A stretch of 64,000 nt of DNA, taken from Diadema antillarum (taxonomy: Eukaryota). The number at the start of each line of letters is the position of its first letter. Positions within the stretch are counted from its first letter, which is position 1. The position numbers and the translations under genes are program-made. The notes under the pieces were generated by a model. The model did not search any database. It was not told where the DNA came from and saw only the letters and a program-made list of their open reading frames with translations. The stretch covers positions 186,001 through 250,000 of the forward strand of contig NW_027270973.1 of the NCBI RefSeq assembly GCF_040938485.1, read 5' to 3'. This document shows positions 1 through 64,000 of this stretch, piece by piece.

Positions 1-185
1 TGTACTCTCCACTCCCTGCATAGGGATCATTCCATTCCAGCCAGTCTCCATTTTACAGGCGAGCACATGCTGATCAACCAACATACAAATTCTCATCCTA
101 CTAGGTACCAATTTGTACTCTTGGGTGGAGAGCACCAACGTGGACAAAGTGCCTTGCTGAAGTGCAAACGTGTCGGGCTTCACAG
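1..185. mobile_element. SINE-like fragment (MIR/L2-related core)
   Basis: CTAGGTACCAATTTGTACTCTTGGGTGGAGAG...AAAGTGCCTTGCT resembles the GGTACCCATTT..CTGGGTGGAG core of widespread invertebrate SINEs; recognised by eye only. Confidence 0.35.
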
Positions 186-410
186 GTTTTGTTGTTGTTT
201 TTTCGTTGTCCTTTATTTTTTCGTTTCGTTTGGTTTTCGTTTCTCTTTAACTTTATTTTAAGATTAAAAAGTAAAACAAGTGTTTTGAAATAAGATAACC
301 ATTTATTAACATGAAAACAGCAAACAACAAATATGTACAAGTATTCAGCATGTTGTCTCTTCCAAAGCCAATCCAAAAATGACCAGGGGTTGAGGAGCTC
401 CCCTTTTTAT

Positions 411-707
411 ATGGCGTGCCCAAGTCGGCACGACACCGTCCGAATTGCGCAAACTCGTCGTGCCAATGCGGGAAGTGCGTAAACTATGCGCAAACTATGC
501 GAAAACTATGCGTGAACTCGTCATGCCAGTTCGTGTCAATGTGGACACTGATGGGCACGCATTCGTGAACTATTCGTGAACTCGTCGTGAACTATGCATG
601 AACTAGTCGTGAACAGTGCGGGAGCCTCCCTGTTCATGCCCCAAAATGGCACGACTTGCCACGACAAAATCGTGGCCAAAAGTTGTGCAAGTGTAAGCCT
701 GGCATTA
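411..707. mobile_element. Non-autonomous DNA-transposon-like fragment with short internal repeats
   Basis: Repeated AACTATGCG / GAACTCGTCGTG units, ending in AAGTGTAAGCCTGGCAT-TA (Harbinger-MITE-like end); no left end found. Confidence 0.35.
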
Positions 708-1074
708 TAGTCTGATCACATTTCACTCTGCTTTGATATAAAGCCTGACTATCATTGAGAAGTCAAAAGCCAGTCACAGTATTGGGTTTCGTGTATCTCT
801 ATCTACTTTAAACATGACGTCACTAAAATGCAATGCAGTAAAGAAAAAGAGTTCCTTGGATGAATTGTTACTAAAGACTCAGTTCCATGTAAACCTAAAA
901 CGCAGCCCTTTGAAAATAATATAGTGATAGCGAAGAGAAATGAATGACTGCGTTGTCTGCGTATCAGGTTCAAGGGGAGGCCTGATCAACTAAAGCCGAA
1001 AAAACTCGACAGGGCCGGGCAGTGAAAATGAGTTATGATGAAACGCACGTTATTGTTAGTGTGAATTACTAGTA

Positions 1075-1258
1075 CAGTTTACTCCCGTTATAACGAACAC
1101 GTCACGGTTATAACGAAATTCCGGTTACAACGAAATAAAAATTAACATTATTTTTTTTTCTATGTTTTTATTGTGTATTTGTTCTGTTATAACGAAATTT
1201 CGATATAACGAAAGAAAACTGCAGCTCCCGAGGACTTCGTTGTAACGGGAGTCCACTG
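1075..1258. mobile_element. Tc1/mariner (pogo-like) MITE
   Basis: TIRs CAGTTTACTCCCGTTATAACG / CGTTGTAACGGGAGTCCACTG flanked by TA on both sides; internal TATAACGAA repeats. Confidence 0.7.
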
Positions 1259-1299
1259 TAGTCAATTTATTCCTTAAGGCCCCTTCACACCTGAGCGAA

Positions 1300-2430
1300 T
1301 TGCCTGAAATATGACTTGCTAACTCTGCTCAACACAATAATTATGATATTTCAAGTACTGGTACAAGTCACTTGGTTTGCTTTTGACATACAATGCCTCG
1401 TTTTGATGGAATATGACGCAAACCGGATGATTCGTGCTTTTTTTGTCTTGTTCTGTTCGTGTTCATGTGTAAGTCTGCTCCATAATGCATTGAGTGAGAT
1501 TACAAGTGATGTATTGTTTTGTATGACTGGAAGTGTAAGAACCTACATAGTCGCAATCTTGAACCCAGAAATTTACATCCCATAGAACTGAGATATGAGA
1601 ATGAACGCTGATTTCTGCGTCAGCAATGGGAGAGTCAGTTATATTCAGTCAGGGTGCTGTCACCATTATCATACATTCGCAGTTGCTATTGTTTTGATTA
1701 GCTAGAGATGTCCTCTCATCTTCATTTTCTATCTGATGATGTTTCTTGCTGTCAGATATCTACATTAGATCATCCCCCTTTTGTGACGTATTGAATTACT
1801 GACGTCACTTGTTGTAACGGAGGAGGTGGTGCATTTAGTTCCAAATGGAATGATCGAGAAGCAGTTATAGCCAACACTAACACGTATGAAGTTAACTGAA
1901 ATGCCTTCATAGTTATCACGGTTATTTGTAGCATAGCATTATGTTTGATTAATGTCATATAATTCGGGATTGTAGGACTGTAAGGCCGATTTCGCCCATT
2001 CATTGAGTTGTTATACTATAGCTAAACATGTAAATGGCTTAAAAAGTATATTTTTGAAGATGTTTCGGTAATGTCATCTAAGTTTTGTATTACACACTGT
2101 CATTAGTATAATATGACACATTAGTTAAACGGTTAATGCTGGTAGTATGAAGCGTTCATATTGTTCTATCATTATGATTGACATTCTTAAGCAATCCTTT
2201 ACAACACGCTCTATAGTATGGTGATAAGATCATTACACCATCCAAGACTTCTGTTTACCGATACTTCTAGTGAAAATCAATAATGGTAATGATTTAAAGT
2301 TACAGTGTAATTGTGTATTTTTTTAAAAGAAATCTCATCATCTATCTACCGCCTTACAAAGTATATAATTATACCATTATTGGCAGTCTTCTTCTTTGCT
2401 CTCTCTGTTCTTCTCTCTCCTCTCTCTAAA
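1300..2430 (+). repeat. Non-coding block duplicated at about 55600-57130
   Basis: e.g. TGACGTATTGAATTACTGACGTCACTTGTTGTAACGGAGGAG (1783) vs TGACGTATTGGAATTACAGACGTCACTTGTTGTAACGGAGGAG (56401); colinear similarity continues to the CT-rich end. Confidence 0.75.
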
Positions 2431-2435
2431 AGAAC

Positions 2436-2490
<55 letters not shown>

Positions 2491-2600
2491 CGTGTGTATA
2501 CATAATCTGTATTATGAGTGTCGATGCATTTGGCGTGTTTTGAGTGCTTTTACAGCTTTTTTTCAAATAAATATTGCGCAAACTATGCAAAAGGATGATA

Positions 2601-2762
2601 NNNNNNNNNNNNNNNNNNNNNNNNNNNNNNNNNNNNNNNNNNNNNNNNNNNNNNNNNNNNNNNNNNNNNNNNNNNNNNNNNNNNNNNNNNNNNNNNNNNN
2701 NNNNNNNNNNNNNNNNNNNNNNNNNNNNNNNNNNNNNNNNNNNNNNNNNNNNNNNNNNNNNN
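2601..2762. other. Assembly gap (further gaps at 12780-12913, 15536-15703, 32466-32594, 58685-58854)
   Basis: Runs of N. Confidence 1.
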
Positions 2763-2785
2763 CGCGTGTTGGAATAAGGGCATGA

Positions 2786-2895
2786 AGACGATGAAGACAA
2801 ACAAGTTGACATAATGCATTAGAATCCAACTTCATTTATTTACAAATAAATGAAGTTGGATTCTAATGCATTATGTCAACTTGTTTGTCTTCATC

Positions 2896-2899
<4 letters not shown>
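2786..2899. repeat. Perfect palindrome: 56-bp arms, 2-nt spacer
   Basis: 2786-2841 is the exact reverse complement of 2844-2899; followed by (TA)n(GA)n. Confidence 0.95.
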
Positions 2900-2963
<64 letters not shown>

Positions 2964-2967
<4 letters not shown>

Positions 2968-4403
2968 TGTTCATAATGTTTGCAACATAATATCGCGTAA
3001 TATAGGTGTTATAAATAGATTGAAATTTCATATTCCACTAAAAATATTACTTATGTTATATTCGTCGTTAATATTGCCTCATTTGAATTATGGAGTTTTA
3101 GTTTGGGGCAACACGCATCAGAGTTTATTTGAAAGAGTGTCCCTCTTGCAAAAGAAAGCCCTTCGCGTTATCTGCCATTCCCCTGTACGTTCTCATACAA
3201 ATACCTTGTTTGCCTCTAACAAGCTCTTAAAAATTAAAGATCTGTTTTTGTATAATTTAGGGCAATTTATGTACAAGTATTGCAACAATTTGCCTCCATC
3301 TATTTTTGATTCCGCTGTTCCTCAAAAATCAATCATTTCATGAATATCCCACTACGCGTTCCAATGAATTCATTTACCCCTTTTACGAACGATCCTTGCT
3401 AAAAACACACTTATTTATATAGGCCCAAATTATTGGAATTCTTTGAATCATGATATAAAAAACGCCATGTATCCATATATTCTTTCAAGAGGAGACTGAA
3501 GTCCTTTCTATTGCAATCGTATGACTCTACAGCACTGAACCAGCCATTTGGCCTTCTTTCTCACATACTGACTTACTCACCTTTTCTCCTCTTTGAAGAA
3601 TAAATTGTAATCTTTTGGATGTTTGTTGTCATCTATGCTATTGCCCAAAGCGTCAAAGAGTTGAATTTCTGTCTGTTACTCCTGTTCATACGTCCCTTCA
3701 TTTCCTTGTTTTTCTCTTTTCAGGCGTTACAATATCACTTTTTTTTTCTCCACAACTATCATCTGTTTCTCTTGACATGCTTCTGCCAAAGATCGCTGTC
3801 TCTGTTGTGCATTTTCGTTTGCTATTTTGTCATCTGTTTGTTAGTCTTGTCCATTCCGTTTTGTCCCGTACAGTCTTTTCTTCAGTAGTTGTTTTGTTGT
3901 CTAGTCTTGTTTCATGTTTGTTCGCGTTTGTTAGTCTTGTCCATTCCGTTTTGACCCGTACAACCTTTTCTTCAGCAGTTGCTTTGTTGTCTAGTTTTGT
4001 TCTATGTTTGTTCGCGTCTATGAAAGTAAGTGTATTTATCTGGGAATATATATTCTCAGTGGGCTTCCAGACTACTTCCTCTTCTTTTTTCTTTTTTTTT
4101 CCTTTTGTATTTATGATGCTTTAATTAATCTTCCCATCGATGTTATTTTTCCAGAGGGGAAACATTCTACAAGCTCTGTCTTTTTAGTGGGTCTCTCCAT
4201 TTTTCGCACTTTAAGCAAGGTTATACATGTACTTCATTTCGACCACTTCTGTTTCTTTTTTACTACAATGTATAATAAGGTCCTCAAATATGTACATTCT
4301 TTTCAATACATAATGTACTGTTTACCTTGTTCTCTGTTGTCAAAAGAAGTGTAACATATATGTTTTGTCGAAAAATGAAATAAACTTTGAATTGAATTGA
4401 ATT
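2964..4403 (+). mobile_element. 5'-truncated L2/Crack-type (CR1 group) LINE: end of ORF2 plus 3' UTR
   Basis: ORF 2873-3343 encodes ISRNIGVINRLK..LYSSLILPHLNYGVLVWG..LQKKALRVI (post-RT region); a frameshifted continuation reads GPNYWNSL; ends with AATAAA followed by a (GAATT)n tail. Confidence 0.85.
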
Positions 4404-6019
4404 AAAAAAAGGAAGGGCGGAAGAGATCAAAGAAAGCAAATGAAGTGTTTAGTTTTCTTATGCTTGAAAGGTCATATGAAATATATAAGTTTGTCCTGTT
4501 ATAGACCTCTACTCGCTACATTCGAACAAACATCACTCTCCACAAGGAAATGGACACACACAATTCTTTTTAAATGTTTACAGCCAAAGAAATGCATCAT
4601 TTCAATGCAATATGCCAGCTACTTATATTGCGGATAATAATCATACATTACAAATCATATGTCCGCGAACAACGACACAGATCTTGTCCCCAAAGCTGGT
4701 CTTTCAAACTGAAATCATTCCCTTGTGGCTAAATCAGAGTGACTCAACTCTTTCTTGCAAAACTTGAACATTATGTCAAGTCGTTGTGACCTCATTACAA
4801 ACAACCCCATTTTCCGTTAGAAGTTATACAGATATTGTATAATTGTTGATAGTGTTATATTAAGTGGTACGCGCAGGATAAGGATCATAGAGTTGCTGCA
4901 AATTTTTTTTTTCTTGAATCTTAGTATTATGAGGTGAAGTTGTCATTTCGCCTTCTCATTCTCAAGGGTTGCTGGTTTGTCAATTCATTTGTGCGTGAGA
5001 ACCCCATTAGTGTGTGCTCTGGGTGAAACATGTCTTATTACTTTTATCATGAGGCTATATTTGATTCACTTTTATTTGCATGTAGTTACGTCATTATGAA
5101 TCTTTCACTTCCATTTATCAGTTATAAAGGTTTTCACATCCTCTCATTTATATGATTCTCTCTCTTATCAAAAAGTGTAGGTTTATACATACAAGCTTAC
5201 ATGCACGATACGTTGATATGATTATATACGTAAACAACCAAATGCGTAATGATATGCTCCACACCGATACTTAGGACCATAGGATTGAATTGACATCAAT
5301 TGTATAGGAGATGATGACCCATCCTCTCTGTACAGTAATTGAACATAACCTGTGTCTAGCATTATCAGAACAATTCAACTTGACTGGTGGAAAGATAACA
5401 CGATTGACATACTATGGCCATGATTGGCATGGATACTTTACGCCAAAATAATCTTCAGCGAAACTTTGATCTCAACTCTTTGATAGGATAGACCTTTCTT
5501 CTGTGAGGGTTGTTCAAAGGACGAACTTAATATACGGTCTGCTCCTAAATTTCTTGCATCCTGTCATAAACAAAGGCAAACACGTGAGTAGGGATTATAA
5601 TAGGATCATAACAACAAGGGCACGCGTTTCGAGTGAGAAGAAAGCAAAGAGATTAGTGTAATCTCGTTGGAAGAAAGCTACTGTCTCAGTGTATTGTTTG
5701 TGCGTCGGTTCAATTGCAGCGCGGCTGTCATGCTTTCAGTCTATACCTGAGGAATGGAACTACATCAGCCAGGGAAAGAACTCGAGTGACAAATCAGTTA
5801 TGATACGAACTACGTCCCAGTCTGTGCCGTTATTACCAAACCTCATTTGGTCCTTTGATTTGACCTGTCAGACTTTCTCTGAATGGAAACTTATGAACTT
5901 CCCAACGATATCCGGCCATACGGGGAATCGAAAAAAAAAATATTTCACTTGGCTGCACACGTCAAACGTTCTCACCCAACATGCCTTATACTAAATTAAG
6001 GTCGTATACACTTTCCAAC

Positions 6020-6176
6020 ATGGCTGATTGATTACACTCTCTTCTCGATCACTAAACTCTATGTAAACTATTGATAACATACACAGAGATCAGTGTTCTC
6101 GATCACACTTCAAACTCCTTTCCTACCAAGCGACATCGACGCCTGACTATATAAGTTCAGTAAATTGCAGCTTAAA
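6020..6176 (+). pseudogene. Type C pmar1-like exon-1 remnant 1
   Basis: ATG GCT GAT TGA (early stop); an insertion between duplicated TTCTCGATCAC; then PTKRHRRLTI-(4-bp TAAG insertion)-FSKLQL; no exon 2 found. Confidence 0.65.
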
Positions 6177-6258
6177 TCCAACCTCGAATATATGTTCATA
6201 CATGCGTATTATATTAATACACAGTGCTCGATATTAGCCATTACCAGGTGAACCGGGA

Positions 6259-6342
<84 letters not shown>

Positions 6343-7069
6343 ACATTTGGGCCACCAAAATTAAAGAAAAACAAACAAAAAAGTCAAGAACATTAAATGA
6401 ATTGGACAGGAGTCAAATGTGATTTGACATCAATGTTTCTCGTATTTCTTTTCTTTTTAAGGCGAAAGAGTTTATGAGGTTAGTACCCCATATGAATTAT
6501 TGAAACTTCGAATCTATTCATTTTCTCTATTTCTTTTTCAATAGTGACAATTTCACGGTGTCTTTTTTGGTTTGATTTGACTGCATTTACTGGAGTCATC
6601 TTGAGCATGGGTGAGAATTTGGTTTTGCTCTTCATAAAGATTTTCAGAGATGAATTATTTGGAGATTAAAACTGACTGTTAGTCATTCCTATTGATATGC
6701 CATAGTCAGATTTACCTTAACGTGCGAAAATTGCCGATACTCTTAAACGATATACATCCAACTTCAACAGTTATATTTGCCATTTATTGATAATCTTAAT
6801 TCAAACTGTAGCAAAAAGCAACGTGACAAGGAATCAAATCACAATCTGCGCTGATTAAGAGACCATACCGAGAAAGTATCCAGGATCTGCAAATAGAACC
6901 AGGTTCTGCAACAGTCGACTGTATTGTTCCTCCACTTCTTTTGTTCCTTGTCGATCTTAGGAAGTTGCTACAAGGGTATTGTTTGGTTTGTCGGCAGCGG
7001 ACCGACAATCAGACCGCTAGTGAACAAAGGAAAAGTCATAGCTCTCCTGTAACAATGTGTAATCTGCGA

Positions 7070-7195
7070 CATGGATTAGGACACTCGCACTCCTCTTTGA
7101 ATAACTGAAGTCGGTGGGCATTCATGAAACTAATGAATAGTTACCTCATACCTAATCCTGTCAAACCCATTGGTCGGTTTATTTGACCAATCAAA
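7070..7195 (+). promoter_or_regulatory. Type A proximal module: Otx, TCF and paired CCAAT sites
   Basis: GGATTA 7073, CTTTGAA 7095, TAATCC 7153, ATTGG 7169 and CCAAT 7187; conserved upstream of A2 and A3. Confidence 0.55.
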
Positions 7196-7386
7196 CAACT
7201 TTGCTTGTAAAGGGCTTGTGAAAGTGGTGATTGGCTTCTCCAATTCATAACCCACTTAATCACTGCAAGGCTACCAGCTACTTTGCTACTGTCACCACAC
7301 CTCATTCAGATTTTCTTGCAGTTAAGTCGCACCTCTGAGGTTTTTCCTACAAACCGATATCTTTACAAACCCAATCCCAATCCGGT

Positions 7387-8416
7387 ATGGCTGATTCACT
7401 GCTCTCCCTTCTCCCTCAAGTCTCGACGTCCGTTCCTATCAAAGGTCTTCGTCGTAGACGTCCGACCGTGTTCACCGAATGGCAGCTGGAGAAGCTGAAG
7501 GCTGAATTCGACATCGACCGATATCCCGACATCGTTTCTAGAGAGAAACTGGCTGCCTCACTCGGCCTCGATGAAGACAGAATACAAGTATGTAAAGTAG
7601 ATGTATAAGATGTATAAAATAAGTGATGAAGCAAAGTTGATTATCTCTTGTAATACTGTTTTGATATTACTGAATGTAGATTGATGGTTTCAAATTACAG
7701 CTATCACTTTATTGACTGCTATTGCAATGGAATACCTGATATGAATCAAAATTTGGGAGTCAAACACTCTTAGCACAGCAGCGAGAATATGAATGGCCGA
7801 GGTTAAGAAGCACGTCCTTTTATATGTTCTCCTCGACATTTGATGACAAAAAAAAAAAACAATAAAAAATGTTTATGCATGAAGCAAAATGCTAACGTCA
7901 GATTTGTTCTTTGTTTATCTTCAGGTCTGGTTCCAGAATCGTCGTTCACGCCTTCGTCGAGCTTCACTCAACTCCCTCTCTGCTCGACCAGACACCAGAG
8001 ACAACCAGATCAACAGGTCAACCGACATCAAGGGAACAGAGTCTTCATCCACAAGAAACCGTAAGCGATCAACGGAATGCGACGTCATCGACCAGGAGAA
8101 CACACCGCCGCCCAAGAAGCTCGCCATCAACGACTCACCGATGTCAGTCAATTTCCTGTCTCGTAGCAGCCGATCACCGGGTTCCTGGTCGACTTTCCGT
8201 ATTAGCGACGAACGTGACACCCTGAGTTTACAGCAGACGACATCTCATCAAAAGCGGCAGGGCGCCACCAATCCCTTGATGTCTGTAGACTTCCTCTCCC
8301 GAAGCAGCCGACCGACTTCTTCGTATCCATCGCCATACCGTGAAGGGAGTCTCTACCACAGCCCGTCTCCATTCTACATGGTTGGTCATCCGTATGTCTT
8401 CGTTGTACCGCACTGA
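7387..8416 (+). CDS. pmar1: pmar1/micro1-family PRD-class homeobox repressor, copy A1 (exons 7387-7587 and 7925-8416; 230 aa)
   Basis: Homeodomain RRRRPTVFTEWQLEKLKAEFDIDRYPDIVSREKLAASLGLDEDRIQ|VWFQNRRSRLRR; GT-AG phase-0 intron at codon 46/47; motifs MSVNFLSRSSR and MSVDFLSRSSR. Family assignment is from memory of echinoid Pmar1/Micro1. Confidence 0.8.
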
Positions 8417-10576
8417 ACGCTGTGATGCTGCCACACATTTAATAGGAGGGACTTAGATGTGATGTGTAATATCACATGTTGAGACATTTGATTCTTTGCT
8501 GGAAACAAACCCTTCAGCAAGCTTCCGACTTGTTTCTGTTATCTGAGACACTCGCGATGATGGCTGAATTGAATTCAGCAACATTGTTGTTTATTATGAT
8601 GTCTATTAATAACCATTGTCTTTTGACAAGTAGATCTTCTTCATTTCAACCTGTTTCATTCCATTGGCATTTGTAGAGTGATCGCATGATTTTGTTTCTT
8701 ATTCATGGATGTGTGAACATGTATGATAAGTTACACTGTGTTTCCGTGTGTGCGTGAGGCATGTGTGTGTGTGTGCGTGTGTGTGTGCGTGTGTGTTAAC
8801 GTTTATCGTGTGTTTGTGCTTGAGTGAAATTAAGAGTGAGGTGAAAATGCAGTATTGATGAAACAGTACAGAATAATGGCAGAAATTATTCTGGTTAAAA
8901 GCAAAAGCAGAAGCAAAAACAAAAACAAAAACAAAAACGTGCGACTTTGAGTTACACGTACGTACACACAGTAATCCACACGCATCACGTCATTTACATC
9001 GCACAATATCATGACAGATATTCTTTTTAATTCTTGCCTTTATTAAATCTATAGCACACGAGGAGTGAGGAAGAAATTTATTTGACACAAGTTTATACCA
9101 GGAGAGTATACTCTTCAAAAAATACACCCACACGCACACACACACACAAGAAACACTTTTTGAACTGATGAGTTAACTTTTCCATGAAAAAGTGTAAATT
9201 CCTGCAGTCTCCAGAACATTCTTTTCTTGTCGAAAGAGAGTAGGTCACAAAGACGCCCTTTTATGTAAATTAGTTGCGGTGATGTTCTTATGACATTACA
9301 AATCTTTAATTAGTTTGTGCATGACAATAATATGGATTTTATTTTTCTTCTTAATAATTTGACTACATAACAAAAATAAAACAATAGCGTCAACTTTGAC
9401 ACAGACTGGAGCTTCACTTTACTCTTGACAAATATTTAATATCATGTATTAGTGGGAGATTCTGTACCAGCACTTACCGCGTTTTAATCCTTCACCGAGT
9501 CAGACTAGTACCATAACCACAGTGCCAGGTAAACACTTTTCAACACCATGACAATATACTTTCTACACCTGTCAGTGCATGTGGCCCTCTATTGACTGGC
9601 TTGTGTTAGGGACATCGATGTTTTTGCATTGTGTATTCAGGTATAGCATGGACAAAATAAATGTAACACGTAGGAACAGATGTAACAGTAACTCGAAATA
9701 TATTAAAGTTAATCAAAGACCTTGAGAATTCATCACAAAGAACAATAGCATAATGACCACAACAATATACTGGCAAATCTCTTGGGCTAAGATATTGATC
9801 ACCATGTAGGTCTTTAAGAAAGAAAAAAAAAAACTTACAACGAGAAAATCACTTCGGTCTTGTGACGTATGAAAATATGTTACACGGGATTATTCTTACC
9901 AACTGGCCTTAATTTTGTGAGAGTGAGCTTGATATTCTGTGATCCTGACTTCGATTCCGACAGGTCATTAGTGGACAAAGAATTATGTGTTACCTGGGTG
10001 ATGAATGGATATCTGGCAATGTTGTTGTTTTTTATAACAATAATATGGTCCTCTGCAGTGAAGTGCTAACATTTAGACTGTCTTATGACATCTTGACTAT
10101 TCTGGATAAATGAAAGCAAATTCTGCCCTGATGCTATCATTATGACCCTATTGCTGTTCGTCATTATTGTTATTTGCATAGAGATAATTCGACTCATAGG
10201 CACACGCGACATGAAATACAAACAAACGCAAAACGTCTGGGTGTAGACTATGAGTAACAGTAGTTATCAGTTCTTAGTTACTGTTATACATTATGAACCC
10301 GAATCGGGAATAAATTTGATATCGAGGGTAAGGATAACGGTTTGCACACAGCACACAGGGTAATAATTGTAATCATATCTTGTTTGAGCATCAGCTTCGC
10401 TTTCGCATCGTCTAGGCCTATACGACACTATGCGACTCGAAGAAGACTGTGACTGACAGACTCCGCCGGACACTCTTTAGAACTAACGTGACTAACGGCT
10501 ACCTTGAATCACATCTTGTAAAAGATTTCCATGGAAAGGGGGCACGTCCATACATTCCTCTAACAATGGAACAAAC

Positions 10577-10606
10577 CAGTGCCGTATATATTAACATACG
10601 GCACTG
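10577..10606. mobile_element. 30-bp internally deleted hAT remnant
   Basis: CAGTGCCGTAT-ATATTAAC-ATACGGCACTG flanked by GAACAAAC/GAACGAAC (7/8 TSD); ends match the TIR at 52483; absent at the paralogous B2 site (about 27250). Confidence 0.7.
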
Positions 10607-11038
10607 GAACGAACAAAGGCGGAGTGTGACAAGTGAATAGGGATGATAGGCGCAATGATTAAGCGTACGCACCGCGCGCGAGCTATTCGGCTATTGTTAG
10701 TGCATTGTTGAAATAAGCAGATTGATTTTTGCCGGCGAATTAATGACCATCCATGACTGGTCAGAAGTGGTTGCTTTTGTTTTGAATAGAATAGATTTAC
10801 CGCCTCGTCCATCCTGTTAATGCCATTGGTTACATAGTCTGACCAATCAACTATTCCCCACCATACATGCAGCACAGATAGGACTTATAGCTTTCCGTGA
10901 AATGAAAACTACGGAACGGAATCAACTGGGACAGAAGCTAATCACAAGCTATTTATCTTCTTACCTGGCTGAACGTCCAAACACGATTATCCGTCACTGA
11001 TCCCTCAAACATCTCCCAGGCTAAAATCGCTATCCAAC

Positions 11039-12102
11039 GTAGCTGATTCGTCGCTCTCACTTCTGCCTCACGTCCCGATGTCTGCTCCTTCCAAGCGACC
11101 TCGTCCTCGACGTAAGACTAGGTTCACCGAATGGCAACTCGAGAGAATGAAGGCCGAGTTGACCAATATCCCGACATCGTTTCCAGGAATAAACTGGCAG
11201 CTACACTGGGCCTGAATGAAGACAGAATACACGTAGGTTTCATTGTCATCTTAAATATAGTATCTGGCATGAAAAGATGTAGTCGACCAATATCTAAGTT
11301 ATTAATTAATTCAAATAATTTCAATTGACTTTTAAATGACACTACATATTAATATTGCTGATAGTCACAGAGTTTCTTAATTTGAAATATCCAGTTTAAT
11401 TATGTCCAATGTAAGCATAACAATGGGGGCAAACGAAACAACCTCTCATTTAAAATTCTACTTGCTTTAACTGAATGAATACTGATTCAGTTTTTATATA
11501 AATCAAGCAGTAATCGAAGATGTGTAATGTCTTAAGAGGCAGAATTGATTAGGCTTTGCATGAGGATGATGACATCAGACTGTTGGTTTTGGGGGCTTGG
11601 CTTAATCCTGATTTCATCATTTTCTTTCCAGGTCTGGTTTCAGAACCGTCGCTCACGTCATCGTCCATCCTCCCTCAAGTCCTTCTCACCTCCCATCGAC
11701 AACCGTCTCGGTGTTGCGGAAAGTGAGACCCACTATCTGCGTAAGAGGAAATGCTTTGCTACAAGCGACGCCATCGACCAAGAGAACACACCGCCGCCCA
11801 AGAAGTTCGCCATCAACGATTCATCGATGTCAGTCGATTTCCTGTCTCATAGCAGCCGATCGTCGGATTCCGGGTCGACTTGCCGCATCAGCGAGGGGCG
11901 TGAAGTCATCAGTTTGCAGCAGACGACATCTCATCGAAAGCAGCAGGGCGCCACCAATCCCTTGATGTCTGTAGAGTTTCCCTCCCGCAGCAGCCGACCG
12001 ACTTCTTCGTATCCATTGCCATACCGTGAAGGGAGTCTCTACCACAACCCGTTGCCATTCTACATGTTTGGCTATCCTTATGTCTTTGTCGTACCTTACT
12101 GA
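11039..12102 (+). pseudogene. pmar1: pmar1-family type B pseudogene, copy B1 (exon 1 about 11039-11232; exon 2 11632-12102)
   Basis: Compared with B2: ATG changed to GTA at 11039; 7-bp deletion (CGACATC) in the homeobox at 11160/11161 causes a frameshift; second eh1-like motif decayed to MSVEFPSR; exon 2 still open. Confidence 0.85.
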
Positions 12103-12459
12103 ACACTGTGATGCTGCCGCACTTTCAAAGCAATTGTAGTCTCTATTACCACAGCCCATCGCCATTCTACATAACGATTTCAGTATAATATATCATCATG
12201 CCATCTTGATCCTGGACATTCGTCGTATAACGAGTCGTAGTGAAACCTGTTCTGTGACGTGGAGCAACGGTTTTGTTTTCGTTATCATAATAATGCACCA
12301 TGACTTTCAGCTTTGAACAGAATTCTGAGTTATGATTGCAAATAAATACATCTGTTTATTACCAAATCATTTTCTTTGGACAAATTTGTCATTCAGGAGT
12401 AATTTTATTAAATTAACATGTATGACCGTTGTGTGGCTGGATGAATTCGTATGAATAGT

Positions 12460-12502
<43 letters not shown>

Positions 12503-14345
12503 ATATAAATGCTTTATCTCTATAGTGAGTGTCTGCATTTTGGTGTTTTTTTATTCTGTTTTTACTGTTTTTTCTCATACACACACACATACACATATAT
12601 ACATTCCATACTGTACATATATTATATAGACATAGTAAAGTAGTCCACGTGTTGTTACTATGATATCAACAATAGAACAGAACATGCTCTCAAAACCACA
12701 GTTTATTTTGATACAATAAAATTGATAATTGGTATCAAAATAAACTGTTGGTATTGACAGCATAAACTTGAGTTTGGTTNNNNNNNNNNNNNNNNNNNNN
12801 NNNNNNNNNNNNNNNNNNNNNNNNNNNNNNNNNNNNNNNNNNNNNNNNNNNNNNNNNNNNNNNNNNNNNNNNNNNNNNNNNNNNNNNNNNNNNNNNNNNN
12901 NNNNNNNNNNNNNCAGAGAGATCAAAGAAAGCAAATGAAAGTGTTTAGTCTTCTTATGCTTGGAAAGGTCATGAAATACACAAGTTTGTCCTCTACTTGC
13001 TACATTCGAACAAACACCAATCTCCACAAGGAAATGGACAAACATAATTCTTTCTAAATGTTCACAGCCAAGGCAATGTAGAATGTCTATACAAGAATAC
13101 TAGTATGCCGCTATGATATGTCTATGAACAATGGCACGGATCTTTTCCACAAATAAGCTCGTGTCCTTCAGACGGAAATCATTTCCCTGTGGCTAAATCG
13201 GAATGACTCGACGCTTTCTTACAAAACTTGAACAGATATCAAGTCGTTATGACATCATTACAAACAATCACATATTCCGTTAAGTAGAGGCTACACGAAC
13301 ATTTAATAATGATTTTGAATTCATATCACACGCATAATACGTATCATAGAGTTTAAAAGGGTTGCCGTAAGATTTACATCTCATTTGTTGAATTACAGCA
13401 CTACGAAGTGAAGTTGTCATTTCGCCTCCTATTTTCAAGGGTTCATAGTGTGCTCTGGGTGAAGCACGTCTCATTGATTTCATCATGAGGCTATAGTCTT
13501 TCTTCACTTTTATCAACATGCATGTATATTTCCATAATTATGAACCTTTCACTTCCATTTATTAGATATAAAAGTTTTCACTTCCTCTAATTTATATTCT
13601 CTCTCTTACAAAAAAGCAGGTTTATACATACAAGCTTACATACACGATACGTTAATATGATTATATACGTACACAATCAATGCATAATGATATGCTTACA
13701 TACGCACATACCTACACCGATACTTAGGACCTACAGGATTGAATGAACATCAATTTTATAGGAGATGATGACCCATCCTCTCAGTACAGCAAATGACCGT
13801 AACCTGTGTCTAGCACTCTCAGAACAATTTTATTCAACTTGACTGATGGAAAGATAACACAATTGACATACTATGGCCATGATTGACAGGGATACTTTAC
13901 GCCAAAATAATCTTCGGCAAAACTTTGATCTCAACTCTTTGATAGGATAGACCTTTCTTCTGTGTGGGTTGGTCAAACAACGAATTTAATTCTATACGAT
14001 CTGCTCCTAAATTTCTTGCATCTTGTCATGAACAAAGACAAACGCGTGATTAGGGATTAGGACCGTAACAATGATGCGCGCGTTTCGAGTGAGAAGAAAG
14101 CCACGAATGACACAGAACTACGTCCTAATCTGTGCCGTTAGTTAATCTCATTGGCCCTTTAAGTTGACCAATCGGACTTTTCCTGAATGGAAACCAATGG
14201 ACTTCTCATCAATAATTGGTCTTAAGGTGAATCAAATTAATAAAGAAGGGGAAAACGGGCACTTTTGGGTTTTTTTTTCTCATTTGGCTCCACACATCAG
14301 GAGTTTTCACCTTATACTGCATTAAGGCTTTTTTCTCTTCCCAAC

Positions 14346-14474
14346 ATGGCTGACTCATCGCACTCTCCTCTCGATCACACTTCAAAGTTCGCTCCTACCA
14401 AGCGACATCGACGACTTGCTATGTTCAACAGATTGCACTTGATATTCTTAAACTGGGCACCAAATCCGACCTGA
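14346..14474 (+). pseudogene. Type C pmar1-like exon-1 remnant 2
   Basis: MADSSHSPLDHTSKFAPTKRHRRLAMFNRLHL aligns with the MADSSLSLL..PTK..RRRRPTMF start of types A and B, then degenerates; no exon 2. Confidence 0.65.
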
Positions 14475-16731
14475 AATGATATTCATATAATACATAATAT
14501 TTACATGATCATACAGGGCTCGACATCAGCGTTGACCAGGTGGCCAGGGGCCACAGCTGCCAAAAAAGAAGAAGAAAAAATATATATATGATATAAATTT
14601 CAACCACAAATTTCAGCGAGAGAGAAGCAGTCATCTGAAGCTGATTCGATCGGGTATCAAATCGACGGGTTTACCACGAACTGTCCTATCTCAAATAATG
14701 ACGTTTTGAGAAAATCGCTTCTAAACATTGTATCTCTCTTTATGCCTTACTTTTCCAGAAATGGCTTATTGCTTATCTATAAAACGCAGGCCATAAGAGA
14801 GAACAGTACCTAGGGATAGTTTGTGCCAAAGAACATGTCACAGTGCCGACAAAGTTTCTAGCAAGAAACTTGTAAACTTACATATTAGTTTACGGTTTCA
14901 TAGAAAAGCAGTATTGAGCCGTATTTATGCGCAGATTCTTTGCACGATCTGTCCTATCTTGCGCGCACTGCAGTAGCGAGTCTTCGAACTTTACCACGAT
15001 GTGACCTATGTCGAAATCAGCGGAGAATCGAGTGTCGATGCTTTACCACGAACTGTCCCATGTTCACGGACCGTATAATATGCATGGGGCGGAACCAGAG
15101 ATGCATTTTTTTATTTGTAATCTTGATGCCCCACTTGACCATTATAACTTAGGATATGGACTCGCACTTTTTAAATACAAATATAATCAAATAGGCCAAT
15201 ATACCAACCAGGTTCTCACGGTTTGTGATAGGCCTCTATTGGAGGGAAAATTCGTAGTTAGCAATGATTTTTCATCTACGTTAACTACACTGTTCATGCT
15301 GATTGTTTCTTTCACCGTATTAAAGGAATCTTGAAGGAAGGGGTGGGAGGCTTCTCAACTTGTCCTTTCAAACATATTTTATAATAATGTCCTTATCGAG
15401 TAGTAGTCAACTAAGCAATGCTTGTAGCATTTTCTGTAATAAATTTCACTGAATACCAACCTTCAGAAATTTAACGACCCTTAACCAAAAACTTGGATAA
15501 TCATGAATAAACACACATGCGGGCACAACCGCACANNNNNNNNNNNNNNNNNNNNNNNNNNNNNNNNNNNNNNNNNNNNNNNNNNNNNNNNNNNNNNNNN
15601 NNNNNNNNNNNNNNNNNNNNNNNNNNNNNNNNNNNNNNNNNNNNNNNNNNNNNNNNNNNNNNNNNNNNNNNNNNNNNNNNNNNNNNNNNNNNNNNNNNNN
15701 NNNTACACAATAACATCTAGATAGCAAACAACATGCATACAAGCAACGCACATACAGACACAACGCACAAAGTGCATAAAGTGCACGACGAAAAATATTA
15801 AATGGGAAAGAAAAATCCCCCCTAACCAAAATACGCATACAAACATCTTTAATCTTGCATAGAGAGATGTACAGAGAGACAGAGAATGACACATAATTTG
15901 AAGCACAACTTTTTTTATGTGTTTACTGACTCACACAACATTTTATTGTAATTAGTCAATAACGTCATCAAACAAAATAATTACCATGCATTAAACGTGA
16001 AATGAGAAAATAATTGCAGATTATGAAATGGGAAACTTTTACAACAGAATTCATATCTAACGAACTGTATGTTCTTTAAAACAATAATATTTCGATTCCT
16101 GTTTAAGTTGCATTGTCGTAGAGAATCACATAACATGGCATGAACAGTTAGTGTAAAAGCATTGACAAAAGAGGGTATTATTAAATTGTTGCACTGCAAG
16201 ACTGTCATTATCTTTTTATCAAGAAACAGGTTTATCATTATCGAAATTCGACAGTATATTCAATTTCCCCCTTTTAATGTGATCCCATTGAAATACTAGT
16301 TAAACATTAGTGAACAGAAGTTGCGGTTACGCTGTCAGCAAAACATTGAAACCATGAAGTCCTGCAATGCAATGAAATGAAATAACTGCATGCAGTGCAT
16401 GTTCTGGTGATAACACATTTACATTTCCAGCTTAAGATAAAAACTACAAATCCTCACCGAAGGGATCATAATTCAGCAGTCAATAATGGTGTACAAGTCA
16501 GACATGTTGATCTCCTAGGCTGTAATATTTAGGCTATCAAACATACATGTATGAAAAACACTTTGCAACTGCGCCTACTGAAGCATCGTTAGAAATCACT
16601 AATGTGCAAAGCTTTATTTTTCTCAAATGAAAAACGATATTGCATGGTTTACTCTAAGTGTGAATGCATGATAAACAAGGCCATATTACCATTGGCCTTA
16701 AAAATTTATGTATCAACCTGAAGTATATGGT

Positions 16732-17256
16732 TTACACAGTAGCTGCAAAATTGCTGAACAATAACAAGCTCCTAAATTCTTCATGTCCCAAATACGTTGC
16801 TTTTCCTAAGGTATTGAGGAATAATCTTTTGCACGCTTTTAGCTTACTGCCCGCTAGAGGTAGAAGATAATGAATAGCGCGTTTCTTCCTTAGCGCCATG
16901 TCATTTACTTTTGTTTCCGTGTGATTAGCGATCCATTGCCTTTCCTTCCCAAGTCCTCGAGGTCGAGGTACGTCTTCCGGATTTCTTCAGTTTGCTGTGC
17001 TGAATTTATGACAACCATGACTGACACGTCGACATGAAGTGGATAAACAGATTTATCGGAATGAACTTTCTCGTACGGATTAGCCTGTTTGTCTTTTCAA
17101 TGTGGTGCTTTAGTGCAACATTTCTTTTCTCTTGACAACTTTATACCGAGTTCCTGGGCGTATTCTCTTTACATACAAGCGGCTACCCCTTCCATCCTCT
17201 GGATACCTTCTACATCAAAATCTTCGGGATGAATCGAACTTCGTGCAGAAATCTGG
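16732..17256 (-). pseudogene. Frameshifted Sola1-like transposase N-terminal fragment
   Basis: Open frame 16980-16741 reads KERQWIANHTETKVNDMALRKKRAIHYLLPLAGSKLKACKRLFLNTLG, like the VCKxFFLxTLG motif I recall from Sola1 transposases; upstream frames give CRRVSHGCHKF and EEIRKTY. Confidence 0.6.
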
Positions 17257-17509
17257 TAGGCCTACGGTCTACGCTACGTAGCTGCTCCTACTGTTATCAA
17301 AGATCAGTCATGGACGGCTTTACACTTCACCGCAGATCAATTCCAAGGAATGCAGGTGGTTTTTAGTTTATAATAAGACTAGACTAGGTCTGAGGACAAT
17401 GATCTTCAAATATTTGGAAAGAAAATCCATGAATTCGTCCCCCCCCCTCCTGTTTCGGCCCTCCTTTCCAGTCCCCACTCCAGCACCCTGCAGTCCGTGG
17501 CTAGACTAG

Positions 17510-18780
17510 CTAGTCGTCGAGAGTGTCACTGTGTCGCCTCCGCCCCGATTCCGTAGTTCTTTGAAGTGCAGCTAAAGTGATGTCATCCTCTAGATCCAAC
17601 ATTTCTGCCATCTCCATTGTTGTTTGTTGAACTTGATTTTTGATCTGTATTTGAAAACGAAGAACGATCCCAGTGCTAATATGAATACTCCAAATCAATG
17701 CATCAACAGATTTTTAACATCGTCATCATTGATCCATTCATTTCAGGTTCTTTCCTTCAACCTAACTCTTTGTCATAAAGGGGAATTTACTTTATTCATG
17801 TAAGCCATTTTCTATAGCGCCCCTATTTCTCCTACTTTTTCCTTTCTCTTGTTCCACAACTATAGTTTTCTTATACATGTACACGTTATTTATTCTCTAC
17901 TTTAAAAAGAAATAAAATGTACAATTGTGTTGTGTCAAGTTATACATAGGTGAAAAATATGAAATACCTGCTGTTTTTTGTTCTCTGCACCGATTCCGTA
18001 GTTCTTTGAAGTGCAGCTAAAGGGATGTCATCCTCTGGATCCAACATTTCTGCCATCTCCAGTGGTGAACTTGATTTTTGGTCTTCATCTGAAAACGAAC
18101 AGTTTTTCAAGGTTAATGCCAATACTCACATTGTGACGATTTTGAACATCAACATCATTGACCCATTCATTCAATGATCTGTCCTTCAATTCAATTTTTT
18201 TTTTCTCATACTCAATGAACTTGATTTGTTGCTCTTTATCTAAAAATGAAGAACCTTCCAGAGTCAATATCAATACTCACAATTAATGTAGTGACAGATT
18301 TTGAACATCACCGCCATTGAAACATTCATATAATGTTATTTCCTTCAACCTAACTCTGTTATAATTGAATTTACATTATTCAAGTAAGTCTATTATCTAT
18401 ACTGCCCCTATTTCTCCTATTTTTTTTCTCTTGTTTCCCTTACAAAGTTTTCTCATACGCAATATTTATTCTCTACTTTAAAAACAAATAACGTGTAAAT
18501 TGTGTTGTGTCAAGTTATAAATAGGTGAAAATACAAAATACCTGCTTTTTTTGTCATCTGCCCCCGATTTCGTAGTTCTTTGAAGTGCAACTAAAGGGAT
18601 GTCATCCTCTGGGTCCAACATTTCTGCCATCTCCAGTGGTGAACTTGATTTTTGGTCTTCATCTGAAAACAAACAGTTTTTCAAGGTTAATGCCAATACT
18701 CACATTGTGACGATTTTGAACATCAACATCATTGACCCATTCATTCAATGATCTGTCCTTCAATTCATTTTTTTTCTAAT
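17510..18780 (-). repeat. About 540-bp tandem duplication inside the transposon (two near-full copies plus a partial)
   Basis: MAEMLDPEDDIPLAALQRTT-like segment occurs in ORFs at 17510, 17940 and 18478, with shared flanking sequence. Confidence 0.85.
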
Positions 18781-19399
18781 ACTTATATTCATATGATTGA
18801 AAATTCATATCAACTCAAATACTTGCATTTTTAATTTTATAATTTTGTCATGTATATAAGCAAATCCCAAGGGATAAATTCTCAAGAAATAAATGTTCGC
18901 AGATTCTGTATTAAAGCCGACGTTTCACCAGCAGTTATTCGACTTCTATGTATGTATTGAATGCCAATCCACCAAACACGTACACAAAAGACAAGAAAAT
19001 CAGAAATAAAGGAACGTGAAAAAATTGAAGGAAAGGTACATGCCAAATTTTGTAAGCATTGCTATTAATAGATTCCTTAATATTCCACTTACCACAATTA
19101 TTATTCATCTTACTATAATTACCACAATTTTGTTTTACATAGTAGAGGCTGATTCATGCAAATTACTCGTTTCATTTTGCTGAACTTGAAAATACCATAT
19201 ATACGGTGCATTATACAGTATCCCCCCCCCAAAAAAAAAAAAAAGAAAAAAAAAAAAGATCGGATTTTCGCACTGATAACCCCCAATATGATTAAACCAT
19301 CTACATGCTACTTCAGGTTTTACAGTACCATGGGATAACATTTTAACTCCATTTTGCAGAAAACCCCATTTAATTTTTAAGTAGAAAATAGACCCATCT

Positions 19400-21060
19400 A
19401 TTTAGTTGTACATATGATCTGCCAGACTAGTGATAGAGATCTAGTAGAGGTAGAGCTACATAAAGCCTTGTTAGACATCAGTCAGATAATTCAATAGACT
19501 CTGACGTTTGACACTACGCCTAGATAGGGTCTATTCTAGAATCATTATATCAGCAGTAACTGTTAGACTTGAGTTCCAACTTCTATGTCTAACTCGGTTA
19601 AGTGACGTTGTCTGGAGCAGTCCAGTCGTCCTACGAGTACGGGGAAACCGAAACAGAAACAGATTAATATCTATCTATGTTAGGCATAATCGATCTAGGC
19701 CAAGGGCTAGCCCAAATCCAGATAAGGGTCTAACAAAAACAAATGAGATTAAACTTTAGTTTGAAGCACCTCCTTTTGCAGCGCCAGCAGGGCCTAGTCT
19801 TGATAGACACTGAGTCTAGATGAAGAGAGATCTAGACCACAGTTTGGTCAAGTTGACTTTTATAGGCTCGAGTCTAACATTAACGTTAGTTCATGTAGAT
19901 CCCACTTAGCAGCTAGGCCCTAACGTTAGACTGTACAGTTGTATTCAAGTTTGATGTGTAACGTTAAATATACATAGACATACTACAATCTGGATTTTTT
20001 TTCTAATACTAGTACTATAATAGGGAAGTACCGGTACGGCGGTAGAACATTAGGCCTAACGTTTGTACTAGAATGTCTATAAATTATACGCCCTAACTGT
20101 TAGTTTTATAACGCTAAGATAATTGGTCTATATTACTTGTTCTAGACTCTAATAACAGGTCAGATCCTGTGTCCCTATTTAACGTTACAGCACTAGCGTA
20201 AGCAAGGTTAGTGATATACAGGGCTGCCACCTCTCACTCATTGAGAGTGAGATTCACTATGACTCATTTGGGTCCTTTCTCACTTCTAAAACTTTATTTC
20301 ATTTGCATGCATTTGTTATTGATCTCACTCATTTTGACTCCTAAATTATAGCATTGGCCTGGAGTCTCACTCTCAACTAGTTTCCAATGTTTGCAGCCCT
20401 GGATATAGAAACTGTTGAGTTCTACTAGAAACTCTACACTAACGTTAGTAATGGTTAGGCCTAGATCTAAAAGGCTTGGCTTACTAAGTATCTAACTGGA
20501 CGTTAGCTAGATTCTAGACACAAGTTGTCTAACGTTTAAGACCAAAGAGATCGTTTAACAACTGAGTTAGGGTCCAACTGAGATCTTCAAGTTCTAACGT
20601 TAACATTTTAGGCCTAACAGTAGTAACATTGTTACTCCCGTAACGTTAGAACTGACCAGTTAATTTAATGTTAGTGTCAGTAGCCTACCTCTATTATTAC
20701 GGTTTACTGCTCGTTAGTACTGTAGGGTCTAGAAACTGAACTAGTTAGACTGTCTAACGTTATCAGTGTTAACTTACAATGTAAATACTAACTTACCATA
20801 GTATTACCCTATTGTAGTATTAACGTCGTAACGTTCGAACTAACCTGTATGAGTAACATTAATGTTACTGTTAGAACTAATCAGATAATATGGGCTCTTT
20901 TTACAATTCTGACATGTTAAGAACAACTCGGATTTTTTTTTTTCTGACGTTAGGCCTAACCAAGTTAGATGATATCAATCACCCCAAACCATCATCGACA
21001 ACGTTAACGTTACAGCGACTAGGTATTAACGGTCTGGCTTAGAAGTTAAGGTTTAATACA
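19400..21060. other. Domain enriched in short palindromic words (TAACGTTA, TAGGCCTA, CTAG)
   Basis: Nine exact TAACGTTA between 19881 and 21012; four TAGGCCTA (20051, 20455, 20609, 20951). Confidence 0.8.
20219..20401. mobile_element. Small MITE nested in the Sola-like element
   Basis: CAGGGCTGC...GCAGCCCTG termini with GATATA repeated on both sides. Confidence 0.55.
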
Positions 21061-23359
21061 CTAGGGGTTACACTACAGTTAGCCCCGGAGACCCGCCGCT
21101 CTGCGGCGGGGTCCTGGCGGCTACCCCGCAGTTTCGTTCAAGTGAGAATCACGAACAACTCCCTATTGCCACATATACGGCAACTTCACAAATAAACCAT
21201 GGCTAAATGTCCATCATAAACACAGTGACAATATAAAATGAAATATACACTACCCCATTGCCTTGGTCCTTCTCACCAATTTATCTGGAAACTGCATAAT
21301 TTTCCACATTTTTTAGGAGTAGGCGGTCTGCCCTAGTGGAGAGCTTTGCTGCTATTTTGAATGTGTATATCCATCAGTACTCATCTACGCATGCGTAAAC
21401 AATGACGTCAACGTTACGGACGCAAAAGGATATGAATAATGCATCATCGCACGGTGAATATGCATCATGTAGCGAGTAATACAGCTGTCAATGCACTGCA
21501 CTGAATGCATTGTGTGCGCATGTGCAAGTGAATGTGAGTTTTAGTGAGCATCGGTGAGCTGAAGATATTTGCCTTATAAGACAGCATTTTCTGCATCATA
21601 AGCAATGAAATGCATCAAACATTCGCCGATGTGAATCATTTAGGTTTAGTCGACCCATGTAAGTATTCCCAGTAGTTTTTGTTGAAAAATTAAGGAAATA
21701 CAGCGCCGGAACGGCACCCGTTTGGTACAACATTAAAATATCGATGCCAAAACGGCGCAGCCCCAACACTGTACGTTGTACGTTGGGGCTGCTGGTCGCA
21801 GTTACACTACAGTGACACTGTAACGTTAGTCTTGACGCACTAACTCAAAACATTTTACTGTTTGTTATTTTATAAGCTTTTCATGAATTCATGAATTGTC
21901 TTCACAAATATCTAACGATTCTTGTCCTTATACCCAGAGTAGTCTTATAAAAAATAGAAATTCACCTGTAATCCTTGGAACTGATTTCCGGTGAGAGGAA
22001 AGCCGTCCATGACTGATCTTTGATGACAGTACAACTACTAACACCAAGGAGCGCGTATTGATTTATCCCCAACTAGTATACAGCACGTAGGCGCTAGGCG
22101 CAGGCCCGCAGATTTCTGCACGCACACGCACGAAAGCCCGAATTTGTACATGCGCACGTACCTGCACGTAAGTTCTTGCGCACGGGCCGGCACGCGGGGA
22201 CGTGGCGTCCGCGGCGGGTGCAATTCGCAACCGCGTCAAGTTTTACCACAAAGTGACCTATCTGACATAGGACGATTCGTGGTAAAGGATTTGTTACATT
22301 TCTCATCAGAGGGTTTGAGATAGACCACCCTATATTTGTAAAAAATGCGTTTTTTGCTTAGAAACTTTAACACGACAAAGAGAAGAGTCTATATGTAACA
22401 ATTATGCAAAAAACTCAAATTCCCCAAAAATTGAGATAGGACAGATCGTGGTAAACCCGTCGAAATATAGCTAAAATGTAACAGAAATTTTGATGTTTCC
22501 TTTTTATTCGGGTTACTCAGTACCAACATTTCAATAAGCCAGTTCGGGGTTAGCTCATGGGCACATGGGTACAAATGACCTTTCTTCTTTCTCAATGGAT
22601 TAGGCACTCCATTAGTTTTCAAGCGACAGAAGGTATATAAACCTTGCCTGAAGCAACGATTAGTCTCGTTAGTCTCGCACCCTGCATAATATATGCATGA
22701 TGCAGATTTACAAGAGACGAGTAGTGAAGAAGATGCTAGTTTGACACATTTTATAGCTGGAGGGTCTTATTCTCCGTCCTTTCATCAAGTTAAACCTGTC
22801 TTAAAAGGAACAAAACAAAACAAAACACACAGAAACAAACAAACAAAAAACACAGAAGTACATTGAATGAATCGGACAGGAGTTAAATGATATATGACAA
22901 TTCAACGTTTCTCGTCTATTTTTTTCAAGGGAAAAAGAGTCGATAACATCACTACATTATACAAATTTTCAATTATCAGTGCTACATGATTTACTGAGAA
23001 TATTTAGACTTCAAATCTGTTCATTTCCTCTAATTTTTGCTTTTTAAAGGTGACGGTGTTCAAACTAAAGCAAAAAGCAACATGACACTGAATCAAATCA
23101 CACTCGGTACTAATTCAGAAACCATACCGAGATAGTATCCAGGATCTGCAAATAGAACCAGGTTCTGCAATATAATCGACTGTACCACAACGCAGGGATT
23201 AGTCTATTGTTTCTCTACTCTTTTTGTTCCTTGTCGATCTTAGGAAGTTGGTACAAGAGTATTGTTTGGTTTGCCGGCAGCGGACCGACAATCAGACCAC
23301 TAATGAACGAAGGAAAAGTGACAGCTCTCTTGTTATTTGCGACATTAGCGTACTCGCAC

Positions 23360-23460
23360 TCCTCTTTGAATAACTGAAGTCAGTGGTCATTCACGAAACT
23401 GTAACTTCACCTCATTCGCTAATCCTGTTATGCCTATTGGTCGGTTTATTGGACCAATCA
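23360..23460 (+). promoter_or_regulatory. Type A proximal module, copy A2
   Basis: CTTTGAA 23364, TAATCC 23420, ATTGG 23436, CCAAT 23454; the upstream GGATTA is lost through a small deletion. Confidence 0.55.
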
Positions 23461-23653
23461 AACAACTTTGCTTGTTAAGGGCTTGTGAAAGTGGTAGCGT
23501 GGCCTCTCCTATTCATAGCCCACTTAATCACTGCAAGGGTACCAGCTACTTTGGTACTATCACCACACCTCATTCAGATTTTCTTGAAGTTAAGTCGCAC
23601 CTCTGAGGTTTTTCCTACAAACCGGCATCTTTGCAAAACCAATTCAATTCAGT

Positions 23654-24698
23654 ATGGCTGATTCATCGCTCTCGATTCTCTCTCAAGTCTCGACGTCTGT
23701 TCCTACCAAAGGCCTTCGTCGTCGACGTCCGACCGTGTTCACAGAATGGCAGCTCGAGAGGATGAAGGTTGAATTCGACATCGACCGATATCCCGACATC
23801 GTTTCTAGAGAGAAACTGGCTGCCTCACTCGGCCTCGATGAAGACAGAATACAAGTATGTCAGAGCAAAGATGTATAAAATAGATGATGAAGTAAAGTTG
23901 ATTATATCTTTTAATGCTGTTTTAACATTACTGAATGTAGATTGATGGTTCAAATTACAGCTATCACTTCATTGACTGCTATTACAATGGAATACCTGAT
24001 ATAAATCAAAATTTGGGACTCAAACACTCCAATAACAGCAGCGAGAATATGAATGGCCGAGGTTAAGAAGCACGTCCTTTTATATGTTCTCCTCGACATT
24101 TGATGACTTTTTTTTTCTGGCAGTAGTATGTTACGTTTCATGTTAAAAAAATGTTTATGCATGGAGCAAAATGCTAACGTCAGATTTGTTCTTTGTTTAT
24201 CTTCAGGTCTGGTTCCAGAATCGCCGTTCACGCCTTTGTCGAGCTTCACTCAACTCCCTCTCTGCTCGACCAGACGTCAGCTACAACCAGATCGACAGGC
24301 CAACCGACATCAAGGGAACAGAGTCTTCATCCACAAGAAAGCGTAAGCGATCAACGGAATGCGACGTCATCGACCAGGAGAACACACCGCCGCCCAAGAA
24401 GCTCGCCATCAACGACTCACCGATGTCAATCGATTTCCTGTCTCGTAGCAGCCGATCACCGGATTCCTGGTCGACTTTCCGTATTAGCGACGAACGTGAC
24501 ATCCTGAGTTTACAGCAGACGACATCTCATCGAAAGCGGCAGGGCGCCACCAATCCCTTGATGTCTGTAGACTTCCTCTCCCGAAGCAGCCGACCGACTT
24601 CTTCGTATCCATCGCCATACCGTGAAGGGAGTCTCTACCACAGCCCGTCGCCATTCTACATGGTTGGTCATCCGTATGTCTTCGTTGTACCGCACTGA
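23654..24698 (+). CDS. pmar1: pmar1/micro1-family homeobox, copy A2 (exons 23654-23854 and 24207-24698; 230 aa)
   Basis: Intact spliced ORF with GT-AG intron; homeodomain has L16M, A18V and R57C relative to A1; motifs MSIDFLSRSSR and MSVDFLSRSSR. Confidence 0.8.
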
Positions 24699-26781
24699 AC
24701 GCTGTGATGCTGCCTCACATTTAAGGAGGGACTTAGATGTGATGTGTGATATCACATGTTAAGACATTTGACTCTTTGCTGGAACAGACCCTACAGCAAG
24801 CTTCCGACTTCAGAACTCTGTTTCTGTTATCTGAGACACTCGCGATGATGGCTGAATTGAATTCAGCAACATTGTTGTTTATCATGATCTCTATTAACAA
24901 ACATTGCCTTTTGACAAGTAGATCTTCTTCATTTCAACCTGTTTCATTCCATTGGCATTTGTAGAGTGATCGCATGATTTTGTTTCTTGTTCATGGATGT
25001 GTGAACATGTATGATAAGTTACACTGTGTTTCCGTGTGTGCGTGAGGCATGTGTGTGTGCGTGTATGTGTGCGTGTGTGTTAACGTTTATCGTGTGTTTG
25101 TGCTTGAGTGAAATTAAGAGTGAGGTGAAAATGCAGTATTGATGAAACAGTACAGAATAATGGCAGAAATTAATCTGGTTAAAAGCAAAAGCAGAAGCAA
25201 AAAAAAAAAAAAAAACCCAAACAAACAAAAACGTGCGACTTTGAGTGACACGTACGTACACACAGTAATCCACACGCATCACGTCATTTACATCGCACAA
25301 TATCATGACAGATATTCTTTTTAATTCTTGCCTTTATTAAATCTATAGCACACGAGGAGTGAGAAAGAAATTTATTTGACACAAGTTTATACCAGGAGAG
25401 TATACTCTTCAAAAAATACACAAACACACACACACACACACAAAAAAAAAACACTTTTTGAACTGATGACTTAACTTTTCCATGAAAAAGTGTAAATTCC
25501 TGCAATCTCCAGAACATTGTTTTCTTGTCGAAAGAGAGTAGGCCACAAAGACGCCTTTTATGCAAACTAGTTGCGGTGATGATCCTATGACATTTCAAAT
25601 CTTTAATTAGTTTGTGCATGACAATAATATGGATTTTATTTTTCTTCTTAATAATTTGACTACATAACAAAAATAGAACAATAGCGTCAACTTTGACACA
25701 GACTGGAGCGTCATTTTACTCTTGACAAATATCTAATATGATGTATTAGTGGGAGATTCTGTACCAGCACTAACCGTGTTTTAATCGTCCACCGAGTCAG
25801 ACTCGTTACTATATAGGGCTAGTATCATAACCACAGTGCAAGATAAACACTTTTCAACACCATCACAATATACTTTGTACACCTGTCAGAGTGGCCCTCT
25901 ATTGACTGGTTGGTGTTAGGGACATCGATGTTTTTGCATTGTGTATTCAGGTATAGCATGGACAAAATAAATGTGACACGTATGAACAGATGTAACAGTA
26001 ACTCGAAATATATCAAAGTTAATCACAGACAATGAGAATTCATCACAAAGAACGATAGCATAATGACCACAACAATATACTGGCAAATCTCTTGGGCTAA
26101 GATATTGATCACCATGTAGGTCTCGTTAAAAAAACAAAAAAACAAAAACAAAAACTTACAATGAGATAATCACTTCGGTCTTGTGACGTAAGAAAATAAT
26201 ATAGTATGTTACACGGGATTATTCTTACCAACTGGCCTTACTTTTGTGAGAGTGAACTAGATATTCTGTGATCCTGACTTCGATTCCGACAGGTCATCAG
26301 TGAACAAAGAATTATGTGTTACCTTGGTGATGAATGGATAACTGACAATGTTGTTGTTTTTTAATAACAATAATAAGATCCTCTGCAGTGAAGTGCTAAC
26401 ATTTAGACTGTCTTATTACCTCTTAGCTATTCTGGATAAATGAAAGCAAATTCTGCCCTGATGCTATCATTATGACGCTATTGCTGTTCGTTATTATTGT
26501 TATTTGCATAGAGATAATTCGACTCATAGGTACACGCTACATGAAATACAAACAAACGTAAAACGTCTGGGTGTAGACTGTGAGTAACAGTAGTTATCAG
26601 TTTTTAGTTACAGTAATACATTATGAACCCGAAACGGGTATCAATTTGATATCGAGGGTAAGAATAACGACTTGCAATAATCACAACACAGGGTAATTAT
26701 TGTAATTACATCCTGTTTGAACATCAACTTCGCTGCCTCATCGTCTATACGACACTATGCGACTCGAATAAGATAATCCCC

Positions 26782-27123
26782 GCGTTCACATTGTCCCCCG
26801 CGCCGCGGGGACAGCCTCAAGAGATCTTATCTTTTTTACGACTGACCGTTCACATTGGTATCTCATCTGTCCCCGAGCTGTGGGGGCAATTGGGGCTTGG
26901 GGCGAGCTCTGCCAGGCATAGCGCATGCGCACATTTGATGACCACGGCTGGACGCTATCAATTTCGCCCCAAGGTCACTCTCCCCTCCAAATCTTGTCCC
27001 CGTACCCGACTTGATTCGCGGGGACGAGGGGACAAGTCCCAACGAGCGTTCACATTATGGTTTTGGAGGAGAAAGTCCCACAGCTCGGGACTTTCCCCGC
27101 GGCGCGGGGGACAATGTGAACGC
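26782..27123. mobile_element. GC-rich MITE about 0.6-0.9 kb upstream of B2
   Basis: Perfect 30-bp TIR GCGTTCACATTGTCCCCCGCGCCGCGGGGA; absent from the paralogous site near 10445. Confidence 0.8.
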
Positions 27124-27696
27124 AGTGTGTGATTGACAGACGGACATTGACCGACAGACTCCGCCGGTCATTTCTTTAGAACTTTCGACTGATTTAAATC
27201 ACATCTCGTTAAACAATCCCGATGAAAGGGGACAGGTCCATACATTCCTCGATATAGCACGAACAAAGGCGGAAAGTGTGACCCATGAATAGGGATGAGA
27301 GGCGCAATGATTACAACGTGCGCACCGCGCGCGAGCTATTCGGCTATTGTTAGTTCATTGTTGGAGTAAGCAGTTTGATCTTTGCCGGCAAATTAATGAC
27401 CATTCATGAGTGGTCAGACGTGGTTGCTTTTGTTTTGAGTAAAATAGATCTAATGACAGCCTCGTACATCCCGTTAATCCCATTGGTTACATAGTCTGAC
27501 CAATCAACTATTCCCATATCATACATGCAGCACAGATAGGAATTACAGCTTTCCATGAAATGAAAACTACGGACCGGAATCCAGTGGGATAGAAGCTACT
27601 CATAAGCAATTTGTCTTCTTACTTGGCTGAACGTCCGAACAAGATTATCCATCACTGATCCCTCAAACGTCTCTAAGGTTATAATCGCTATCCGAC

Positions 27697-28811
27697 ATGG
27701 CTGATTCGTCGCTCTCACTTCTGCCTCACGTCCCGATGTCTGCTCCTTCCAAGCGACCTCGTCCTCGACGTAAGACTAGGTTCACCGAATGGCAACTCGA
27801 GAGACTGAAGGCCGAGTTCGACATCGACCAATATCCCGACATCGTTTCCAGGAAGAAACTGGCAGCTACACTCGGCCTGAATGAAGACAGAATACACGTA
27901 GGTTTCATTGTCATACGGCATATAACTATCTGGCATGAAAATATGTCGACGAATATTTAAGTTAGGCCTATCAACTAATTGAAATCATTTCAATTGGCGT
28001 TTAAATGACGCTATATTGATATTACTGATAGTCTGAGTTTCTTAGTATGAAATATCCAATTTGATTATGTGAAGCAGCATAATAGCATAATAAGCAGGAC
28101 ATTATAGGAGCAAATAAAGTAACCTCTTATCATCAACAATTCTTCTTGCTTATATATTACCAAATGAATATTGATTCAGCTTTTATACAAAACAAACTGT
28201 AATCGAAGCTGTACAGCTAGTGCTTCAAGAGGCCGAATTGAGCAGGCTTTATATTAGGATAGAAGTATACACTGTTTTTGTTTTTTTGTTAGGTTGATTT
28301 TTAACTAAGTTTAGTCTTGTTTTCTTCATTTTCTTTCCAGGTCTGGTTTCAGAACCGTCGCTCACGTCATCGTCCATCCTTCCTCAAGTCCTCCTCACCT
28401 TCCATCAACAACCGTCTCGACGTTGCTGAAAGTGAACCCGACTGCCTGCGTAAGAGGAAACACTTTGCTACAAGCGACGTCCTCGACCAGGAGAACACAC
28501 CGCCGCCCAAGAAGTTCGCCATCAACGACTCACCGATGTCAGTCGATTTCCTGTCTCGTAGCAGTCGATCACCGAGTTCCTGGTCAATCTCCCACATCAG
28601 CGACGAGCGTGACATCATGAGTTTGCAGCAGACAACATCTCATCGAAAGCAGCAGGGCGCCACCAATCCCTTGATGTCTGTAGACTTCCTCTCCCGAAGC
28701 AGCCGACCGACTTCTTCGTATCCATCGCCATACCGTGAAGGGAGTCTCTACCACAGCTCGTCGCCATTCTACATGGTTGGTCTTCCGCATGTCTTCGTTG
28801 TACCGCACTGA
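27697..28811 (+). CDS. pmar1: pmar1/micro1-family homeobox, type B, copy B2 (exons 27697-27897 and 28341-28811; 223 aa)
   Basis: Homeodomain RPRRKTRFTEWQLERLKAEFDIDQYPDIVSRKKLAATLGLNEDRIH|VWFQNRRSRHRP; same intron position; two MSVDFLSRSSR motifs. Confidence 0.78.
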
Positions 28812-29127
28812 ACGCTGTGATGCTGCCACACTTTCATAGGAGTGACATACCACCCTTCATTACCACAGCCCATCGCTTATATTCTTCATAACGATCCTAA
28901 TGTCATACCACCTTGATCCTGGACATTCGTCGTGACGAGTCGTTGTGAAACCTGTTCTGTGACGTTATCATTATGATGTGAAGCAAAATTTTGAATTATG
29001 GTTGTAAATAAATGTCTATTACCAAATCAACTTCTTGAACAATATACTTTTTCATTGAGGAGTATTTGTTGTGTAATTAGCACGCACGTGTTTCTTGATG
29101 CATTTGTATTGCTTGTATATATATATG

Positions 29128-29181
<54 letters not shown>

Positions 29182-30049
29182 TTGTGTATACATATCATAT
29201 ACTTCATCTGTATTATGAATGTCAGTGTATCTGGCGTGTTTTGAGTGCTTTTATAGTTTTCCTTCAAATAAATATTATGCAATCTATGCAACAGGATGAT
29301 AGAATGAAACGGCATTCACACATACACACATGGGCTAACAGCTAACAGAGCTGAACAGTATTCTATTTTGTAGGAAAATGTATACATAATTTTCTCAAGC
29401 GCTCGCTCGCTTCGCTCGCTCGCGAAGAAAGTAACATCGACATACACTGTAAGGTATAGCTCAGACGTTGACAACGTCAAATAATATAGGCCTACATGTA
29501 AACATGCTATGACGCGAGTAACCGGGGACCATCTGCAAAATATGTACGAAAACAAACAAACAAACAATAACAAAAACTATATCGCCGTAATTGAACCCCC
29601 TCCATTTCCTGAATCATTCCTGAGAAACGACAGTGACTGGTGACTCAGTCAGGATACATCTATGGGCATACCCAGGGAAGATCAGGGGCGTCGAATCTAT
29701 CTCGGGGGGGGGGGGGGGGGGGGGCATTTGACCGGCGCCCCTACGGAAGTGTTTAGGCAGACAAATCATTTATCCCCAAAGCAATTCCCGAGATGAGGAT
29801 AAATCTCGAACTTTCTTAATGGAAAATTGTCCGAATATCGCCAGAACTATGCACCAGATCGTTGTATTGCAATCATAAACATGCAAAAGCTCTGCTATAC
29901 AGGATTCCTTTCGATAGACTTTGTACACTTTTGAGATTGACGTATATTTTCCTAATCTGCGTGTGCAGCAGATCTTTCACTTAACAAAAGCACCCTCATA
30001 TACAGAGGCATCGATGGGGGGGGGGGGGAGATGGTTCTCCCATAAAAGT

Positions 30050-31420
30050 GGGACAAACAAAAGCGAAAAATATAGCTACAAACGGCAGTTTTTTGAGTGT
30101 AAAATATCAAAATTTTAAAGCTCGCTCGCTCCGCTCGCTCGCATTTAATCGCTATGCCATTCTCCTGATGTTGTTGCCAGTGACTGACAGCAGTTGCGCC
30201 CGGTGTGCCCCCTTAATTTCCAAAGGGAAAAATGTAAACGGCAGTTTGGGGACTAAAATGTCAAAATTTTGAAGCTCGCTCGCTTCGCTCGCTCGCATTT
30301 AATCATTACGCCATTCTCCTGATGTTGCAGCCAGTAACTGCCAGCAGTTTTCGCCCGATGCGTTCCCCTTAATTTCCAAAGCGAAAAATATAGCTACAAA
30401 AGGTAGTTTTGGGACTGTAAAATGTCAAAATTTTGAAGCTCGCTCGCTTCGCTCGCTCGCATTTAATAATTATGCAATTCTCCTGATGTTGCTGCTAGTA
30501 ATTGCCAGTAGTTTTCGCCCGGTGCGCCTCCTTAATTTCCAAAGCGAAAAAATACAGCCACAAACGACAGTTTGGGGGACTGTAAAATGTCAAAATTTTC
30601 AAGCTCACTCGCTTTGCTCGCTCGCATTTAATCATTATGCCATTCTCCTGATGTTGCTGCCAGTAACTGCCAGCAGTTTTCGCCCGGTGCGCCCCTTTAA
30701 TTTCCAAAGTGAAAAAATACAGCCACAAACAACACTTTGGGGGACTATAAAATATCAAAATTTTCAAGCTCACTCGCTTCGCTCGCTCGCATTTAATCGT
30801 TATGCCATTCTCCTGATGTTGCTGCCAGTAATTGCCGGCAGTTGCGCCCGGTGTGCTCCCCCCTTAATTTCTAAAGCGAAAAAATACAGCCACAAACGGC
30901 ACTTTGGGGACCGTAAAATGTCTAAATTTTCAAACTCGCTCGCTTTGCTCGCTCGCATTCAATCGTTATGCCATTCTCCTGATGTTGCATGCTGCCAGTA
31001 AGTGCCAGCAGTTGTGCCCGGTGCGCCCCCTTAATTTTCAAATCGAAAAATATAGCTATATACAAACGACAGTTTTAGGACTGTAAAAAGTCAAATTTTT
31101 CAAGCTCACTCGCTTTGCTCGCTCGCATTTAATCGTTATGCCATCCCCCTGATGTTGCTGCCAGTAACTGCCAGCAGTTGCACCCGGTGCGCCCCCCTTA
31201 ATTTCCAAAGTGAAAAAATACAGCCAAAAACGGCAGTTCTTGGACTGTAAAATGTCAAAATTTTCAAGCTCGCTCGCATTTAATCGCTGTACCATTCTCC
31301 TGATGTTGCTGCCAGTGATTCACAGCAGTTGCGCCCGGTGCGGCCCCCCTTAATTTCCAAAGCGAAGAATATAGCTACAAACGGCAGTTTTTGGACTGTA
31401 AAATGTCAAAATTTTCAATG
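30050..31420. repeat. About 165-bp minisatellite (about 8 units) within a G-run-rich non-autonomous element
   Basis: GCTCGCTCGCTTCGCTCGCTCGCATTTAATC..GATGTTGCTGCCAGT.. recurs at about 30120, 30274, 30438, 30603, 30768, 30934, 31103 and 31268. Confidence 0.9.
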
Positions 31421-31835
31421 TAAAAAGATGTCGCCGTGGGAGGGGGAAACCCCCTACCATACCCTACCCCCCCCCCTCGCTTGCTTCACTCCCTCACGAT
31501 CTCATAACCGCTCCCCCTATAGGATCAAATCCTGTCTACGCCGGTGATAGGCCTTCGCAGTGATGTCGCACAATCGGAGCAAGAGCTGAAATACCACGAT
31601 TTAGTCATTCAATGATATATTGTGAATATTTCATTTTCTATTGATTTTTTAAAGAAAACAAAAACAAAAATTTCACCAAAAGTGTGCACCAGATCGCTGA
31701 ATTTCAGGTCTGAAAATGCAAAATCTTCCTCGTGTGGGAAAGGGATACACCCCCCCACACACACACACCCTCCCCCCGTTCGGTCGCTCCGCTCCCTCTC
31801 ATATTTCAAAAACAAAACATGCCTTCATACTTTAA

Positions 31836-32192
31836 AGGGGAAGGCTAGTAACTGATCAGTGGGAATCAGTGGAAATGCTGGGAGATGATTGTTCCAATCC
31901 TTATGGGATTCATTCTAGAGTTCATTGTATATCTATCGTTGTGTGAAAATGATTTGCTTCTGAACGGTCTCATATTCAAGTAATGTGCAGATTAATGCTC
32001 CGTCACTGACCAGGGACGCTAACCTGGAAGCATTAAACTGCACATTACTTGAATATGAGACCATTCTGAAGCAAATCATTTTCACACAACAACAGATTTA
32101 CAATGAACTCTTGAATGAATCCCATAAGGATTGGAACAATCATCTCCCAGCATTTCCACTGATTCCCACTGATCGGTTACTAGCCTTCCCCT
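31836..32192. mobile_element. Kolobok-like foldback MITE
   Basis: AGGGGAAGGCTAGTAAC...GTTACTAGCCTTCCCCT with TTAA on both sides; almost the whole element is palindromic. Confidence 0.8.
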
Positions 32193-33600
32193 TTAAGGTC
32201 TGATTTTCCGCCGCAAGTCATCTCACAAGCAAAAAAAAAAGCAACAACAAGAACAAAAAGTCCTCATATTTTTGCTGCCACTTTCCTCCCACTTTATATT
32301 TCATGCAAAAGAGTGGGACATCCGATCCCTGTAAAGTGTGCGTGTGGGGGGGGGGGGGCACCAAGCTCCCCCCCAAGGCTGCGCCAGTCCGGTTATGGGC
32401 TTGTAATCGTGGTGATGGTGACCATCGGATTTACGCCGTTGCATACACACAAACATATCGCCCATNNNNNNNNNNNNNNNNNNNNNNNNNNNNNNNNNNN
32501 NNNNNNNNNNNNNNNNNNNNNNNNNNNNNNNNNNNNNNNNNNNNNNNNNNNNNNNNNNNNNNNNNNNNNNNNNNNNNNNNNNNNNNNNNNNNNNACGGAA
32601 GAGATCAAAGAAAGCAAATGAAGTGTTTAGCCTTCTTATGCTTGGAAAGGTCGTATGAAATATTAAAGTTTTTCCTGTTGTTAATAGACCTCTGCTCACT
32701 GCATTCGGACACACACCAATCTCCACACTGAAATGGACTCACAAAATTCTTTCTACATGTTCACAGCCAAGGCAATGCATCATTTCAATGCAATATGCCA
32801 GCTACTTATATTGCGGATAATAATCATACTTATACAGGTCGACGAATAACGACACAAATCTTGTCCCCAAAGCTGGTTTTTCAAACTAAGATCATTCCCT
32901 TCTGGCTAAATCAGAGTGACCCAACGCTTTCTTGCAAAACCTGAACAGATGTCAAGTCGTTATGGCATCATTACAAACAAATACATTTCCGTTAGAAGCT
33001 ATACAGATATTATTTAATTGTTAATGTGTTATAAATTAAGTGATAGCGCAGAATACGGATCATAGAGTTTCAAAGAGTTGCTGTAATCTTTTTTTCTTGA
33101 ATCACAGTAGTACTAGGTGAAGTTTTCATTTCGCCTTCTTATTCTCAAGGGTTGCTGGTTTGTCAATTCATTTGTGCGTGAGGACCCCATTAGTGTGTGC
33201 TCTGGGTGAAACACGTCTTATTACTTTTATCACGAGGCTATGTTTGATTCATTTTTTATGTAATTTTACATAATCATGAATCTCACCCTTCCATCTATCA
33301 GACATCTGTCAGATATAAAAGTTTTCACTTCATCCCATTTATATTTTCTCTCTTATCAAAAAGCAGGTTTATACATACAAGCTTACATACATGATCCGTT
33401 GATATAATTTTACGTACATAGCCAAATGCATATATGATATGCTTACATGCGCACACCGATACTTGGGACCTATATGAACATCAATTGTATAGGAGATGAT
33501 GACCCATCCTCTCTGTACAGTAATTGAACATAACCTGTGTCTAGCACTATCAGAACTATTCAACTTGACTGATGGAAAGATAACACGATTGACACTCTAT

Positions 33601-34146
33601 AGGGCTTTTTACACTTGTGTTTCTTAACCCCGGACTTTCTCTGACCCAGGACTATCGTTAGTCCCGTACCAATTTTTTCAGCTTTTTACACTCGCCAATT
33701 AGTCCCGTACTATCTCTTGTCCGGGGCTAAGGAGAAAACTGACCTTTTTACACTCGTATTTCTTAGCCCCGGACTTTCCAGACCACATGAATATTCATAA
33801 TTACGCTGTGTACTGTACACGTACACGCACGCACCGGCAGCACTTGATTGCCTCGTTTCTGATTGGTCAGTGAGGGTCGGACTTCGTCTCCGTCGCTTAG
33901 CCCAGGATTATTTTTTCGTTCTGTTTACACTCACTTGCTTGGCACCGCAATTGCGGTGCTAACCCCTGCTATTTTGCAGGGCCAGATAGTACCGTACTAT
34001 CGGTGGGGCTAGCCCACTTTGGCAAAAACGAGTGTAAACAGAAAGTGGGCTAAGGATAGTCCCGTACCAACGGTGGGGCTAAGGCCCCCCCTTAGCCCCA
34101 CCGATAGTCCGGGGCTAAGCAAAAATTTACAAGTGTAAAAAGCCCT
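33601..34146. mobile_element. PIF/Harbinger-like MITE
   Basis: TIR AGGGCTTTTTACACTTGT / ACAAGTGTAAAAAGCCCT; internal AGCCCCGGACT and AGTCCCGTAC repeats; empty sites at about 5413 and 13872. Confidence 0.75.
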
Positions 34147-34759
34147 TAAGGCCAGGATTGACAGGGATACTTTACGCCAAAATAATCTTCGGCGAAACTT
34201 TGATCTCAACTCATTGATAGGATAGAACTTTCTTCTGTGTGGGTTGGTCAAAGAGCGAAATTAATTCTATACGATCTGCTCCTAGATTTTTTTGCATCCT
34301 GTCTTAAACAAAGGCAAACGCGTGATTAGGGATTATAATAGGATCATAACAACCAGGGCGCACGTTTCGAGTGAAAAGAAAGCAAAGAGATTAGTGTAAT
34401 CTCGTTGGAAGTAAACCATTGTCTCAGTGTATTGCTTCGTGGGTCAGTTTAATTGCCGCAAGCTTCTCATCCTTTTAGTCTATACCTGACAAGTGGAACT
34501 ACATCAGTCAGTGAAAGAACCCAAGTGACAGATAGATCAGTTATGACACGGAGCTGCGTCCCAATCTGTGCCGTTATTACCCAATCTCATTCGTCTTTTG
34601 GTTTGACCTGTCAGACTTTTTCTGCATGGAAACAGGTGAACTTACCTAGGACATCTGGTCATACGGGGAATCAAAAAATATAAACATTTCACTTGGCTGC
34701 ACACATCAGAAGTTCTCACCTTACATGCCTTATACTAAAGTCTCTAACGACTTTCCAAC

Positions 34760-34973
34760 ATAGCTAATTCAAAATTATTAAATTTGGTTCAGTACTTTTT
34801 ATTCTACGCCAATTCTGAAAATGCAGTCATTGTCAAATTTCGCCGGATTTTTGCGACTTATTAGATAATAATTTGAGTGCGACAAGCGATCCATACGGTG
34901 AATATTGTGTAAGCTCGGTGATCCATGTCAACAAAAGATACAGCTTTCACATTGGGCACAGGCCAGGAAAAAA

Positions 34974-35009
<36 letters not shown>

Positions 35010-35405
35010 TCCCAATATGAAAGCGTTATCTTTTGCTGACATGGATCAACGAGCTTACACAATTCACCGTATGGAACGCGTGTCGCACCCAAATTATTAT
35101 CTCATAAGTCGCAAAAAATTGAAAATGACTGCATTTATAGAAATTGGCGTAGAACAACCAAATTTAATGATTTTGGTATCATGGTCTTCTGCGGAAGATG
35201 TTCTTTCTAATGATGTCAAAAAATATATCACTTTTAGAATGCAAGGTACTGAAAATCCACCGTTCCGCTTTTTTTGGGACACCCGGTATAAACTATTGAT
35301 AGTATACACAGAGATCAGTGTCACACTTTAAAGTCCGTTCCTACCAAGCGACATCGACGCCTGACTATATTCAGCAAATTACAGCTTGAGATTGATGTTA
35401 AAGTG
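34760..35405 (+). pseudogene. Type C pmar1-like exon-1 remnant 3, split by TE insertions
   Basis: CCAAC-ATA-GCTAATTC (mutated ATG) at 34760; after the insertion, 35331-35405 reads KSVPTKRHRRLTIFSKLQLEIDVKV. Confidence 0.65.
34776..35286. mobile_element. Foldback element (arms about 34781-34916 and 35051-35165 around (TG)n) plus a mariner-type right end
   Basis: The arms are reverse complements; the segment ends TTTTTTGGGACACCCGG-TA, a Tc1/mariner-type terminus. Confidence 0.65.
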
Positions 35406-36317
35406 TGGACCAATTACTTTACTCTGCTCGACATTTGCGGTGACCAGGTGCCCCGGGAACATAGAATACCCCCCCCCCCCCAAAAAAAAAAAGAACAGAA
35501 CAGAACAAAACAAAACAAAACAAACAAAAAACAAAAACAAAAACAAAAACAAAAACAAAAAACATGTTGTACCACCAAAATAAAAGAAAAAAAAGTCAAG
35601 AACATTGAATGAATCGGACAGGAATTAAATGTGTTTTGACAACACATTGTTTCTCGTTTATGTTTTTAGGGCAAAAGAGTTGATGATGTTAGTACCCCAT
35701 GCAAATTAGTCAAACTTCGACTATATTCATTTTCTCTGTTGTTTTTTTTTTAAATGACCGTGAATGAGGTTGTATTTAATGACAATTTCACTGTGTCTTT
35801 TTTGGTTTGATTTTTACTGCACTCACCAGAGTCATCTTGAGCATGGGCGAGAATTTGGTTTTGCACTTCATAAAGGTTTTCAGAGATGAATTATTTGGTG
35901 ATTGAATCTGACTGTTAGTCATAAATTCCTAGCGATGCCGAAGTCGGATTTACTTATACGTGCAAAATTACCGTTACACTTAAACGATATACATCAAATT
36001 TCAACAACTATTTGCCATTTTCTGACAATTTTAATTCAACCTAAAGCATGAATCAACGTGATGCTGAATCAAATCAAAATCTGCGCTAATTAAGAGATCA
36101 TATCGAGATAGTATCCAGGATCTGAAAATAGAATCAGGTTCTGTAATAATCGACTGTATTGTTCCTCTACTCCTTTTGTTCCTTGTCGATCTTAGGAAGG
36201 TGGTACAAGGGCAAACTGAAGGGTATTGTTTGGCTTGCAGGCAGCGAACCGACAATCAAACCGCCAATGAACAAAGGAAAAGTCACAGCTCTCTTATAAC
36301 AATGTGTAATTTGCGAC

Positions 36318-36438
36318 ATGGATTAGGACACTCACACTCCCCTTTGAATTGCTGAAGTCTGTGGGCATTCATGAAACTAAAACTTTACCTCATTCGCTAA
36401 TCCTGTCACGCCTATTGGTCGGTTTATTGGACCAATCA
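36318..36438 (+). promoter_or_regulatory. Type A proximal module, copy A3
   Basis: GGATTA 36320, CTTTGAA 36342, TAATCC 36398, ATTGG 36414, CCAAT 36432. Confidence 0.55.
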
Positions 36439-36622
36439 AACAACTTTGCTTGTTTATGGCTTGAGCGAGTGATATTTGGCTTCTCCAATTCATAACCCAC
36501 TTAATCACTGCAAGGCTACTTTGGTAGTATCACCACACGTCATTCAGATTTTCTTGAAGTCAAGTCGCACCTCTGAGGTATTTTCTACAAACCGGCATCT
36601 TTACAAAACCGATCCAATCAGT

Positions 36623-37877
36623 ATGGCTGATTCATCGCTCTCCCTTCTCCCTCAAGTCTCGACGTCCGTTCCTACCAAAGGCCCTCGTCGTCGACGTCCG
36701 ACCATGTTCACCGAATGGCAGCTCGAAAGGCTGAAGGCTGAATTCGACATCGACCGATATCCCGACGTCGTTTCCAGAGAGAAACTGGCTGCCTCAATCG
36801 GCCTCGACGAAGACAGAATACAAGTATGTAAAATCAGGGCTTTGTAAAATAATTGTTAAGCTAAAGATGTTCTTCACCTACTTTGTATGAACGAATAAAT
36901 GCAATCAACCACGGAAGAAGAATCCTGTAAATGATTTCATTTGATCTCATAGATATCTATACATTTATGATAGAGATGTATACATATATCATCAAGTCTA
37001 TATATGTTATAAATTGTTTGAATGACTTTGAACGACAAAATGATAAGACGGTTGTCAAATGTAGCTGCAGTTTACACTTTGGATTTTTTTAACATTTTGA
37101 TTTAGAATGAATATCATATTACCTACGTAAATATAGAACTCAAATATTTTCAGCACCAGCCAGACGGAGCTAGCAATTCATTATTTTTTTCGAAATCTGT
37201 GACTTATTTGTGGTTAATCCGTCGTTGCATAAAAACAATTTGCCATGCCCTCCAACTATTATCTAAATATCCTCAAATACATTGTGTATCAGTTTCATTC
37301 TAGGATTTATGTCCATTACAAGTTCTGTTTCTGCACGAAGCACATAGTTATGATAAAGTCATGTCTTTCTTTTCTTTATCTTCAGGTCTGGTTTCAGAAT
37401 CGCTGTTCGCGCCTTCGTCGAACTTCACTACACTCCCTCTGTACTCGACCAAACATCAGCGACAACCAGATCAACAGGCTAACCGACATCACGGGAGCGG
37501 AGTCTTCATCCAAAGGAAAGCGTAAGCGATCAACCGAATGCGACGTCATCGACCAGGAGAACACACCGCCACCCAAGAAGCTCGCCATCAACGCTTCACC
37601 GATGTCAGTCGATTTCCTGTCTCGTAGCAGCCGATCACCGGATTCTTGGTCGACTTTCCGTATTAGCGACGAGCGTGACATCATGAGTTTACAGCAGACG
37701 ACATCTCATCGAAAGCAGCAGGGCGCCACCAATCCCTTGATGTTTGTAGACTTTCTCTCCCGAAGCAGCCGACCGACTTCTTCGTATCCATCGCCGTACC
37801 GTGAAGGGAGTCTCTACCACAGCGCGTCGCCATTCTACATGTTTGGTCATCCTTGCGTCTTCGTTGTACTGCACTGA
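36623..37877 (+). CDS. pmar1: pmar1/micro1-family homeobox, copy A3 (exons 36623-36823 and 37386-37877; 230 aa; R53C)
   Basis: Intact spliced ORF with a 562-bp divergent intron; helix 3 reads VWFQNRCSR; second motif reads MFVDFLSRSSR. Confidence 0.78.
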
Positions 37878-40166
37878 ACACTGTGATGCTGCCACACTTT
37901 TTATAAGAGTGACTGAGATGTGATGTGTAATATCACATGTTGAGATATTTATTTGACTCTTTGCTGTAAACAAACCCTTCAGCATGCTTCCGACTTCAGA
38001 ACTATGTTTCTGTTATCTGAGACACTCGCGATGTTTCTGACTTGAATTCAGCAACATTGTTGTTTATCATGATCTCTATTAATAAACATTGCCTTTTGAC
38101 ATGTAGATCTTATTCATTTCAAGCTGTTTCATTCCATTGGCATTTGTAGAGTGATCGCATGATTTTGTTTCTTGTTCATGGATGTGTGTACATGTATGAT
38201 AAGTTACACTGTGTTTCCGTGTGTGCGTGAGGCATATGTGTGTGTGTTAGCGTTTATGTGTTAAAGCTCGTAGGTGTGTTTGTGCTTGAGTGAAATTAAA
38301 AGTGAGGTGAAAATGGAGTATCGATGAAACAGTACAGAATAATGACAGAAATTAATCAGGTTAAAAGCAAAAGCAAAAAACAAACAAACAAACTTCCGTG
38401 CGACTTTGAGTAACACGTACGTACATACAATAATCCACAAGCAGCACATACATATCTCATAATATCATGATCATGATGACAGATATTCTTTTTAATTCTT
38501 GCCTTTAACAAATCTACAGCACACAAGGAGTGAAGAAGAAATTTGTTTAACACAAGTTTATAGCACGAGGGTCTGAGGGCATACTCTTAAAAAAAACCCA
38601 CACACTTTGAATTGATGAGTTAACTTTTTCACATAAAAAGTGTAAATTCAAACTCAAGAATATTCCTATAAAACCAGACAAGCATTGATAAGTTATGACC
38701 TTTCAAAGTTTCTCTCTTTTTTTTTCTTGTCGAAAGAGAGATGTAGATCAAAAAGACATGTTTAATGCAAATTAGTTTGAGTAATGTTCTCGTGACGGTA
38801 CGAATCTTTGAATTAGTTGGTGGGTGAAAATTCTATGGATCTTATTTTCTTGTTAATATATGACTTTATAACACATCAGATCAATAGTTGGAAGAAGTTC
38901 AGCTAAAAGATATGAGACAATTCTTTTATTGCAGTGGTAAATCAATCAATTTAACTTAAGGAGAGTCAGTGAAGGTTTATGGTCCTCACGCCATCACCTC
39001 ATAAAGAGTGATCTAAATTGTCAGATATTAGTATGCTCTGATTGCTATCACCATTTTCTGAGCATGTATTGTTATCTTCGAAAGTCTTTATTCTACTTGG
39101 AGGTGGGTTGGAAGGGATTCTAATTCTGATGACACCTTCATTGCAATATTATTTGTTTGATTTTGACAGTCTTTACCAGCGTCAACTTTGACATAGTGGA
39201 ATTTCACTATACTCTTGACAAATATTTGATATAATGTATTAGTGAGAGATTCTGTATCAGTACTAGCCTTGTTTAAATCCTCCATGTACTCAGAATCGCT
39301 ACTATATAGTACAATAATAACATTCGCTCTTAATGCTTGAAATTAACTGTGCCAAATCCGAGCAGAGGAGCTACGTGATTAGAGAGACCAGAAGATAGAG
39401 AGGGCCAAGAATAGTTGGAGACCACAGAGTTAGAGTCAGGAGATCCCCTTTCCTTGTACATCATGCTCCCTTCCATATTAACCAACTAAACTCTATCAAC
39501 GCTGTGAATGTGACGAGGATCTTGGTTGAAATGCCCAAGAGTTAACGAGTTAACTGGTGAACAACGACATGACAAGTTGAGAAACTGTACACCACGACAA
39601 GACAGAACTTTGGTTTACACCAGGCTGGGGTGTAACGAACTCCAAATAGTCAATTGGTGTCATCAGAGATGTTGAAGCGTCCTGTAAGGTTGCCACAACG
39701 TGGACGGCGATGGTGACGAACTGTTTAAGGAAACAGTGAGAGCAGACCGGTCAACGGACGCTCCAGCCCTTGGACTAGCTCGATCGACATGCAGACGAGA
39801 ACCTCTTCCCGCGACCATGCCGATGTCGAGATAAGTGGCCACACCCACTAACATAATTTTCCCTATAAACCAAATCCCTCCCTTTCCCATAGATTAAGAT
39901 GGTAGAATATGAAACGGTCTCCAAAGGTGTAGAAGAGTTAAGTGATCAGTGATGTGTTCAATTGTGTAATAAGAAAAGGAATTTGTTTGTGTTTAAGTAT
40001 TTGGCTCAGACCTACGAGAAGGCAGGTCGGTGAATAAATATGCTGTCAGCAGCATTAATATTATCCATGTAAATTCTATCCTTCCCCCGCATTTTATATT
40101 CACTGTTGTTGTGAAGCAATATTCAGTCTCTTTCTGACGTTTGGAAATTTGTTGATCATTGGTGTC

Positions 40167-40447
40167 CAGAAGTGGATCTAGAGGGGGGGGGGGGGGGGGG
40201 AGGGTTGCAACCCCCCCCCCCCAAAAAAAAAAAAAAAAAAAAAAAATCCGGGGACCATTTTTTTTTTTAACTTGTAATTTTATTTTTTTCTATTTATGTA
40301 TCTATTTTATTTATTATTAATATTATTATTATTATTAATGGTGTTTTAGATGCAAGAAAATGCCTTTTTCACACACAGATTTTCAAAAAATTTTCCCTCG
40401 CATACCACCCCCAACCCCCCATTTATAAAAAGCTAGATCTGCCCCTG
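40167..40447. mobile_element. G/C-run MITE of the CAGGGGCGGATCTAG type
   Basis: CAGAAGTGGATCTAG...CTAGATCTGCCCCTG termini; GTGTC repeated in the flanks. Confidence 0.6.
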
Positions 40448-43400
40448 GTGTCTATGTGATTAGCTAACCGCCGACTAGTACAGAGAGAAGCTAACAGACC
40501 AGACTAACATTTATCCGCCTCTGTACAACATTGGTCGCCCCCTTGAGACAATTAGGGGTGTGGGGGTTGCATATATAACATGTCTCAAAATAAACGCTGA
40601 ATTCTGGCGTGAATTTACCCAGGACCACCAGCAAACCGTAACCCTAAACCACCCCTCTCCCTACTCCAGAAGGTTGCGATATCCTAATTAACACTATGCA
40701 GCATAAAGTGGAATGCAATAATCATATGCTTACAGATATATCAGTAAGAAAGTTTAGTTTTCTACATGATATGTATCAGAACATCAAATGATGAATACAT
40801 CAGCACACAATCTAGACTCTTTAAATTCTCGTGGTTTGATAAGTCTCAGGAATAAAAAAAAAAAAAATCAGATGATTATGTACCAAAAGGATAAAAGACG
40901 AGTAACCAATTGTATCATTTTACTCAGATACTTGTTGAAGTGATCTCTTTAAAAAAAAAAAAAAACTTTTGTTGATATATTTCTGTTTTGAGAAAATGTT
41001 AATCAATGTCAGATGAATAGCTCACTATACATGAAGCGAAATTTCATTATGCGCTGGCTATTCATTGAAGCGTGTGTGGCACGCAATGCGCTGTGATTTT
41101 TCAGATAAGCACATAATGTTTGAGATATGGGGAAAACACACTTCTAAATTCCATATGACTCTGCGCCACAAAACAAACAAAACGTAGCCAGATGTGGATT
41201 TTTAGATAAGGGAAAATTCGATTCTGAAAGAGTCTAATGTTTAAAATGATGTATGATAATTCAATTCAAATGAATTCTCCTAACCTATATAAATATTGGA
41301 AAGAAGGCCCACACTGTGGAAAAGTTTGAACTGAGAAAAGAGGCTCTGAAGTACAGGGTCTATATTCAAGCGCTTAATCTTTCCTACGCCGTGCTACTTG
41401 TGCCATGACTGGGACAAAAAAAAAAAATGTAAACCTCTGTATAGCAACAACAACGAAGGGGTTATGAGGTTAAGCTGAATCTATACATGCTCTATTAACA
41501 CATTCTGTCCATGATAAAACTCAACTTCAAAGCAGTAGCATTATTCTTTCAAAAGTTATAGAGTTGAAAGTGAAGAGTGAGCAAAGGATTGTCAAGAAAT
41601 GAAAAGGAGCCTCTAAGAAAAAAAATAATCACACTACTTTACCAAAAGAGCAAAAGGGGTTGTAGAAAAACTGCTGAAAGCCCACTTTCCCATTCAATTC
41701 ATAATGTCAACCTCAAGAATAATGTAGAAGAATAGCTCTTTCAGAATGTATGGAAACTCAGAATTGACTAGGTTGACCCGTTTCACCTTTTTTAAATCCT
41801 CACGTAAAATCAAGGAACGCCACTTTTTGTTTGCTCTGTGGTGCACGGAAACATATTATAAAAGCGTTTAGAGTGTAAAGTCTTGAAGAATATGCAAACA
41901 TTCTTCTGAAAGCTGCTTGAATCGCCGCCATTTTGTCAGTGCTGCATAGTGCACGTCTCTGTTCAAAAGCTTACTCTTCATATTTTCTTTGGGCCTTAGT
42001 CTTAAAAGTAAGTTTACATTCAATATGTGAATGTGTTTGCCTTCGCTGAACAGACAGACATGTTGTGATCCAATTCCTAAATGTACTTCGGAACTATAGA
42101 CATAGATCAGCAATATTGAACCCGGGAGTACGGCATACTTGGTAAGCATACGAAACGATAAACACACGTGCATGTTACTTGTGCCTGACATGCCTGACAC
42201 GTAGTTTAAAAAAATTTGATGCATGTTTATCAAATAAGCTTAGAATTGATTCTCCTTTGTTTGTTCGTTCATAATTTCTGTTATGATTTTGCTGCTTTTG
42301 TTCAAAATGTACTTGGCATAAACCAACGTCTGTGGACTTCATCACAAATTTGTGTTAAGAGATCGACGTTTAAGGAATTTGGAAACATGAGTAGAACGTG
42401 ATACAAGTGAAACCTCAGTAGGACTTCCTTTTTTACTGTATTAACAGTTGCCTGCTTAATCACTTCTTCTTCAAGACTGAAATAAAAGAGAGTAAATTGC
42501 CATTCATGGTTATTTTTTAACTAGATCTTTTATAGAGTCAGCAGGTACGGGACAAATTTACTCGGTGAGCGTTTCTTTTGAGTGTGCAGCTAATTGGTTC
42601 AGGAAAATAATATCGATTATGTCAGACATGTTCCCTTCCCTAAAATGCATTTCGATGAATTTGAGTCGCTTCAGTTAATAACATGACAACAACATTTTTT
42701 GAATATCAGCAGAGCTGGAAATATTTTGTTGATTATACATGTCAAAGATGAAACTGTTTTACTCATTAAATAGTCAATTATTGATCTTGAATAATTTGAA
42801 ACAGAAAATTTGGCATTCGCTTCAGTTATAGTAGGAGCAAGAAGGTAGGACTATTTTGAAAGAAAGACTGAATGATAAGATGTTTTGTCACTATTCTTTC
42901 TCTTTTAGTTCATTGTTTGAATTATTTTTTATTTGCTTGATTTTTGTGTGTATGTTATTGGGGATGGGGGGGGGGGGCAGTCATCCAGAATTGAGGTAAG
43001 TGTGACATATGTATTCAAATCAACAATGAAGGTTGCTATCCTGGGCGTAAATAATGAAAGCATCCCATCGAAGTTTACACAAATTGTGTTCTCCTCCATT
43101 CAAATGAACAACAATTCATCAAATTTATTAAGCTCGAATTTAAAAGATTTATAGTAAACTTGGTACATAATATTCACACAGATTGTGCGTTAGTAGTTTT
43201 TCCGATATCAATACAAACATAGTAACACCATGCTTCGTATGAACTTCTCTCTTTTTAAATTCTCGTTTAAAAGCTAATATCATATTTCTGCTTGTTCTCG
43301 TTGTTGCGTTTACCGCTGTGTTTTTGTTTTGTTTTGTTTTATTTTGTTTGTTTGTTTAGCTATCGGACAGACAGACACCATGGCAGCGTTTCATCAAATC

Positions 43401-45180
43401 AGTAGCCACAATCTGGAGTGTCCCATTTGTCTAACACTTTTCAACCAACCTAAATCACTGGCATGTTCTCATACCTTCTGCAAAGACTGCTTGGAACGCA
43501 TCTCTCAAACTCAGCCAACTCAACAAGCTGTAACATGCCCTGTATGCAGGAAAGAAACGCCCCTACCCAGTGGAGATGTGAGTAAGTTACAAACAAACGT
43601 TCCACTTAATTCTCTCGTGGATGAAGTGAAAACCAAAAATTCAACATGCACGGTTTGTGTGATGGACGACAAGCCGCCAGTCGTGTCCCACTGTCAGGAC
43701 CGTGGGAAATATATGTGTAAATCATGTGACTCAATACATTCCAGTTGGACACCATTCTCCAGTCACACAGTGGCAGCCATGAGTGAGGTGGTTTCAGGAA
43801 AAGTTCTGGTTGATAGGAGACAAACATGTAAGAAACATCCTAACAATGATGAGTGTTTTTGCACTGAATGTCGGGAGTACGTCTGCTGTGAGTGCGGAAT
43901 ATTACACTTACAAGCAGGGCATCAGATCGAAGAGTCAGCTATACATGAAGAGAAATTGATTAAAAATGTAAAGGAGTTACAAGAAAGGACAAAATCAAAG
44001 AAAACAACCATTGAAAACCACATCGATTTCATAGCCACAAAACGCAATGAAATAACAAACATGATGAGAAAGCTCGATGATGACATCGACAAGACCTACG
44101 AGGAATACGTGCAACGATTGTCAGACATAAGAGAGGCGCTGATATGTCAAGCGAAACGATTGTCTGAAAAATTCGAGAAGGAATTACAAGTCATGGCTGA
44201 CGAGAGTTACCAAACAATCCATCACATGAACGCTATTGGCCATGGGGTGAGCTGGTTTTTTCGCTTGTTTCGTTCCGACAACTGCGGCACTAAAATTTCT
44301 CCACAGCTACATGTAAACAAATAACCAAAAAGGCTACAGGAAAAAGTTCGACACAAACCCTCCTGCAGTATTTTGGTAATTTAGGGGGAAACACTGAACT
44401 TTTTTGTCACTGAGGAGCTGAATATGTACACTTTGCCGTGTACGATATTCATTCGCGAACGATCATGTGATGTATGTTATCCAATCCGAATCGAGAATTA
44501 TTGTTTACGAGTCAAAATGGCCGCCCCCTAAGAGTTCTGTGGCCTGTCGACGCGTCTACGTCGTCTGCTCTGCCGAAACTTTTAAAATGCGTTATTATGC
44601 ATGTAACATCGATGAAGTTTGAAAATTTCACTGCTATGACAAACCTAAGATAGACGAAACCTATTTTGTGTGCCAAAGAGTGGATCAAATTGAGTGGGGG
44701 AGACCGTAAAATCGCAGACCAGAACGAAGTGATTCAGCTGCTCAGCTCAGGGGGACTGACTGCAACCTACGTAGGATAATTTACAGGTTAGTTTACGTGC
44801 GTACAGTCGTAGCAGTCGACACTGCAGTGCAGTCTCTCTCAATATATGCGTAATGTTAATGACCATGATGACTACAAGTACAACGTTATTGATGAACGTT
44901 GCTTGTGTATGTTATAATAGGCGCTACTGCAGTAGCTTAGCCGTTAGCGTGTCTGTTACATTTTAAATAAATTATCTTGAATATCACCTTGGCATGGCAT
45001 AGCGCCGTTATAATGTAGCCTAGATGTAATTTTACATGTTGTTCTATGTACAGCCCAGGTTAGGTTGATGTAGCTGATCGGTGATATTGTTTTGTAAAAT
45101 AAAAATCTTGACACACAGGACTGGATTGAAAAAGGTCTAAACTGCATGTAGATTTATATTTTCATAATCATGGCCATGGA

Positions 45181-45300
45181 TAGCTACACGCAGCCGCTGT
45201 AGCGACAGCGGCTGCACCTCTATTCCTTCGCAGACGTTGTCATTTTTCAGTGTGGTTGTGCGACTCCTTCATGAATAGCGACAGCGGCTGCGTGTAGTTA
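45181..45300. mobile_element. 120-bp MITE with a 9-bp TSD
   Basis: TIR TAGCTACACGCAGCCGCTGT / ACAGCGGCTGCGTGTAGTTA; GGCCATGGA duplicated at 45172 and 45301. Confidence 0.8.
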
Positions 45301-47962
45301 GGCCATGGAGTATTAATATTAAAAATCCATCCTGTTTCTCTCACCCCGAAATTGGCGAATCTCCCCTCAAAACACACATTTAGCATCTCATTAAATTAAC
45401 TTATTAATATTTGATATAAATAGGTCTAAAAAACCAACAATGACAATAACAATTTCAATAATTAAACTCCCTAAAACATATGATTACCATTATGTTGTGC
45501 CAAACTATAAAGCAGTGGGTGGTGGTGATAGTGAAAGGCCAAGGATTACTAGTATTAATGATGATAAGGCAGTTGTATTCATAATTATGATAATTGATAT
45601 TGCATGTGATCAGGTGCTGAAAGCTGTAGATGTAATTTAAAATCAGTAATTGCACTGCAAGTACAAGTTAAAGTAGTTGATGATGACTATGATCATGAGG
45701 TGTTAATGATTACCTGGCATAGTACTAGGGCCTATTGGTAATTACAAGATTCAAATATTGGCAGTCAATAGTCTACCGTACATTTAATGATATATTGAGT
45801 GTAATGTTCAACCCCTCCCTCTAGCGTTTAGCCTTTTTCCCCCCTAACAAAATCCAACGGCTAATCATTGCTGTTCATTTCTCCATTTTATTAAATAGGA
45901 TTCCATGAAACGTGCTACAAGAGGTTTATAGATAACAAACGCCTGAATCTCGCTAGGAAACGAAAGCTGAAGGAGGAGCCTTGTCCGTCAGCAGGAGCAT
46001 CTGTTTCCTCCCCTAAGACGCTCACAGCAAGATCAAGATTTTCTTCTGGAAGCTGTTCAGGTTCTGTTGTGTTGCCTGTAAAATGCATCATTTGCAACAG
46101 AGTCAACCTGCTCATTACTTGCCAAGGGAAATAGGTTAATACGATTGATATTGAAGCATGAAAACATTGTCATTTTACTATAAGTTGTCCTTGATAAAAT
46201 GGAGCAATATAGGCCTATATACACCACTGAAACATTCACACACATACACAAAGAACTTCAGTGCAAAGTTCAGAAACAACAGAATGTACTGTATATGCAC
46301 CAATGCTTTGGTCAATGAGATTGATATTCAAGAATTGACATCTTACCAAAGTTGTGCATGATAAAATGTCTTTGTAATAAAGATTGCTTCCTGTATTTTG
46401 AATGCCAATGTTTATGCAACATGTTTTGACTCCTTGCCTCAGTATGTGATTGTTCGCCCTTTAGCAAACATTTCTGCCCACTATTATGATTTGATTAGGG
46501 TTGAATTATTCTAAGAACAAAGATGTTTTCCTAAGTGTGTTTTTTTTCATAAAACTGAATGACTACGATCAAAATTTGTTTCTCCCACTCTGGGGGGGGG
46601 GGGGGGGGGGGAAATGTAACTATTATTAATACTGAAACAAAATGTTCATGTAGAAAGGTCAGTACAATGTAGGTATGAGTACAAAATCAGTTTGCTAAAA
46701 CTAATACCAGTCAAATGAAAATTGTGCATAAGTTGAGTCAGGTTTGCACAGATCCTCTGATATTGGAAGTTAATTGCAATGTTATCATAATTATTAATGC
46801 CAAACCTGTTTTATTCTCTCCAAGATTTTCAGGTACACATTGCCTCCAATACAGAATCCAACAGTTTTCACTCATGAATGGGTAAACTATAATTTTGCCT
46901 TTATTTCATATATTGACATTTTTCAAAACTTTTACACCCTTTCAAGGATATTTGGACCATGGAATGTTAAAGTTATTAAAACTAGAAAATTTGACTGATT
47001 ATCATTTTGAGCTATTTTACATGAAAGGAGGTAGTGTCCCACCAAGTTATAACCTAATGATAGCAACGCAAACTTCAGGAAATTTTATGAAGATTAAATT
47101 TTCTAAAGTACTGTATAATATTTCATGAACAACGTGATTGCTATGTGATCTAAGTATATTAAAGCTTCTTAAGAAGAAGAAGAAGAAGAAGAAAAGAAAA
47201 ACATGTTTACTGATTAACAATATGATCTGTTTAATATTGTAGTAATGTCTCATGTGTGTAAATGAGTTTGTATGTGTGCGTGTGAGTGTATATAATATGT
47301 CAGCGTTTTTATGCACCTGTGTATGTGTAATGCACTGATCAATACATGTATTATATCATTATGTGTGTTCATGTTTATGATAATCTTTTTTATGATGCTG
47401 ATGTGATAAATGGCAAAGGCATGTAGAATAATATTTAATACACTTGGGTATATTGAATCTTCATAACTATGTGTGTGCGTATGTGTGTGTGCATGTGAGG
47501 GTGTGTGTGTGTGTGTGTGTGTACAATAAGATTCTCCCACATGCACGCGGACACACACACAAACAAACGCACTGAATTTTTTTTCTTTCTTTTTTTTGCC
47601 TTGAATGATTAGTCATTTGATTAATAACATGTCTTTGAACAGAATTTAAGGCATTTGCCTTGACCTCTGACGGTCAGTCAGTGCTCTGTCTCATATGGTC
47701 TCGAACCACTTTGCTCTTGTCCTCGATCCCTTGCATAAGCCAGCATCAGGAAAAGCTGAAACATGAGATATAATGCAACTATTAAACCAAAACTTCACTT
47801 TTTCTAGGTATATGGCTAAAAGCAGTGCTTTACAAATGTGCATATATATGTATTTCAGCTTAGAAACACTGGGAACTATACTGCGGCTAGCAGCCCCATA
47901 CGCATTACTGCGGCCAGCAGCCCCATACGCATAGCGTCATGGGGCTGTGAACTGTAGCATAC

Positions 47963-48456
47963 AGGATCATGACGGATGTTTTATCTCGGACAAATATCAA
48001 CTTAAAATCGGGAAAAAATCTTCAATTTGAAGACTTATTAATAAATTTAAAGTATTGATAACGGAGTTCGTGCAAGGTTTGCTTTTGCAAATAGTTTCTT
48101 TCTGTTCAAATTGATGACTAAATGTGACTCGGTCGAGAGGAAACTGGGAAAGCTACACTGAATTGACGGCCAGCGCATGCACGCACAGACATCTATATCC
48201 AGTCAATGGATACGAAATTTGTGCGCAGTGATGTGTGCGCCTGCGCTGACCGTCAATTCAGCGTAGCTCTCCCAGATTCCTCTCGACCTAGTCATATTAA
48301 GTCATCAATTCGAACAGAAAATGACTATTTGTAGAACCAAACCTTGCACGAACCCTGTTGTCAATACTTCAACCTTACTTGTAAGTCTTCAAATTGAAGA
48401 ATTTTTGTTCGATTTAAGGTTGACATTTGTCCGCGATACTATTCTGTCATGATCCT
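47963..48456. mobile_element. Foldback element
   Basis: AGGATCATGAC...GTCATGATCCT termini; long imperfect inverted arms (TCTTCAATTTGAAGACTTA, TGAATTGACGG). Confidence 0.75.
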
Positions 48457-48683
48457 AAATGCTACAATCCGCAGCCCCATTACGATATGTGTATTGGGCT
48501 GCTGGTCGCAGTTTATAAAATATGGATTTTCGCAAAAACTACAGGATATTTCGAGGAGAACTTTTTACAGTATATTTAGGATGTACAAAACATCACATTT
48601 CCTCATTCAGAAAGTAGTGCCAGTGTTGCTGGAACGAAACCCATTTTCTAAGCCTCTTTTTCAGCTTCACCCCATGGCCTACT

Positions 48684-48973
48684 CTCTCTTAAAAGAATCG
48701 AGTGAAAATTTTCACTCTAAAAAGAGTGAATACAAAAAAGAGTGAATTTCGAGTGAAATTGGAGTGAATTTTGAGTGAAAATGCTCATTTTCACTCATTT
48801 TGGAGTGACGTGAGGGATCACTCGAAGATTTTGGAGTGATCCCTGACGTCACTCCAAAATGAGTGAAAATGAGCATTTTCACTCAAAATTCACTCCAATT
48901 CCACTCGAAATTCACTCTTTTTTGTATTCACTCTTTTAAGAGTGAATATTTTCACTCGATTTTTTTTAGAGAG
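48684..48973. mobile_element. Near-perfect palindromic MITE built of GAGTGAA/TTCACTC repeats
   Basis: CTCTCTTAAAAGAATCGAGTG...CACTCGATTTTTTTTAGAGAG; directly abuts the resumed TRIM frame. Confidence 0.8.
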
Positions 48974-62100: not shown

Positions 62101-63139
62101 CGTCGTGATGTTTTCATCGCAACTGATCGACGCATATAAGCACTGAACATTGCTGAATTGCTGCTTCTTTTTAAAATGTATTTATCAGTATCTCCCACAA
62201 AGTGATGCCTATATGTTGTTGTCGTAAAATGAAATAAAAATTGTATTGAATTGACTATATATCATTGTCTCAGGAATAGGACTTTATCCCAAATTAGTGT
62301 GAAACGATCGACGTTTGAGGGATTGGGAGACATTAGTAGAACGTGGAACAGGTCAGACCTCTTTAGAACTTCCCTTTTTACTGTATTAACAGTGGCCTAC
62401 TCAATCACTTCCTCTTCATAACTTAAACGACTGAAACTCCAGAGAGAGGTGGCTATTCAGGTTTATTTTTGAACTTTTTTATAGCGTCTGCAGATAAATG
62501 ACAAATTTACTCAAAGAGCCTTTGTTGTGATGTGCAGCTATAATTGGTTCATGAAATTATGATGTTAGACATATTTCCTTGATTAAAAGATGCATTTCAA
62601 CGAATCTGAGTCCCCGAAAGTTGTTAACATGACAACAACATTTTAGATACATCAGCCGAGTTGGTAATAATTTGTAAACTTTAACTTAGCGCCTAAATAT
62701 GCTTGTAATGGGCAGAACTGTATTAATAGAGTATCCACACCTCAGGATGTTTATATCGGTAAATTTTTACGGCGATGTCAGCGTCCTCTTCCTTGTTCTC
62801 TTTCTCTTGTTGCACGAGTTATTTTTCCCCTGGTGTCAAAGATTTAATTGCTGTATCATTCTTTAAAGAAATAATTCCCACAAAGTTTACTCATTCCCAC
62901 AAATACCAATTAAAGAATCACATTTCACAAGACATGTACCATAATTTAGTAAGACCATCTGTTTCACTATCCTGAGTAGCTCTCAACCGACGTGTTTTCT
63001 TTTTCTATTCTTCAGTCTGTTAACTGCCCATTGCAAGCATAAACTTCAATAATGTTTGGATATACCTTTTGTGTGTTAGAAAAAAATGACTGTATATCAT
63101 TTTTATTTTGTACCATTATGCTCAATGCAGAAAATTCCG

Positions 63140-63245
63140 AATAAATTGAATTGCATTGAACTGAATTGAATTGAAATGAATTAAATTGAGATGAATTGAA
63201 TTGAAATGAATTAAAATTAATTGAAATGAATTAAATGAATTGAAT
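63140..63245 (+). repeat. (GAATT)n tract, probably a LINE 3' tail
   Basis: AATAAA followed by degenerate GAATT repeats, as in the LINE end at 4380-4403. Confidence 0.6.
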
Positions 63246-63823
63246 TATTGATATCTAATAACTTGGAAGCGAAAATCTAGCATTCGTTACAGTTAGCAGA
63301 AGCAAGAAAGTGCAATGGGCCTAAAAAAAGACTCGGACTGATAGGATGCTCTTTTTTCTCTTTTTGTTTATTGTTTGAATGATATTCCTTTGCTTGATTA
63401 TCGTGTGTGTTATTGGGCAAGATCGGGGGGGGGGGGGGAGTCTTCCAGAATTGCGGTACGTATAGTGTATGTATTCAAATCAACAATGAAGGATGTTATA
63501 TTGGACGAGAAAATAATGAAAGCATCCCATCGAAGTTTACACAAATTGTGATCTCCTTAAATGAACCACCAAAATTAGATTTATTGAGGCCGGTTTTAAA
63601 GCATTCATAGAAAAATATGTATATAGTGAACATAAATTTACACAAATCTATTAAGATGCGCTTCATTACTTAGTCCTTTATTACGAATCCAAACATTTTA
63701 CACCCTGCTTCCCACCAACCTCTCTTTTTATCTTGATAAATGCTAGTATTATATTTCTTGTTGTACTCGTATGCTTTTTGTTTTATTTCGTTTGAATCTT
63801 TTGCTATTAGACAAACAGACACC

Positions 63824-64000
63824 ATGACAACGTTTCATCAAATCAGCAGCGAGAATCTGGAGTGTCCTATCTGTCTGACACTTTTCAACCAACCTAAATC
63901 ACTGACATGTTCTCATATCTTCTGCAAAGACTGTTTGGAACGTATCTCTCAAACTCAGACAAGCCAACAAGCTATAACATGCCCTGTATGCAGGAAAGAA
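63824..64000 (+). CDS. Second TRIM paralog, RING domain only (runs off the window)
   Basis: MTTFHQISSENLECPICLTLFNQPKSLTCSHIFCKDCLERISQTQTSQQAITCPVCRKE; acceptor AG at 63809-63810. Confidence 0.8.
   Translation, partial: MTTFHQISSENLECPICLTLFNQPKSLTCSHIFCKDCLERISQTQTSQQAITCPVCRKE

What the first reader, a model, noticed from the sequence alone, without database searches (positions are those of the whole stretch)
4420..39330. pmar1/micro1 cluster built from a repeated three-gene (C-A-B) cassette undergoing birth and death
Seen: three units each begin with the same AGAGATCAAAGAAAGC block (about 4422, 12916, 32600) and run C-remnant, A gene, B gene (unit 3 lacks B). This gives four open ORFs, one frameshifted gene and three stubs. 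Known: echinoid pmar1/micro1 is a tandemly multiplied early repressor in the double-negative gate upstream of hesC. Inference: the unit of duplication was a heterotypic triplet, not a single gene, and copies are dying independently.
Basis: partly seen in the sequence, partly recalled or inferred. Interest (0 to 1): 0.8.

Follow-up and report, generated by a model that had tools for sequence, protein, structure and literature searches.

The report
Diadema pmar1 array, repeated A–B cassette
This stretch of the long-spined sea urchin (Diadema antillarum) genome holds a real tandem array of pmar1/micro1-type early-embryo repressor genes, built from a repeated block of two different gene subtypes plus an old gene fossil; it is a tidy new example of a kind of gene cluster already known in other sea urchins.

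Summary
The window (Diadema antillarum contig JBFRCO010000085.1, about 186–250 kb) holds three collinear units, each a C block with an exon-1 stub, then an A gene, then a B gene.

- **Genes:** A1, A2, B2 and A3 are intact two-exon genes. B1 is dead: its start codon is lost and exon 1 has a 7-nt deletion.
- **Family:** the proteins have the full Pmar1/Micro1 architecture. Their best hits outside Diadema are named Pmar1/Micro1.

- **Supported:** the repeat unit is heterotypic. The C→A, A→B and B→C junctions recur between units and in gap-free Diadema setosum sequence, which has two tandem B–C–A units. So the cassette predates the species split and is neither allelic nor an N-run artefact.
- **Not supported:**
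  - The C stubs did not die independently. One old fossil with the same lesions sits in every C block of both species.
  - Unit 3 "lacking B" is the array edge (C–A–TRIM-like gene), also seen in D. setosum.
  - The shared "start block" is simply the first readable DNA after two N runs.

Segment trees conflict between units, so the units are mosaics. The repressor tail is homogenised between subtypes.

Tandem pmar1 arrays, subfamilies, two-gene units and pseudogenes are already published for other urchins. First-stage notes on another piece of this genome describe similar pmar1/micro1 clusters.

The parts
3835..4326 (+). Relic homologous to the region 0.8-1.1 kb upstream of the third intact subtype (D) genes. 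It marks the left edge of this sub-array.
   Evidence: blastn 76-84% to L005 8897-9198 and 67% to L002 20380-20694
4418..6800 (+). C block of unit 1; the exon-1 fossil (stub C1) lies at 6020-6172
7153..7193 (+). A1 promoter core: TAATCC, ATTGG and GACCAATCA, about 200 nt upstream of the ATG
7387..8416 (+). A1 gene (identical to protein P0002), exons 7387-7587 and 7925-8416, intact, 230 aa
11039..12102 (+). B1 pseudogene, exons 11039-11232 and 11632-12102: start codon lost (GTA), 7-nt deletion in exon 1, exon 2 still open
12780..12913 (.). N run between the B1 3' flank and C2; intergenic; not read
12914..14620 (+). C block of unit 2 (5' part); stub C2 at 14346-14449 keeps ATGGCTGA and lacks the 54-nt insertion
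14621..22836 (.). About 8.2 kb of DNA private to unit 2, splitting its C block. Holds the N run 15536-15703, inverted repeats 17289-17436 / 21885-22031, and repeats of roughly 580 bp at 17538-18783.
23654..24698 (+). A2 gene (identical to P0001), exons 23654-23854 and 24207-24698, intact, 230 aa, with R57C at the end of helix 3
27697..28811 (+). B2 gene, exons 27697-27897 and 28341-28811, intact, 223 aa
30060..31418 (.). 165-bp satellite, 8.4 copies, lying between the B2 flank and C3
32466..32594 (.). N run directly before C3; continuity not testable; not read
32595..36100 (+). C block of unit 3, with private inserts at about 33600-34147 and a palindrome at 34770-35175; stub C3 at 35321-35392 (ATG part lost)
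36623..37877 (+). A3 gene (identical to P0009), exons 36623-36823 and 37386-37877, open frame, R53C in the recognition helix (codon 37404-37406)
37878..44324 (+). A3 3' flank running into a TRIM-like (RING/B-box) gene; this is the array edge, collinear with D. setosum L008 and D. antillarum L003

Best explanation
This is one sub-array of the Diadema antillarum pmar1/micro1 cluster.

Ground plan. The plan is an old heterotypic block: B gene, C block, A gene. The C block is the fossil promoter and 5' exon 1 of a long-dead family member. A third intact subtype, D, sits elsewhere in the cluster.

History.
- The block was multiplied as a unit by segmental tandem duplication or unequal crossing-over before D. 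antillarum and D. setosum split.
- The copies have since been reshuffled and partly homogenised by non-allelic recombination or gene conversion. Adjacent A genes resemble each other within each species. The repressor tail is homogenised across subtypes.
- B lineages and the A/B/D subtypes stay distinct across the two species.
- Individual copies decay on their own. B1 is dead. A3 carries R53C.

Function, inferred from the family and not shown here. The intact genes would encode paired-class repressors with a nuclear localisation signal and two eh1-like repeated peptides. They would be switched on transiently in vegetal blastomeres and repress hesC, as in the double-negative gate. Many copies would supply dose during the short cleavage cycles.
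For: Species and position: A2 is 100% identical to a D. antillarum protein, and locus L004 maps to window 22654-25698.

Family:
- Pfam Homeodomain E=2e-11 on exon 1.
- Best hits outside Diadema are Scaphechinus Micro1/Pmar1-related, H. pulcherrimus homeobox protein Q5TLG4 and S. purpuratus 'paired class homeodomain repressor', with E down to 1e-41.
- Shared architecture: MAD start, homeodomain, RKRK, TPPPxKK and two MSVDFLSRSSR repeats.

Cassette:
- Self-comparison shows collinear C, A and B segments.
- The A-to-B interval of units 1 and 2 is collinear with D. setosum L009.
- B-to-C adjacency is seen in L001, L002, L006 and L008.
- D. setosum L010 has two gap-free B-C-A units, each with its stub.

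One old fossil: the same lesions are present in all stubs of both species.

Subtypes are old:
- Protein clades A (97/93), B (100/99) and D (100/100) each contain both species.
- Synonymous divergence (dS) between A and B is 0.43-1.17 outside the tail.

Mosaic units and homogenisation:
- C1 pairs with C3 (100/100). A1 pairs with A2 (99/97). A3 groups with P0007/P0012. B1 groups with the L002, L006 and L010-left B genes (100/100), apart from B2.
- AU tests reject (A1,A3), (C1,C2) and (B1,B2).
- dS in the tail is 0.12-0.22, against 0.43-1.17 in the rest of the gene.

Promoters: a core of TAATCC, ATTGG and GACCAATCA about 200 nt upstream of the ATG is shared by A, B and D.
Against: - No expression data: no RNA run was listed. 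Activity, timing and the link to hesC rest on inference from other species.
- Three N runs lie at or inside unit boundaries. The true copy number and the join before unit 3 are therefore unverified.
- No bona fide Phb sequence could be included, so the Pmar1-versus-Phb placement rests on named best hits and shared architecture.
- The clades used in the AU tests were named after the trees had been seen.
- Within-species similarity of adjacent A genes could reflect parallel recent duplications rather than conversion.
- Tail conversion may pull all Diadema copies together in the protein tree.
Confidence: 0.8

Rival explanations
1. Assembly artefact: units 1 and 2, or all three, are uncollapsed haplotypes or contigs mis-joined at the N runs, not true tandem copies.
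For: N runs sit at 12780-12913 and 32466-32594, exactly at unit boundaries, and at 15536-15703 inside unit 2. A second D. antillarum contig of 513 kb encodes near-identical proteins, for example P0016 against P0015, so haplotigs do exist in this assembly. Copy number of this family varies between individuals in P. lividus (PMC5370098).
Against: - B1 and B2 are about 79% identical, and each is closer to copies elsewhere. AU rejects a (B1,B2) pair at p=9e-51.
- C1 and C2 are 76% identical.
- Unit 2 carries 8.2 kb of private DNA.
- The B-flank to C-block join across the first N run matches gap-free loci.
- D. setosum has the same tandem pattern with no N at all.
Confidence: 0.06
2. The array grew by independent single-gene duplications and insertions. 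The C-A-B order is coincidence, or is imposed by selection.
For: Segment trees for C, A and B disagree between units, as they would if the segments had separate histories.
Against: The non-coding junctions C-to-A, A-to-B and B-to-C are themselves homologous between units and between species. Single-gene copying would not reproduce this. Conflicting trees are expected from recombination inside an array.
Confidence: 0.04
3. The C block is not a dead gene. It is a functional regulatory module of the A gene (an enhancer or upstream transcript) that happens to contain exon-like sequence.
For: Every one of the nine C blocks seen is followed by an A gene in the same orientation. The block is retained in both species.
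Against: - In the orthologous pair L003/L008 the stub region is 92% identical. That is lower than the A promoter (96.7%), exon 1 (97.5%) or the intron (98.2%).
- The stubs carry stops, indels and private insertions.
- In unit 2 the block is split from A2 by 8.2 kb, and in L001/L003 by about 25 kb.
Confidence: 0.07
4. These genes are Diadema Phb-type paired-class genes or a separate lineage, not orthologues of the Pmar1 that drives the double-negative gate.
For: No authentic Phb could be placed in the tree. Diadema copies form their own branch against all other urchin Pmar1 (97/97). Identity to camarodont Pmar1 is only 43-48%.
Against: All named best hits are Pmar1/Micro1. The whole-length architecture, including both repeated peptides and the C-terminal end, is shared.
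Confidence: 0.08

Closest known systems
hbox12/pmar1/micro1 multigene family of Paracentrotus lividus (Cavalieri, Geraci, Spinelli 2017, PMC5370098)
   Same: Two-exon genes. Many clustered copies. Some in head-to-tail two-gene units. Three subfamilies with different promoters. Expansion attributed to segmental duplication. Transposon relics nearby. Some copies with broken frames.
   Different: - In Diadema the subtypes differ strongly in coding sequence (A and B about 70% identical as proteins), and both Diadema species share them. The P. lividus paper reports species-specific genes with similar coding sequences.
- The Diadema unit carries a conserved gene fossil between B and A.
- No expression data exist for Diadema.
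Tandem pmar1 arrays of S. purpuratus, H. pulcherrimus, L. variegatus and Heliocidaris (PMC4709884; bioRxiv 10.1101/2022.03.03.482868)
   Same: Clustered tandem paralogues (10-20 per species). Homeodomain, nuclear localisation signal and two eh1/repeated-peptide motifs. A few pseudogenes per array.
   Different: Those arrays are described as several almost identical copies. The Diadema array alternates two old subtypes and has a third subtype in inverted orientation elsewhere in the cluster.
Heterotypic tandem repeat units such as the sea urchin early histone gene repeat (from my own knowledge, not checked here)
   Same: Several different genes are copied together as one repeating block, and the array is partly homogenised.
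   Different: Far fewer copies (2-3 adjacent units), much older and more diverged units, and pseudogenes inside the unit.

Membership tests
Pmar1/Micro1/Hbox12 paired-class repressors | Paired-class (Q50) homeodomain | tested here: met
   Pfam PF00046 E=2e-11 on exon 1, with WFQNRR at the start of exon 2
Pmar1/Micro1/Hbox12 paired-class repressors | Two exons split by one intron | tested here: met
   GT-AG introns of 337-562 nt between homeodomain positions 46 and 47 in all five genes. The two-exon structure is stated for the family in PMC5370098.
Pmar1/Micro1/Hbox12 paired-class repressors | Nuclear localisation signal plus two eh1-like repeated peptides in the C-terminal half | tested here: met
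   The alignment with S. purpuratus, H. pulcherrimus, L. variegatus and Scaphechinus proteins shows RKRK, TPPPxKK and two MSVDFLSRSSR motifs. The domain list is given in bioRxiv 10.1101/2022.03.03.482868.
Pmar1/Micro1/Hbox12 paired-class repressors | Closest named relatives are Pmar1/Micro1 | tested here: met
   E=1e-41 to Scaphechinus Micro1/Pmar1-related. The S. purpuratus cluster includes AAL38537.1, 'paired class homeodomain repressor'.
Pmar1/Micro1/Hbox12 paired-class repressors | Separation from Phb in a tree | not tested
   No Phb sequence was retrieved. Yamazaki et al. 2020 is not held.
Pmar1/Micro1/Hbox12 paired-class repressors | Transient early expression in micromeres under Otx and beta-catenin/TCF | not testable with these tools
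   No RNA run was listed. There are only motif hints: TAATCC about 200 nt upstream of the ATG in A, B and D, and CAAAG-type motifs.
Pmar1/Micro1/Hbox12 paired-class repressors | Represses hesC; overexpression converts cells to the skeletogenic fate | not testable with these tools
   Needs embryo injection.
Heterotypic tandem cassette (block duplication) | Same order and orientation, with homologous inter-gene junctions in several units | tested here: met
   All nine C blocks seen are followed by an A gene, and eight of the nine are preceded by a B gene.
Uncollapsed alleles | The copies are each other's closest relatives, at allelic divergence | tested here: not met
   A (B1,B2) pair is rejected at p=9e-51. 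Identities are 76-79% for C1/C2 and B1/B2.

The most novel reading that the evidence does not exclude
Diadema keeps three anciently split Pmar1 subfamilies (A, B, D) in a fixed B-fossil-A module because they are sub-functionalised early repressors with different expression domains or targets. This would parallel the three expression subfamilies of P. lividus. Under this reading, gene conversion keeps their Groucho-recruiting tails alike while the homeodomain arms and promoters diverge. The double-negative gate of an early-branching euechinoid would then be run by a small team of distinct repressors rather than by many copies of one.
Probability: 0.2. Interest if true: 0.6.

Novelty: new member of a known kind. 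Interest (0 to 1): 0.38.

Why it matters
Pmar1 sits at the top of the sea urchin skeletogenic network, and how its multi-copy locus evolves bears on how the double-negative gate arose. Diadema branches early among euechinoids, and in the library I searched only two 2026 reviews mention pmar1 together with Diadema; the one I opened does not describe the Diadema locus.

Three points stand out:
- A clear two-subtype cassette with a shared fossil is present.
- The cassette is conserved between two Diadema species.
- It shows both birth-and-death and local homogenisation.

Together these give a clean case for dating duplications. They also provide subtype-specific probes to test whether the subtypes do different jobs. 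It is a useful locus description, not a new principle.

Tried and rejected
- **Expression:** a search for RNA runs holding A2-B2 listed none.
- **Phb outgroup:** a word search restricted to the homeodomain of the D type returned only Diadema proteins. Yamazaki et al. 2020 is not held. Names of the divergent S. purpuratus and L. variegatus relatives P0044 and P0047 gave no Phb label. The large representative search was not used, because the family was not in doubt and it was flagged as costly.
- **Origin of the stubs:** I tested whether they descend from the D subtype. They share the K-L residues of FTKLQ, but are equally distant (55-63%) from A, B and D exon 1. The origin is left open.
- **Constraint on the stubs:** I tested for extra conservation and found none.
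- **Left edge of the repeat:** I asked whether 4418 is a meaningful unit start. With the DNA upstream of unit 1 as query, homology to other copies does begin at 4418-4422. In units 2 and 3, however, the same point is simply where the N runs end.
- **N runs:** I did not fetch any locus covering the N runs and did not try to read them.
- **Literature:** one search returned nothing relevant.
Full report
**What is there.**
- It lies inside long homologous blocks:
  - C blocks: 4418-5645 matches 12917-14101 at 76% and 32596-33600 at 84%.
  - A regions: 6800-10446 matches 23059-26773 at 90%; A1 and A2 match A3 at 80-87%.
  - B regions: 10609-12549 matches 27259-29242 at 79%.
- Translated searches and splice-site inspection give five two-exon genes with GT-AG introns between homeodomain positions 46 and 47.
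  - A1, A2, B2 and A3 are open.
  - B1 has GTA in place of ATG and a 7-nt deletion in exon 1.
- An exon-1 profile built only from copies outside the window finds exactly three further hits, one per C block. They are 14346-14449 (E=1e-9), 35321-35392 (E=3e-8) and 6091-6172 (E=1e-5).
- An exon-2 profile finds no matching relic.

**The N runs.**
- None touches an exon or intron.
- First run (12780-12913): its left flank is collinear with B 3' flanks and its right flank with C blocks. In gap-free related loci these two are 50-63 bp apart. Order and orientation are supported.
- Run inside unit 2 (15536-15703): it lies in about 8.2 kb of private DNA. That DNA separates two complementary halves of one C block.
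- Run before unit 3 (32466-32594): the join could not be tested.
- The flanks of several runs are CA/GT-rich. The place homologous to the right edge of the 58685-58854 run follows a GT-rich tract in three copies within the window. The runs may therefore stand for simple sequence. I did not read or fill them.
- Because two runs end at the start of C2 and C3, the statement that every unit begins with the same block partly reflects where readable sequence resumes.

**Whose genome, and which family.**
- A2 is identical to a Diadema antillarum protein. Locus L004 places the window at about 186-250 kb of contig JBFRCO010000085.1.
- Exon 1 matches Pfam Homeodomain (E=2e-11).
- Outside Diadema the best hits are named Micro1/Pmar1 proteins of Scaphechinus, Hemicentrotus and Strongylocentrotus.
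- The alignment shows the whole architecture is shared: homeodomain, RKRK, TPPPxKK and two MSVDFLSRSSR repeats.
- I could not obtain a Phb sequence, so that finer placement is untested.

**Subtypes.**
- Protein trees give three clades: A (97/93), B (100/99) and D (100/100).
- D is a third intact type, absent from the window apart from an upstream relic at 3835-4326.
- Each clade contains both D. antillarum and D. setosum.
- Synonymous divergence between A and B is 0.43-0.52 in exon 1 and 0.87-1.17 in the 5' half of exon 2. One orthologous species pair shows about 0.065. The subtypes are therefore much older than the species split.

**The cassette is real and old.**
- The same contig has B-C-A-D(inverted) at 281-302 kb (L002).
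- It also has a B-C-A unit split by about 25 kb at 116-147 kb (L001 plus L003).
- D. setosum chromosome OZ188189.1 has B-C-A-D(inverted)-A, B-C-A-TRIM, and two tandem B-C-A units with a 10.85-kb period and no N. Each unit carries its stub.
- The A-to-B interval of window units 1 and 2 is collinear with the D. setosum tandem pair.
- Shared non-coding junctions rule out independent single-gene copying.
- The gap-free sister-species array rules out an N-run artefact.

- The stub in every C block of both species has the same 6-7-nt deletion in the basic arm and the same loss of its 3' part. All except C2 also share a 54-nt internal insertion.
- C therefore died once and was copied as a fossil. Only secondary lesions are private, such as the palindromic insert in C3.
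- The stub is equally distant from A, B and D exon 1, and it is not unusually conserved.
- C3-A3 followed by a TRIM-like gene is collinear with D. setosum L008 and D. antillarum L003. Unit 3 is therefore the array edge, not a unit that lost B.

**Mosaic history.**
- C1 pairs with C3 (100/100).
- A1 pairs with A2 (99/97), while A3 groups with P0007, P0012 and P0011.
- B1 groups with the L002, L006 and L010-left B genes (100/100), apart from B2.
- AU tests reject (A1,A3), (A1,A2,A3), (C1,C2) and (B1,B2). The groups were named after the trees had been seen.
- In both species the upstream B of a tandem pair belongs to one old B lineage and the downstream B does not. Adjacent A genes, by contrast, resemble each other within each species.
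- The tail (codons 126-230) has a dS of 0.12-0.22 between subtypes.
- This pattern fits birth-and-death of subtypes together with local conversion or unequal exchange.

**Function (inferred).**
- All three subtypes share a promoter core of TAATCC, ATTGG and GACCAATCA about 200 nt upstream of the ATG. B1 has TAATGC instead.
- dN/dS is 0.3-0.8.
- No RNA run was listed.
- By homology the intact genes should be early repressors acting upstream of hesC.

**Novelty.**
- Already published for other urchins: tandem arrays, two-gene head-to-tail units, three subfamilies, segmental duplication, copy-number variation and pseudogenes (PMC5370098, PMC4709884, bioRxiv 10.1101/2022.03.03.482868).
- Only two reviews mention pmar1 together with Diadema. 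The one I opened does not describe the Diadema locus.
- This is a new member of a known kind.

Noticed in passing
window 38274-43556 and 58855-64000: The A 3' flank plus the start of the TRIM-like gene is duplicated (74-86% identity). The second copy has no A gene in front of it and begins right after the N run 58685-58854. L003 holds a third copy. A larger pmar1-plus-TRIM block was therefore also copied.
   Followed up: partly
window 42522-50278: A TRIM-like gene (RING and a weak B-box; ORFs 43329-44324 and 48863-49969) is collinear with a 546-aa B-box gene next to P0012 in D. setosum. About 4.7 kb (44236-48974) is extra in the window.
   Followed up: partly
window 7153-7193, 23420-23460, 36398-36438; also around 10841 and 27498: A, B and D genes share a promoter core (TAATCC, ATTGG, GACCAATCA) about 200 nt upstream of the ATG, so their promoters are not wholly unrelated. 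In the pseudogene B1 the TAATCC reads TAATGC.
   Followed up: partly
window 12913/12914 and 32594/32595: Two N runs end within 2 nt of the same homologous position, the start of the C block. Flanks of several N runs are CA/GT-rich, so the runs may hide simple sequence. Not read.
   Followed up: partly
window 14621-22836: About 8.2 kb private to unit 2. It has 148-nt inverted repeats at 17289-17436 / 21885-22031 around repeats of roughly 580 bp, and looks like a non-autonomous mobile element.
   Followed up: no
window 30060-31418: A 165-bp satellite, 8.4 copies, 84% matches, between B2 and C3.
   Followed up: no
window 51154-51788 and 54854-55486: A 635-bp inverted repeat at 99.2% identity; young, and probably the ends of a mobile element.
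   Followed up: no
window 12136-12172: A 37-nt copy of the end of exon 2, lying just after the B1 stop codon (profile E=0.0016).
   Followed up: no
window 24237-24239 (A2 codon 78): A2 has Cys instead of Arg at homeodomain position 57 (RLCRAS). A3 has R53C. P0008, on another contig, has His at position 53.
   Followed up: no
L001 11924-13437 and L003 8823-9500: These two loci hold complementary halves of one C block, about 25.5 kb apart on the same contig. They form a B-C-A unit split by a large insertion.
   Followed up: partly
D. antillarum 513-kb contig (proteins P0005, P0008, P0013, P0016, P0017, P0019, P0020): A second contig encodes a similar set of A, B and D proteins, some nearly identical to those of this contig (compare P0016 and P0015). 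It is either an alternate haplotype or a second cluster. I did not examine it, to avoid reading across the N runs.
   Followed up: no

Follow-up and report, generated by a model that had tools for sequence, protein, structure and literature searches.

What kind of repressor does the homeobox gene that we call B2 encode, and how far has it moved away from the related genes around it? B2 lies in a 64,000-nt stretch of the Diadema antillarum genome (here, the window). An initial annotation had read this stretch as holding two co-existing homeodomain subtypes, A and B, with different N-terminal arms and unrelated promoters but one repression tail, and had proposed that together they form a two-component repressor set.

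Using the B2 exon translations as tblastn queries against the window, we found five two-exon genes within 31 kb, all on the forward strand and in the order A1, B1, A2, B2, A3 (Table 1). Each of the five has a GT/AG phase-0 intron at homeodomain position 46/47; a two-exon structure with the intron in the homeobox is described for genes of this family (PMC5370098). The pairs A1-B1 and A2-B2 are two copies of a single head-to-tail A-B unit, about 90% identical, in which A2 lies upstream of B2. NCBI lists D. antillarum proteins, on a contig of 1,073,883 nt (1.07 Mb), whose homeodomains are the same, residue for residue, as those of A1, A2 and A3; this contig carries more family copies beyond the five of the window. 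Exon 2 of B2 alone matches the S. purpuratus 'paired class homeodomain repressor' (Pmar1), H. pulcherrimus Micro1 and Lytechinus homologues, with E values of 1e-12 to 1e-16, and the homeodomain likewise has its matches among these proteins. On these protein matches we assign the window to the pmar1/micro1/hbox12 homeobox cluster of D. antillarum.

B2 itself is intact. Both of its exon translations are matched exactly by the start and the end of XP_071485447.1 (P0045, 223 aa, 'uncharacterized protein'); the exons were searched separately, and the full-length B2 protein used here is this public record. A near-identical copy of B2, P0044, sits on a second contig. The protein collection contains no transcript-derived protein of type A or B. 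Exon 1 hits the Pfam Homeodomain (PF00046) with an E value of 2.6e-11, the homeodomain is of the Q50 kind with WFQNRR present, and the solved structures nearest to it are all of the PRD class (DUX4, Aristaless, Pax6, CRX and Paired). The C-terminal region has two repeated EH1-like peptides, a feature of the family; such tail repeats have been named EH1 or repeated-peptide domains (bioRxiv 10.1101/2022.03.03.482868). An Rfam scan of positions 22000-30000 gave no match.

Table 1. Coordinates of genes, gene parts and promoter elements. Positions are those of the window, except in the last five rows, where they are those of the locus named; negative numbers count from the ATG.
Feature	Position	Strand	Remarks
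A1 promoter module	7153-7194	+	pattern search
A1 gene	exons 7387-7587, 7925-8416	+	intact; homeodomain identical to P0005
B1 gene	exons 11039-11232, 11632-12102	+	B-type pseudogene
A2 promoter module	23420..23461	+	TAATCC, 10 nt, ATTGG, 9 nt, TGGACCAATCAA
A2 gene	exons 23654-23854, 24207-24698	+	intact, R57C; homeodomain identical to P0004 (D. antillarum)
TCF/LEF-type motif AACAAAG	27262..27268	+	-435 in the B2 promoter; motif match only
B2 promoter module	27475..27507	+	TAATCC abutting ATTGG, 10 nt, TGACCAATCAA; -222 to -190
B2 gene, pmar1 type B	27697-28811	+	intact; ATG to stop, exactly the interval under study
B2 exon 1	27697..27897	+	21-residue N-terminus and homeodomain 1-46; ATG, open frame, GT donor
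B-type N-terminal arm codons	27760..27783	+	homeodomain 1-8, RPRRKTRF; codon alignment
B2 intron	27898..28340	+	443 nt, GT/AG, phase 0, at homeodomain 46/47
B2 exon 2	28341..28811	+	homeodomain 47-60, linker with KRK stretch, repression tail, TGA stop
A/B-homogenised tract	28474..28849 (approx.)	+	tail and about 38 nt of 3' UTR; blastn and dS
Tail repeat 1	28536..28568	+	MSVDFLSRSSR; translation
Tail repeat 2	28674..28706	+	MSVDFLSRSSR; translation
AATAAA	29007..29012	+	likely B2 polyadenylation signal, 196 nt past the stop
A3 promoter module	36398-36439	+	pattern search
A3 gene	exons 36623-36823, 37386-37877	+	frame intact, M7, R53C; homeodomain identical to P0009
Module, locus L001	9779-9808, 16316-16354		
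Module, locus L002	9783-9812		
Module, locus L003	5818-5847		
Module, locus L004	2794-2898, 5734-5838		
Module, locus L006	3761-3811, 1858-1880		

Decay is visible elsewhere in the window. B1 has GTA in place of its start codon, exon 1 has lost 7 nt and so runs into a premature stop, the Otx-type promoter site has decayed to TAATGC, and the 5' part of exon 2 is relaxed, with omega at about 0.9-1.4. Two type-A genes that are otherwise intact carry a cysteine in helix 3, R53C in A3 (37386-37406) and R57C in A2 (24207-24245); these changes may mark an early decay of type-A copies. There is also an orphan exon-1-like stub at 14346-14474, which opens with MADSS and whose arm is degenerate. Upstream of it there is no promoter module, no exon 2 follows before the run of N at 15536, and it is unlike the annotated proteins of a third type, C, that is described below.

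The arms of A and B differ in just the way first proposed: type A has R-R-R-R-P5-T-V/M7-F8 in A1, A2 and A3, and type B has R-P-R-R-K5-T-R7-F8 in B1 and B2. The B arm, RPRRKTRF, is invariant in nine annotated B-type proteins, six from D. antillarum and three from D. setosum. RRRRPTVF, the type-A arm, is that of Pmar1/Micro1 in S. purpuratus, H. pulcherrimus and Lytechinus; it is a common trait of family members rather than a formal criterion, and it is found in A1, A2 and A3 but not in B2. Given this agreement of A with the other urchins, A is the conservative type and the B arm is derived, by R2P, P5K and V7R. In the codon alignment the step from A to B takes 1 nt for R2P, 2 nt for P5K and 1-2 nt for V/M7R. 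A word search with the homeodomain region for B-type arms outside Diadema returned Diadema proteins only. The output of a HMMER search likewise held no B-like arm; it consisted mostly of unrelated multi-homeodomain predictions, clustered at 50%, a level at which the subtypes are not resolvable.

Positions 2, 3, 5 and 7 of the arm sit in or near the minor groove, and the usual homeodomain residue at position 5 is arginine. The canonical Pmar1 arm has proline there in its place, and type B regains a basic residue. Over the whole homeodomain, A and B show fixed differences at positions 2, 5, 7, 24, 32, 37, 41, 46, 56 and 59. Positions 47, 50, 51 and 54, the base-contacting residues of the recognition helix, are identical in the two types, so that any difference in specificity would be limited to the reading of the minor groove or of flanking bases. 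In the N-terminus ahead of the homeodomain, 6 of 21 residues show fixed differences between A and B, as do 3 of 8 in the arm. In all, 12-13 of the 60 homeodomain residues differ between A and B, whereas functional pmar1 paralogues of Lytechinus and of Heliocidaris tuberculata have 0-3 homeodomain differences (bioRxiv 10.1101/2022.03.03.482868). The end of helix 3 had also been used to separate the types, with SRHRP in B and SRLRR in A. This describes the window, apart from SRLCR in A2, but we reject SRHRP as a mark of type B: residue 58 is either P or R among the nine B-type proteins, and only H56 is diagnostic.

We compared the flanks of A and B by blastn (word size 11, E 1e-5) and obtained three matches: exon 1 from -13 to +207 (80%), about 65 nt opening exon 2 (77%), and that exon's 3' half with about 40 nt beyond it (93%). 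Nothing was matched upstream of -13, in the intron, or more than about 40 nt past the stop. Smith-Waterman local alignments of the 600-nt promoters between types scored within the range of dinucleotide shuffles (z from -0.5 to 1.5), and nhmmer profiles found no match between A and B introns. Within a type, the B2 intron aligns with that of the D. setosum B gene, and promoter identity is 81% across four B genes and 85% in A. Promoters are thus alike inside each subfamily and unlike between A and B outside a common module, which is the pattern of the P. lividus subfamilies. The 3' flanks show a faint collinear nhmmer similarity around a (TA)n(TG)n microsatellite at about 29120-29175, which lies some 310-365 nt past the stop in both A and B units and gives a faint sign that the two 3' flanks are anciently homologous. 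The statement that promoters, introns and 3' flanks do not align therefore holds for blastn, for local alignment and for nhmmer on introns; it does not extend to a promoter module of 33-42 nt or to this weak 3' similarity.

The module is the sole nhmmer match between A and B promoters, a short block found at the same offset in 8 of 8 comparisons. Read by eye, it is a composite element, TAATCC, ATTGG, about 10 nt and GACCAAT, made up of an Otx-type site with a CCAAT pair; after ATTGG and the spacer of about 10 nt comes GACCAATCAA. The composite pattern matches the window four times (A1, A2, A3 and B2; 0.00 expected), 190-235 nt upstream of the ATG, and across the 64 kb there are exactly five copies of the 10-mer GACCAATCAA, one for each gene (0.23 expected); the pattern was chosen after the alignments had been viewed, which makes these counts for the window post hoc. 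That caveat does not apply to the pattern's recurrence, again at the same offset, in loci that were fetched independently from other species. We found the module in every upstream flank fetched from Diadema, S. purpuratus and L. variegatus, 150-270 nt from the ATG. Carriers include the D. setosum A and B genes, a second D. antillarum B gene, and the D. setosum type-C gene with its neighbour; in S. purpuratus pmar1 the module lies at -183, and in L. variegatus both pmar1 copies have it in duplicate. The type-C gene and its neighbour, also a family gene, stand head-to-head about 2.4 kb apart (locus L006, 616-1643 on the reverse and 4001-5083 on the forward strand), each with its own module; L006 lies next to L001, the locus of the D. 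setosum B gene, on one chromosome. A further candidate, a 3968-nt scaffold labelled as metagenomic (L005, ENA ERZ23488543), has a 2.7-kb tandem repeat with a sand-dollar-like pmar1 whose arm is ARRLPTIF, and is host echinoid DNA in a metagenome assembly; its module is degenerate only, and we did not count it as a carrier.

The B module has the camarodont spacing, with TAATCC abutting ATTGG and 10 nt before TGACCAAT. In A the abutting TAATCC position has decayed and a TAATCC is found some 10 nt upstream of it, at a place where B has CATCC, which looks like a turnover of the Otx site in the type-A module. Judged by this distribution, the composite module is the ancestral proximal promoter element of the family, retained in all Diadema types, and the fact that A and B both possess it is an argument for one or more regulatory inputs in common. 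We therefore cannot uphold the view that the two promoters are unrelated: A and B both keep the module about 200 nt upstream of the ATG, as do S. purpuratus and L. variegatus pmar1.

The family is known for a transient early zygotic expression in micromeres that is driven by beta-catenin/TCF and Otx, and B2 has candidate sites for both inputs, TAATCC at -222 and a single AACAAAG at -435. The latter is kept in B1 and in the D. setosum B gene and is absent from the B gene of locus L002. Type A has two motifs of the TCF type (WWCAAAG), conserved at about -290 and -364, and type B has one at about -430 or none; these are consensus matches chosen once the alignment had been viewed, the divergence of the two Diadema species (about 15%) being too low for footprinting, and the contrast would be a weak sign of regulatory difference. 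Cavalieri et al. 2017 (PMC5370098) describe the pmar1-family genes as having no conserved cis-element beyond the TCF motif. The module of Diadema, present in all its subtypes and also in S. purpuratus and L. variegatus, qualifies that statement. Our search of the searchable literature, which does not extend to older subscription papers on micro1/pmar1 regulation, found no paper that joins pmar1 with CCAAT.

The repression tail is common to A and B, as had been suggested, and its history differs from that of the rest of the gene. We computed dS and omega by the Nei-Gojobori method, exon by exon. In exon 1, dS is 0.43-0.72 between A and B and 0.04-0.14 within a type; in the 5' part of exon 2 (homeodomain 47-60 and linker) the corresponding values are 0.9-1.4 and 0.03-0.24. 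In the tail, the 3' part of exon 2, dS between types falls to 0.10-0.23, no larger than within a type (0.01-0.25), and the homogenised tract is 93% identical between B2 and A1/A2 by blastn, against 80% for exon 1. A tail so uniform beside a linker at 0.9-1.4 points to gene conversion, which would keep the tail alike across the types.

To place the subtypes in time, we turn to a tree of 33 proteins built from the N-terminus, homeodomain and linker, leaving out exon-2-only fragments and a few redundant rows. Clade B has support 100/99 and a stem of 0.4, clade A has support 82/92 and a stem of 0.19, and a third Diadema subtype, C, with the arm RRRRPTKF, forms a clade with support 100/100 and a stem of 0.7. 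Each clade contains both Diadema species, and the Diadema types as a whole are separated from camarodont and irregular urchins (87/68). Alignment of B1 and B2 with their D. setosum counterpart, the B locus L001, extends over 460-590 nt of promoter, through intron and 3' flank, with 83-85% identity. From the tree, the dS values and this alignment we conclude that the B unit, with its own non-coding DNA, predates the split of the two Diadema species and is far younger than the A/B split. Within clade B the long stem is followed by short internal branches, a pattern typical of change followed by constraint.

Omega within type B is 0.15-0.21 in exon 1, and B2 against its D. setosum relative has 0.2-0.36 in all three gene parts; by these ratios type B is under purifying selection. 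Between the types, omega is about 1.2 in the arm (homeodomain 1-9) and 0.12 in the helices. The arm value is suggestive of change followed by constraint, although neutral drift of a loosely constrained arm is an alternative that could also produce it, and we do not claim positive selection on the B arm, the counts (about five non-synonymous and two synonymous changes) being too small. With arm positions 2, 5 and 7 fixed, a well-supported clade B and purifying selection on both types, the co-existence of two subtypes is real.

The most likely reading, in our view, is that B2 is a functional gene of subfamily B, which is old and of the Diadema lineage, within the pmar1/micro1/hbox12 paired-like repressors, and it is probably a partly diverged paralogue that overlaps with A in function rather than a wholly separate regulator. 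The B protein would then be made in the early embryo, from a promoter that may still receive the ancestral input of Otx and CCAAT factors. To go by the family literature, it would bind TAAT-type sites with its Q50 homeodomain and repress through the shared EH1-like repeats, like Pmar1. The altered arm would most likely tune minor-groove contacts; the placement of its residues in or near that groove makes an effect on affinity or flanking-base preference more probable than one on the core motif. The rest of the B promoter, diverged and with fewer TCF-type motifs than that of A, may tune level, timing or domain. The repressor function of Pmar1 and its target hesC are known from the camarodont literature, in which overexpression of pmar1 by mRNA injection turns the embryo to a skeletogenic fate, with repression of hesC (bioRxiv 10.1101/2022.03.03.482868).

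A reader may prefer to see A and B as repressors with a division of labour, joined by one shared tail but differing in DNA specificity and expression domain, comparable to the hbox12-a-like (animal/dorsal) and pmar1-like (micromere) genes of P. lividus. Among the six positions of the arm that are commonly regarded as determining specificity, three do differ and are fixed, the arm combines an omega of about 1.2 between types with invariance within them, the promoters are unalignable outside the module, A has two conserved TCF-type motifs to the one or none of B, and promoter-defined expression subfamilies have already been published (PMC5370098). We nevertheless consider this division unlikely, because the core promoter module is common to both types at the same offset, the recognition-helix contacts are identical and the arm statistics rest on tiny counts. 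The idea of a two-component set fares no better, since Diadema has the third subtype C and, of the window's two B copies, B1 is dead. That type B is a neofunctionalised Pmar1 paralogue, its rebuilt minor-groove arm, with Pro at 2, a basic residue back at 5 and Arg at 7, giving it another target preference and its TCF-poor promoter another domain or timing, strikes us as quite unlikely.

The two types might instead be redundant, the substitutions of B being near-neutral drift in a birth-and-death family and B a source of extra dosage only. Copy-number variation and rapid turnover are on record for the family (PMC5370098), the window has its dead B1 and its damaged A copies (R53C, R57C), the helix-3 contacts, the tail and the core promoter are the same in A and B, and the N-terminus ahead of the homeodomain is about as diverged as the arm. 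Redundancy is doubtful all the same, given that nine genes from two species all have the same B arm, that clade B has its long stem and short branches, and that the A/B homeodomains are much further apart than those of functional camarodont paralogues. It might also be objected that B2 is silent or decaying, an unexpressed gene whose frame is merely still unbroken. Its neighbour B1 is dead, and P. lividus has copies that went undetected (PMC5370098), but the low omega against the D. setosum relative in three gene parts, the intact splice sites, promoter module and AATAAA, and the near-identical P0044 on a second contig make this very improbable.

B2 can be set beside several known systems. Pmar1 (S. 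purpuratus, L. variegatus) and Micro1 (H. pulcherrimus) are, like B2, two-exon genes whose intron falls at homeodomain 46/47; they share with it a Q50 paired-like homeodomain, two tail repeats of the MSVDFLSRSS type and a tandem multicopy arrangement, and the spacing of the Pmar1 promoter module is the same as in Diadema B. They differ from B2 in having the arm RRRRPTVF instead of RPRRKTRF, and the canonical-armed Diadema type A stands 12-13 of 60 homeodomain residues from B. In P. lividus, the genes of the hbox12-a-like and of the pmar1/micro1-like kind resemble the Diadema cluster in placing subfamilies in one cluster as head-to-tail pairs, in having promoters that are similar within and dissimilar between subfamilies, and in copy turnover and pseudogenes; their coding sequences, however, are nearly identical and the split is regulatory (PMC5370098), whereas in Diadema the homeodomain itself differs and the A/B split is older than a species divergence. 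Sea stars and cidaroids have older relatives of pmar1, the phb (pmar1-related homeobox) genes, for which duplication and regulatory rewiring are reported (Yamazaki et al. 2020, cited in PMC7719182). In our tree, which covers Diadema, camarodont and irregular urchins, B groups with Diadema A and C (87/68) and not outside pmar1, and it has the pmar1 tail. As an analogy only, mammals likewise have, in the cleavage-stage DUX family, PRD-like homeobox genes that stand in tandem multicopy arrays, evolve fast and belong to the early embryo, and the solved structures that score best with the B2 homeodomain are the homeodomains of DUX4. DUX proteins differ in being activators with double homeodomains, and no orthology is implied.

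The family, its tandem copies, its pseudogenes and, in P. lividus, its promoter-defined expression subfamilies were known already (PMC5370098). The searchable literature contains no paper analysing Diadema pmar1, and absent from it are a homeodomain subtype that differs at the coding level and has been retained in several copies across more than one species, the division of the Diadema genes into three subtypes, and the conserved promoter module. The Otx/CCAAT-pair module is a concrete candidate for the ancestral switch of the family, and the A and B arms amount to a natural arm-swap experiment on how the N-terminal arm tunes homeodomain specificity.

Pmar1 heads the double-negative gate for skeletogenic micromeres, the developmental gene network that has been studied best. 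Diadema branched early among the euechinoids, a position that is useful for dating this circuit. If the neofunctionalised reading of type B were true, Diadema would run two or three distinct early repressors from one cluster, with a tail interchangeable by conversion, and would parallel, independently and at the coding level, the hbox12/pmar1 split of P. lividus. More generally, a conserved and selected second homeodomain subtype would mean that the 'pmar1 input' in the Diadema lineage is more than one protein species.

What the first reader, a model, noticed from the sequence alone, without database searches (positions are those of the whole stretch)
37386..37406. Copy A3 is an otherwise intact gene with Arg53-to-Cys in the recognition helix
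Seen: WFQNRC (CGC TGT; a CGT-to-TGT CpG-type change), with ORF, splice sites, promoter module and eh1-like motifs retained (second motif has S to F). Known: R53 is nearly invariant; the same R53C change in HESX1 (R160C), also a PRD-class eh1 repressor, abolishes DNA binding. Inference: A3 is either a nascent pseudogene or a non-DNA-binding co-repressor sponge that tempers its paralogs.
Basis: partly seen in the sequence, partly recalled or inferred. Interest (0 to 1): 0.7.

Follow-up and report, generated by a model that had tools for sequence, protein, structure and literature searches.

The report
Pmar1 gene copy with crippled homeodomain
One copy in the multi-copy pmar1/micro1 embryo-patterning gene cluster of the sea urchin Diadema antillarum is intact except for one base change that removes a DNA-gripping arginine; it is most likely a copy that has just begun to die, which is ordinary in this gene family.

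Summary
Window 37386-37406 reads VWFQNRC at the start of exon 2 of a two-exon, 230-aa gene (36623-36823 + 37386-37877). The gene has an ATG, GT/AG splice sites, an intron at homeodomain position 46/47, and Cys (TGT) at homeodomain position 53.

The window is Diadema antillarum (JBFRCO010000085.1:186001-250000). The gene is one paralogue of the pmar1/micro1/hbox12 paired-class repressor array, and NCBI lists it as 'uncharacterized protein'.

Arg53 is kept in 36 of 38 family members examined. The only other exception is a paralogue on another contig with R53H that has also lost its start codon. All other type-A copies carry CGT at this codon, including a D. setosum copy with an otherwise identical 29-mer, so the change is a single C>T at a CpG.

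Unitigs of one public DNA run reproduce the TGT. No RNA run was found, and whether the T is fixed is unknown.

A3's unique changes (10 nonsynonymous : 5 synonymous) and branch length match those of its sister copy. Selection tests therefore cannot separate early decay from retained function.

Best reading (0.6): a recent loss-of-function or hypomorphic copy tolerated by redundancy. The 'Groucho sponge' idea has no specific support (~0.07). Other windows of this scan already noted birth-and-death in this cluster.

The parts
36240..36622 (+). Proximal promoter and 5' UTR of A3. It holds GGATTA (36320), a TCF/LEF-type CTTTGA (36342), TAATCC (36398) and CCAAT/ATTGG boxes (36414, 36426, 36432, 36485). 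A 7-9 bp deletion near 36519 sets it apart from the other type-A copies.
   Evidence: MAFFT alignment with eight other type-A copies; motif scan; BLASTN similarity 35289-36832 to A1 and 36035-36869 to A2. The motif functions are inferred from PMC5370098, not tested here.
36623..36823 (+). A3 exon 1: ATG, N-terminal arm and homeodomain positions 1-46 (HD1 at 36686).
   Evidence: Gene model; Pfam Homeodomain E 3.2e-11, profile positions 1-45; identical to database protein P0001.
36824..37385 (+). Intron (562 nt, GT...AG) at homeodomain position 46/47. It aligns along its whole length only with the paralogue P0007 (L004).
   Evidence: (36157-38886 aligns with L004 9551-12287 at 84.2% over 2829 nt).
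37386..37877 (+). A3 exon 2: homeodomain positions 47-60 (37386-37427), the repressor tail and the stop codon.
   Evidence: homologues found with this exon as query.
37404..37406 (+). Codon TGT = Cys at homeodomain position 53. The ancestral codon was CGT = Arg.
   Evidence: X1 unitig covering 37306-37546 with 0 differences.
37518..37529 (+). KRKR, a basic nuclear-localisation-like motif, retained.
   Evidence: conserved in the family alignment. An NLS is named as a conserved Pmar1 feature in bioRxiv 10.1101/2022.03.03.482868.
37602..37631 (+). First eh1-type motif MSVDFLSRSS, intact.
37740..37769 (+). Second eh1-type motif MFVDFLSRSS, with Ser>Phe at motif position 2 (TCT>TTT).
   Evidence: The same position is Cys in P0015, and the first motif of P0039 has Phe at its position 2.
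37848..37874 (+). C-terminal conserved motif HPCVFVVLH (family consensus HPYVFVVPH). The Tyr>Cys is shared with sister copy P0007. The Pro>Leu is unique to A3.

Best explanation
- **What A3 is.** A3 is one paralogue of the type-A subfamily in the pmar1/micro1/hbox12 homeobox array of Diadema antillarum. In other sea urchins, proteins of this family are short-lived paired-class repressors. They bind DNA through a Q50 homeodomain, recruit a co-repressor through two eh1-type motifs, and switch off hesC to start micromere/skeletogenic specification.
- **What happened.** After A3 split from its sister copy (P0007, 76 kb away on the same contig), one C>T transition turned homeodomain Arg53 into Cys.
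- **Inferred step 1.** By analogy with other homeodomains, Cys53 strongly weakens or abolishes DNA binding. A3 would then contribute little or nothing to repression.
- **Inferred step 2.** The defect is tolerated because a dozen or more redundant copies supply the dose. A3 would be at the earliest, missense-only stage of the birth-and-death turnover typical of this array. It may also still be a segregating allele.
- **What is shown.** Family identity, intact gene structure, the derived state of the codon, and its near-invariance elsewhere are shown.
For: **Family and organism**
- Exon 2 finds P0001 (100% identity, D. antillarum) and named Micro1/Pmar1 proteins at E 1e-23 to 1e-17.
- Pfam Homeodomain matches exon 1.

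**Arg53 conservation**
- Arg53 is present in 36 of 38 family members.
- The only other exception is P0008 with R53H. Its native ATG is mutated to TTT, so it is an independently decaying copy.
- The ancestral codon was CGT in all other type-A copies and in a D. setosum copy with the same 29-mer.

**Birth and death in the array**
- B1 (11039-12102) has GTG in place of ATG, a frameshift and stop codons.
- P0017 is truncated.
- A2 carries R57C.

**Constraint**
- A3 has the most unique nonsynonymous hits in the homeodomain plus eh1 motifs of the nine type-A copies (4, against 0-3 for the others).

**Literature**
- pmar1 arrays of 10-20 copies contain 'a few likely pseudogenes' per species (bioRxiv 10.1101/2022.03.03.482868).
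- Copy number varies from 6 to 22 between P. lividus individuals, and some copies may be pseudogenes (PMC5370098).

**Reads**
- The base is reproduced by an X1 unitig at depth 14.6.
Against: - A3 has no stop, frameshift, splice defect or loss of promoter motifs.
- A3's terminal branch equals that of its sister P0007 (0.054 against 0.051).
- Its unique changes are 10 N: 5 S, against 53 N: 22 S pooled for the other copies (Fisher p = 0.76). The excess of homeodomain hits is not significant (p = 0.19).
- Pairwise dN/dS for A3 (0.44-0.77) lies within the family range of 0.38-1.15.
- Loss of DNA binding is inferred from other homeodomains and was not measured.
- Expression and population frequency are unknown. 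No RNA run was found, and only contigs could be laid.
Confidence: 0.6

Rival explanations
1. A3 is still a working repressor, though a weaker one. Cys53 lowers DNA affinity but does not abolish it, and A3 still adds to the total Pmar1 dose.
For: - Everything apart from Cys53 is intact: ORF, splice sites, NLS, first eh1 motif and promoter motifs.
- There is no rate acceleration against sister P0007.
- The other homeodomain changes are conservative (V7M, I28V, L38I, A59T).
- Ser>Phe at eh1 position 2 occurs naturally elsewhere in the family (P0039).
Against: - Arg53 is kept in 36/38 family members. The only other loss is in a copy without a start codon.
- The same substitution in HESX1 behaves as a loss-of-function allele.
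Confidence: 0.2
2. A3 is a selected non-DNA-binding decoy. It is expressed with its paralogues, cannot bind DNA, and titrates Groucho/TLE through its eh1 motifs, so it tempers the double-negative gate.
For: - The promoter module, the NLS and at least one eh1 motif are retained.
Against: - A3 is one copy among at least 14 in this assembly, so its share of the protein would be small against an abundant co-repressor.
- The second eh1 motif and the conserved C-terminal motif are themselves altered.
- No Cys53 copy appears among the D. setosum proteins.
- There is no selection signature.
- Cooperative dimerisation of paired-class homeodomains depends on DNA (own knowledge), so heterodimer poisoning is unlikely.
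- Expression has not been shown.
Confidence: 0.07
3. The T at 37404 is an assembly or consensus error, or a private variant of the sequenced animal, and not a property of the gene copy.
For: - It is a single base in a multi-copy family.
- The only run that clearly reproduces it (X1) may be the assembly's own sample.
- In the second sample (X2), A3-specific unitigs exist (35900-36186 and 37148-37298, 0 differences), but none listed covers 37404. The listed X2 piece over that site matches paralogue P0007.
Against: - An X1 unitig at depth 14.6 spans 37306-37546 with zero differences. That depth matches the other A3-specific unitigs (12-15), so the T is carried by many reads.
- NCBI's own gene model gives the same protein (P0001).
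Confidence: 0.05

Closest known systems
Pmar1 / Micro1 / Hbox12 paired-class homeodomain repressors of echinoids (S. purpuratus pmar1, H. pulcherrimus micro1, P. lividus hbox12)
   Same: - Q50 paired-like homeodomain with an intron at 46/47.
- KRKR basic motif, two SVDFLSRSS eh1-type motifs and a C-terminal HPYVF motif.
- Tandem multi-copy array with subfamilies that have distinct promoters.
- A TCF-type motif upstream.
- 39-51% identity over exon 2 (PMC5370098; PMC4709884).
   Different: - This is a Diadema copy of a lineage-specific subtype.
- The first residue of both eh1 motifs is Met, not Phe.
- Homeodomain position 53 is Cys.
- Function and expression in Diadema are untested.
HESX1 p.R160C (homeodomain R53C), septo-optic dysplasia allele
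   Same: The same residue change at the same homeodomain position, in a paired-class repressor that uses an eh1 motif and Groucho/TLE. That R160 is homeodomain position 53, and the original EMSA result (Dattani et al. 1998), come from my own knowledge.
   Different: - HESX1 is a single-copy vertebrate gene in which the allele is pathogenic when homozygous.
- A3 is one of many redundant copies.
- The two homeodomains are not orthologous.
- No binding assay exists for A3.
Decayed pmar1 array of Heliocidaris erythrogramma, and the 'few likely pseudogenes' in L. variegatus and H. tuberculata arrays (bioRxiv 10.1101/2022.03.03.482868)
   Same: Loss of homeodomain integrity in members of a tandem pmar1 array, with an overexpression assay available as a functional test.
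   Different: In H. erythrogramma all copies are heavily altered, with about half of the homeodomain residues changed. In A3 a single critical residue is changed, and most sister copies look intact.
Non-DNA-binding homeodomain cofactors such as HOPX (from memory, not checked here)
   Same: A homeodomain fold that has lost DNA-contact residues and acts through protein partners. This is the model for the 'sponge' reading.
   Different: HOPX is an old, conserved, single gene under selection. A3 is a young paralogue, and no evidence points to a selected new role.

Membership tests
pmar1/micro1/hbox12 family | Paired-like homeodomain with Gln50 and significant similarity to named Pmar1/Micro1 proteins | tested here: met
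   Pfam Homeodomain E 3.2e-11 on exon 1. WFQN in helix 3. Hits to Micro1/Pmar1-related (Scaphechinus, E 1.5e-23), H. pulcherrimus homeobox protein Q5TLG4, and S. purpuratus 'paired class homeodomain repressor'.
pmar1/micro1/hbox12 family | Two-exon structure with the intron inside the homeobox (position 46/47) | tested here: met
   GT at 36824 and AG at 37384-37385. All five copies in the window have the same structure.
pmar1/micro1/hbox12 family | Two eh1-type repression motifs and a basic NLS in the C-terminal half | tested here: met
   MSVDFLSRSS at 37602-37631, MFVDFLSRSS at 37740-37769 and KRKR at 37518-37529. The second motif carries Ser>Phe. Groucho binding was not tested.
pmar1/micro1/hbox12 family | Tandem multi-copy cluster | tested here: met
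   Five copies in the window. Further copies on the same contig at 116, 146, 286, 291 and 299 kb.
pmar1/micro1/hbox12 family | Transient early expression (micromeres) and repression of hesC | not testable with these tools
   No RNA run holds the stretch. Only a conserved TCF-type and Otx-type motif module was seen upstream.
DNA-binding-competent homeodomain | Arg at position 53 (phosphate contact of helix 3), together with W48, F49 and N51 | tested here: not met
   W48, F49 and N51 are present. Position 53 is Cys. Arg53 is present in 36/38 relatives.
Classical pseudogene | Disabling lesion: frameshift, premature stop, or lost start or splice site | tested here: not met
   Intact 230-aa ORF, ATG and GT/AG. 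Compare B1 (GTG start, frameshift, stops) and the P0008 copy (ATG>TTT).
Classical pseudogene | Relaxed selection on its own lineage (omega near 1, faster than sister copies) | tested here: inconclusive
   10 N: 5 S unique changes (omega about 0.6), not different from the other copies or from neutrality. The branch length equals that of sister P0007.

The most novel reading that the evidence does not exclude
Cys53 (and perhaps the R53H and R57C changes in other Diadema copies) marks a selected class of non-DNA-binding Pmar1 decoys. These would be co-expressed with the active copies and would buffer the dose of the double-negative gate by competing for Groucho/TLE or for degradation machinery.
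Probability: 0.06. Interest if true: 0.6.

Novelty: new member of a known kind. Interest (0 to 1): 0.2.

Why it matters
- **Main value.** pmar1 sits at the top of the best-studied developmental gene network, sea-urchin micromere specification. Its multi-copy, fast-turnover arrays make it hard to say which copies count. A copy that is intact except for one DNA-contact residue is a clean natural test case for how such arrays lose members. It also offers a natural 'DNA-binding-dead' control for overexpression assays in Diadema, an early-branching euechinoid where the gate has not been studied.
- **If it proved to be a selected decoy.** That would add a dosage-buffering layer to the double-negative gate.
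- **As it stands.** It is an expected by-product of redundancy and mainly of annotation value. The NCBI 'uncharacterized protein' is a pmar1 paralogue that probably does not bind DNA normally.

Tried and rejected
1. **P0008 as an A3 allele or haplotig.** I tested whether the R53H protein P0008 is an allele of A3. It is not: only 82-87% nucleotide identity, on another contig. It is a separate paralogue that has also lost its ATG.
2. **Protein and CDS trees.** Type-A copies form an unresolved star, probably because of gene conversion. No orthologue of A3 in D. setosum could be named.
3. **Selection tests.** Pairwise NG86 dN/dS and counts of unique changes gave no signal specific to A3.
4. **Reads.**
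   - Only Logan unitigs were available, and both caps are now used.
   - The divergent piece over 37207-37440 in X1 and X2 looked at first like a second A3 allele. Its differences (15 other letters, 5 gap letters) fit paralogue P0007, which is 91.5% identical there with 14 mismatches and 3 gap openings.
   - So it says nothing about polymorphism at 37404.
   - 201 rows of the difference table were hidden.
5. **Metagenome scan.** An exact scan of JGI metagenome contigs for the A3 29-mer, allowing C or T at the site, gave no hit.
6. **CpG hypermutability.** Exon CpG observed/expected is 1.15-1.37. The change is a CpG transition, but a methylation-driven hotspot is not supported.
7. **Papers.** The HESX1 R160C mouse paper (PMC2590837) is not held, and a homeodomain review gave no passage on position 53. 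The EMSA result and the phosphate-contact role of Arg53 therefore rest on my own knowledge.
8. **Joined model.** The joined two-exon model was never typed into a search tool. Exons were searched by reference, and the identical stored database protein P0001 was used for the PDB search. Exons were joined only inside local scripts for translation and codon counts.

Full report
**1. What is there**

Window 36200-38600 holds a two-exon gene on the + strand.
- Exon 1 is 36623-36823. It starts with ATG and is followed by the donor GTATGT.
- The intron is 562 nt.
- Exon 2 is 37386-37877. It follows the acceptor TTCAG and ends in TGA.
- The product has 230 residues.
- Positions 37386-37406 read GTC TGG TTT CAG AAT CGC TGT = VWFQNRC.
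- Counting the homeodomain from RRRRPT (residue 22), the Cys is residue 74 = homeodomain position 53, codon 37404-37406.

**2. Identity**

- Pfam finds Homeodomain in exon 1 (E 3.2e-11).
- Exon 2, searched by reference, finds a 100% identical NCBI protein of Diadema antillarum (P0001, 'uncharacterized protein').
- It also finds about 19 further Diadema antillarum and D. setosum paralogues at 58-86% identity.
- Named relatives follow: Micro1/Pmar1-related protein of Scaphechinus, H. pulcherrimus homeobox protein Q5TLG4, and S. purpuratus and H. erythrogramma 'paired class homeodomain repressor'.
- The window is JBFRCO010000085.1:186001-250000.

The window holds five copies, all on the + strand:

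| Copy | Start in window | State |
|---|---|---|
| A1 | 7387 | intact |
| B1 | 11039 | dead: GTG in place of ATG, a frameshift and stop codons in exon 1 |
| A2 | 23654 | carries R57C |
| B2 | 27697 | intact |
| A3 | 36623 | carries R53C |

More copies lie on the same contig at about 116, 146, 286, 291 and 299 kb. A second set lies on contig JBFRCO010000528.1.

All copies share these features:
- a Q50 paired-like homeodomain;
- the intron at 46/47;
- a KRKR motif;
- two SVDFLSRSS motifs, the 'eh1' motifs that the literature says are needed for Pmar1 repression (PMC4709884);
- a C-terminal HPYVF motif.

**3. How unusual Cys53 is**

- Arg is kept at position 53 in 36 of the 38 family members where the position can be read.
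- The exceptions are A3 (Cys) and P0008 (His).
- P0008 is not an allele of A3. It is 82-87% identical and lies on another contig. Its native start codon is mutated from ATG to TTT, and NCBI's model rescues it with a distant upstream exon. The only other loss of Arg53 is thus in a copy that is independently decaying.
- In all eight other type-A copies for which I extracted DNA, the first base of the codon is C, so the ancestral codon was CGT.
- A D. setosum copy (L006) carries the same 29-mer as A3 with CGT.
- The change is a single C>T at a CpG. The R53H and R57C changes are also CpG transitions.
- CpG is not depleted in these exons (observed/expected 1.15-1.37). I would not invoke methylation-driven hypermutation.

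**4. Is the base real, and is the gene expressed?**

Only Logan unitigs could be laid.
- In run X1 (organism A), a 241-nt unitig at depth 14.6 covers 37306-37546 without any difference. Other A3-specific unitigs have depth 12-15.
- X1 may be the sample behind the assembly, so this rules out a consensus slip but is not independent.
- In X2 (another sample and study), A3-specific unitigs exist (35900-36186 and 37148-37298, no differences).
- The listed X2 piece across codon 53 has 15 differences and 5 gap letters. That fits paralogue P0007, which is 91.5% identical there with 14 mismatches and 3 gap openings. It is not an A3 allele.
- Whether the T is fixed is unknown.
- No RNA run holds the stretch, so expression is unknown.
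- An exact scan of metagenome contigs found nothing.

**5. Is A3 decaying?**

- A3's closest relative is P0007. It is the only copy whose intron aligns with A3's from end to end (36157-38886, 84.2%). It has the lowest dS against A3 (0.096) and shares the Tyr>Cys change in HPYVF.
- Since the two split, A3 has 10 unique nonsynonymous and 5 unique synonymous changes. P0007 has 10 and 4.
- Terminal branches in the CDS tree are 0.054 for A3 and 0.051 for P0007.
- Against the other eight copies pooled (53 N: 22 S), A3 is no different (Fisher p = 0.76).
- A3 has the most unique replacements inside the homeodomain and eh1 motifs. These are I28V, L38I and R53C in the homeodomain and S>F in motif 2, four in total against 0-3 for the others. 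The excess is not significant (p = 0.19).
- Pairwise dN/dS across type-A copies is high throughout (0.38-1.15). A3's values (0.44-0.77) are ordinary.

These tests cannot tell early decay from continued function. If A3 is dying, it has only just started.

**6. The rest of the gene**

- The promoter is homologous to those of A1 and A2.
- It keeps an Otx-type GGATTA (36320) and TAATCC (36398), a TCF/LEF-type CTTTGA (36342) and a palindromic pair of CCAAT boxes (36414-36436) in register. It is 7-9 bp shorter near 36519.
- A TCF motif near the start site, and dependence on beta-catenin, are reported for the micromere-specific family members of P. lividus and S. purpuratus (PMC5370098).
- The Ser>Phe in the second eh1 motif falls at a position that also varies elsewhere: Cys in P0015, and Phe in the first motif of P0039. 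It is probably tolerated.

**7. Interpretation**

- Established homeodomain knowledge says Arg53 contacts the DNA backbone and is among the most conserved positions. This comes from my own knowledge of the engrailed and paired co-crystal literature.
- The same change in HESX1 (R160C) is a recessive loss-of-function allele. [quoted passage not shown]
- pmar1 arrays are known to vary in copy number between individuals (6-22 in P. lividus). They are also known to contain a few likely pseudogenes (PMC5370098; bioRxiv 10.1101/2022.03.03.482868).
- The most economical reading is a recent loss-of-function or strongly hypomorphic copy, tolerated by redundancy (0.6).
- A still-useful hypomorph is the main rival (0.2).
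- The co-repressor sponge idea has one precedent under overexpression: HESX1 R159W raised reporter activity to 153%. Here it has no specific support (about 0.07). A3 is one of at least 14 copies, its own eh1 and C-terminal motifs are altered, no Cys53 copy is seen among the D. setosum proteins, and expression is unknown.
- An error or private variant remains possible (0.05).

**8. Novelty**

The family, its tandem arrays, its copy-number variation and its pseudogenes are all known. The Diadema array has not been described in the papers I could search. This copy is annotated only as 'uncharacterized'. Notes from other windows of this scan already describe the cluster as pmar1-like with birth and death. 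My independent checks agree. I rate this a new member of a known kind, of low to moderate interest.

**9. Procedure**

For the PDB search I used the stored database protein P0001, which is identical to the joined model. The top PDB hits were DUX4, aristaless, ALX4 and Pax6 homeodomains, and every homeodomain in the alignments printed (DUX4 HD1 and HD2) has Arg at position 53. Exons were joined only inside local scripts.

Noticed in passing
window 24237-24239 (copy A2, 23654-23854 + 24207-24698): A2 carries Arg>Cys at homeodomain position 57 (CGT>TGT, SRLCRAS). No other family member examined has this change. It is another CpG transition that removes a basic residue at the end of helix 3.
   Followed up: partly
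L001:13043-13243 + 13663-14154 (JBFRCO010000528.1; protein P0008): A paralogue on another contig has Arg53>His (CGT>CAT), and its native ATG is mutated to TTT. NCBI's model rescues it with a far upstream first exon (MAK...). It is likely a pseudogene annotated as a gene.
   Followed up: partly
window 11039-12102 (copy B1): A type-B copy with GTG in place of the start codon, a frameshift and two stop codons in exon 1. Its exon 2 is still open. It is a clear pseudogene beside intact neighbours.
   Followed up: partly
window 33601-34146: A roughly 546-bp insertion in the A3 unit relative to the A1 unit: the alignment to A1 breaks at 33600/34147 (A1 5415/5413). The piece is 96.5% identical, in reverse orientation, to L001:8100-8666 on another contig. 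It looks like a young mobile element about 2.5 kb upstream of A3.
   Followed up: no
window 38273-43556 and 58855-64000: The DNA downstream of A3 is repeated about 20 kb further on at 74-86% identity. This is a segmental duplication that does not include a homeobox copy.
   Followed up: no
window 30060-31418; 31825-32203; 34770-35175: A tandem satellite of about 165-bp units (80-84% identity between units) lies upstream of the A3 unit. Two stretches match their own reverse complement (90% and 74%), so they are palindromic elements.
   Followed up: no
window 35900-37546 in run X1: A3-specific unitigs sit at depth 12-15, while the unitig matching paralogue P0007 sits at about 24. A3 may be present on only one haplotype of that animal, or be heterozygous throughout. 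That would fit the copy-number variation reported for this family in P. lividus.
   Followed up: no
window 37540-37913 against 28474-28846 (B2) and 11765-12125 (B1): The repressor tail of A3 is 89-91% identical to the type-B copies, which is more than to A1 (81%) or A2 (87%) over the longer alignments that include it. The conversion tract stops short of the homeodomain, so it has not 'repaired' codon 53.
   Followed up: partly
P0017 (D. antillarum, contig JBFRCO010000528.1): The annotated protein ends at 192 aa, inside the second eh1 motif (…MSVDFLS). It is a truncated copy, or a model cut short.
   Followed up: no
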